DNA of 64,000 nt, from NCBI GenBank assembly GCA_951406725.2, contig OX597821.1, positions 80,042,001-80,106,000 of the forward strand, given 5' to 3'. The DNA comes from Octopus vulgaris (taxonomy: Eukaryota). Made by a program: the position numbers and the translations under genes. Of the stretch, positions 1 to 64,000 are shown one piece after another (positions within the stretch are counted from its first letter, which is position 1; every line of letters begins with the position of its first letter). The notes beneath the pieces were generated by a model. The model was not told the DNA's origin. It made no database searches and was given only the letters and a program-made list of their open reading frames with translations.

Positions 1-99
1 GCTATTAATGTGGTTCACAAAACTTCATATGAGATAATTTGCTGGACTATTTTCAAAAACACATTATACGATTTTGTTTCGGTTAATATGGTTGTCGGA

Positions 100-620
100 A
101 GTAGGTTCCAAAACATTGGAGGAGATTTATTTCCTACTAAAATAGCATTGAAAAATCGATCCATATCATTAATCATTAACTCTTTAAAACTTCATGGCGC
201 TTAGAAAATATTTTTACAACATTTCTTCATAACAGTTGAACAGCTTTGTTACACCACAAACGAAACATCTTCGGAAAATTTCATTTAGACAAAGCTAATT
301 TCAATTTTCATTAAGATTTTGGCAAGCTGGTCCGAGGATTTGAAATGATTTGTTTAAGGGCTGAAATTTTATTTTTCACAAATCCGCTTACGAATGAGAT
401 GCGCAAGACATCAGACATATTAGATGTGAAAAATATGATTGAGATATAGCCATAATTCCTTTCTTTAAGAGTAGTAGGTTGAAAATGAGATATAATCGAA
501 CTCTACAGAACTGACTTCAGTTCAAGTGAATATCGAAACATTTTTGGCAAAGTTATTGGTTTTAAAGAAACAAAAAGTATTACGATGTGATTTTCAAGAG
601 TTTAGCTGAGTCAATCGAGA
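100..620 (+). mobile_element. Possible highly degraded hAT (Charlie/Buster) transposase remnant
   Basis: Fragments such as IINSLKLHGA*KIFLQHF, LLHHKRNIFG and NIETFLAKLLVLK loosely resemble Buster-type transposase. Many stops. Confidence 0.3.
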
Positions 621-2351
621 GTTTACGCAGCGAAGAACTCAATACTGATTAATTCTGCTTTAATATAAATAGAAAAGTTTCCCTGAAAAGTGGACTGAGA
701 TGAAGTGATGTCTAAGATATTGTAATGTATTTTTTTGAATATGCTGCGTTTATCCAGTGTTGCATACTTATGAGTGGTTCGATTCTGATGGGTGAGAGTG
801 ACCAAATTTTTTTGTCGGCACACTGTGGTAGAATGGTTAAGCACTTCACTCCACACACAGAAGGTTCCAGATACGCTTTCCTAAGATACGGGGTACCGGC
901 AAACGTCATTTTCTATAGCCTCGAATTAATTCACGATTTGTGAGTGAATTTGGCAGGGGGACGGAAACTTTATTGAATCCCGTCAGATAGATTGTACTTT
1001 CATTTCAAATGTGCAACTCCGTCATACTGCGTCACGTAGGTTCCAGCTGAGAACCATATTAAGGTTACGCGTGTCCGTGGAATGTTCAGCGATTTACACA
1101 CTAACTAATTGAGCCGAGTGATACAGTTGATTGAACTAGTGAAATCTCGTGCGTGGAAATTCTGATTGAGATCCGGTTATTTATTTATTTATTTATTTAT
1201 TTATTCATTTGGGTGTCTTAGTCGCTGAAAGTAATTAGAAAGAAAAAGTTTCCAGAATATGGAATAAATATCTGTTCATTACTTTCTTAAATACGATTAA
1301 CGTAAACTGTGCTATCGAGATTGTCGGAATAAAGATGACTGTTGAATGGCTGCAGACTAAAAGATCAGCAATATTTATATTCCCCATTTTTTCTGCTCTT
1401 GGTCTTTGCCTTTCATCATTTTTGTGTCGTTTTATCAACACATAAAGATGACGACGAAAGGCTAAAATGCGTTATCAATGAAGGATTCTCTTTTTTAAAA
1501 ACATTCTGGATTTGTGTTGAAGCGAAAATGAAATAAAATAAAATAAAAATACTTGTTTTCGCATAAACCAGCACCAACATTACACTGGGATTGGCTTGAC
1601 CAAGCATACAAGCACTTCTAAAATAAACTTAGATTTAGACCTGTTCGATAATTTTGATCGAATTTTCATGTCAATATTTTATTTGGTCTGGGGGCAGCGA
1701 GGTAGCAGAATCGTTAGAAAGCCGAGAAAATGCTTAGCAGCATTTCGTCCGTTTTTATGTTCCGAGTTCCGATTTTGCCGAGGTTGACTTTACCTTTCAT
1801 TCTTTCGGGGTCGATAAAATAAGTACCAGTTGAGCACTAGAAACAATGTCATCGACTTACCTCTTCCCCAAAATTCCTGGTTTTGTGCCAAAATTGGAAA
1901 TTAGTATTTTAATCGAACTGTTTAAGTAACATATTTGAAATAACTTCAGTAATGTGACTGCAATCCTCATGAAGCATCGGACGATGAGAATTGTCTGCCT
2001 TTCATGGTTCAAACACTGTCACAAGCCTATTTCCAGCTCAGACCGATATCTTTTAGGACCTCTTTCACATTTCTTTCGTCATGTCAGCCTCGCCTCCTAT
2101 TCTCCTTCTCTGCTTTCAGCCTTCGAAAGCTTTTTGTCATTTGTTTCTTATTTGGAACAGTCCCTGATACATTTCTCGAAACCTACAATGAAACCGATCG
2201 GTTTGATTCCCATCTAAAACTGCCGAAAAAAGCCTTCATTCGATTAATTTCGCAGTGGAACTATATATATTCCATCCGTATATCTATATGTTCATAACCT
2301 ACGCTGCATGGATACTTCAATAGTTATATAAAACCACGTTTGGAATCAAAC

Positions 2352-2448
2352 AAAATGTCAGATTCAGCACCGCTACGGCATACAAACTTATCGAAACTGT
2401 AAGTTTTGAGAAGTGCGTATGCTGTTGGGGTGTGGAATCTAACATTTT
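2352..2448. repeat. Short degenerate hairpin (MITE-like)
   Basis: aaaatgtcagattcagcaccgctacggcatacaaacttatcgaaact vs reverse complement of the right arm, aaaatgttagattccacaccccaacagcatacgcacttctcaaaact. Confidence 0.55.
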
Positions 2449-3711
2449 AGGACTAGCTATTTGTTAGTTGGGAAAAGAAAAACAAATTTAACTCAATTTC
2501 TTTCTCAACCAAAATAAAGATTAAAGAATAGGAAAAATAAAATCGCTGGGAGTTCAAAGAATCTTTTGGAAAATCTTACATTAGTAACGTTTAACTGGGA
2601 CTCTATCAGGATACTCTGTCATTGGTCTGATATTTCTTATCTTGAATAAATGAAACTTTAATTCAACATTTCGTAGTTACTTGTGTACTTTTCTTTTATA
2701 AAAACAAATTGTTGTTGTAGTTTGATCTCAGGTCAGCTATGACCGAAACACCTTTGCATGCAGGAAGTCTGTTGTGCTTCGATGTACAACCTTTCCATCG
2801 ATTGTCTTACTTCTGTATTCCGTATACACTGGATACCGTATTATTGTTGTTGTTGTTATCGTTTTGGCCCGGATTAATTCTGATAATCAGACCTACGATC
2901 AAAGATTTTCCAGCTGTGATCATCTCATCTTCATTTAAGGAATAATATATACAGAAGTACGTCATTTTGGATCCATATATCTTTCTTTTTCTAAGACATT
3001 AAAGGGTGATTTGAATGGGGCTTTACTGCTATTTCTAACAGGTGGATCAACCACGTAGAAACCTTTTCTTTCATTCAAAGATACAAGTGAAGTTACCTTT
3101 CTCAAGAACAATTGGAGTGAAGGGAAGTCAACCGGATTCAACAAGGGAAGACTTCACTAAATTGAGTTTATTCTTCGCAACACTCACACGACACAACTTA
3201 TAATGACAGTCACAATACTAGTATAAAAAAGTCACATTGAACTTTCTATGAAAAATAGTATATATATATAAGAAAATGTTATTGCATATAGTAGCAATTA
3301 TTTCTATTTCTATGAAGTACAGTAATGTGATGGATAGATAGGTGCATAGTTCATATCGTTTAGCCGTAAAGTAGATCTACGATTAAAGGCGTTCCAACTT
3401 TGACCATCTCATATTTTGGGCTAAATTATCAAATGTGCCTTTTTGATAGCAAGTTGGAATTAGAGGGAAATTGGGTTGTTGTTTTTAGCATATTGATCGA
3501 GTGTTTAAAGATTTCTTTGTTGAATTAATTGTATTTTCTGGAGTGTCAAACATGGAGTGTCAAAGCTGCGATAATGTTTCATCTGGCTCCTGACTGAATT
3601 TTATAGAAATAAATTTTGCTATTATTTAATCTTAAAATATTTTGTAAAATTTACTCAAGTGTTCATCCGCAAAGATGCTAGCAATATTAACTACATTGAA
3701 AGGTTTTCCAT

Positions 3712-4107
3712 TACTCTTTTACTCTTTTACTTGTTTCAGTCATTTGACTGTGGCCATGCTGGAGCACCGCCTTTAGTCGACCAAATCGACCCCAGGACTT
3801 ACTCTTTGTAAACTTAGTACTTATTCTATCGTTCTCTTTTGCCGAACCGTTAAGTTACGGGGACGTAAACACACCAACATCGGTTGTCAAGCGATGATGG
3901 GAGAACAAACACAGATACACAAACACATACATATATATATACATATATACGACGGGCTTCTTTCAGTTTCCGTCTACCAAATCCACTCACAAGGCTTTGA
4001 TCGGCCCGAGGCTATAGTAAAAGACACTTGCCCAAGGTGCCATGCACTGGGACTGAACCCGGAACCATGCGGTTCGTAAGCAAGCTACTTACCACACAGC
4101 CACTTCT
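3712..4107 (-). mobile_element. tRNA-derived SINE (family B) with internal microsatellite
   Basis: Sense reading: GTGGCTGTGTGGTAAG..GGTTCAGTCCC head, body, (TA/TG)n, tail ...GACTGAAACAAGTAAAAGAGT. Near-identical to the copies at 27221, 35513 and 45152. Confidence 0.85.
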
Positions 4108-7100
4108 ACGCCTATGTAATGGGTGTACATGCATATTCCAAGAGATATTGCTTTCTTATCAGCAAGCTTTCTTTCAAGCATCGGTCATCTCAAGAACTGC
4201 ATACATTCATTTGGACAATTCTTATCTCCGTCCTTAATCTAAGGACACTTTCTCAATAGAATTCAATATGTATGTGAACAAATTATTCTCGCACATCACT
4301 GCTCACACACTTCACTAACACCTCTTATTATTTACCGTTAGTAAAGGTGCTATAATGTCTGTCCTTCTCATTATCCATTTGCTTTGGCTTAAATAATGAT
4401 TTTTTTAGGAATAGGTGTCCCCATCCAGTTCACGAGATCTAATTTATGTTTTAATCTGGCCCGCAAAGCCAAGCAAATTTGACACATCTGAGCTATTTGG
4501 TAGCTCAAATTGGCATTTTCGCTAGCAGCGGCAACTTTTTGATGGGATATATTTAGAGTAAGGCACATGGAGAAAATCAACCCACTTCTTAATCACAGTT
4601 ATTGGAGACTATCATGCTCCGGCAGTGAGTTACACCTGGGCGAGGAACCAAATTATTTATAATTGGAATGGACATTTTAATTGCTGAGTGTCTCGACCGA
4701 GACATGCATCATTGTTGATAAGACATGAACTTTGAACACTTCGATCACTTACCATCTCGAACCACCTCAGTTCTCATTGTTAATGTAAACATATATCCAA
4801 TCAGCATATGAATCTATGAAATGATAAATGAATGTAGGTAAATATATTAATAATTTCGAGATAATCTCCCCAAATCCTGGTATTTATATCTGACACCGTG
4901 TTTGAGTTTTAAGAAATTCCAATAAGGATGGAAATGTTAACCTTTTCTTTGACCTGTTTCTTCTGTACAGGAACCTGTTGCTTTCTATTACTAATTCCAG
5001 TCTATAATCGACAGTAAAAGTATTCATTACTTAGTCATGTTGGTTATATCATTATTGATACCGTAAACAATGAAGAGCTCATCTGAAAGAATTGTGTGGT
5101 GAGGAAAAGACAATATTAGTTGATGACTAATATTTTAATTTATTTTAATTACTGCAAGTACGGGAAACAACTCAGAATATGTTTCAGTTTGATTAGATCT
5201 TTGCGAATCATAGACTTCACCAATTAGCCAAAATAATGAAGAGAGTATCAGTAAGTCAATGTACAATAGTGAATTAGCATATTTTAGAGGTAAAAAATAC
5301 TGTCGACTACTGAAGTCTCAAATTTACATGGAGAATTGAAGTAACTTTTCTGTGATGTTTGTATTTTCTTTAAAGACTTTGCTAATATATATTGAGTAAA
5401 ATTACTGTAGCTGAAAATTTAAAATAGGTCATGGAGTAACTTCGCTAGCAGTTTACGTTTAGTCTAACAGCTTCCTCGCTGAGGATGGGACTCGGAACAT
5501 TTTGTAATTTTTAATCACAAGGCTGACATATCTCACATGCAATGTATTCTAACATAAAATAAAACTCTCTTGTTGCTAATGTTGCTGTTTCATCACCAGA
5601 TAAACCTTAATCGAATAAGACCTGTTATTAAAAGCGTTAAAGCCTTGACCATCCATCTTTCTTCTTACATTCCCTTATTGTTTTTCGGTGGTAGTGCATA
5701 AAAGACTACATTACCCAAAGTTTCTTCCTTATTTTATTTTTTTAGATAAAGTGGTACGAGTTTAGAGATATTTGGTTATTTTAAATAAGTCAATCGATAC
5801 TGTAAATAAAATTTGTGAAGGAAAATACTTCACAGATTATAAATCCCAAGTCCTGGGACAGAATTTATAGGAACACAGCGCAAATGAATACAACATTTGC
5901 AATTTTCCGTAATGTAAGACTTAATAATCATGATGTTAATCACAAAATACATATCTCACACGCTTTTGGGGCTGATATTAGGTATGGTGTTTCATTAGAA
6001 GGTAGTATAGTTTCCATGCTGTTAAGCAATTGAATAGTATTTCTTCCTGTTGATTTGGGCACGAGAGCTATGCATGTTTTTATTTCCTGAAGAATTTCTG
6101 CTCCACATTGCTGTCAGAAGAGTACATCTGCCCTCGTTTATCACGGGACTCTTGTTCCATTTCGTAAATGGAACGAATGACAGATTAATAGACGCCAATC
6201 TCGCAGTTCACAACTGCAAAGCTTCCACTACGACACATTTTCTTGATCATCTTTTCCTTTTCTGCCGAGAACTCACTCGTCTGCATCGTTTGTTGGGATT
6301 ATGCACCTTCGTAATTTTTCTGTTCACTGGTCCCATTTTGAAGGATATAATCGCGTAAATCAATTTAAAGCTATCTTGCAGCAGAGTAACATAAACACAA
6401 GCGATAGTCAGTGCATTATGGGTAGCTGGATATTGTGGGTGTTCGTTGGGGAGCGTTTTTGCGATACAGACAGAATATTCGACTGATCGCCGACTCAAGT
6501 TATTACAGATCAATCCGAGATAAGCGTGATATTGTTTTTAGTTGAGTGTGCCGTGTTATTCCGCATCAGTGATGAATATATCAGAGATAAACGAGGCTAC
6601 AGAGGTATTTTCGTCACTTACAGTGAAATGATGACGTACTTACTAGCTTACGTTGCTCAACTCTGCGGCGTTTACAGAAACTATCAACTCATTGAGAAAG
6701 CTTTTTACAGGGTAGCCTTGTCTCACTAGAAAGAACAGCAAAATCTTTAAATTATATTTTACTGCCTTTAAAAATGCAGGGGCAAGGGACATTTAGGTAA
6801 TGTAGTCTTAGCTGGGGTATATCTAAAAAAGAAGACACGATGGTCACGGCTGAAACATCTTTGAGTGTAGTTATTCTCAATCAAAGTTGACTTGGTCCTA
6901 AACAACAACAATAGTAATAATAAAAATAAAGTTAGTTCGGACTCATCTGTTACCCACAAATATATATTTAATGTTTGTACCACTCACATTTCCCAGTGTC
7001 AAATGTGTGGCAACATAATTCTATTATTCTTAGTTAATTGAAACTCATTCTCTAGAAGAAGAGATAATTGCACATCTGGCAATATGTAAGGGAACTAAAA

Positions 7101-7269
7101 CATTTACTGACAGTTTAAGACTTAGAAATAATAAAACTTGAGGCTGTTACATGCTAAATGTTATTTCAGCTCCCCATCATGCTTTCACTCTTGGAGAAGT
7201 GCGATAAATAACAATATCATGGAATTAAGGCATAGATATACAAATATCAACGTAACTAAATCAATTTTT

Positions 7270-7517
7270 TTAGAGGAACAAAATCATAAAGTTTATTTCT
7301 TTTGTAGATGTGAAAACAAAGGAAAAAAAAAAGATTAAAGAAAAAAATATAGAATTCTGTTGCGTTCTTTGAAATATGACTCAAAATGGCTGCAAATTTG
7401 AACTTTCATTGGTAAAGAACACATATTCACGTGTTTTATCTGCAATGATTAAACAGCCCGAAAAAAATGGGGCTTAGAGAGTACAATAAGTTTTTCATAT
7501 ATACATACATACATAAA

Positions 7518-7563
<46 letters not shown>

Positions 7564-7870
7564 TCTATGTATGTGTATATTTCTAAACTCTGTTCAACAA
7601 AAAGTATAGATAAACTGATAAATTATATAAAAAAAAATGTATAGTTTTCTAATAATAATAGTTTTAATCTCTACCATATGTGGACATTTTGTTTCTGTAG
7701 CTTTGTAATTATTTTTTTTTTAATTGTCTTTAGAACTTCTGACGTTGCCAATGTTCATTAATTAATGTTATTATTATTATTATTGTTATTATTTGATATT
7801 TCAATCTTAATTTCATTTTATTTCATTTATTCCATCCGTGTGCGTGTATATATATATATATACATATACA

Positions 7871-7902
<32 letters not shown>

Positions 7903-7947
7903 GATATATAAAATACATACATACATATATATATATATATAAAATAC

Positions 7948-7979
<32 letters not shown>

Positions 7980-8037
7980 GTATATCATATATTTATAAAT
8001 ATATATATATGTATATGTATACAAAGATATATATATG

Positions 8038-8086
<49 letters not shown>

Positions 8087-8313
8087 ATATATATATATAC
8101 ATATATATATATGTTTCTAATAGTAATTTGGTGGGGTGGGAGTGATGATGTTGGTGGGAGTGAGATGTAACGATAATGTTCGTAGTCCTACGAAACAGTA
8201 AAGTTTTTATTTATTTTTTCATATATATCTCTTTTGTTTTCCACAGCTACTCATTTCATAACTTGTTTTAATCAAAGGAGATTTTCTGTAAAATCAAGTT
8301 ACGACATAGATTT
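7270..8313 (-). other. Putative 3' UTR with AATAAA signals
   Basis: Follows the stop at 8314. AT-rich and TE-poor. AATAAA on the minus strand at 8206-8215 and 7292-7297. Confidence 0.35.
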
Positions 8314-8627
8314 TCACAATCTAAATGTTGCCGCAGTATATTTGGTCTTCCGGTTCTTTCGGAACGTCTTCCGTTTCCGGTCACGCCCCCTTATAACTTT
8401 ATTTTTATTTCCCTTGTTCTTGCGCTTTTTCTTACGACCTTTTTGTGATTTCCTGGTGCCGTTCTTCTTTCGATCTTTATTTTTCTTCTTCTTCTTCTTT
8501 CTCTTCTTTTTCCTTCTAGAAAGTCTATCAGGTCGTCTGGTTTTGTTGTTGTTCTTCCGTTTGCCGGACTCTTTCTGTGAGACTCTGCCCTGACTTGGTT
8601 TCTGAACGTCTGCGTCAGGTTCCACTC
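8314..8627 (-). CDS. Candidate terminal coding exon encoding a Lys/Arg-rich tail, possibly the C-terminus of the netrin
   Basis: Non-repetitive open frame VEPDADVQKPSQGRVSQKESGKRKNNNKTRRPDRLSRRKKKRKKKKKKNKDRKK...KYTAATFRL* with mixed codons. An in-frame TGA just upstream (8629-8631) implies an exon boundary. Phase-1 acceptors tgtattttctgAG|GA (weak gAG) or gacgcAG|AC match the phase-1 end of the LE3 exon. The link to netrin is inferred. Confidence 0.55.
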
Positions 8628-9164
8628 CTCAGAAAATACACACAATCATTCCAATTAAAAATAAATCAATCTTAGAGCAGAGATGTGTAGATTTTACGAG
8701 AAAAATATCACAGAGGCCTGTTGCCAGTCGCATGCACCTCTCTATGTTGGCTTTGCTTCCGAAGTGTGCCAATTTGTACCAAGAGATTAAAGACAAGTGA
8801 GAAACCAAGGAAAAGGTGAGAGAAGACAATCAGAGTGTGTGAGATGAGGAGAAGTCATAAAGGGAGACATATAGAAACAAATATAGGTAAGTAGAGGGCT
8901 TGATCAATAGACAGGTGACGAGTAGGTAAAAACTACATACATACAAATAAATTCGTTCGGAGTTAATGAAATACTCTGTCTCAACTTAGCCTTTCTCGCC
9001 AAAAGATCAATCGGACTTTTGTCGCCTGAGTGATTGCTTGTGTCGAGATACTCTCAGTAGCGAAGGCGTGAATCATTAACTTCAAGCAAACAAATAAAGT
9101 CTACTACAAATATCAAGTAATTTTCCTCACGTTTGACTGCCCAATTTAGTATGTGCGTGAGTAA

Positions 9165-9253
<89 letters not shown>

Positions 9254-9477
9254 ACGATCTATCTGTCTATCTGTTTGTCTGTCTATCCAACTAAAATATA
9301 CTACGTTATATTATTTTGAAATGATTTGCTTTTAAAAATAAACCTTAGAATTAACTGCAATGTAAGAGGAATACCGCAGTGTTTTTTTTATATTATTTCC
9401 CATATATATATAAATATATATTTATATAAATATATATATACATGAAACGTGCGTGTACATCCACACACACGTACGTA

Positions 9478-10435
9478 CGACGGTTGTATCGAAAGTAATG
9501 TAAAAGCGGGCATAACTTTTATATTAACCGACGCGTGTCGTTCAAAGTGCAAGTGCTGCTAGTTTAACCCTTCCTTTTCATTACTCCTCCTTTGTTCTTC
9601 ATTGCAGCAAAATGTGTTTCAAACAAAAGCAACATGTCGACATTGAGTTCTTGACGAAAGAGAGCTATAGACTGTTCGACTGTCGAACTTCGACATCCAC
9701 AGAAAGCGACAAGCTGTTTATGGTGATAACACCATTAATAAAAGTTATGTACACAAACGGATGAAGAAGCTTACAGAAGTGTAGGAAGCAGGGGGAGGAG
9801 AAGTATTGAAAACAAGCCACGAAGTGGGGAGACCATTAACTGCGACCACTAATGCTAACCGCCAGGATTGATTATCGCAGACAGACGAAGCATAACCCAT
9901 GAGCTTACTACGGGACTGGATTGTAGTCACAGTGCCTTACAGAAGAGAGTGGAAGACTGGGAATCAGAGAGTGTTCTAAAATACTTCGGCAGTTGACAGC
10001 TGATTTAAAAGAAAGAAGCGTTTCAGTCTACTTTAATCTGCTGGAAGCGTTTGAAGCTAATGAAGACTATGGCATCCAATAAGATAATTGGCAAATTGCG
10101 CAGTTCAATGGTCACCTGTCTAACATACTGATTAGATCTGCTGCCCACCTGTTCATTCCAAGGACAGTCTTCTGGGACAATGATTTGATGACACAGACAG
10201 GTGAAAGTGGATTTGAAGAAATGGGTACAACAGTGCATACCTGAAGATTTTCAAAGTGTTATCGAAATTTGATTTCAATGATGGCTCGAATACATTGTTT
10301 GCGATGGAGACTGTGTTGAGTAGTGCCTTTCTTTAGAGGAAGAGTTACTCGGCCGATACGCATAGTTTGAAACACCCGTGTCAGTAAAAGTAAAAAGGTA
10401 TACCAACTTTTGCATTACTTTCAGTAGAACCCTTA
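9478..10435 (+). mobile_element. Degenerate mariner (Tc1/mariner) DNA transposon
   Basis: TIRs cgacggttgtatcgaaagtaatgtaaaag / cttttgcattactttcagtagaaccctta, with TA on the left. Broken transposase remnants: ...IEFLTKE, DIHRKRQAVYGDNTINKSYV, ENKPRSGRP. Confidence 0.8.
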
Positions 10436-11153
10436 TGTGCGAGTGTATATGTATATAGTGGCAAAGTGTGAAGTGAAGGAAAGAAGTTAGAGATAATCTT
10501 TTCTACTACAGGCACAAGGCCTGAAATTTTACGGGGGGAGAGCTCGTCGATTATATCGACCCCAGTACTCAAATGGTACTTATTTCATCGCAAAGTCGAC
10601 CCCTGCGGAATTTGAACTCAGAACGTAAAGACAGACGAAATGATGCTAAGCAGTTTGCCCGGCATGCTAACCATTCCGCCGGCTGGCCTCCTTCAAGAAA
10701 GTAACAGATAATAAGGCGATAGCTCATTTCTGTTTTACGTATCTATGTATTTAAATTAAAAGACAATGTGTGAGTATATATGTGAGCACACACGCACACG
10801 CACACACAAACACAGAGTTTTATAGAGTATACACACACATAGATCCACACAACTCACAAACGCACACATACGCATACGCATAGAATGCTAGAATGTCAGA
10901 TGCAATGGTAAATAAATGTGTTTTTCGAATCATTGTCGTTTCATGTTTATATATTTATTTATTCACTTATCTATTTATTTTTTTAAAATTTATTTTCGTT
11001 TTTTAGATAGAGAAAATAAAGAAGAAAAAAAATTGTATGCAAACGATTTAAGAAGAAAGAAAAAAAGTAAACAATACAGTAAGTTCCTCGTTATTTTGTT
11101 TAAACACAACAATTCGTTGATTTACTAAAATCAGCTCCTGCCAAATTTACAGT

Positions 11154-11226
<73 letters not shown>

Positions 11227-11584
11227 CATATATATATATATGTACATACATACATACACACATACACGCATGCGACTGTGTGTGATGTTGCTATTATTTT
11301 CGGTTCAACCGATTCTTCTTTTTTGTTTATATATCCTTACATACATATGCATACATCCATACTTATATACTTGTGTGTGTGTGTGTGTGTATGTGTTTTT
11401 ACGTAATTTTTTTTCACCTAACGTCTTAATTTGCCAAAATAACAGTTATAGCACGAATTAGACTTAAGCTAAAGTAGCGGGAGCAACAGTAGCGGTTAAG
11501 GTAGAAATGATCGTGACAGTAGTGGTGACAGTAGAAGTAGTAGTAATAGTAGTAGTAGCAGCAGCAGCAGCAGCAGCAGCAGCG

Positions 11585-11644
<60 letters not shown>

Positions 11645-12638
11645 AAGACGATTCTATTAACAGTGGCAATCGTTCTCAATTTGGGTACATGGCCAGATGC
11701 TTTTGAGAATGGATTATTCAATTAAATCGACTTCACTACTTAAGTGGTACTTTATTTATCATCCCCGGAAGAACGAACGTCAAAAACTCATAACCAACAA
11801 GCGAAATGCACTTTGTCCGACGCTGTGAAAGATTTTGCCAACCATTATTTGTACCATTGGCTCATAGCATTAAATATTTAGTTAAGATATCAGTCGGTTT
11901 CATCTGTCAGAGTTTATTACTGGTATGTATTGGTTCAAGCCACTATGTGCTCAATCGATCTGCTAGAAACAACAATGGTATATCCTTATAAACGGTCAAA
12001 CTGATAAATTCATCTTGTTTAAGTCATTGGACTGTAACCATGGAGAAATATCGTTCTGAAAGGTTTATTCGAAAAAATCGACCCAGTTATTTTGGTTGCC
12101 CTGTTAATATTAATACTTATTCTATCGATACATGTTACCGAACAGCTAGGTTACTGGAGCGTAAATAAACCAATACCGGTTGTTAAGCAGTGTAGGATGA
12201 CAAGTACAAACACACACACATTCACTATGGAATCCTATACAGCTTCTGTCTACCAAATTCACTAACAGGGAAATTGCCGATCCGCGGTTACTGAAGAAGA
12301 CGCTTGTCGAAGGCGCTGCGCAGTGGAACTAAACCGGAAACCATGTGGTTGTAAAGCGAGCTTTGAAATTAAGGTGAAATGTTCATAGTTTGAATGGCTT
12401 TGATTTAAGATCGTAGCGATGAGGACTGATCTGTATATTAACAATAAAAACAACGAAGAAGATAAAGGCAGACAATGCAAGCAGTGGGAACACAGTGTTA
12501 TTGACGAGTATTCCATGGGTTTACTTGTTCAAATTCCACTGAGAGACACTTTAAGTAAGATATCCTAGCGTCAGTCTGCTAGTTGTGTGTATGTGTGTTT
12601 GTGTACGACACACATATACACATGCCTCTCTCTGTGGT

Positions 12639-12695
<57 letters not shown>

Positions 12696-13099
12696 AGTGG
12701 TAAGAAGCTTGCTTTTCAACCACATGATTCGGGGTTCAGTCCCGCTACTATAGCCTCAGGCCGACCAAAGCCTTGTGAGTGGATTTAGTAGACGGAAACT
12801 GAAAGAAACCCGTCGTTTGTGCGTGTGTGTGTGTTTATCCCCCACCACTGCTTGATAACTGGTGTAGGTGTGTTTATGTCCCATAACATAGCAGTTTGGC
12901 AAAAGTAACTGACAGAATAAGTACTAGGCTTTAAAAAATATGTCCTGGGGTAGATTTGTTCCTCTAAAAGCCTTCAAGTAAAAAGTAAAAGATAAAAGGT
13001 AAACGCATTACGCATGCGCACAGCACTCCCTTAACCCCGTCCCCTACTTATGATCGGTTTAAACCTTAATATCCCCATCCTCAGCAGAAACCCGAGAGA

Positions 13100-13495
13100 G
13101 ATCTCCCACTTGGACTCTCACCAAGAGACTCAGATGAATGCTGAACGGTGCCTACATCAGAATGCTACGTGCAGTGCTCAACATCTCTTGGAGAGAGCAC
13201 CCAACAAAACAGCGGTTATATGGGAAGGTAGCAACTATGTATAATCAACCACCCCAAGAGCCGAGATTGAGGTTTGCTGGCCACTGCTGGAGAAGTAAAG
13301 AAGAACTGGTGAGTGGTGTGTTGCTGTGGATCCCAAATCATGGCACCATAGCAGCCGGAAGACCACGGAAGACGTATATACAACAACTTGCAAATGCTGG
13401 ATGCCAAGTTGAAAACCTAAAAACACTAATGAGCGGGAGAGATTGAGAGAGGTTGCCAGGCTGGTCCGGGCAATCAACCTGACTAAATGATGCCT
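13100..13495 (+). mobile_element. RTE-clade LINE 3' fragment
   Basis: TWTLTKR...LNGAYIRMLRAVLNISWREHPTKQRLYG...RLRFAGHCWRSKEE...GRPRKTYIQQL is the typical RTE ORF C-terminus. A-rich tail follows. Confidence 0.85.
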
Positions 13496-14147
13496 CGATA
13501 AAAAGAAAAAAAAAACGAAAAAAAAAAAACCCAGTAAAAAATTATAAAATGAAAAGTTTTGTCGGTTGAATCGATCTTGTATTTTATTGTCATGTAATTC
13601 TTATCAACCTCGAAAGGATGAAATGGCAAAGCCAGCCTCGGTACGATTTGAACTCAGACTGTAAACCCGAAGAAGTATCGCTAAGCATTTGGTCCGCGGT
13701 GGTGACGATTTGGCCAGCTCCCCACCTTAAGCAATAATTCTTTCTAGGCCTGAAATTTTGGGTGGAATGGTATAGTCGATTACACGAACCCTAGTGTTAA
13801 ACTGATATTTATTTAATCGACCCTGAAAGGATGAAAAGCACAGTCAACATCGGCGAAATTAGAACTCAGAAAGTAAAGCCGGAAGAAATGCCTCTAACCA
13901 TTTTGTTCGGCGTGCTAACGACTCTAGCAGCTCACCGCCTTTTGTTTTTGATTGAGGAGCAAAAAGCAATCAGTTTTTGAAGAGAGAGCATAATCATTTA
14001 CATCAACTAAGAGTAAATGGCAAAAACTGACCACGGTGAGATTTCAACTCAGTAAGTGGAGAGTGGCACAACCCCCCCCCCCCCAAAAAAAAAAAACGAG
14101 GCTCTAACGATTCTGATTATCCAATAACAACGAACTTTAGGTTTGTT

Positions 14148-14410
14148 AAAATATGTTTGTGATATATCTTAAATTCCAAATTCCCGGCAGTTGCCGAGGA
14201 GGAAAACATTTTCTCTTATGGTAAAAAGTGTGAAGACACCATATCTGCGCTATCAGATTCTCGGGCATGCATTTCTTGCTCTGGTGCTTGGGAATACGAC
14301 AGTAGGAAAATATGGTGCTTTTTACACTTTTCACCATGGGAGAGAATTTTCTCTCCACAGAAACTGCAGTGAATTTGCCTTTGGAAGTTTAAATATGTCG
14401 CAAACATTTT
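14148..14410. repeat. Imperfect inverted repeat (MITE/foldback-like); a third partial arm lies near 14585-14630
   Basis: aaaatatgtttgtgatat...ttttctcttatggtaaaaagtgtgaagacaccatat pairs with atatggtgctttttacacttttcaccatgggagagaa...atatgtcgcaaacatttt. Confidence 0.65.
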
Positions 14411-15254
14411 CGTGTCCGATCAAGATGTTGAATAACACAACTCAGTCACTGATGTTGAATGTTTTTTTTTAGTTAAGATACGGTTCTGGATCTGCGCAGA
14501 GTTATCGCGCTTTAGCGTTTTCCATTGAAGAAAGCTAATGAGCCTGAAACGGCCGTTTGGGAATCCGACAGGGGGTAACACTGGGCAGATATGGTGTTTT
14601 TACACCTTTTTCCAGGAAAGAGTTTTTTCCAACACATTTTAACTAACATAAATTCCGTTTATTCGGAATCACTGCTTGGCACTGATGTTGCTACAATAAT
14701 AACAGTATTTTAGAAAAAAACAATGAGAATAATAATTATGGTGGTAAGAAGGAATACAGAAATGGTATTCATGATGATGATATGGAGAAGGACGAGTATG
14801 AGAAAAAGGGGAGGTGGAGGAATACGGAAATGGCATTCACGACGACGACGACGACGATGATGATGATAATGATGATGGTGATGAAAATGATGATGATGAT
14901 GATGATGCAGGTAGTAAGAATAATAATGATGATGATCATGATGATAATGATGGTCGGGATAATGATGAGGATGATGATGAGGTTATGATGCTGGTGTTGA
15001 AAAACAAGTCGGCAAAAGTAGATGAAAGAAATGGCGAAGAGCCTCTCTCTCTCATCCCCTGTCGTTCCCTATCCTCTTCATGAAGGTCACGGGATCTCTT
15101 ACAGTGCAACATAATACAGTTTTTGTCTAGTGTCAGTTTAAAATAATAACACTATGTGTGTGTGTGTGTGTGTGTGTATACGATTGTACGTGTGTAAGCA
15201 TGAATGTATGTATATGTGTGTGTGTATGCATGTATGTATGTATATATGCATGTG

Positions 15255-15295
<41 letters not shown>

Positions 15296-15466
15296 ATGCA
15301 GTCGCGCACACACACGTACATACACAAATCTACATAAAAGATGTCAGCAATATTCAGAAAACATAAGCAATTAAGAGTGCTCACTGCGTATGATCGAAGA
15401 GAGAGGGAGAGGTGCAGAGAGGGAGAGAGGAAGAGAGAGAGAGAGAGCAAGAGAAGAGACGGCGCT

Positions 15467-15501
<35 letters not shown>

Positions 15502-15624
15502 GCAGAGTCTGACAAACAGCCACGTATCTAGACTAGCACACAAACGCGCAGATGGGTACTAAGACAGATTGACAGACAGACGGACAGACAGGGAAGCAGA
15601 TTGGAACGAATAGATTCGAAGAGT

Positions 15625-15655
<31 letters not shown>

Positions 15656-16739
15656 ACACACACACACACACACATACACACACACACACACACACAAAGT
15701 AATAGACAATCAAGTGGAAATATATATATATGTATGCATACACACAGACAGATATTTTGAAAGCTGACATCTTTCTGACGAGTGTTCATGTATATATATA
15801 TATATATAAGCAGATAGATATAGAAGTAACTAAAGTGGAAAAAATATAGCAGCAACCGAAATAAGTGGTAAAATGCTTTGTTTTATAGGTCGGAGATGGC
15901 GAATGTGGCGGTTGAACAAAATGGTGATGGGAAGCATAGTGGAGGCGAGGAAGTTCAGTTCCAGGTTTCACAGTGAAGACATTTCAGCTATCTTCATTTG
16001 AAGCCAAATCAACAAATAGGTATGTCCGCCAAATCCGACATCAACGTGATTGCGTGTGAGTGTGCGTGAGTTTGTGAGCGAGTGGTGCATGTGTGTATCT
16101 ATGTATGTGTATGTGTGTATGCTTGCGTGCACACACACACACACACATATAAAAGAAGAGCAATAAGAATTGGAAGAACAGAACTACAAACAAAAACACG
16201 AATTGGTTGAAGTGTGTTAGAAAGAAATTTCAGTTGAGGTTTTCAACGAAGATGTCAGCTGTTTACCGTATGTTTTGTTGTTACTGCAGCTGCTGTTGGC
16301 GATGGCGGTGTTGGTGTTAGTGTTGTTGTTTTTCGTGGTGGTGGTGGTGGTGGTGGTGGTAGCAGTAGTGGCAGTGGTGATAGCAAATATGATTACAATG
16401 ATGACGATGATGATGGTGGTGATGCCGAAAATAATGATGATTATGATAGAAATTATGACATTGATGATAGCAATGAAAAAGATGGCGATGATGAAGATGA
16501 TGACGACGATGCTGATTGATAACTATGAACATAGCAAGCCAGTCGTCTCGAAAATAAATGTCATAATTGACATGAGCTTACCTACTGCTACAACTTATAT
16601 GTAAAAGTACTAAGCGATTGCAACCGAAAGACACCTATAAGAATGGTATTGGAAGTATTCGTGACTTTCTTGTTCTCCCGGCAGAATGTGTTGGTCATTA
16701 GATAAATGCTTAACGGTACCAAAGAAATGTCTTCTAATG

Positions 16740-17563
16740 CAGTGCTATTCAAAGTGGTGGTCCGCGAGCCATCAGCTGCCGGTACGCGGCGAGCTTCCAG
16801 AAAAGAAAGAAACATTTTAAAATGCTTATGTAATATTGTATTATTTGTTTACAAAATAAATATAGGATAAAAAATTGCCAACTTTTATTGTATTCATTAT
16901 ATATTGGGTCGTCCGGAAAGTTCGTGCCGATTTTTAAAGGAAAGCAAAAGGTCAATAGATACTTGCCATTACATTTTTAATCAACCAAATATGAACCATT
17001 TTGTTGCATCTTTCATCTTTCCTTTAACTTGGAAATACCCTCTTCCCAGAATTGAAGTGGTTTCATGGCAAAGAATTTATCAAGGTATCTTTTTATGTCA
17101 TCCAAGGAATTGAAATTTTTACCATTAAGACTATTCTGTAGAGACCTGAATCAGTGGAAATCTGAAGGAGCAATATCTGGTGAATATGGAGGGAGGGGTA
17201 ACACATCCCAGCCGAGCTGCAGCAATTTTTGTCTGGTTCCCAAAGCATCAAGTGCCGAAAATGAACTTTCTTATCTTCCATTTTAAAGGGTTACAGAATT
17301 AACACAGGAACATAAACCTTCTCCCACGAAAAGATAGCTTAAACTGTGCTCTAAATGGGGTTGTAGTCAAATCCTATTTTATGAACTCAACCATGTTCTA
17401 AAATAAGTCGAAAGGTAAGCTACTATAAATCGGCAGGAACTTTCCGGACAACCAAATATATTGTTTCCGGTATAAATTAATGTTAATAAGAAATATTACC
17501 GGTCCCAGGCACATTGGGAAAAAAACTGTTGGTACGCCACATCAAATAGTTTGAGAATCACTG
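16740..17563. mobile_element. hAT-like non-autonomous element
   Basis: Termini CAGTGCTATTCAAAGT and (reverse complement) CAGTGATTCTCAAACT, typical of hAT Charlie/Buster MITEs. The TSD is not clean. Confidence 0.65.
16904..17456 (-). mobile_element. Internally deleted mariner element nested in a hAT-like MITE
   Basis: TIRs ttgggtcgtccggaaagttcgtgccgattt / aaatcggcaggaactttccggacaaccaaa, with TA on both sides. Minus strand encodes PPYSPDIAPSDFH*FRSLQNSLNGKNFNSLDDIKRYLDKFF (mariner YSPDLAPSD motif). Confidence 0.9.
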
Positions 17564-18482
17564 TCTATGTTCTGAATTCAAATCGCGTTAAAGCTACCTT
17601 CATCTATCCAGTGTTGAAAAAATAAGTAGCTGTAATATACTGGAATGGATGTAATTGATCGTTCGTTACTTCTAAATTCCTAACATTCTGATGGACTCTC
17701 CCGTCGAAGACAACGTATGAGCGGTCAGCTTTTGCCGAACGACTTACACAAATGATTTGTTTATTGTGATCAAATGTATGCATCTCACAACAGCTCACAC
17801 TCTTCATCAAATCGACGTTGCCTGAACAGGTGCACTGTGTCGAAGTGATTGTAGTGCAACGTAAGATAAAGTGCTTTGCTCAAGAACACAACGCACTGCT
17901 GGGTCTAGGAATTGAAACCACAATCTCGCGATCGTGAGTGCAACACTCTAATCACTAGGCCATGCGTTCTAGGATTGTACATGTTTTAAATTTCATTATT
18001 GTTCGCAAAACGACGAAGCCATTTTCAAAGTTCTCGTTCAGTATCTGAGAGATATTGACTGATGGGGGTCTACTGAACCGCTGCTGTTAAGTGAGGGCTA
18101 TCGGCCAAGTCTTATTACAGAGATAATCCCCTCTGTATTTCATTTGGCTGGGTGCTAACGATTCTGCCAAAGGCACAATAACAATTTTGCGAGGAAGATC
18201 TTATTAGAGTAAACTTATACCAGCACTTGTATGTTATTTTATTTTATCGACTCCAGAGAGATGAAAGGCAAAGCTGACTTCAGCTGGAATTGAACTCAGA
18301 ACAGAACGCAAATATAGGTCATAATAAATTATATTTCTTTCAAATCGTCTTAGATGACGCTAGAATAAAATGCTATCTTTTTTACCTAACCTTACCAGCG
18401 TATTTCTGATATTAATTGGAAATCTTTACAACCAAGATCGAATCTAAACCCGGTCACTAATTGTTAATTTTTTATTCCGAAA

Positions 18483-18483
<1 letters not shown>

Positions 18484-18560
<77 letters not shown>

Positions 18561-18561
18561 A

Positions 18562-18627
<66 letters not shown>

Positions 18628-18672
18628 TTACTACTACCACTGCTGCTGTTGCTGCTACTGCTGCTGCTGCTG

Positions 18673-18727
<55 letters not shown>

Positions 18728-18742
18728 AGCTGCTGCTGCTGT
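18484..18742. repeat. Compound (CTA)n/(CTG)n microsatellite
   Basis: Alternating tac/tgc blocks; source of the poly-Y/C and poly-L ORFs. Confidence 0.95.
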
Positions 18743-18827
18743 CGTTCTACGTTAATCAGTACAATTTTGCTTGGAAATAGGATATTAACTCTTTATTAGG
18801 ATTTAAAATAGCGAGAGGGAACGAGTA

Positions 18828-18868
<41 letters not shown>

Positions 18869-19084
18869 ATGAGACAGTTAAATAGATAGATAGAGAGAGA
18901 GAGAGGGGGGAGATAGAGAAAGGTAGATAGAAAAAGAATAGATTGAGAGATTGGTGAATTTTGTTAGAAATATAGAAACAGACTGAAGACAGATTGTCAG
19001 AAATGGAGAGATAAATATTAAGGGAAAGAAAAAAGTGACAGAAAGAGGGAGACAAGATAGAGAAAGAGAAAGTGAAGAGAGAAC

Positions 19085-19115
<31 letters not shown>

Positions 19116-19593
19116 GTGGATTGTGCATCAAATGGTACAAATGGATGCGAGAATGCAAAGTTTCGGTTCAAGAGAGGGCGACTACAGCCATAAAATAATA
19201 TTCTTCAGGAAACAAAGGAAATGAAAAAGAAAAAAACAACAACAATTTTCTTCTCTGTCTGTGTCATGGCGGAAAAGCGTCCTGAAAGCTTGAAGGAAAG
19301 CACATTCACAAAGCAAAAATGATAATGGTAATATTGGTGATAATAATAACAATAATAACAAAAAAAAAATACAATGAGGAAAAATATGGCTGGCAAAAAT
19401 GAAAATTAAGAAATGTTATAAAGCCGTAAAGCTCAGAGACAATCAGTTTTAAAAGAAATAACAAAAAGAAAGCACACACACATATCCACAATGATTATTG
19501 GAGGCAACAATTACACACCAGTTACATGCTTTTCTTAATAATGCGAGCAAACCAAAGAATAAAGTAAGCAAGTGCAAGGCTAAACTGTGAAAT

Positions 19594-19663
<70 letters not shown>

Positions 19664-19680
19664 TTGATTTTTCTTTGTAA

Positions 19681-19889
19681 AAGCCAAAACGGTGTAAGTT
19701 GTAAGAAATATGGTAAGTCAATGGTTTTTTATTACTAGCTTCCTTTCCAATATTTCGGGATTAAGATTCCTTCTCCAGGAAATCTTCGGTGATTTGTGTC
19801 GCAAGCCGAAGAAGGGATCCTAATCCCGACATATCGAAACACAAGTATAAACCATTGACTTAATCTTATAGCTCACATTCTTTTGGCTT
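19681..19889. repeat. Imperfect inverted repeat with degenerate hammerhead-like cores
   Basis: aagccaaaa...taagtcaatggttt...atatttcgggattaagattccttct pairs with agaagggatcctaatcccgacatat...aaaccattgactta...ttttggctt. The arm consensus resembles CTGAAGA-AGGGAT..ATCCC-GAAATATCG. Confidence 0.7.
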
Positions 19890-19916
19890 AAAAAAATAAC
19901 ACACATATATCTATAA

Positions 19917-19990
<74 letters not shown>

Positions 19991-20059
19991 GGAGTCAACA
20001 CATAAATGTGAAACAAGGTGGAAAAAAGAGTACTCAAATACCAGTGGTAGAGTAATATG

Positions 20060-20224
20060 CTTTATTTTAAGCAGCAGAAAATTCAACAAAATCTGTTACT
20101 CTGAGTTTCTCGTTGCCGTTCATCAGACAGTTTTTGCTAGAATTCTAGCAAAAACTGTCTGATGAACGGCAACGAGAAACTCAGAGTAACAGATTTTGTT
20201 GAATTTTCTGCTGCTTAAAATAAA

Positions 20225-20225
<1 letters not shown>
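20060..20225. repeat. Perfect 166-bp palindrome (inverted Penelope-like terminus)
   Basis: Arms are exact reverse complements around gctagaa|ttctagc with no spacer. Flanked by (TA)n tracts. Confidence 0.9.
20151..20196 (+). ncRNA. Minimal type I hammerhead ribozyme motif (Penelope-like element type); mirror copy on minus strand at 20089-20134
   Basis: AAAACUGU-CUGAUGA-ACG GCAA CGA-GAAAC-UCAGA-GUA-ACAG AUUU. Core boxes CUGAUGA and GAAA are present. Stem I is CUGU/ACAG, stem II has a GCAA loop (first pair is an A-A mismatch), stem III is ACUC-A-GAGU, and the cleavage triplet is GUA. Confidence 0.65.
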
Positions 20226-20256
<31 letters not shown>

Positions 20257-21547
20257 CACAAAGTAGGAAGATGTGTAGACGCTTGCGTTTACAAAAACTG
20301 ATAATAGGATAGGAGGATGGGAGAGGGTGATGAGTAAAGTCAGCAAAGCAAAAGATTCGTGGCGCTTTCACTAGCAACAACTAATGTGTCAAATGCTACT
20401 GCCGTAAGCCCAAAATTACTTTGCGTTATCTAGTCACCATGATTAACAGTACAAGACAATATATTTGGTTTCGTTATTGTTTATCGTGAGTTTTGATATG
20501 CGGATTATATTATTATTGTCGTTGTCTAGATCCAGGTCAACGCTGACTAATCACATCTACGATCAAAAGCATTTCAGCCATAACGACCCTGTCCATCTCT
20601 GGGGCATATTATATCTAGATATAATATCCAAGTGTCTCTTCAGTTTCAGAGCAGTAGGATGTGATTTCAAATATATCTAGTTGCTATTTATAGCAGGTCA
20701 AGCGACCTCATACAAATTCCTTCAGTATACGAGTTTAATTTAGTTGTCACTTATGTCATTGCGATAGAGATGATGTTACAACATCAAGCTATCTTCACCT
20801 TAATACTAACGATCCTCAACGATGTCTAAAAGGATTATTGTGTTAAATGACTGTGATATTGAAGGGCGAGTGAAAATGGCATAAATTGCTTACTTCGGTC
20901 TTTGATATTGGATCTCAGTAGACATTAATGCAGTCGTGAGCAACTTTATTCAAGTTTGTAACCAATTAATGAGTACTTCATATTTTACTGAATATTACAA
21001 TTTCATATGGAAAGTACGTTTTCATTGCTATCATGTGATGGTATTTTTTAAAAAGAGAAATAGAGAATTGTGTGTCGGGAACAATAATTGACATTTGTAT
21101 TAATAAAACAGGTTTCTAACATTGTCTCGAGATAAATAAACAAGGAAATAGAACTGTAGATTGAATTAAATATGTAGAAAGAATTAAAAGTGTAGATAGA
21201 AATGTCGATGTTAAGATATCTCTCTCATCAAGCGGTGAGGTTTATACATGATATGTCACGTGTCAATTGGAATTTTCTTCAAATTGCAGACGATAACAAT
21301 TTTCGTGTGCCTGTTAAACCAATTAAATCTGAGTCAGCTTCTATAACAAACTCTTCACACCCTCTTTATTTTTTGTTTGTTCAAAGAGATGTAACGTTAA
21401 ATTACAAGAGTGGGGTCTCTCCTCCAAAACAGTAAAATAAACGATTCCAGTGTATGTATGAGAGAAAAATATTAAGTTGTTGCAGGCGAGATATTGGTTA
21501 TAACATATTCACATCAAACAGGCCATGCTATGGAAATACAAAAACAG

Positions 21548-21605
<58 letters not shown>

Positions 21606-24469
21606 ATATGTACCCCATTAAATATTTTCCATTTTCGTTTATAATCTTTTTACCCCTTGTTTTCATTTTTGTTAAGCTCCTCTGTTCGTGTGTGCGTTGA
21701 AAGATCCCTTAGAGTACGCCATTAGAGTATAAGTTACTGTAGTTTTTTTTTAATGTTTTAACATTTTATTAATTTGTTTTCTTCAACATATTCTTTCTTT
21801 GACATACATTTAGAACAAAATGCGTGATAAAAAAAAACACACACAGCAACTATGACAATAACATTCCCAACAACAATACAATTCTCCCCACCGTCACCAC
21901 CAACGCCAACACCTACACAACAACAATGACGACGACGACGACGACAACGACGACGACAACGACCACGATGATTATGAAAATAGTTTGAATGCAAAAAAGT
22001 AAAAAGTGACTAATAATAAATACTGCATTCCGGACTAGGATTTCAGTACAGTTACCACAAACACTCACTGAAGTATCAATAGCAATTTGCTGAGCAAAAA
22101 CAAAAGGATATTTAAAAAATGACAAAACATACATTGTTCATAATCATTCAAAGACCGAAGTAGATTAGAAGATATCGGCATAGACCAAGGAAGACGGTAC
22201 ACGAACGATGATAATCGGAGATGACTGGTGTAGTTTACGCAACATATTGTCGAACCAGCCGACATCATGCATAAGAGAGACATAGATCCATGTTTTCGTA
22301 AGTCAAGAGAAATTCAAAAACGCATGCAGTAAAACTATCTAATATGATTTATTAAACTATATCCACAAATTGTGATATTCTAGAACATATCTCTGTTTGT
22401 GTATAAGTTGACAAGGATATACGGTGCACGCAGTGATAAATCCATCTCGCTATTCATTTATCTGTTTATATTTGCAGTTATTAGGAGTGATCAATTTATC
22501 TTGTCATATATGACGTGAAGCAACACGATGATATATCGACTCTGTTTTATAAATTTGTTCTCTCTCGCCATATTTGCTCAAGAGTAACACAGCAGTAGGT
22601 TCTTCTACCTTGGTTTACTTACCGTTTCATAACATGTCCTCTTGATTTACTTTAAGATGCTATATGCTGCTGCTGCTGCTGCTACTGTTGCCGTTGGTAT
22701 TATTGTTGTTGCTGATGAATGATCAGGATGATGATCGGCATTGAATATTCAGTAATATCAACATGTTACAGTGTATATGACATCGAGGGAGGTGGTATAT
22801 TTTATTTACGTTAAATGCTGTGATATATCTAATTTATGACTGAATTGTGTATATTAAAAATATACCTTCGATGTCAAACTGGACTATGGTAAAGAGGAAT
22901 TTGTAAGAGGAGCTAGTAAGTATAGAAAAGGCATGCAGAAAGTGGAAAGGGGACGAATTGGTGGGCGCTAGCCCGGACAACTGATTCGTAAGGGAGATAA
23001 TTGAAGTGATGATGGCGGTGATGATGATGACAGTAGTGGTAGTGGTAGTGTAAGTGAATGAACGCAGCCAATAAAGAATAAGAACATGAAGCTGGAAAAA
23101 TGTGGTAGGAAGTGTAGAGTGTACGATATATTGTTCTAAAGTCTTTAATGGTCGTGTTCAACAAGAGTAAGTCGACTCAAATCTGTCCCTTCGTAAGTTA
23201 GATATAAATATTTTGTCGACAGTAATCTTTGAGAGTAAGATAATAAAACTCTCTATACATCAATACTGTTCATACATTTATTCAATCTATTGCTAGACAA
23301 AAAAAAAATGACTTAGATCATTGATATCTTTAAAACAATGCAAAACTGGTTTAAAATTTACAATGACTTAGAAAAATTCCCAAAGCTTACGATCGCCGAT
23401 ATTTATTATTACATTATAATGACGTTGGGGTATCTTTATCGTTTTTGTTTTGTTTTAGTTAGTTTTATTAGTATTAATAATGTTCATAGCATTTTTGAAT
23501 CCATTGATAGTGAAAGATAAGGTTAAGTAGATAAAGTTAGTACTAAGAATGCTTAGGTATTGAGAAGGGGCGGGAAATATTGACAACAAGGGTGATAGAG
23601 AGGCATGCAATTTCTAGAGATGAAAGACTAGAAAAAACATTTAGTAAATATTCTGATGTGGTGAATTTCAGTGGGTTTGGTTCTGAGCTAGCAATTTCAA
23701 AAACGTAGAAAGCGCTGTTGCAGAGGAAGAGAAACGATAGGCCAAGCGATTGTGTGAAAGTTGGCGTGTAAGATGGCTGTCTTTTATTATTCATCGCATA
23801 TTAAGGAACCAGTTGCAATATTTTCGATATTCAGACTGAAGACCTTCCATTTATGGATTTATAAGTTCTCACTTTCTTTCTTCCGTCTTACTCTTTCTCT
23901 TCACTTTTTCACAATTAAGGCTGTGTGTTAATTCGAAGCCGATCATACACTCAGTTGCTATTCGGAATCTCTTACTGTATGCATACGTCAAGCAATATAA
24001 GATATTTGCTTTATGTATTGAGTACTCATACGTTTATGCTTACACACACACGTATCATAGCAATCTAAGTGTTATATTTAATGTGTATAAACTAATGACA
24101 GCCAAGTTATTGCAGTTTTCGTTCGAGATAAAAAAAAATATCTTATAGATGCGCTGTGCGTGCAATGCAATATATATTAGAAGGAGACGAATAATCGTCC
24201 TGGCAGGGGCTAGCGAGAATGCCAGATGCTGCCCTTGTTGGGCTTTGTCAGTGATGTACATGCAGCCAGCAACATGCTCAGGCCAGATCTGCCACTTCTG
24301 ATACAGAAAACAGGGAGAGTATTTTTCACTGCTTCCTTTATTCCCCACTCCACTATACACGATCTCACATTCTCACATACGCGCTTTCCTAAGACCCACC
24401 TAACAATTGTATGCACACCCAACCTCACTAACAAATGTCACCATACTTACACATACATACACAGCTCTA

Positions 24470-24508
<39 letters not shown>

Positions 24509-27220
24509 ATTCTCTTTATGCTTGCATCAAACAGAGATACCTACTGATATATGGATCTATACATCCACCTTTTAATCTGTCCTAACTCCCTCATAGAACA
24601 GATTTGCCTATGATTTTTAACCCTTCCCCTTTCTCCTGTGTCCACGCACTCACAGTTTCTCTTTTTCACTCTTCCTATCTGTTTTTCTATGCCTTTTTTT
24701 TAGACGAAGAACTAACATCCAAAACGTCAAGACATTTTTTCTCCGTCTTAATCGTGAAACTAACATCATATTTATTAAATTTTGTTCTTCTTACGTTCTT
24801 TTCGATATCTGTTGTCCTTGCATCCAACGCCTGCACACACATGTACACACACACACACGGGGAATACAGCTAGAAATCAAGTGGTGACCTCTCCCGCCAA
24901 ATTTCGAAGGAAGGTTGTATGTTACACTGTATATGAATAACTAATTATCCTTATTTTTGTGAGCATTTCTGATACTAAATTCCGTCCCCCACCACAATTT
25001 TAATACAGGATTCGCTCCACAAACAGAACAATGAATTTTACATGCACTTAAAAATTGATTATGGTAAAGAGGAAGGAATTCCACCCTTGTCATTTCCTCA
25101 CCTCCCCAGACTGGTGGGATCTTCTGGAACAACTGATGCGAGGGCTACAGGCAAAGCATTTGCAAGTAGGGAAATCCAAAGGAACGTTGTTTTAGAATGG
25201 GCAGGCTGGCTGCAGTGGTTTATGTGGGAGCTGGGGTAGCGGTAACAATTCAACGGAGACTTGGAAGAGAAACGATCATGGAGGAAGAGCCTGGGCCGAT
25301 GAGGCACGAAACCTACGTCTGAAATTGTTATAGAAAAGGCAAAGAGGGGAAGGAATACGTGTGTGGACCAACGACTGATTAGTGCTAGTGAGAAACTTTT
25401 TGCCGCCATGTGAGCTTTTTATAAATGCGTTCTCGAATGCTTGCGTGCATAACAGTAGCACCGTCTCAAATGTAGGAACAGCAATCTGTTGTGTAACTTT
25501 GAGTTTAGGCTGTGTGTGCAGAGGCAGAGAGACACGTACGTAAGAGCATAGTTAAAATCAACACCTATCCGCTGGAAGCACCAAGGGATCTGAGGGGGGA
25601 GGATCATTTTTCATTTTATAAATGTGCGGTGGGTATTCAAAATAAAACAATGATCAGACGACATGAAAGGTGCAGAGACGGTGATGGTTTGTTAAAGATA
25701 TTATTTGAAAGTGAAAAAGAGGTAAAGAATTGCATGGGATGGTCGTGTGTCAATCAGCGATGAAATTCGGAACTGAAACTGGAAGTAGAAAGTTGAAGAC
25801 TGTGAAAGATAGCATTTCTTCACCCGCTGTATCAGTATGGGATCAGTGACAGAACCACTGTTATAAAATGCAACCAAACCTTCCTCAAGTTTTGTTTCAC
25901 TGGATCGAGGGTGGAAGGGCTGAGAGCGGGTGTTGCGAGAAGGCAAAAGCAGATTTTTGGCCTTCCTGCTTTTAACTGAGCGGAATATCAAGGGCGTGAA
26001 AGTAGGTGGGAGATAGAGCTGCACTAGCGGTCGGCTAGTTCACGCTTTCAGCTGAATCGACCGGGGCAAAGTGAAGTGAAGTACCTTGCCTAAGGACACC
26101 TTGCTTAAGTACGCTGCTCGGTCCAAGAACGAAACCACAGCGTTGGTGCATTTCCCGGATGGTGGTGTGTTGTGTCCACCATATTAAACACAACCACATG
26201 CACACCTCCATCCACTAGATTATCGGTAGTTGCTATACACCACTTGTTACTGTGCATTTCATTGAATTATTGTAACCTTCGGATGATGTCACCCACTGTC
26301 CACGTAAGCAGGCCATATGTGTGTGTGTATTTACATATCCACTCACGTTTCATGTATAATTATACGCATTTGTGTTTATATGAGTGTTCCCCTTGATTAA
26401 GGCTGAAGTATGATGTTACACCGAGTTAAAGGGGCAATCTATTGACCCATGAAAGGTTATAAATAAAGTTTCTGTCTGACTGGTCACGTAACAATATTTC
26501 GTGATAAAGTAATGTGTATCATTTGACACTTAATTTTCATTATCCCTCTCTAACTCTCTATCACTTCCTCTTTTTCTCACTGTATATACATACGTGCGCG
26601 CGCACATACAGCCAGACACACACGTATGTATACATATATATATTCGCATATACATAAAAATGGCGGTCGATTGAACGAATTGTCAGAGCGTTGAAAAATT
26701 GGATTTGGTTTCTTTGCGTAATGAGTTCTAATATCGCCTTGGTGAGCTTCGCTATTTACCTTCTGGAGTCTAACAAACAACGTAGGAACACCGATTCTTT
26801 GCTGTTTTTTTATTCTTTCATGTGTTACGCTGTGGGATCAAACCTTAACTTTCAGTTGCGACTGCATTCAAGTTGAATGCTTATATATTTTTTTAATTGG
26901 AGATTTTCCCATTCCCTTATTTATTCTTATGTTTACTTTCAAACAATCCCTTTTCTACATCCTTTAACGTTTACAAGTTTAAAGTCCAGTTTTGGCCTCG
27001 TCATCGGAATGACATGAGAGACTTTGAATGAAGCGACGCTGATTTTATTAGTCATAACACTATTCCTACAATCCTTTATTGCCTATTGCAAAACACATCA
27101 GTAATGCGTTACATCTACCAACACATTCTGACTTTTACACCAAAAAGATCCTGTAGACACCCTGTTATCCCAAACTGAATATAAAAATAACTATTAAAGA
27201 AAATTTGAAAATGATCATTT

Positions 27221-27437
27221 ATTCCTTTACTTGTTTCAGTCATTTGACTGCGGCCATGCTGGAGCACCGCCTTTAGTCGAGCAAATCGACCCCAGGACTT
27301 ATTCTTTATAAGCCTAGTACTTATTCTATCGGTCTCTTTTTGCCGAACTGCTAAGTTACGGGGACGGAAACACACCAGCATCGGTTGTCAAGCGATGTTG
27401 GCGGGACAGACACAGACACACAAACATACACACACAC

Positions 27438-27503
<66 letters not shown>

Positions 27504-27662
27504 ACATATATACGACGGGTTTCTTTCTCTTTCCGTCTACCAAATCCACTCACAAGGCTTTGGTCGGCCCGAGGCTATAGCAGAGGACACTTGCCCAAGG
27601 TGCCATGCAGTGGGACTGAACCCGGAACCATTTGGTTGGTAAGCAAGCTACTTACCACACCT
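27221..27662 (-). mobile_element. Family B SINE, full length
   Basis: Near-identical to the 3712 and 45152 copies, with an expanded internal (TA)n. Confidence 0.85.
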
Positions 27663-28257
27663 CCACACAATGTATATATGTATATGTTTGAGAGAGTGTT
27701 GTGTGTATGTTTTAATGGCGACAATGTAAGATAAGGGCCAATACGAAGAAACCACACGAAAATTCTTTGGTCGTAAAAACCGTTTCCTCTAAACTGTACA
27801 AAGCTTTGAGAGATATGAAGTGAATTACTTTCTCATTTTAACGGTGAAACTCTAAGGTAGATAAAGCTATAAATGATAGCGGGTAGAATGATGAGTTCAA
27901 AATACCCATTGGATAGAAAGAAAGTCAAAGGTTTTTGATGGGACACAAACCCACGTTTTGTATAAACATAACCGACGCTCTAACTTTATAACAGAGCACT
28001 ACCAAATTTCCTCTATCTCCCTTAGAAGTTTAGTTCTTACCAGCGAGAACTCTCAGATGTTTATGCTGTAAAACTTCGCGAGGTATATGAAGTAAACATT
28101 GCTTTTTATAACGCTTCGACTATTTTTCCATCCCAAAGTATTTTAACCTCGTATTCTACATGTTATTATTTATAGCTTTGTATACTTCGAGTTCCACCAT
28201 TAAAATCATTATTGCTTTATTATTATTAAATTTGAATATAGTCGTGTCTTCAATATC

Positions 28258-28327
<70 letters not shown>

Positions 28328-28559
28328 ATGACGTATCAAATGTCCTTCCCGTGGCATAGACTTATAGGGTCGGTTTTCGGATCTGCGGACGTTTCATCGC
28401 AACTTCTATCGCAGCATAAATCATTTTTGCCATCAAAGTGGACTGGAGCAACGTGGAATGAAGTGTTTTGTTCAAGAACCCACAGCACTGTGTGGCCCAG
28501 GAATCGGAACCACAACCTTACGACCATGAATGCAATACAGTAATCACCAAGACACGCGC

Positions 28560-28593
<34 letters not shown>

Positions 28594-29832
28594 TAGTTAT
28601 CACACTATATACCCTGTGGGTATACACACACACACACACATATTAGTTATCACACTATATGCCATGTGGGTATACACACACACACACGTGTGCGTGTGTA
28701 TATATCCACAGGGTTAAAAAACAAAGGCATAAAGAGGTCATGGGAAGCCCTTCCTTTGACTGACTCTAAGAAGGACAAAAGATGAGCTACAGACGTGGTG
28801 ATTCATGTGAGGAGGCGATGTAGAATATCTTTTTATCTTAGTCCATCAAAGTGCGAAGTACCCAATGCCAATACTGTCCAAGCCAGCACTGCTAATAAGC
28901 AGTAATGATTAATCGTTCATGGATACTTTTGCCTGCATTTATAAAATAATCAACTCAATTGCTGCTATTTATTAGACCAGTGTGAGATTTAAAATAATAT
29001 ATTCGTTCTTTTGCTCTGCAGCCATTCAGAGAAAGCGGAAGTTCGGTATTATCAAAGCCACCAGCTATCCCTATTTGTAAGTTACTTTGAAGTTCTCGCA
29101 TACGTTCACGCTCCTATATGTACACATCACATACACACTCACATTTACACTTTTGAATTTTCCAGCCACAACATTCACGTGCATATATCCACATATTTAC
29201 CTGTAGGCTATATTGTAATTAAATCCCACCTCGGTCTAGACGAGGAGTATTCCAGTGATTTAATCAACTGAACTACCTTTGCATTGTATAATCGTATAAA
29301 TGGCTGAGAATTTCACATAGCAATGTACCCTTAGTATAATCCTCAAACACAATCTACATCTACATAACACTGCGAGTTACGCAGCTGGACCTTTCAAGTA
29401 CATCTGCATCTTATTTACTGGGCTTTCCGCGCAGTTTTAACCAACCCAATTTCACTGATAAGCCTTAAAATATATCGTGGAATCTTCATGCCCAAAGTGC
29501 TGTGCAAACAGATCGATTTTACAATCTCATTTTGGGGTTTACGGAAATCATTTATTAATTTTTTAATCTTTTTCATGTTTCACTCACTGGACTGCGGCCA
29601 TACTGGACACTGCTTGAATAAATCGACGCCAATACTCAGTTGTTTTCTTATGTCCGATACTAGTCCTATCGGTAATTTTTATCGAAAATGTAAACAAACC
29701 TACACCGGTTGTGAAACTTTGTGAATGGCTGTGACAAACACAGACACAAAGCCTCCTCTCTACGACACTGACAGACAGGTAGACACACACACATACATAT
29801 ATATGTATGTGTATGTATATATATATATATAT

Positions 29833-30248
29833 ATGTTTTATGATCATTCAAAAGAAGGTAAGAAAACGGAGATTTATTATCTGCAAAAATCAAACATAAT
29901 CCCTTATAGCTCTTTCAATGAAGCCTAAAAGATTAAATAACAATTATTAAAATCATTATATTCGGCAAAATCTCTTCACCGTTAGGCTTATGTGTTGTAT
30001 TTTAGAATCATCTCGTCACAGTCTGCTGTGATGATTCTAAAATACAACACATGCTAAACTTAAAAGTATATCTTTTTTCTACCCCTCTCAAGAGATTTTG
30101 CCTAATATAATGATTTTAATATTGTTATTTAATATTCTATGCTTAATTAAAACAGCTGTGAGGGACTATGCTTGCTTTTTGCAGATAATAATTTTTTATT
30201 AAATTATATCTCCATTTTCTTACTTTCTTTTGAATGTTTATAAACCAT
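29833..30248. repeat. Large imperfect foldback element with perfect inner 23-bp arms
   Basis: Outer arms cattcaaaagaaggtaagaaaacggagat / atctccattttcttactttcttttgaatg and attaaaatcattatattcggcaaaatctctt / aagagattttgcctaatataatgattttaat. Inner arms atgtgttgtattttagaatcatc at 29990-30012 and 30030-30052. Confidence 0.8.
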
Positions 30249-31793
30249 GGTTTATATATAAACCTTTTGTTTTATGAATATTATTATTCATAAAAAATAT
30301 TAGGTATTGAACCAGTAATTCATTGGATGATACCACCATTTAGTGAGGCTAATTTAACCTCTAACTGAATATATATATATATATATATATATATACACGA
30401 CAGGTTTTCACACAGTTTCCGTCAACCAAATACACTCACAAAGTATTGGTCGTCCCAGGGATAAAAATAGAAGACACATGCCCAAGATGCCACGCAGTGT
30501 AACTGAATCCGAAGCCACATGGTTGCAAAGCGAGCTGCTTAACCGCGTAGTTCATACACACATGCAACTCATGTATTCACCCTCACATATATGCTAACAC
30601 GCTTACCTTCTTCATAAATTGCAATTACACCTCAAAACTAAGATCCGATATAAGATCGATTATAATGACGATGATACAGTGATGAGGAATTTGTTAGTTT
30701 ATAGAGAGCATCTCATTCTTACGCTTAATATAACGGAGATTGTGGACTGGGAGAGTCGGTAGAGCGTCGGACTAAAGTTTCGCTACATTTACCTGCGTTC
30801 ATATTTACGTTTCGAGTTCGAATCAGGTCGACGCTAGTTTGACCTTTCGCTATTTATAAAATAAATAATCTCATCAACTAATGAGATGGCAGTTCTCACT
30901 TCATTATCATACTTAATTACGTTTAATTTACTTAATAATGTTTTCAAATTATGGAATAACCAACAAATTTTGAGGCGTGTGGTTGAATCGATTGCATCGA
31001 ACCCAGTACTTCAGTGGCACTTATTTTATCGACACCCAAAGGTTGAAAGGCAAAGTGGTCTTCGGCATGAATTGAACTCAGAATGTAATGATTTGGAACT
31101 GAAATCGTATGACATTTTTTCTGATGCTGTCACAATCCTGCCAGTCCATTGCCCTTATTAACCATAATAATGATTGTGCTTACCTCAAATTTATGACCCC
31201 AAGGCAGAAATTTGAGGTAGGGTGTTTGTCGGTTAAACCAACCTCAGTAATTTATTTTATCGGCTCAAAGGGATGAAAGCAGTTGACTTGAGCGAAATTT
31301 CATGCCAGAACTTAAAGATTCGTATTAAACTGACTACTATCTGGCTGCTACTTTATTTACTGATACTTTATTTACTCTTGCGAGTTAATTTCATGAGCAT
31401 GATGTTCCGTTGATCAGATCAACTGCAACTGTCATAGTCGAAACTGACAAAGTGCCAGTTCGTTCACTTGTATAGGTTTGCAATTGTACTCTGAGAGAAC
31501 ATGTTAAATTATGCAAAACATTAGAGAAAGAAACCTAGCTGTTTCTTGCTATAAATACATCTTAAACAATGTTTTTTTAATGGATACTTAACATACTACT
31601 GTGGGTCCCCAATTTACTATTTTGCCTGTGTCGACCCCTGTGGTAAGTAGCTTGATTACCAACCACATGGTTCCGGGTTCAGTCCCACTACGTAGCACCT
31701 TGGGCTAGTGTCTTCTACTATAGCCTCAGGCCGACCAAAGCTTTGTGAGCAGATCTGGAAGACGGAAATTGAAAGAAACCCGTCGTATATATG

Positions 31794-31842
<49 letters not shown>

Positions 31843-31986
31843 CTGTGTGAGTGTGTGTGTGTATGTTTGTGTGTCTGTGTTTGCCTCCCCAACATCGCTA
31901 TGCCATAGAAACCGGGAAACCAGGCCCGTGAGCCTGGCTAAGCTTTAAAAAGGCGCATTTATTTATTTTTTTAAGTGTTATACTAT

Positions 31987-32027
<41 letters not shown>

Positions 32028-32029
32028 AT

Positions 32030-32557
32030 CCTTTCTACTATAAGCACAAGGCCTGAAATTTCGGGGGAGGGGATAAGTCGATTACATCGACTTCAGTGTT
32101 TCACTGGTACTTAATTTATCGACCCCGAAAGGATGAGAGGCAAATTCGACCTCAGTATAATTGGAACTCAGAACGTAAAGACAGACGAAATGCCGCTAAG
32201 CATTTTGTCCAGGGTACTAACGATTCTGCCAGCTCGCAGCCTTAATAAAAATGATAATAATAATAATAATATTTTAAAAAGGATTGACGTAACCCTTCAC
32301 AAACGTAAACAGTCAAGACGAAGAGCTCGATTCGATTGTGAGATGTTTTATTAGTTGAACGATATTTCAACAGTAAGTCTGTCTTTGTCAAGTTCAAAAT
32401 AAGAAGTGATAAAAATTCAAAATTACAGATAATTTTTGAATTTTTATCACTTCTTATTTTGAACTTGACAAAGACAGACATACTGTTGAAATATCGTTCA
32501 GCTAATAAAATACCTTACAATTGAATCACGCTCTTCATCTTGACTAATAATAATAAC

Positions 32558-32591
<34 letters not shown>

Positions 32592-33050
32592 GGAAGAAGA
32601 ATCCTCTCTACTAAAGGCACAAAGCCTGAAATTTGGTGGGGTGGGGACTAGTCGATTACATCGACCCCAGTGTTTCACTGGTTCTTAATTTATCAACCCC
32701 AAAAGGATGAAAAGCAAAATCAACCTCGGCAGAATTTGAACTCAGAACGTTGACACGGACGAAATGCCGCTAAGCATTTGTCCGGTGCGCTACCGATTCT
32801 GCTAGCTCGCCGCCATAAAAATAGTAATAATTCTTTCTAGAATAGGCGCAAGGCCTGAAATTGTGGGGGGAGGGGGCTAGTCAACTGCATCGACCCAAGT
32901 ACGTAACTGGTACTTATTTCATCGACCTCACCCAAAAGGATGAAAGGCAAAATTCGATCTCGGCAGAATTGGAGCTCAGAAGGTACGGAGCCGGAAGAAA
33001 TGCTGCTAAGCATATTGTCCGGCTCTGCTAATATGTCTGCCAGTTTCGAT
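32030..33050 (-). mobile_element. Cluster of three family A SINEs (~32030-32243, 32600-32815, 32833-33050)
   Basis: Repeated atcgaccccgaaaggatgaaaggcaaa..tcggcagaatttgaactcagaacg..gaaatgccgctaagca. Further copies near 1692, 10495, 13560-13940, 40160, 44175, 45600-46300 and 63270. Confidence 0.85.
32311..32545. repeat. Long inverted repeat (~115-bp arms) with degenerate Penelope-type hammerhead core
   Basis: agtcaagacgaagag...aaaaattcaaaa pairs with ttttgaatttttat...ctcttcatcttgact. Internal cttgacaaa-GACAG acata CTGTT-GAAA-tatcgttcag. Confidence 0.8.
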
Positions 33051-33698
33051 GCCTTGGCTAATAAATATAATAAAAGAGAAGAAATTGATATTATTGAATT
33101 GAATGAAATAAAGAAAGAGAGATGTGACAAACGAGAAAGGAATGGTGCAATATTAAAGTATATTTGATTTGGTGGTTGCGATTATTTTCGGGAGATGGAA
33201 GGGTTGGAGGTGCTAAGATGAAAAGATGGCTGCAGATATCAATGACGAAAGAACGAGACGCGATATTATGAAAGAGCAGCGGGAAAATGTGAGCTGGGCA
33301 ATAAAGAAAACAAATGAATGTATAAGAGGGAAATGTAGAAAAAGAGAGAAAGAGAGCAAGATTTAAACAGGTAAATTAGCAAGGTTACCAACGATCGGTT
33401 ATCAGGAATAAGTTAAAAGTTAAAATGCTGGAAAAACGAAGAATTAATCTTTTTTTAATGAAAGAGAGAGAAAGAAAGTAAAGAAATGAAAAATATAAAA
33501 AAATATATATAATATATACAAACACGAAAGACTGAAAGATAATATGTTAAAGAAAGAGGATGTAACAAGAAGCAAGCAAATTCAAGGTTTTATAGTAATC
33601 AGTAAAGAGAGAAAAGGTAGTTGAGAGATTAAAAAAAAAAAAAAGAAAGGAAGTTCTATTAGAATTTTGTTTTTTATCTTTCGTTTTTTTTTCCCTAC

Positions 33699-33778
33699 AT
33701 TTGATTTATGAACACAAACGAACAGAGCAATCCAAGCAGGAGGAAATAGAATTGACAACCCTGGATGATGTCTGTCTT
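33699..33778 (-). CDS. Possible small or alternative netrin exon after LE3
   Basis: Strong acceptor cttcatctctttcgctttacag| about 540 nt downstream of LE3. Open in phase 1 ([27 protein letters not shown]). The donor is uncertain (AAT|gtaggg) and I recognise no homology. Confidence 0.25.
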
Positions 33779-33918
33779 CTGTAAAGCGAAAGAGATGAAG
33801 CAGGTCAAGGAAAAGCAACAATATGCGTGTGTGTGTATGTATATATAAATATGTAAATATATAAATATATACATATATATATATATAAATATATAAATAT
33901 ATACATATATATATATAT

Positions 33919-34000
<82 letters not shown>

Positions 34001-34112
34001 TATACATATATATATACACATAATATAAATTATATACATATTATATATATAGTATAATATATATATTATATGTAATATATATTTATATATACATACATAA
34101 ATAATATATATA

Positions 34113-34147
<35 letters not shown>

Positions 34148-34314
34148 GCAAAGTATAATATACATATATAATATATACATAGACACTGATAAAACAAAAC
34201 GAAAAATCAAAAGCAAAAGTAAATAAATAAATAATGGGGTTGTTTGCATTGTTAAATGAAAAAAAAAAGGGTTTTCTCTCTCTCCGTCGAAGTATCCTGT
34301 GAAGAGTTACTTAC

Positions 34315-34464
34315 TGACACAGGGAGCAATGGTTGACTGGGTTTGTTCGTAGCCCTCAGCGCACCTGTTGCAGCTCAAGCCCGTCACACCCTCCTTACAA
34401 GTACATTGTCCTGTAGTTTGGTTACACGTCATTCGAACCGACCCCACGGGATGGCATTGGCAGC
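34315..34464 (-). CDS. netrin: Netrin (UNC-6/netrin-1 family) internal exon encoding laminin-EGF repeat 3 (domain V-3)
   Basis: Minus strand reads tttctcgtttcag|GC TGC CAA...TGT GTC A|gtaagt. 150 nt, phase 1-1. Translates [50 protein letters not shown], which matches netrin-1 V-3 as I recall it ([50 protein letters not shown]), including 8 Cys and the netrin-typical SxIAPC end. Absent from the ORF track. Confidence 0.95.
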
Positions 34465-34567
34465 CTGAAACGAGAAATTACAAGATAACTTTTTGGGTTT
34501 CGTTTCAAAAAAGAAAACAACAACAAAAAAAACAAAAAAACATAAATAACAACAGGAATAATGATAA

Positions 34568-34975
34568 TTCTTTCTACTAAAGACACAAGGCCTGAACTTT
34601 TGATAGAGGGCGGAATAGCCAATTACATCGACCCCAGTGTTTCACTGGTACTTATTTATTTCATCGACCCCGACGATGAAAGGTAAAGTCGACCTCCGTG
34701 GAGTTTGAACACAGAGCGTAACGGCAGACGAAATACCAATTTCTTTACTACCCACAAGGGATTAAACACAGAGAGGACAAACAAAGACAGACAAACAAAC
34801 GGATTAAGTCGATTATATCGACCCCAGTGCGTAACTGGTACTTATTTAATCGACCCCGAAAGGATGAAAGGCAAAGTCGACCTCGTCGGAATTTGAACTC
34901 AGAACGTAGCGGCAGACGAAATACTGCTAAGCATTTTGCCCAGCGTGCTAACGTTGTCTGCCAGGTCGCCGCCTT
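34568..34975 (-). mobile_element. Family A SINE, two-unit form
   Basis: Reverse complement of family A with the same unit junction (gacgaaataccaatttctttactacccacaagg). Confidence 0.85.
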
Positions 34976-35155
34976 AACATCAGAAATTGTAATAATGAAA
35001 CAAAACCCGTTAGTTTACAAGAAAATATTTATAATCTAGAACGCATTTAATAGAAAATGTTTTGTGGAGCGTTGTGAGATTGTCTTTATCGAGGGGCAAG
35101 TCTCAAGGGATGCAACTCGACACACTGACTTATGTTGGTATACTCACACGCATGG

Positions 35156-35235
<80 letters not shown>

Positions 35236-35259
35236 GTCTATCTATCTATCCATCCATCC

Positions 35260-35334
<75 letters not shown>

Positions 35335-35512
35335 CATCTACCTATCTGTCTATCTATCCATCTATAGATAGATAGATAGATTCATACGTGTGGGTTTGGG
35401 TGAGTGTATATATATATATGTATGTATGCATGTATAGTTGTGTATAATACACACACAAACACATACACACATATACACATATATGTATATATGCATGTAT
35501 ATGTGTGTGTAT

Positions 35513-35927
35513 AGTGGCTCTGTGGTAAGTAGCTTGCTTACCAACCACATGTTTCTGGATTCAATCCCCTTGGGCAAGTGTTTTCTACTATAGCCTCGGA
35601 CCTACCAAAGTCTTGTGACGGAAACTGAAAGAAGCCCGTCGTATGTATGTATGTATGTATGTATGTATGTATGTATGTATGTATGTATGTATGTATGTAT
35701 GTATGTGTGTGTGTGAGTATACGTTTGTGTGTCTGTGTTTGCCCCTCCCCCAACATCGCTTGACAACCGATGGTGGTTTGTTTACGTCCCCGTAAATTAG
35801 CGGTTCGGCAAAAGATACCGATAGAATAAGTACTAGGCTTCCAAAGAATAAGTCCTGGGGTCGATGTGCTCGACTAAAGGCGATGCTCCAGCATGGCCGC
35901 AGTCAAATGACTGAAACAAGTAAAAGA

Positions 35928-35929
<2 letters not shown>
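35513..35929 (+). mobile_element. Family B SINE with internal (TATG)n
   Basis: gtggctctgtggtaagtagcttgcttaccaaccacatg...gactgaaacaagtaaaagagta. Confidence 0.85.
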
Positions 35930-35980
<51 letters not shown>

Positions 35981-36202
35981 AAGAAATGTCTACATGTGTT
36001 TATGTGGGCTGGTGGTAAACTTCACAGATGTTGTGGGTAAGGTCCTGCATAAATGATTTTTGCATCTCATTTCCGACTGTAGCTCTCCCACTTTCTACAT
36101 TAAACCTTAATACTTGTAAGGCGCAATCTTTGCAATGTCAGGTCATGCATGCAGTCAACGATTATCATGTACATGCATATACAAACACATAGATATATGT
36201 GC

Positions 36203-36269
<67 letters not shown>

Positions 36270-36470
36270 TGTGTCTATGTATGTATACATATATATGCGT
36301 GTGTTTATTTGGCAAAAAAAATAATAATAAATATCCCGAAATACAACAATACACACACACACACACACACACATACAGAGTCCTACCCACACATACAGAT
36401 ACCAAGCGGCCACACAGATATCTATGTATTTATTTATATGTCTGTCTGTGTCTGTCTGTTTGTATTTATG

Positions 36471-36540
<70 letters not shown>

Positions 36541-36659
36541 CACAAACAGAAGTCTTGAAGGGCACAAAATAAGAATGCTTTACGAATATTATTTTCTCAA
36601 CAATTCATAAAGACGCAAACAGAATCTGTCGCACCACCCATGCAGTGTGTGTACGGATG

Positions 36660-37040
<381 letters not shown>

Positions 37041-37353
37041 TCACAATATAAGATACAAAAAAGAAGCGAGAACCAGCTGAGAATTGAAACCTAAGACGTA
37101 CCAACTCCGTTGACACATTAATCTCAGTCCATCACTGTGTTTGTTTTGTAAAGAAGTGACTATCGTTTTACCTTTTGGCTGTGAGGATGCTTAGTGCTCC
37201 CTAGTCGTGCACATCCCACCACACTTCACTTTCATTCATGTTTCTCCCACTCGCTCACAAATACACCCACACCATCAAACACATCCAGACATATCTATGC
37301 ATCTACGTATGTATGGATGCATTTATGTTAGTATGTAAGTATGCATGTATGTG

Positions 37354-37447
<94 letters not shown>

Positions 37448-37455
37448 TATATATA

Positions 37456-37692
37456 CAGGTTTGGCCAAAAGTCACCTGACAGTAAACCAAAGCCATTTCG
37501 TTCTTAGATTTATTTATGTTTAACAACTGAATGAATTTAATAAAAGCATCAAGATATGAAACATCATGAACATTGTTCAAACTGAAGTCCTTCCTGAGCG
37601 ACTCGATTTTCAATTCGAGTTGAGTCAATGAAGAATTACAGATAACATTTATGGAATTTTGATTTACTCTGGGGTGACGTCTGGCCAACCCT

Positions 37693-37693
<1 letters not shown>
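37456..37693. mobile_element. Tc1/mariner-type MITE
   Basis: TA|CAGGTTTGGCCAAAAGTCACCTGACAGTAAACCAAA and reverse complement of the right end CAGGGTTGGCCAGACGTCACCCCAGAGTAAATCAAA, with TA on both flanks. Confidence 0.8.
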
Positions 37694-37745
<52 letters not shown>

Positions 37746-39333
37746 TACATACATATATACACGATGGTCTTCTTTCAGTTACCGTCCAACAAATTCGCTC
37801 ACGAGGATTTGGTCGGTGCAGCGCTATAGTAAAAGACACTTGCCCAAGGTGAGACGCAGTAGAAATGAACCCAAGAATGCATGGCTAGGAAGCAAGCTTC
37901 TTAATACTACAAAGTCACGCCTGTGCCTATGCATGTGTGTGTGTGTGTGTGTAAATATATATAAATATATATATATATATATGCGTGTGCCTTTGTGTTT
38001 TCATCTGTCCTCCATGACCGCTTGTCAATACCGGTATTGGTTTGGTTAGGCTTCCGTAACTAAGTGGTTCGGCAAAAGTACCAGACATAACAAAAATATG
38101 CCATGGAGTCGATTTGTTCGACTAAACCCTCCACGGCGTTGCTCTGGCATGGCTGCAGTCCAAAGACCGAAACCAGTAAAATAAAAGAATAAATGATGAG
38201 AACGCATGTGATTCCGCATCGTGCGAAGTAGGTAAGCTGATTTTCACCAACTAACTCATGTACATTTGTCGAATAAAAATGGCAGACCTTTAATGTCAAT
38301 ATTGTCGTTTCGTCTGCTCTAGTGGACGATAAAGAAAACACTCACTTTAGTTTTTCTGATATTTAAGAGGCCGTCACTCGGTGACGCTTTTCGAATCTGT
38401 TGGCTGTGAACTTTCTACTGTATATTAGCTACCCAAGAGAGAAGTTGTCAGATGAGGTGACTAGGTAACCGCTCTGAATTTGTGTAAGTGTTATATTTTT
38501 TACTGTTTTAATATTTAGATCTTTTCAGTCAAGACAGGCCTAAGCTGATGACCTTGTGTACTGCCTCTTCATAGGCGTTACTTAAGGACAACAAACTAAT
38601 TTCTTCCCAACCACATTCAAGAGACTATTGACCACAGAATTAGAAATAACATGATATTGGACAACTTGATTGCAGTCACTGTCCTGCAATGAATCCAGGA
38701 CCTCGTGGCAGTGATGAACGTGAAGTGTGGCGGGTGGACTTTGTTGCTACGGCCCGGGTTGTAATCCAGCCATAATAGTGATAATACTGATATTAGAATA
38801 ACGGAACTATAGACGTCAATGCAAATGAAAAAATACATCTCGGCAAGCCCCTCGAAAGCAGCCAGCTCCTAACCGTAGAAGTTGCCTTACCAATTGCCTC
38901 GTTCTTGTGCTGCCAACTCCGTTTCATCTATTTATTGAATATTGCCGTTGCAAGCGTGGGAGTACTACAGCTTCGTTAGGGTTTGAGTAGCAATGGAGTG
39001 AATAATCAGCAGGTTCCGGATAATCACTATACCATGCTTCGAGTACTCTTTTATTCCAATTGGAAATATATACTTGCTTTCACGCGCACTCGAACGCACA
39101 TAAACGCATATGTATATATTTATATATGTGTATGTATGACATACGTTTAAATCTATGACGTACAAGAAGGCCAGCATATACGCACACCGAATCATTATAA
39201 ATACACACGCATGCAAATAAGAGCGTTCATTCACTCATGGATAAAGTTACTACTGCTCATCTGCGTACATATATACATACATTCGTTCACTGAGATATGT
39301 ACTCAGTTATAATGAAAAGTATTATGATCGTAT

Positions 39334-39407
<74 letters not shown>

Positions 39408-39528
39408 GAAATATTACTTATAATCACATACAGAAAAACTAACAGCATAGGCTATTTTTTTAATATTACATATTTAAAAGCATTTATATACCCCAATACA
39501 CGTTCTCTCGCTCTCACACACACACAAG

Positions 39529-39594
<66 letters not shown>

Positions 39595-40013
39595 CGTGTG
39601 TGTGTAATGATTTCCTATTACAAAACTGCAAATTTCTAGGGGAGTGGTAAGGTCAATTGAATTGACCCTAGAGAGATGAAGGGCAAAATCAACATCGGCA
39701 CCCTTTGAACTCAGAACATAAAGAGAGCGGACTAAATGCCACAAAAAATTCAGACCGGCACTGTCACTGCACCCCTAAATTACCATCCCTCCATCTCTAT
39801 CTTTCCACTTTGTTTGTGTGTGTGTGTGTGTGTCCGTGCGCGCGCATGTATGGATTGGCGTGAGATAGAAATGTCGCTGCGTCGATGAAATTTCGATCTG
39901 TTTCAGTTACATCGCCTTACACCTGACAAACATTGTCTGTCTGCCTCATGTAATTTTGATAAAGTTAGCAACTGGCACAATCCGGTGTGAATGAAACCAA
40001 TTAAATACAAGCA

Positions 40014-40107
<94 letters not shown>

Positions 40108-40679
40108 ATGTTTGTGTGTGTGCATGCGTGTGTGCGCGTGTGTTTGTAAAGTTTACTTTAACGGTATTTACGTTCTGAGTTCAAATTCCGCTGAGGTTGA
40201 CTTTGCCTTTCATCCTTCCGGGATCGATAAATTAAGTACCAGTTGCGTACTGGGGTCGATCTAATTGACTGCCCCCTCCCCTTGTGCCTAGAGTAGAAAA
40301 GAATACATTTCCAAATCCTTTTTTTTTCTAAAAAAGGACTTGTAAAAAAGTTTTTCTCAACACTACAACCACCAAACCATCTTTTGAAAGGAAAAGTTGA
40401 TTTCGCTCGGATTTGAGATACATATATCCGACGCTGACTCTTTTGTTATCCTACTCTTGTTGAAATGCACTGGCCAGTTAATTTCATAATAATAAAGGAT
40501 TTAGTAAAATAATATTGGTGCTCCTGCATGGCCATGGTCTCTGGGCTGACACATATAAAAGAAATAAGAAAGTAGTACGCTTCTCTTTGGAACGCAAATT
40601 AATATGAAATTTTGGTTGAAGATTTTAATGGATCCCTGATAATTAATCGCCTGTATTGCATAAAATATCATGTGTATTA

Positions 40680-41020
40680 GTTCATCCGTCATTGTCGACG
40701 ATGACCAAGGATATCACATGTGACAAGAAGACGGGGCACGATGTGTTCAGCTGTGGCCAATCAGTCCGATGCGTCCTCGGAAGGCTCTGCTGCAGGCTGG
40801 GCACAGGTGGACTCTTAAGACTGAAGGCAAGAAGTTGGCTCTCAACATGCGTAGTTCGTGTTTGCTTTGTGCCCCTGAAAACCTGTGCATCTTTGCCAGG
40901 CGAGGCGGACTTGTGCTTACGCTTCCCAGATGTCGGTGCTGATCTCAAAGATCTTCAGTGAATCTTTCAGTGTGTCCTTCAAGCGTTTTTTTTTTCTGTC
41001 CACCTTGCGTGGGCTGCCTT
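40680..41020 (-). mobile_element. RTE-clade LINE 3' fragment with C2H2-like end
   Basis: Minus strand: GGQKK..KRLKDTLKDSLKIFEISTDIWEA*AQVRLAW...HLCPACSRAFRGRIGLIGHS*TH, with frameshifts. Confidence 0.8.
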
Positions 41021-41630
41021 CCTTTTGTTCCCTGACAATATCATGTGTATTATTGGTCTCACGTATATATGGGTCCCAGTGGTATTATTCATGTTTCATC
41101 ATCGAGAGCCCTGTTTTGGCAGTGTTAGTATCAAACCCGTACCCGCCATAAGCATTCTATCGTTCATTAACGTATTTATGCATCTAAGTCTACATTATCC
41201 TATATATACATATCTCCTTCCATTTAGTAAGACAACAGAATTCGACTTGAAGGATAACCGTTTGCTTTGTTGACATTTGAACAATCTAAACCAAATTGCT
41301 ACTTGAATGCCTTCAGTACTGCAGCGACGGAAACTTCTTTCTCAAAGAGAAGAAGGATTTCTTATGAATGCATGATGTTTCAAAGGGATTAGAAATTGTG
41401 AAGTTGAAATCCTTTCAAAGTTACCAGCATTTCCTGATAGTATTTGCATGCAAATATTGTGAAATGATTTTAACGAAGACCGAAATAATGGGTACGGAGA
41501 GAGAAGGATTTGTAAACAGACAGACGTACATGTTGAAGTAAACTGTGAAACACACACACACACACACATTATATATAGGCTCAGACATAATATATATATA
41601 GACACTCATGGCCAAGAATAATATTAGTAC

Positions 41631-41688
<58 letters not shown>

Positions 41689-41694
41689 TGGATG

Positions 41695-41773
<79 letters not shown>

Positions 41774-41815
41774 GGATAAAATTACAGATAAATAGATAGA
41801 CAGACAGATAAATAA

Positions 41816-41848
<33 letters not shown>

Positions 41849-41906
41849 AGGATGGATGGATGGATGGATAGATAGATAAATGTACAGGCATAAACAGTCA
41901 CACACA

Positions 41907-41946
<40 letters not shown>

Positions 41947-43396
41947 CACACAATTATTCATGTAAACATGCATACATACATAAACTACATCCTCAGAAGC
42001 ACACCAACAACACATAATAATAGTACGTTTGTGAAATCACGTACGCGATGGAAGTATGAACAGAGCAAAAAAGAACTCAATACATATGCGTGTGTGCATG
42101 TGTGCATGCGGATTCTTTGCTAGCTAGCTAGCTAACTAGATTGATTGATTGATAGATAGAGAGAGAGAGAGGGAGAGAGAGAGAGAAGGAGAAAGAGAGA
42201 GAGAGAAATTACGGGCAAAGTTGGTGGCAGTCATGCAAGAAATGGCTACATGTGGTTTGAGTAAAGCTGGAATTTTCTATCCAGGACCGTCTTTTGGAAT
42301 TGCATAGAGTGTGAAAGTGAAAGATGTAGTGATGGTTCATAGAGGAGCTGGTGTGGTGGTAGTAATAGCTATAAGGTATGGTGGTGGTGGTGATGGTGGT
42401 GGTGGTGGTAGTGGTGGTGGTGGTGGTAGTGGTGGAAGTAGTGATGGTAGTAATGAAAGCAATGTACGGTAGTGGCGGTGTAGGTAGTGGAAATAGAGTG
42501 GTGGATATGCTGCTGTCACTGGTGTGGCTACGGCGGTAGTTGAGATGTGACAACGTTGATGGCTGTGCGATGGCATGTTCCAGCCTTGACCATCAATAGA
42601 AAGAAAGGTACTGTGTTGAAGATTGATAGGAGAGAGAGGGGGGAGAGGGGGGAGACTGAGAGAGAGAGAGAGAGAAAGAGAGAGGGAGGAAGGGAAGCGA
42701 ACGTCACATTCTCCAGTGTTTCATTCTCATTTTCAAAGGTTAGGGTTGACCTGAAGGATATTTGGCTGCTATTTCTTGCGAGTAAGTGACCGTGTAGAAA
42801 GTCCACCTTCGCTGGAGCGTTCAGATGAAATGTTTTATTTTTATTATATTTAAGTTGGCGTTGATAGTGGCGATGTTGGAGAAGGAAAGAGGTAAGTCAC
42901 TGTGAGGTGAGGTGGCTCTGGTTACTCTCCAACCAGACACAGGTCGCTCTATCCTCATAAAAAGCTATCTCCGCCTTTCCCTCCTATTCTCCCGCCTACC
43001 TCGCTCCAAGCATCCCCTCCATCTTGTCGTCTGCTAACGTAACACAATCGTTTCATTGACATCAACTATTATTTGCATAGCATTTTCATGGGATTCGGTG
43101 AATGGGAAGATGGCGGGGGTGCAAAGAACACGGTTATATTCTCAGATGAACATCACGTAGAAATTATACCGACAGCTTTCGTCTTCTAATTTCCGTTACA
43201 ATTTTTCTTTAGCTCTGACACAGTTTTATTTCTTCTTCTTCTTCTTCTTCTTCTTCTTCTTCTTCTTCTTCTTCTTCTTCTTCTTCTTCTTCTCCTCCTC
43301 CTCCTCCTCTTCCTCCTCCTCCTCCTCTTCCTCCTCCTTCTTCTTCTTCTTTCGTTACAATTTCTCTTTAACAATGACACAATTTTAAAATCCCAC

Positions 43397-43481
<85 letters not shown>

Positions 43482-44111
43482 CATCTATCTATCTATCTAT
43501 CTGTGTCTGCCCCTACATATATTTATATATGTATGTATTTATGTATATATGTATGTATGTATGTATGTATATATTCATCTATTGCTTTTTTGTTCTCTTC
43601 TACCTTTGGTTTTGTATAAAGGGGGACTCTTTACCTCCTATGGTGACCCCTTTGTGTATGTAATAGTTTTCGTTATTAAAATATCCGTTTGTATTGAGGA
43701 GGGAAGGTTTGATATTATAATGAACGGTAAATCGCTTTCTTTCTCCCCCCCCCCACTCTCTCTCTCTCTCTCTTTTTTCTTTGGTAAATGGTGTCAACAA
43801 ACAGCAGAATATTAGATCAAAAAAGAAACAGATCAACGATCTTTGTTACAAGGTAAATAGTGATTTATAGAAAACTTGTTATGGAACGTTTTGAAGTTGC
43901 GGAAACAACAAGTAGATATACCAGCTTATATAGCAGTAGTACGCGCGCGCGCGCACATACCGATACGCACACCCACATACAAACACCTACATACATATGT
44001 ATACGAAAGACATACAATTTACATGCTTCTGTGTATGTGTGTATATACACCATAACTATTTATGTCATAATGCACATAACGAGACCACCATCAGTTTTCA
44101 GAGAGAAAACG

Positions 44112-44176
<65 letters not shown>

Positions 44177-45151
44177 CCTTTGTACTGGAAGCACATGGCC
44201 TCAGATTTAGAGGAAGGGATTAAGTCGATTACATCGACCCCAGTAGATAACTGGTACTAATTTTACCGACCCCGAAAGGATGACAGGAAAAGTCGACCGC
44301 GGCGGAATTTGAATTTAGAACGGGAAGACGGACGAAAATACCGCTAAGCATTTCGTCCGGCGTGCCAATGATAATAATAATAAACCTTCCTGGTATAAGC
44401 ACAAGGTCTGAAATTTTGGTGGGAAGGGCTGGCTACTCGATTACTTCGATCCCAGTGTTCAATTGGCACTTATTCTTTCAACCACATAATAATAATAATA
44501 ATAATAATAATAATGCTTTAACTTTCCTCGTTGTATTCGTATTTAGAAACACACCTGTCATTTGAAGGATAATTCAAACTTAATATATCATGTTCAACTC
44601 TCCTATTTTAACAAATCAAAGTATAATCTTTCCTTTACTGTTGTTGACTTAAGTAATTCCGAAGGAGACAAAGGTTATCAAAATACTAACAAGGATATGT
44701 TTCGGCGTCTTCTTCTATTTCATTTACAGATAACCCCTAACGTTAACCCTTATGGTAATCTGAAACCGAACCCTAACCCAAGCTCTAAATCGCATCTAAA
44801 TCACAAACATACAACAGGCGATGTTAGTATAATGATTAGGCGATTTGCCAACGTTGTATTTCAATAAACATCCACAGCTTTTTTTGCTTTTTTTCGGAGG
44901 TGACAAAATGATGCTTAAACGAAATCTTCCAACATTTCGACGATAGGAGCAATGAAGACAACAGGAAAATTATTGGTCAGTATTATATATCAGACAGATA
45001 TTTCAATTGCCCGTGAAATACACATACACAGAAAAAGAGCGGGTCCTGTAAAGGGATTTCAATCATCCGTGAAATACATACACACTCACCCCTAGTCCTG
45101 TAAAGGGTGAGCTTCATTTGTTTATAGTATAGTCTTATAACTGTATATATT

Positions 45152-45554
45152 CTTTTACTTGTTTCAGTCATGTGACTGTGGCCATACTGGAGCACCGCCT
45201 TTAGTCGAGCAAATCGACCCCAGGACTTATTCTTTGGAAGCCTAGTACTTATTCTATCGGTCTCTTTTGCCGAACCGCTAAGTTACGGGGACGTAAACAC
45301 ACCAGCATCGGTTGTCAAGCGATGTTGAGGGGACAAACACAGACACACAAACATACACACATATACATATATATATATATATATACATACATATATACGA
45401 CGGGCTTCTTTCAGTTTCCGTCTACCAAATCCACTCACAAAGCTTTGGTCGGCCCGAGGCTATATTAGAAGATAGTTGCCCAAGGTGCCACGCAGTGGGA
45501 CTGAACCCGGAACCATGTGGTTGGTAAGCATCTACTTACCGCAAAGCCACTCCT
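45152..45554 (-). mobile_element. Family B SINE, full length
   Basis: Same consensus. Partial or diverged copies also lie near 12000-12360, 12695-12980, 29570, 30395, 31638-31898, 37760-38190 and 59660-60045. Confidence 0.85.
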
Positions 45555-46313
45555 ACGCATATATAGTATGTAGATACTAAAAATAAATAAATAGTTTTTT
45601 CTACTTCTAGTACAAGGTCAGCAGTAGTTTTGAGGGGATAAGAAGACCGATGACATCGACCTCAGTACGCAACTGGTACTTATTCTATCAACACCGAGAG
45701 GATGAAAGATAACACTAACCTCGGCGGAATTTGAACACAGAACGTAAATGAGTGGGAAAAATACCACAAGGCATTGCGTCCGATACTCTAAACAATTCTG
45801 TCAGCTCACGCCTTAATCGCAGACCTGATATTTTTAGGAGGAAGAGGACTAGAGATTACATTGGCGCTAGTATTTAAATGGTACTTATTTTATCGACCCC
45901 GAAAGGATGAAAGTCAAAGTCAACCTCAGCAGAATTTGAACTCAGACGTAAAGACGGACGAAATGCTGCTAAGCATTTTACCCAGCCAGCTCGACACCTT
46001 CCTAGACCTGTGATATTGATACCATTAATGCTACTCTTTGATCCTTTGTAAGTTAACTCCCACAGGAGAAACATAATGATTGGGCGATTTGCCAATATTG
46101 TATTTCAATAGCCATCCACGGCTTTTTTTTCAGAGGTGACAAAATGATGCTAGTACTAAGTCCTCCAGTACTCGAATGGTACTTATTTTATCGACCCCGA
46201 AAGGACGAAAGTCAAAGTTAGCCTCGGCAGAATTTTAACAGTGAACATAAAAACGGACGAAATGCTGTTAAACATTTTGTCCGGCATGCTGACGATTCTA
46301 CCATTTCCTAGTC

Positions 46314-46421
<108 letters not shown>

Positions 46422-46589
46422 GCGAATCAAGTATTAGGAGAGGTGAAAATCGGGAGAGGCATTTTCTAGAGTTTGTCTCCATTGATCTTTGCGCTGGGAA
46501 TAATCTCCTTGAGCGAAATAGTACAGAAAACAAAGTCCGGGTATGACCTGCGAAGAAGTAAGGTAAGACTGAACCACAAAATGTGAAGC

Positions 46590-48030
46590 AGAACATAACA
46601 GCCCCGTCTAGTTTGTGCAGATATTCTGCAATGGTATTAAGATGGAGTTTGGGCTCTCAAAATGCGCTACGATGGTGATGAGACGAGGAAAGCTTGTCAG
46701 GACAGGTGAAGTAATGAAGGCAATTCAACCCCAGTCCAGCTATAAATACCTGGGAATACTTGAGGCAGATGGCATTAAATACGGCATGAAGGAAAAGACA
46801 AAAAGAAAGCACCTGCGGCGAGTGAGAACAATACTGGATTCAGAGCTGAATGCCAGAAACATAATTTCGGCAATAAACTCGCGCGCAGTCGCAATACTTC
46901 GGTATGGCGCTAGAATTCTGAAGTGGACAGAGGAGGGGCTAAAGGAGATGGACAGGAAGTCAAGCGAGCCCATCATCTACGTGCAGACACTAATCGCCTA
47001 TATATGAAGAGAGCAATTGGAAGAAGTGGACTGATACGTGTGGAAGACTGTGTACGTATCGACCTCGAGAGCTTAATGAGATACCTAGCTCAAAGTAAGG
47101 AAACTTTGCAAGTGTCAGTTAGAAACGAAGGAGTATTGAAAGCAGAGAAAAAAAAAAGAAAAACAAAGGAAGAAGTACAAAAAAAAATACACACGAAGAA
47201 AAAGTATGCAACAAGGGATTACACAATAAATTCCATGTAGCCACAACAGAAGTTGCTGGAAGAAATAGGTGGGATTGGCTGAAGAAAGGAACACCAAAAA
47301 AAAAAAAAAAGAGAGAGCGAGAGCACTATACTGGCAGCGCAAGACCAAGCTTTGGCCACACACTGGAGAATCAGCCTTTGGAATGAGCAAGTGTCTCTGC
47401 TGTGCCGCAGTGGATGAAACCATTGCCCATATCACAAACGAATGTCCTAGACTTTCCCAAAACCACTACAAATTGTGGCAACATGATGAAGTAGCGAAAG
47501 TGCTACATTCGAAACTGTGCAGAAAGTGGGGGCTAGAGAGAGGCAAGACGTGGTATGAACACAAACCTCAGAGAGTAGCCGAGTTGGAGACTAGTAAAAT
47601 CATCTGGGATTTCCCAATCCAAACAGATCAGGTGCTAGAGCATAACAGTCCGGACCTAGTGGTGGTCGACAAGATGCACCACATGTGCTATATAGTTGAT
47701 GTTGCAATGCCCCTTTGACCCAAGAATAGTCAAGAAGGAAGCCGAAAAAATGGATAAATACAACGCTCTTAAGTACGAAACAGCCCGGCTATAGAAAATG
47801 AAGGAGGTGAAGATAGTGCCAATTATTGTTGGGTCCTTGGGAACCGTATCAGAAGGCATCAAGAGGAATATCAAGGAAATTGGAATAGTGTGCCCAGCAG
47901 AACTGTTACAACCAGAATAACCAGGAAAGTATTAGGCAGGTGAAAAGAACAGACAGCGTGATACTGTAGGCTGCAGGTAGCAAGCCCGCTACGCATGCAA
48001 GACTCCATGAGTTCCAACAAAACTTGTGAT
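46590..48030 (+). mobile_element. 5'-truncated non-LTR retrotransposon with restriction-like endonuclease (R4/Dong-type), pseudogenised
   Basis: RT C-terminus MEFGLSKCA...YKYLGILE...AINSRAVAILRYGA. CCHC knuckle CLCC..DETIAHITNEC. HDEVAKVLH. REL motif WDFPIQTD..LEHNSPDLVVVDK..IVDVAMP. Frameshifts and stops present. Confidence 0.9.
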
Positions 48031-48032
48031 AA

Positions 48033-48074
48033 AAAGAAATCATAATAATACATAACCAAAATACCAGGACTTAC

Positions 48075-48111
<37 letters not shown>

Positions 48112-48156
48112 TATATTCGTAAGTCCTGGTATTTTGGTTATGTATTATTATGATTT

Positions 48157-48160
<4 letters not shown>
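48033..48160. repeat. Perfect inverted repeat (~47-bp arms) with a (TA)n centre at a LINE 3' end
   Basis: aaagaaatcataataatacataaccaaaataccaggacttacgaata-(TA)n-tattcgtaagtcctggtattttggttatgtattattatgatttcttt. Gives identical [12 protein letters not shown] starts on both strands. Confidence 0.9.
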
Positions 48161-48197
<37 letters not shown>

Positions 48198-48215
48198 CAT
48201 ACATACATACATACA

Positions 48216-48279
<64 letters not shown>

Positions 48280-48282
<3 letters not shown>

Positions 48283-48436
48283 CATACAGAAAATAGCACT
48301 ACTAGTAGGCTCCGCACACATCCTACGTAAAGCGCTTTCAATACAGTGAAAATAACAGCTCCAAAACAAACCACAGCAAATACCCAAGGTACACAGAGCT
48401 GCACTCAGTAGTGCAGTGAAAGCACAATATAAAAAA

Positions 48437-48505
<69 letters not shown>
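48280..48505 (+). mobile_element. 3' end of a second R4/Dong-type LINE ending in (AAT)n
   Basis: [22 protein letters not shown] is a typical REL-LINE C-terminus. A short 3'UTR follows, then (AAT)n. Confidence 0.7.
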
Positions 48506-48535
<30 letters not shown>

Positions 48536-49387
48536 AATTCAGCTCATATTGCAGATACTTTATACTACAGACGAATCAGAATACGCAACGCCAGAGAGAA
48601 CAAAACGAAACTGTTGTAATTTACAAATACTGTTCTACATTGGTCAGAAATCAATGCTGCACCTAGCTCTGGGACAGCGAAGAGCCCGTAGGGGTTTGGT
48701 AGAAACTCTTAATATTATTACTTTGTTAGGCTTGATGGTACCAGGATGATGAGGCATTGTAACATGAAAAACAAGAGCATTGAAATGAGAAAACAGGCAT
48801 GAAAGACTACATTATAATAAAAATGATTTAATTAAATCAAGGCAAGAAGTTGACAGTCCCCTGAGGTCTATGACCGAATCCTATACATCCTAGGTCACCT
48901 TCACTATCAGCTGTGATTTCGCAGCCTGCATTTGACGCATGCTGACAGTAAATATCAATATCTGGTATAAACCGCTGAAAATTCTAATTGACCGACTAAC
49001 TATTAATAACTCTAAGGGTTGTTAGCATGTATTCTGCGACGATTTCTATATTATATACGTGCTCTTTCAAATAACCTTGCTTAACCTAGATACGCAGGAG
49101 CAGAAGCAATATGAAGGCAACGAAAATTTAATCTGCTTTTCTACGTTGAGTTCAAGTCAAGGTAGAAACAGCTGGCAAGAACTAACTTATTGCTGTGTGT
49201 CGAAGCTTAATACATACTTTCTGAAACTGGCAATATCACTCAAAATTCTATCTACTTCTATTATAAATTTCAGTGCTTATATAAAACCAACACACACACA
49301 CTCACACTCAGTTATATATATTTACATAGATATGTATATAAGCATAGTGTAGTTTAAGTGATGCACTGTGTAATATATTTAAGGTTA

Positions 49388-49565
49388 AGACAAAACAACG
49401 GCTTGTACTTTATTTTGTATTTCTATATTTCGAGCTTCAGCGCCTTCATCAGGAGAAAAATGGATCTCAATAGCTGCCTCGGTTTTCTCTTGATGAAGAG
49501 GTATTAACTCTGAAATATCAAAATTTGACTAAAAAATATTAGGTAAAGTTCAAGTCGTTTTGTCT
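49388..49565. repeat. Degenerate inverted repeat with paired CTGATGA...GAAA motifs
   Basis: Minus strand: ttttctcCTGATGAaggcgctgaagctcGAAAtat. Plus strand: ttttctcTTGATGAagaggtattaactctGAAAtat. Outer arms agacaaaac/gttttgtct. Confidence 0.55.
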
Positions 49566-51437
49566 GCAATGCATCTGCTTCCACGCCTGTGTTTCAATTT
49601 GCCTTCTATTAGCTTTTAAACAATTTCAATTTTAACATTTCACGCACGCACACACACACGAACATATATAAAATACCGTAATTATAGATAATTCTTGCTA
49701 TTTTTATAAACTACTACTCAAAACATGGATGGGTGCCAATACTGCACTCTGTTTATCTCTGAAAATTATCCTAATAGTGTATCTTTCACACATATGTAGG
49801 ATAAATAGATCCCAGTTGTATTTGTATTGACTACAGATGGAAGCTAACTGGAATTTTACTTGCTTGGTCTTCATTTATTAAACAGGATTTCTCAGTGTCA
49901 TGGGTGAAAGAAGTGGAACTAAACGGTGAAGAGTAGAAAGCTCTGCAGTGCAAAATAAAAATAGCCAACATCTAAGCTTGTGACGCATTTTAAACAACCG
50001 AGTAACGCTTCAGGAACGTATGCATATCACAACTACTCGTATAGCTTCCTTCTGGAGTATAGACTTTTCTTGCTTACTGAAAGCATAAAGGCACACGTGC
50101 ATAGATAGGTGAAGAGCACAGGAGTAAGACGTAAATTCCTGATAAGGCGATTTTACGAATCGGTTTCGATTCTTGTTGAGATCCAATCTACTGCATTGAT
50201 GCTGTTAATGCTGCTGAGGGAAACGCTGGCGGTATAATTAGGTTACCCCTGCTGTGTAAGTTTATGACCCTGTAAAATATAAATAATGTATGAAGGAAGC
50301 TAGCTCAGAATCTGCAAGTAAAATAGACTTTCAAACTGCCTCCAACTTGTTAGAAATCACAGTTTTTCTTTCATATTCCTTTGGAGTGGAAAATACAAAC
50401 GGCTTCAACTGGTAATTGCCCATTTTAGTGCTTTTTTCATTTATTTGTCAAACCTTTCTTATATTAGGAACTTCGTAAAAACGGCGCCACTTTTGCCAAA
50501 GATTAGCGTTGATTGATCAGTTAATATTTAGATCATTACGTGATGGACAAAATAAAAGTGGCACGCTGCAATAGCTATAACCGGAATCCAGTCCCCTACC
50601 CAAGGATTGGGGAAATGTTTTGACGAGTCTGTAGGTCATTGCAATGAAACAATGCTGTCGGTTAATGTTGTCCATTTCTCAACGACCCCTCACACAGCAC
50701 AAACATACCCAATTATCAACGATGTTGTTTAGAAACTGCAAAGTTCTAAGAATATAAATATAGGGATTATGTTTAGTTAGCTAAACGTTGATTAAACTAA
50801 AAAACAATGTGTGATATGTGGTGGGGGTACTTATTTAGATTGTGTAGGTATATACATGTGTGTGTGTTATTAATAGAAATTACTTTGTTGATGGGGGTCA
50901 TAGGAAGATGGGAAACTTTCACATGACCTTTTGCTTTCCAATTTCCTTTCTTTCTTATTATTACGTCGATCCTTTCAAAAGGAGCGATGAATGGATGCGG
51001 TGCCTATCGCATCAAAGGGTGTGCTGACTCGACACAAAGTTAATTGAGCGGCAGAGACCGAGCTACCGCAGGTCAATCAGTTAAACACAAAAGAACATTT
51101 TTTTTTAACTAAACAGAGCAAACCAAATCAACTGAATTTTCTAAGCAGGTCTCAATTAATTGATCCTTCCCACGCTAAACGGAAATTATATGTTAAGGTC
51201 TTCGGCTAAAAATGATTGGAATATGCAGAAACAAAACTCATATCCGCGCGAGATTTGATCGGGATTATCTATTCTTCTGACATAAAAATTATCACTGATG
51301 ACAGTTTCTAATCAATCCTCCGAGAAAAGTTAATCCATTGAAATTTCTCCCTCACTCATTCCCTCCCTTCTTCTCAATCAAAATATATATCAGCCAATAT
51401 CAGTCTATATTATTAGCTCTCAATATTCATCAGCAAA

Positions 51438-51662
51438 GGCGACAACCTGGCAGAATCGTTCGCACGCCGGGCGAAATGCGTAGCCGCATTTCGTCTGCCG
51501 TTACTTTCTGAGTTCAAATTCCGCTGAGGTCGACTTTCATCCTTTCGGGGTCGATAAATTAAGTACCAGTTACGCACTGGGGTCGATGTAATCGACTTGA
51601 ACCGTTTGTCTGTCCTTGTTTGTGCACTCTGTGTTTAGCCCCTTGTGGGTAGTAAAGAAATA
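51438..51662 (+). mobile_element. Family A SINE monomer
   Basis: ggcgacaacctggcagaatcgtt...gagttcaaattccgc...ccccttgtgggtagtaaagaaatag. Confidence 0.85.
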
Positions 51663-51847
51663 GAAAACGAAAGAAGAAAAAAAGATAAAAAATACACGCA
51701 ACCATATTCTCACAATGCAAAGACATAAACCTCCTGCGTTCACAATGTTTACATGCGTACACACTCACACAAACATGTATACGTACATGCACATACACAC
51801 ACACGAACATATATGTATGTACGTACTCATACATACACATGCACGCA

Positions 51848-51922
<75 letters not shown>

Positions 51923-51976
51923 CAAACCTCATCCTCATATAGACATAGGTGCTTACATGCATACACGTAACATAAA

Positions 51977-52013
<37 letters not shown>

Positions 52014-53337
52014 TAGAACTGGCCCGGATAATTGTAAAGAGTGAGCTCTGTTGAAGGTATCCAAATACCAAGCGATAAGGTTAAACAAAATAACGTATTC
52101 AGTATCCCACCAAAGAGCAGATATAATCCATCCAACAAGCTTCGGTGTTGTTACCGTCAACACAATTTCATTCAATATGGTATCGACCAAGGCACGACAA
52201 TACTCTCTCAAGGCGCGGCACAGAGGGTTCGAACTGGAAAATACAGCATTGCAAAACGAACTTTTTAATCATGCCTGCAAGTGCTTGTCAAGACAAAGCG
52301 ATTTATTGGATCGAGGATCAATGACGTCTATTTGACTGTGATTAAATTACATAAATATTTAAACATTCCTTCAACCGCAATTCTTTGTTGAAAGGGGGGA
52401 AAGGGTGGAATTCGGGGTATCTGTTAAGTAGTTAACGTGATTAAGTGAAGAAATTCCATCTCTTTTTTGCATACCCACGCGTATATGTCTGTGTGGTATG
52501 TTGTCAAGAATGAAAGTCGAAAAATTATGCTATGTCCCAGTGATTTAAGAGTTAATTATTTCACCTTTTATGTATCTGTATTTTAAGTGAGCTAAAAGGA
52601 TTGTGTCGGTGAGAGTTTGTCCCACGCTGCCCAGCATGATGTAGGTTTATGTCGGTGCAATGGTCTACTTCTAGAACACCTAAAATGCAACACAAGCACT
52701 ATGGAAAGAAATATATTTTAATGAGTGTGGGGTAAAAGGAGGGCGGCAGCGACAGGGAAGTTATTAAAAGAAAAATTTAGAATATTTAATGAAAAAGCAA
52801 AATGAACCAAACGAATAAATAAACAAATAATTGAAGAAAGATAGAAAAAAATAGGATAGAGATAAGAGTATGGAGATGTAAATATAAAACAAAGAAGCGA
52901 CAAAAAAAAACAAATGAAAAGAAACCAGGTTTTATTACAATGTCGTCTTTTGGAAGACATGGTCTCTGGATTCGATTACACCAAATTCCCGACAATAAAC
53001 TGCAATATTATTCTCCTTTCAGCTAATATCTTTTTCGAGTGTTATGTTTTCAATATCGAAGACATAATTGAAATGTTTAATATAATTCCAATTTTTACGC
53101 CAGGCCAGCAGGTTTGAAAGGATGGGGAAAGCCGATCATATCAGCCCCGTACATGACTGATATTTTATTTTATCGGCCCCAAAAGGAAGAAAAGCTAGCA
53201 AAATTGTCGAAGACGGAACCGAAATATTAACATAGTGAAAGAAGTTTGTGAGATCCGCTATCAACGATTTGAACTATGGAACCATATCGAACGAATCATT
53301 GAAATGTTTGATATGATGAAACAAATTCGAATATTAA

Positions 53338-54107
53338 GGCGGTGAGCTGGCAGAGTGGTTAGCACGCCGGGCAAAATGCGTAGCCGTATTTCGTCTGCCG
53401 TTACGTCCTGAGTTCAAATTCCGCCGAGGTCGACTTTGCCTTTCATCCTTTCGGGGTCGATAAATTAAGTACCAGTTACGCACTGGGGTCGATGTAATCG
53501 ACTTAATCTCTGTGTCTGTCCTTGTTTGTCCTCTCTCTGTGTAGCCCCTTGTGGGTAGTAAAGAAATAGGTATTTCGTCTGCTGTTACGTTCTGAGTTCA
53601 AATTTGCCTTTCATCCTTTCGGGGTCAATAAATTAAGGACCAGTTACGCACTGGGGTCGATGTAATCGACTTAATCCGTTTGTCTGTCCTTATTTGTCCC
53701 CTCTGTGTTTAGCCCCTTGTGGGTGGTAAAGAAATAGGTATTTCGTCTGCCGCTACGTTCTGAGTTCAAATTCCGCCGAGGTCGACTTTGCCTTTCATCC
53801 TTTCGGGGTCGATTAAATAAGTACCAGTTACGCATTGGGGTCGATATAATCGACTTAATCCGTTTGTCTGTCCTTGTTTGTTCCCTCTGTGTTTAGCCCC
53901 TTGTGGGTAGTAAAGAAATAAGTACTTCGTCTGTCTTTTACGTTCTGAGTTCAAATTCCGCTGAGGTCGACTTTGCCTTTCATCATTTCGGGGTCGATAA
54001 ATCAAGTACTAGTTATGCACTGGGGTCGATGTAAACGACTTAATCCCTTTGTTTGTCCTTGTTTGTTCCCTTCTATGTTTAGCTCCTTGTGGGCAATAAA
54101 GAAATAA
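53338..54107 (+). mobile_element. tRNA-derived SINE (family A) with four head-to-tail body units, flanked by a 19-bp TSD
   Basis: One head GGCGGTGAGCTGGCAGAGTGGTTAG (A box), then four ~170-185-bp units, each with the B-box-like GAGTTCAAATT and GCCTTTCATCCTTTCGGGGTCGATAAATTAAGTACC. TSD gaaacaaattcgaat(a/g)tta at 53318-53336 and 54108-54126. Confidence 0.9.
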
Positions 54108-54655
54108 GAAACAAATTCGAATGTTATGCAAGCAATACTTTTAATAATGGTCCATCATCGAAATGTTTAACACAATGAAACATGTGTGCGTGTTATGTTA
54201 TCAGTAATTTTAACAATCGAACAATATCGAAAAACATTGTCTAAATATTTATGATAATGAAACACGCTTCTGTGTAACACGATCGACAATTTTAACGACC
54301 GAACAACAATGAAGGCCTAATCAAGCTGGAGTGTTCTACTGGCTAATAAACGGTTCTTTTGCTGAACCAGCCAGTCATTTCTTCAGACATAGTACATATT
54401 ATCAATACCACATACATATGCGTGTTGTTAATCCCTTGTTGTTGCGGTATATTGTTTAAGAGAGGTCCATTTAAAGATACACAATATTGAAAAGACACAG
54501 TATATCTCAAAGCCATGCGAAACGAAATCTTTCCGAAAATGAATAAGGACAGATATTTGGCATCTTTTTTCTGCTCATCCGCGTCGTCATTTACACACGC
54601 ACACATACCAACGCACTTATATATGCATGTATACACTTACATACGTACATACACA

Positions 54656-54718
<63 letters not shown>

Positions 54719-54719
<1 letters not shown>

Positions 54720-54969
54720 AAATTATAATTTAGGGTATTTAAGAGTTAGTTAGTTAGTTAGTTAATTTTTTGGTTCAAAAAGCAAAAAGCAAGGCCATGT
54801 AGGGGGACATAGAGTTATGTACAGGGTGGTGTCCATGTAAAGAGATACCACCACGCTGGAAATAGCAGTCAAAACTTGACTCTAAAATATTTAATGTGGT
54901 TTTAGAGTCACGTTTTGACTGCTATTTCCAGCGTGGTGGTATTGCTTAGGTACCCTAAATTATAATTTT
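54719..54969. repeat. Nested inverted repeat (inner 43-bp arms at 54845-54942, outer 19-bp arms)
   Basis: Inner ataccaccacgctggaaatagcagtcaaaacttgactctaaaa / ttttagagtcacgttttgactgctatttccagcgtggtggtat. Outer aaaattataatttagggta / taccctaaattataatttt. Confidence 0.8.
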
Positions 54970-55046
54970 AAACAATTATTACCTTTGAAGGTTTTTATTC
55001 CCATGCTGGCCACCTGGTAAGATCGGTATTTAGATATCGATCTTAT

Positions 55047-55091
<45 letters not shown>

Positions 55092-55123
55092 CATATATGT
55101 ACACATATATATAAGTTAAATAC

Positions 55124-55175
<52 letters not shown>

Positions 55176-56520
55176 GTATGCATGTATGTATGTATGTATG
55201 ATGTGTATATTTTATCTATAAATAAACAATAAAAAGTTCGACTGAAGAAGGTGTCAATGTGTAATGGTTAAGTACGTAGCTTGTTTTCCTATAATAAATC
55301 AGTAGTTGTGATTTGAAACCTGAAGCCGCACTGCGAATTGTATAGATGAAAGATACCGTTGATACACGTGGGTTCATTTCAGAGGGGGTTGTGTCAGATA
55401 CTCTGTCGGAGGGCCTAATTCTAATAGTGGGAAATGTAAAAATTGGTTCGATAAGCAAGATTACTTTTTAGTTTTTAGTTAAGAAGGGAAAGCAGAAGGG
55501 AAAGAAAGACGAAGAAGGAGAAGGTGGGGGGGGGGGGAGGAAGGAAGAAAGAAAGCAGAGGAGGAAGTAGAATAATAATAGCAATGGGTTGGATTTCAAA
55601 GAAGGGAGGAGTAAAGAATTAGGGAGAAAGGAAGGAATATGGGACGGGATGAGGGTAAATGGGGGTGGGGGAAGAAATGTAAAAAAGGGCTACAAGAAAG
55701 GAGCGAAGTGAAATACATAAACGTATGTGTGCGTGTGTGTTTATAAGCCCGTGTGTATGTGTATGTATATTGCAATATATATCTTTATGCATAAACTGCA
55801 GATATATTGTAAGGAAACTTGTTCCCAGAACATTAATGCTTGCAATTCAAGACTGCTCCTTCATTTCTGGTGGATAAATTTTACAAAAAAAAGATTAAAT
55901 AGATTTAATAAATCGAATATTATCCCATTGAAATGGCAGAAGAGCCTCTAGCAGACTTGCATTTTAGATTTGGACGTTTGTATTCATGCAAATGAATCCG
56001 TTGAAAGCCGGACTAAAATGTACAAAATGGCGATAAACGTCGGTGTGTTTTATGTCTTGTGACACTCTTGTGAACGGAAGGCGATATAAAATGAGTCTGC
56101 AGCTCTTGCGCAAAATCGATTGATGCTTACATACAAACATATATATGTACAAGCATATCGCGCATATATACAGACATATAATTGTATGCATAGAAATCTA
56201 TACATGCATACATATACATATATATATACATGTATACATATGCATACATATACATTCGAACACATACACACACATATATACATGCATGCACACATACATA
56301 TATGCATAAATACATATACATGCATGTATATACATGCATACACACAGATACACACACATATATACATGCATGCACACACATATACATAAATATATATACA
56401 TACATAGATATACATACATTCATAGACACACACACACACACACACACACATGTATATATATATCACCCTTTCTGTATGTATGTATACATATATATACACA
56501 CATCTGTCTCTCTGTCTCTG

Positions 56521-56570
<50 letters not shown>

Positions 56571-56624
56571 CATCCATCCATCCATCCATCCATCCATCCA
56601 TCCATCCATCCATCTATCTATCTA

Positions 56625-56662
<38 letters not shown>

Positions 56663-56725
56663 AGTGTGATGAAGATAATGAATTCCGGATTTTCTCCATT
56701 TCTGTGTCTTCACTTAAGTGAAGCT

Positions 56726-56787
<62 letters not shown>

Positions 56788-57932
56788 CTGATTAAAAAAA
56801 CACACGCATACGTACATACACATTCAAACACGCACCACATAAGTGAATGTACACACATGTCTACCACCAGACATTGTCGCTAACTTCACTAGAGTAGCAA
56901 AGCAAAAGATATATTTATGAATGTGGTAAGGAACGTCCACGTGTTATTTATTCTCTGTTACCGCGTTAAATATACACCTGAAACGTTACGCATAGAAAGT
57001 AACTCTTAAATAAGTAACTGTATACACATCCCCATATACAGACATTTAAAGACATGCTTACACATGTATATATGTCCATTCTATACTCATACGTACACGA
57101 AATATAACGCAAATACGCATTAACAAAGAGCGAATGCTGCATACAAGAATGCTAAGATGTCGTATTGTAACAAACTAACTGTGAATGAGGAGGGCAAAAG
57201 TTCAGGAGGAGTTTTATATGGAAGAAGACAAAGAAAAGTGGGCTGGGAATGGAGTTCTTTATAAACTGAAAGACTTTACATCTACAAAACTACGTTGTTT
57301 TCTGTATTTGTCTGTCTGTCTGTATGTCTGTTTAGAGGTTTGATTGGAAAGAATTCTGAGGCGAAGAAAGGTTATGGAATTATCCAGATGATTTGAATAA
57401 TGTTTCCAAATGCGTTGAATGACACGAAGCCACCTGGAACCGAAGCGAAAACTTCCCAACCGTCATTTCAATATAGAGAATAGAATGTGACGGATTATGG
57501 AGTGTTGTAGTGGCGTGGTGGCGTGGTGGCGTGGTGGCGTCGTGGTTTGATGTTATGGAGATGTTGGTGTTGGTTGAGAGGCGTGGTGGTATGCCAGTGT
57601 GGCAGTGTGGAGATGTGGGGATTGGCGAAATTGTTTATGTAGTTAACGTTTTGCAAGAAGAAATCCCATTCGACGCGTCGTTTACATCAGCATATACGAA
57701 AACAGACGGGTGCGCGCGTACACACGGACACACACACACACGCACACACACAGAGGCTTATGTGGTTAAGAAGATACATAAACAACCACAAGGATTCGCG
57801 ATCATTTCCCATTGTGCGACACACTGGGCAGCCATCTTCAACTATGGTTTAGTGCTACCCGATGTCTTGTGTGCGCAATTTCATGGAAAGAATCTGTTAA
57901 AGACCTCGTTGTTAATACACATACACACACAC

Positions 57933-57994
<62 letters not shown>

Positions 57995-58109
57995 GTCGTA
58001 CATAGATACCTATACATACATACATACATATATATATATATGCATATATATATATACGTATATATATGTAAACAAACGTCTATATATATATATATACATA
58101 CATACATAC

Positions 58110-58165
<56 letters not shown>

Positions 58166-58348
58166 CATATCTATTTGCACGTACATAGCATATGTAAATA
58201 CTTATACATGTATGTATATATGCGTATGTTGATATGTATATATACATGTGTGTGTGAGTACATAAATATACACATACATCGTACATACATATCGACACAC
58301 ACACAAAGCCATACGTATACACTTTTAATGCAAAGATACACGCGCGCA

Positions 58349-58390
<42 letters not shown>

Positions 58391-58909
58391 CCCGTACAGA
58401 ATGTGTAAAAGCATGTGTAAAGTACTCCACCAGGAAACTACAACAGCCGTAATTAACAGACTACATAACAAATAAATGTTAGTTTACCCTCTTTACAATA
58501 ATATAACGTTGACCTCTAACCCTTCCATCTAATTCCTATCGACAGAACTATTAAAACACACTTCAGCCTTCTCTCCTCTACGATGATCAATTCCCTCCCC
58601 TTCCTCTCCGAAAATATCATTAAAATCACCTCCTGAGCAACAGCTGCCTTTTTTCCATGGACGCCATTAGTGAGGTAGATAAGTGGAAGTCTTTATGCAG
58701 TCGCCTAATATGCTAGAAATAACAGTCATAATATTCCTCATGTCCGAAGCTAAAGTAGTAATATCGTACTATAAGAGGGAAGGACTCAGCCTTATATATA
58801 TATATTCATTCGACTAAAAACTCAAGGCGGCGCCCTGCATGGCCGCAGTCTGATGACTGAAACAGGTAAATGATAAAAGAAGAAATGATGTGTGTGTGTG
58901 TGTGTGTGA

Positions 58910-59150
58910 AGGCGCATGGTTTAGTGGTTATGGTGTTGCACTCACGACTGTGAGATCATGGTTTCGATTCGTTATCTTCTTGAGCAAAACACCTCATTTC
59001 ACGTTGTTCTGCGATCATTTCGTCATCCGACATGTGGCACACGGTGCACATGTGCAGGTAATGTTGATTTGATGGAAGGATCAAGGTTAAGCAAATCATA
59101 TGTGGTTTTTCAGCAATTTCTTGCCGAACCCTCATATGTCGAGAGAGTCC
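58910..59150 (+). mobile_element. Third tRNA-derived SINE family
   Basis: GGCGCATGGTTTAGTGGTTA (A box)...GGTTTCGATTC (B box), then cttgagcaaaacacctcatttcacgttg. Reverse copies near 17850-17970 and 28430-28560. Confidence 0.7.
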
Positions 59151-59153
59151 ATG

Positions 59154-59221
<68 letters not shown>

Positions 59222-59312
59222 GTATATATATAGCTGAAATTTACAGAAAAACAAAAAACGAAGACAAGTATATAAACAACAAACAGTTTAACGCTCGGGA
59301 AGGTGAGAAAGT

Positions 59313-59348
59313 CTTTTACGTTTCGAGCCGACGCTCTTCAACAGAAAG
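59313..59348 (-). ncRNA. Degenerate minimal hammerhead-like motif (Penelope terminus)
   Basis: Minus strand: CUUU-CUGUUGA-A GAGC GUCG GCUC-GAAAC-GUA-AAAG. Stem I CUUU/AAAG, stem II GAGC/GCUC, palindromic ACGU stem III. Core position A6 is changed to U. Confidence 0.45.
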
Positions 59349-59451
59349 GAACACGAAGAAAGAAACAGAGAGAGAATATTAAAAAAGACTTTCGGAGCTA
59401 GCGGTTAATCGTGGCGGCTTACATAAATATATATACTTATATACATACATG

Positions 59452-59533
<82 letters not shown>

Positions 59534-60064
59534 TATACATATATATACATATACATGTCTCTATCTTATATATATATATATATACATATATCGATATATA
59601 TACATGTATATATATAGGTATGTATGTAAGTATACATACTCTGCTATCCATCAAATTGTTTTAGTCGTTGGACAGCGGTCATGCTGGGGCAACGCCTTGG
59701 AGGGTTTAGTCGAACAAATCGGCTCTGATACTTATTTTTTAAGTCTGGAACTTTAATCTATCGGTGTCTTTTCCTGAACCGCTTATATCTAGGGCGCAAA
59801 CAAACCAACACCGGTTGTCAAGCCATGCGGGAATAAATACAAACATGAAGGTACACATAAAAGCAAACGCATATATTCATACATGTATACGCATATACGA
59901 AGGGCATCCACATAGATTCTGCAAACCAAATTCACTCACACGGCATTGGTGGACTTGAGATTGTTGTCGAAGACAAATGCCAAAGGTGTCGTGCGGTGAA
60001 CTGAACTCGAAACTATGTGCTTGCAAAACGAAATTCTTAACCACAGATTAAAGACGGAAATGTT

Positions 60065-60292
60065 GGCGGCGAGCTGACAGAATCGTTAGTACGCCGGGCG
60101 AAATACTTAGCGGTATTTCGTCTGCCGCTACGTTCTGAGTTCAAATTCCGCCGAGGACTTTGCCTTTCATCCTTTCGGGGTCGATTAAATATGTACCAGT
60201 TACGCACTGGGGTCGATATAATCGACTTAATCCGTTTGTCTGTCCTTGTTTGTCCTCTCTGTGTTTAGCCCCTTGTGGGTAGTAAAGAAATA
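60065..60292 (+). mobile_element. Family A SINE monomer
   Basis: ggcggcgagctgacagaatcgttag...gagttcaaattccgccgagg...gtagtaaagaaatag. Confidence 0.85.
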
Positions 60293-60329
60293 GTATATTT
60301 CTTTGTGGCTAATGGCGTGAGTCCTGATT

Positions 60330-60467
60330 AGAAGAAGAAGAAGAAGAAGAAGAAGAAGAAGAAGAAGAAGAAGAAGAAGAAGAAGAAGAAGAAGAAGAAG
60401 AAGAAGAAGAAGAAGAAGAAGAAGAAGAAGAAGAAGAAGAAGAAGAAGAAGAAGAAGAAGAAGAAGA
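60330..60467. repeat. Pure (GAA)n microsatellite
   Basis: About 135 bp of uninterrupted GAA. Confidence 0.95.
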
Positions 60468-61098
60468 CAGCAACAACAACAACAAATTATTCTAGGGAGG
60501 GCAATGAATTGGCCAGATCGTTAGAGCGTCAGTTAAAAATGTCTTCCTGCATTTGTTCTGAACCATTACGTTCCGTGTTCAAATCCCGCCTAAATTAACT
60601 TCGTCTTCCTTCCGCTTGGAGCAAGCAAAATACAGAATCAGTCAGTACACTGGGTACAGTGTAATCTACTAAGACATTCTTCTAAATTCTTGTCTTTATT
60701 TTTAAGTCAGAAATTAGAAGGGCGGTGTTTGGGAAGAATCGTTTATAGTATCAAATAAAGTACGTTTTAGTATTTGTGCAGCTCTTTAGGATTTCAATTG
60801 AAACCTCGCCAAGGTGAATCTTAGAGTCGATAAAATAAACTTCTAGTCAAATATTGATATTGTTTTAAGTTTAACCCCTTTCCTTAAAACTGGTGCCTAT
60901 ATTAGGACGGATTTCTCTAAGAACCAACTTGCATTGTGAGATAGAGCAACCCATAACCAGTTTCACATTTTTTTGATTTTCAAAAATGTACATTATATGT
61001 ATGTATGTAAAACCTCCGTCTTCGAGCCATAATTCTGTTATGACTAGCAGTGGATCTATCAGTGAATAAGCAATAAAAATTACTAGAACCACACCATA

Positions 61099-61538
61099 TC
61101 TATTATATAAAATCCGTTCTGTCTGTCTGTGTTTGTGTCATCTAGGATCTCAGGCATCCTCCATCCGATTGCGCTCAAATTTGATATGTAGATACCGATG
61201 GTATCAGGGCGTGTATAAATCTTGAAAAATTACAAAAATCGATTCCAGGTGAGAATGCGATCGATAAAGCCGTGGGAACGTGCATTTGTACGTGCAAGTA
61301 CATCAGCTGTGGCGATGTACTTACGGGTTCTTTAAACCCTTCGGTTGCTTATTTGTGTGAATAAAATCGTTTTACTTTGGAATAGAAAAAAGTCTATCTT
61401 TATGTCTTCTTTTGCTGGTGTCTCAAATTTTAACTCAAGGAGGAGGCCTATGGGACGTTCGGACAAGTTGTTTTGAGAAAATTTGGTTTAAATGTTTGAC
61501 AATCAGCACCGTCCATTGGACGGGGGGCGTTTTGCTCG
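61099..61538 (+). mobile_element. Non-autonomous Helitron-like element
   Basis: 5' end A|TCTATTATATAAAATCCGTTCTGTCTGTCTG. Subterminal hairpin CCGTCCA-T-TGGACGG (61509-61523), then CTCG|T (CTRR variant). Inserted between A and T with no TSD. Confidence 0.7.
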
Positions 61539-61877
61539 TATATATATATATGAAACACTATGGATAATGAGAAAATAAATATAAGGCGCAATTCCCATAT
61601 ATAATATAGAATTGTTGAAGGATGTATAAAACCTCACCGTTGAGGTACCTGTGTGTGTATGGGGGAGGGGTACAGCTAGGTAGTTGTAATGTTATATATT
61701 TTGATGGTGTTATTAGTGATGGCATCTCTAGTGGTGGTGGTGGTTGTGGCGATAAGCGTGGTGTTGGTATTGCTGGTGCTATGCTAGTATCTACCAAACT
61801 GGTACACCACGTGGGGTTGTTTCATGGTGACGACAGATGATCAAATACCAAAGCGTTCTGCTCACTTTCTCTATCAT

Positions 61878-61917
<40 letters not shown>

Positions 61918-62621
61918 TCTCCATTCTCCTGTCCTTCTTCCTCTACTCTTCTATCTCTTTCGCGCTTTCCTGTGCATCCTGTGTATGTTTGTGTATTTGT
62001 TCTCTGTTGCGTGTATGTGTGTTAGAGAGGGAGAGAATGTGCGTGTGTGTGTATTTATGTATGCGTAGGTTGTTTGTTTTTGTGCATATGTTTAAGAGTA
62101 TGTATGTGGTGTGTGTGTGTCTGTTCCATATATGTATGTGTGTTAGTATAGTTATATGTTAGTGTGTGTATATATATTGTAATATGTGAGTGTAAGTCAA
62201 TATGTTTGTCAGTGTGTGTGCGTTAGTGTGTATGCGCGATAGTATATGCGTCTGTATACATGTTAGTATGCGTATGTATAAGTGTATATGGATAAGTGTG
62301 TGTGAGAGAGTGTTGTAAGTATTTATATGTGTTACAAATACGTGTGGATGCTGTGTGGTATGTGTATATGTTCCCTATGTTTGTAAAAGGGCCCAGTGGG
62401 TGGCTGCATATATTGAGTCGGTTTATATTTATGTGTGTGTGTGTGTGCGTGCTAGTCGTGTAAGCATATGTGTGTTCATGCGTATGTGTAAGGGAGGAGG
62501 TGTGAAGGTGAGGATAACTCTGGGAAAAGAAAATAACAGCCTTCTCGTTAATAAGGAAAATATTTGAGGTGATGGAATATGTGACTGGTGTGTGTGTATG
62601 TATGTGTGCGTGTGTGAATGC

Positions 62622-62652
<31 letters not shown>

Positions 62653-63057
62653 TGCGTGTGTGTGTGTGTATGTCAATGCTAGTATGTGTTTAAGGATATA
62701 GCAACTGTCATCTATAGCAACTACAACGATAATAAGGGACATCAGCGCAAACCCTAATAACAGCAGGAAACGATGAGAATGCCTCAAGTGATCCCTCACC
62801 ACTGAAGAATAGAAGCCAAATCTCCCTAAATTCTAAATACATACATACATACATATATACATACATACAAATATACATACATGCATACATACATACATAA
62901 ACATAAGAGTACATACATAAAACATACAAATCAGCACATACATACATACATACATACATACATACATACATACATACATACATACATACATACATACATA
63001 CATACATGCATACATACATACATACATACATACACACATACATACATACATAATACA

Positions 63058-63090
<33 letters not shown>

Positions 63091-63910
63091 TCATACATAC
63101 AAACAAAAATCCCCTGTTTTTGATGTTAAATTTCCAATGAAGGAGCCTTGGATCTAGGTTAGAAACCGGTTCTTTATTGGCAAGAAATCTTGAAATAAAC
63201 TGAATAACGACATAAATAGACAAAAAGAAGTCCTGCTGATGTGAATATCTCTATGAAAATAGAAAACACCACTAAACATTTTGTCCAGCATGCTAACGAT
63301 TCTGCCGGCTGGTCACCCTTTAATATTTGTATCATGACAATAGTTTCCAGTTTCGGTATAAAACCAGCATTTTTTAAGGCGATGTGATTAGTCAATAACC
63401 ATCGATTCTAGTACTTGACTGGTAAAATATTTTTTCGACCCCAGAGGTGTGAGAGGCAAAGTTGACCTCTGCCGGATTAAAAATCAGACTGTAAATTGTC
63501 GGAGAAATACCGGAAGTAATGTTATCTAACACTCTTATGATTCTAGCAGTTACATATATACATGTATATTAGATTTAGGTGAATACTTATGGTATTGCAA
63601 GGGGCCATTCTTTACATAGTCTATTGCGTGTCATCTAAAAACGGCGGCCCGTTATTTTTGGCTCATGACTCTTGGATGCACTATTGGAAAAGAACTGACT
63701 CGATAGTCACGACTGGGAGGCCTTTGATAATAGTTTAAATAAACCAATGTCTAACAGAAGTTTAAGTAACAGCAACAAGTATTCTATTTAACACTTTCTT
63801 AGAGAGTAGTATATATACATATGCGCATAGATATGTGTATACATTTATGCATATACACATACCTATATGGATATACACAGATGTGATTGTATATATCATA
63901 CACAATTTAC

Positions 63911-63961
<51 letters not shown>

Positions 63962-64000
63962 GCTTTTTCTTTAAACTCACATCACACACTTGCATATATA

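Follow-up and report, generated by a model that had tools for sequence, protein, structure and literature searches.

Netrin may serve as a bound cue of short range or as a diffusible one; which of these applies, and what its C345C domain contributes, has long been debated and has been addressed mostly via engineered deletions. According to two reports, the C345C (NTR) domain is netrin's principal site of heparin binding, and is dispensable for DCC/UNC5 binding and guidance (10.1101/2022.09.03.506478; PMC8390410). The former adds that LE2 binds heparin on its own (10.1101/2022.09.03.506478). For PDGF-A, a published account describes an alternatively spliced K/R-rich C-terminal exon that retains the ligand on matrix heparan sulfate (PMC3072383). 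In Octopus vulgaris, the locus analyzed here is part of a single netrin gene whose last exon alternates, encoding a C345C form and a form ending in a 104-residue K/R-rich tail, a conclusion we regard as very nearly certain. The basic-tail form is a non-canonical isoform of a netrin-family gene.

The window, i.e., the whole 64-kb stretch of DNA that was analyzed, contains the exon for the third laminin-type EGF repeat (LE3), which the original prediction had described as a netrin exon ending in phase 1. This description was accurate; the exon carries a GTAAGT donor, is 100% identical to P0244/P0245, and its donor is the branch point of both netrin isoforms (Table 1). In P0245, the LN domain was recognized by PF00055 (E 1e-71); PF00053 recognized the three LE repeats in three stretches. 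The C345C/NTR profile, PF01759, matched canonical P0244 (E 3e-24) and P0249 (E 7e-27), and was absent from the basic-tail isoform (P0245, P0124, P0001). In a tree built with no laminin outgroup, the cephalopod sequences formed a clade (100/100) nested in a larger one (96/93) that comprises mollusc netrins and one further record. The only ESM Atlas matches were laminin-EGF clusters, all below 0.9. Nine other frames of the window matched no Pfam family, and another NTR match over the cutoff was recorded on C2.

Table 1. Features of the netrin locus (window positions, or C8 coordinates where indicated)
Feature	Position	Strand	Remarks
LE3 (third laminin-type EGF repeat; exon 3 of netrin)	34315..34464	-	150 nt; both ends in phase 1
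Intron, LE3 to alternative last exon	8628..34314	-	25,687 nt, GT...AG; contig junction and coordinates; the ~145.9-kb intron to the canonical linker exon begins with it
Alternative last exon, coding part	8314..8627	-	junction Arg + 103 residues + stop
Alternative last exon, 3' untranslated part	8122..8313	-	minimum extent
Linker exon	G000:C8:79930441-79930412	-	30 nt
Downstream exon	C8:79927057-79926986	-	72 nt, reads DSYCRKC...KKFCKRDY
PF01759 match	G000:C8:79912150-79912443	-	E 1e-16, profile search
PF00055 (laminin LN) match	C8:80285348-80286040		E 1e-69

Within the window, a motif scan and tblastn found no C345C exon, in agreement with the original prediction. When PF01759 and tblastn were applied to the flanking contig, the linker and C345C were found as three intact exons, 112–130 kb past the window start and on the same contig and strand as LE3; the earlier reading missed them because they lie beyond the start of the window, out of its view. 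The basic-tail exon lies upstream of the linker exon, ~120 kb away. The sequence from LE3 to the C345C exons is free of assembly gaps, the sole N run in 404 kb being inside intron 1. There were 12 PF00055 matches, of which two were translated (one netrin and one resembling laminin, presumably a laminin beta chain), and only one, on C8, is a netrin-type LN+LE1 exon. This exon forms, with a single LE3 exon and a single C345C set, an ordered series on the minus strand, with phase 1 throughout. A second netrin paralogue as owner of the C345C exons was rejected, given the single netrin-type LN+LE1 exon among the 12 matches.

Contigs assembled from seven runs were searched for splice junctions; the RNA nature of these runs is guessed rather than on record, and the support consists of the spliced joins themselves. 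The predicted joining of LE3 to the basic exon was recovered at exactly 8627 in six of the seven runs, comprising 4/4 runs in one contig set (X1, X3, X5, X14) and 3/4 in the other (X1, X10, X11), and the runs with spliced basic-tail netrin span six studies. The other candidate acceptors, 8624 and 8609, had no junction in the contigs of the runs examined. A junction from LE3 to the canonical linker/C345C was present in X1 and X22. The upstream partner of LE3 was the LE2 exon in 4/4 runs, and its downstream partners were two different exons. Since the C345C exons lie downstream and LE3 is joined to both ends, these are alternative last exons of one netrin gene. X10 and X11 carry only the basic junction, X22 (whose study also yielded X14, where the basic form occurs) carries only the canonical one, and X1 carries both, with contig depths of 148.7 for the basic and 30 for the canonical form; because six of the seven runs were selected for basic-exon content, because contig depth is a poor proxy for expression and because X22 is shallow (depth 7.9), these observations give only hints of dominance and regulation of the basic isoform.

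The original prediction left it open whether the gene or an isoform was concerned. Its strong form, in which the netrin gene itself lost C345C and acquired the tail as a replacement, agrees with the lack of C345C exons in the window and with the full-length models of O. sinensis, O. vulgaris and Argonauta, all ending in the tail. It is refuted by the splicing of LE3 to intact downstream C345C exons in X1 and X22, and is further contradicted by the full-length canonical records P0244, P0249 and P0250, leaving it with virtually no probability. The replacement does hold at the level of the isoform, which is spliced and conserved.

The basic exon follows a gAG acceptor with a short pyrimidine tract, reads VEPDADVQKPSQG...ATFRL and ends at a TGA at 8316–8314. 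Contigs of 4/4 runs are continuous from 8627 to 8122–8146, with no joint, and then reach a masked simple repeat. The contigs continue past poly(A) candidates at 8272 and 8215, and a hexamer scan located more at 7831 and beyond. A donor-like site in phase 1 at 8435 could have made the exon an internal cassette; this was rejected, with neither a joint nor a loose end at that site in 4/4 runs. The tail contains 31 Lys and 20 Arg (~49% K/R), has a net charge of +44 and no Cys. The exon has one full-length match in the genome and is thus single copy; the ~50 nt at its center are similar to repeats at other genomic sites, with 21 partial matches. Among 1,265 stop-free frames of at least 80 aa in 404 kb, four have at least 32 K/R per 80 residues, the other three being poly-Lys runs; comparable frames thus occur by chance and the basic ORF alone is not decisive. 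Splice junctions together with cross-species conservation indicate that the exon is real. The tail as a diverged or frameshifted copy of C345C was rejected (z = 0 against the gene's own C345C part; 48/74 codons incompatible in the best frameshift).

Orthologous tails were identified in P0122, P0242, P0123, P0124 and P0125. Both isoforms are database predictions for O. bimaculoides (P0122/P0244) and occur also in a distant sister cephalopod lineage (P0124/P0249), the members of each pair being identical up to the junction residue. With ~0.46 substitutions per site in the core between octopods and the sister lineage, the octopus tail and P0124 share 54/94 aligned residues (57%), compared with 82/138 (59%) for the linker and C345C part; none of 2,000 global or 2,000 local shuffles reached the tail alignment score. 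Identity extends to 23/52 non-K/R positions, and 38/42 K/R positions are still basic. The five tails tested contain 49–53 K/R in 98–105 residues, with net charges of +42 to +48. The tail is shared with other cephalopods and has been conserved since the split between octopods and the sister lineage. Among non-cephalopod lophotrochozoan records, 64 have an LE3 end, and none of them showed the tail. A search of a representative database with the tail gave two matches, the cephalopod netrin P0123 and P0407, an unrelated repetitive protein rejected as low-complexity. Other lophotrochozoans have an optional cassette exon at the same intron position, with no similarity to the tail by eye (unscored).

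The repeat-like center of the exon, the chance occurrence of poly-Lys frames in 404 kb and the short pyrimidine tract would all be expected if the exon were a by-product of premature termination in the 146-kb intron, at an AAG-type-repeat exon without selected function. We consider this very improbable, as octopods and the sister lineage have preserved the open frame, the length, the order of non-basic residues and the stop position, identity matches that of the C345C part, and at the acceptor the spliced contigs far exceed those retaining the intron (148.7 vs 3, 286.5 vs 8.1, 123.6 vs 3.4 and 134.4 vs 0).

We propose that the tail probably serves as a heparan-sulfate or cell-surface retention device, which would keep the cue near the producing cells. 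The proximal acceptor, 25.7 kb from LE3, would compete with the distal one ~146 kb away; its use would end the reading frame and probably the transcript, and the choice may differ between samples. The basic-tail protein would be secreted, keeping receptor binding through LN-LE1-3, and, going by the core and the cited deletion studies, it would bind DCC/UNC5 and guide axons. The tail, presumably unfolded, would have a higher avidity for polyanions than C345C (0.42 vs 0.21 in net charge per residue, with C345C at +27 to +30), and the isoform would drop the folded-domain contacts that C345C makes, whatever those are. A gain in retention is not guaranteed, because C345C is itself basic and LE2 binds heparin alone. 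The tail has a mean normalized hydropathy of 0.23 and no hydrophobic C-terminal end, hence no netrin-G-type GPI signal; the charge-hydropathy test does not discriminate, since C345C is also called disordered. A first AlphaFold run had a mean pLDDT of 28.9 (6 sequences), and in a second run only LN was confident; with both LE2-3 and the tail low, the models say nothing firm on tail disorder.

The main rival to retention is removal of the tail by proteases. Each tail contains 27–30 dibasic sites and 3–7 RxxR motifs and may therefore be cut off; convertases acting at dibasic sites would yield a C345C-less netrin diffusing further than the canonical form. In the literature, netrin lacking its C-terminal domain is described as more soluble and still receptor-binding (10.1101/2022.09.03.506478; PMC8390410; review PMC6408995). 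Insect models lose C345C by frameshift and acquire unrelated, far less basic tails (~22% K/R), which suggests that loss of C345C can itself be the point. However, no strict R-x-K/R-R site occurs in any of the five tails, and the initial ~10 residues after LE3 are non-basic. Release would need one site near LE3, yet ~100 residues are conserved, including non-basic positions and the terminal motif. We therefore regard a cleavable or dispensable tail as unlikely.

Sequences rich in K/R are typical of nuclear or nucleolar targeting and of nucleic-acid binding, and the composition of the tail would fit an intracellular role, either after uptake or in a non-secreted form. A nucleolar netrin-1 isoform is described for human cancer cells in a review, where it is an N-terminal truncation with no C-terminal swap (PMC6408995). 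The basic-tail records, on the other hand, are full length, with Cys-rich extracellular domains and an N-terminal hydrophobic signal-like stretch; in P0242, whose start codon is not fixed, a hydrophobic stretch spans residues 49–63, shortly after a downstream Met. An intracellular function is thus quite improbable, and retention at the cell surface is the reading we prefer.

The cephalopod tail isoform is already an automatic database prediction; its function we infer. In the mainly non-subscription literature covered, no title or abstract start concerned a cephalopod netrin isoform, and the SPLASH preprint deals with the netrin receptor DCC and not with netrin. A correction of annotation follows for O. 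vulgaris and O. sinensis, in whose records the one gene appears as two models, one with the tail and another with only C345C. One animal thus offers a natural ligand pair that shares its receptor-binding core exactly and diverges strongly at the C-terminus; the isoforms are ready-made reagents, and in a cephalopod amenable to genetics the exon could be deleted by itself. Tentatively, it is possible that most netrin of coleoids ends in a lineage-specific polycationic tether that fixes its range, through a tissue-regulated last-exon switch, and that insects arrived at a C345C-less isoform independently by frameshift. If true, toggling of C345C would be a repeated and overlooked protostome control of bound versus soluble netrin.

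Compared with described systems, the octopus gene resembles Netrin-1/UNC-6 in its LN domain and three LE repeats, in a core that groups with mollusc netrins and in its canonical C345C isoform; it differs in the second isoform, where a dedicated last exon replaces the linker and C345C by a Cys-free 104-residue tail. NTN5 isoform 2, NTN4 isoform 2 and netrin-G likewise keep an LN/LE core that has lost its C-terminus or carries another in its place; according to the cited sources, however, greater solubility is expected of the vertebrate truncations, netrin-G is GPI-anchored, and no conserved polybasic replacement is described for vertebrate NTR-less netrins (PMC6408995, PMC10084454). C345C-less netrin models recur in several insect orders, and the insect 'X2' models (Teleopsis, Atheta, Aricia and others) also have an alternative end after LE3, which is moderately basic. 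Unlike the octopus isoform, they retain the linker, followed by an out-of-frame translation of the C345C exons (of 93, 76 and 85 codons, 0 were incompatible), and their tails have at most marginal similarity to that of octopus (z -0.4 to 2.5). As in the long forms of PDGF-A and of VEGF-A/PlGF, alternative splicing adds a K/R-rich C-terminus to a predicted secreted ligand. The PDGF-A ligand is unrelated and its motif has 18 residues, compared with ~100 in the octopus tail; retention was demonstrated for PDGF-A, whereas for octopus netrin it is a candidate role. The switch also differs in kind, since PDGF-A alternates between a basic end and none, and octopus netrin between an extremely basic tail and a folded basic domain.

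The original prediction was that this netrin gene, or an isoform of it, may lack C345C (NTR), as no such exon was seen in the window downstream of LE3. The predicted phase-1 LE3 exon was recovered; the absence of C345C was not borne out, as PF01759 and the linker and C345C exons were found on the same contig and strand. Placed in the genome, with the window at G000:C8:80042001-80106000, the coding region covers ~374 kb (G000:C8:80286300-79912123), with introns of ~149, 60, 146, 3.4 and 14.5 kb. Its exons, 100% identical to stretches of O. vulgaris proteins P0245 and P0243, have phase 1 and GT/AG ends at every junction. The C345C exons contain no stop codons, and the single assembly gap within the surrounding 404 kb is located in intron 1. 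Since intact C345C exons lie on the same contig and strand, 112-130 kb outside the window with no gap between, C345C has not been lost from the gene. Loss at the gene level has a negligible probability, given that these exons are also joined to LE3 in sequencing runs X1 and X22. The gene is a typical netrin-1/UNC-6 family member, and its tail isoform, ending in the basic exon, carries no C345C.

Exons of the octopus netrin gene in gene order (C8, genome coordinates; window, window positions)
Exon	Position	Strand	Remarks
LN+LE1	end at C8:80285179	minus	first
LE2	C8:80136614-80136426	minus	second
LE3	window 34464-34315	minus	150 nt, phase-1 ends, GTAAGT donor
Basic exon, coding part	window 8627 to stop 8316-8314	minus	after LE3
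Linker	C8:79930441-79930412	minus	30 nt
First C345C-side	C8:79927057-79926986	minus	72 nt, DSYCRKC...KKFCKRDY
Last C345C	C8:79912442-79912123	minus	PF01759, E 1e-16

Separate C345C-only 'netrin-1-like' models with other first exons exist for O. vulgaris and O. sinensis (P0243, P0246; G000:C8:79935820-79912123), probably reflecting a gene split at the 146-kb intron. Another NTR-domain exon, belonging to a different gene, was located at L002:1138-1809 (G000:C2:98039006-98039287, E 2.6e-6).

Splicing was analyzed in 7 of 24 runs, all represented by assembled contigs of predicted RNA nature. The predicted splice from LE3 to the basic exon was present in contigs of six of the seven, from six studies. 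In all four runs inspected at the basic exon (X1, X3, X5 and X14), the LE3 end was joined to 8627, with spliced depths of 148.7, 286.5, 123.6 and 134.4 against 3, 8.1, 3.4 and 0 for intron-containing contigs, and contigs extended past the stop to 8122-8146 without a joint. The canonical join was detected in two of the four runs examined at the LE3 donor: both joins occurred in X1, at depth 148.7 for the basic and 30 for the canonical one, and X10 and X11 contained just the basic join. In X22, which shares its study with X14, LE3 was joined to the linker exon alone (depth 7.9) and no basic-exon words were present. One LE3 donor therefore serves two acceptors and yields two C-termini. The replacement of C345C by a tail, as originally proposed, stands for a spliced, conserved isoform and falls for the gene, whose C345C exons are intact and whose LE3 also joins the linker. 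Because six runs were picked for containing the basic exon, contigs lose rare isoforms and depth reflects abundance crudely, dominance of the basic form and regulation of the choice between the joins are only hinted at.

From 8627 to the stop, the frame reads VEPDADVQKPSQG...ATFRL. Of the 1,265 frames in the same 404 kb that stay open for 80 residues or longer, 4 have at least 32 K/R per 80, so the reading frame by itself is weak evidence; the three others are poly-Lys runs. The basic exon is single-copy, with repeat matches elsewhere limited to its central ~50 nt. Its 104-residue tail contains 31 Lys, 20 Arg, 7 acidic residues and no Cys (net +44), compared with net +30 and six Cys in the 140-residue canonical C-terminus. 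This composition makes disorder likely; the charge-hydropathy rule, which labels C345C disordered as well, and fold predictions, uninformative over the tail, do not discriminate. An intracellular targeting role for the tail is improbable. A phase-1 donor-like site at window 8435 (minus) would permit an in-frame basic insert plus C345C; its use was not seen in four runs. Elsewhere in the window, frames at 13138-13443 and 46612-47715 (+) resemble non-LTR retrotransposon remnants; a Pfam search of them gave no match at E 0.01.

Comparison with other cephalopod netrins confirmed a shared tail isoform paired with a C345C form. O. bimaculoides has both on record (XP_014780157.1, X2, tail; XP_014780148.1, X1, C345C), and the tail form is recorded for O. 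sinensis, O. vulgaris and Argonauta; it thus already exists as an automatic database prediction. A second pair was found in assembled proteins (P0124/P0252, tail; P0249/P0250, C345C), P0124 and P0249 being the same over 471 residues and diverging at the junction residue. Together with P0125, these form the sister group to Octopus and Argonauta (tree support 99/98, 100/100), presumably squids or cuttlefish. The Octopus and P0124 tails share 54 of 94 positions (23 of 52 non-basic), and their alignment score was reached by none of 2,000 shuffles, global or local; between these lineages the linker and C345C part is identical at 82 of 138 positions and the core at 331 of 400. Indels among tail orthologues preserve the reading frame, and the terminal motif is retained; Nautilus and Vampyroteuthis were absent among the named matches. 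When the tail was searched against 1.84 billion representatives, the matches were limited to the cephalopod netrin and an unrelated repetitive protein. The basic exon is a genuine alternative last exon, conserved within cephalopods and restricted to them; that it is a neutral by-product is hardly probable. A literature search by title and abstract start, largely outside subscription journals, returned no paper on a cephalopod netrin tail isoform.

From 78 lophotrochozoan netrin records (covering 15 of the 24 members for Mytilus and one of two for Aplysia), 14 without an LE3 end were excluded; among the non-cephalopod members listed, 63 of the remaining 64 keep C345C, and the exception (Tegillarca) terminates in 25 residues that are not polybasic. 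In Haliotis, Patella, Mytilus, scallops, Biomphalaria, Lingula and Lineus, isoforms come in pairs that differ by an in-frame insert directly after LE3. The inserts comprise 13-43 residues, some basic, with C345C kept (P0325-P0392 and representatives). The intron equivalent to window 8628-34314 is a hot spot of alternative splicing in lophotrochozoans, and the cephalopod last exon may, speculatively, derive from such a cassette.

Insect netrin models without C345C (P0260/P0393, Teleopsis; P0261/P0394, Atheta; P0406/P0324, Aricia; also P0280, P0290, P0292, P0399-P0404) were noted in flies, mosquitoes, a beetle, a lacewing and butterflies, with ~22% K/R. In all three pairs tested, the C-terminus matches exactly what the C345C exons encode when read out of frame, with no incompatible codon among 93, 76 and 85. 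The octopus tail is not a frameshifted C345C, so the two are independent, and the insect dropping of C345C looks, from sequence, like a convergent switch. It is possible, if doubtful, that coleoids use the tail form as their main, regulated netrin, and that it belongs to a C345C on/off switch recurring among protostomes.

In published reports, C345C is the major heparin-binding site, dispensable for DCC/UNC5 binding and guidance (10.1101/2022.09.03.506478; also PMC8390410, PMC10084454), with EGF2 as a second such site (10.1101/2022.09.03.506478). We somewhat favor a tail form that would keep receptor competence, gain a stronger, unfolded polyanion tether and act without folded C345C contacts. 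The main rival, in which proteases remove the tail, at its many dibasic sites, to leave a more diffusible netrin, is less likely. If the tether reading holds, the tail would work like the unrelated PDGF-A/VEGF retention isoforms; long PDGF-A is tied to matrix heparan sulfate by an alternatively spliced K/R-rich exon (PMC3072383). NTR-less netrin isoforms occur in vertebrates, with no polybasic replacement described in the accessible part of that report (PMC6408995). At the equivalent intron, other lophotrochozoans splice in an optional cassette without giving up C345C.
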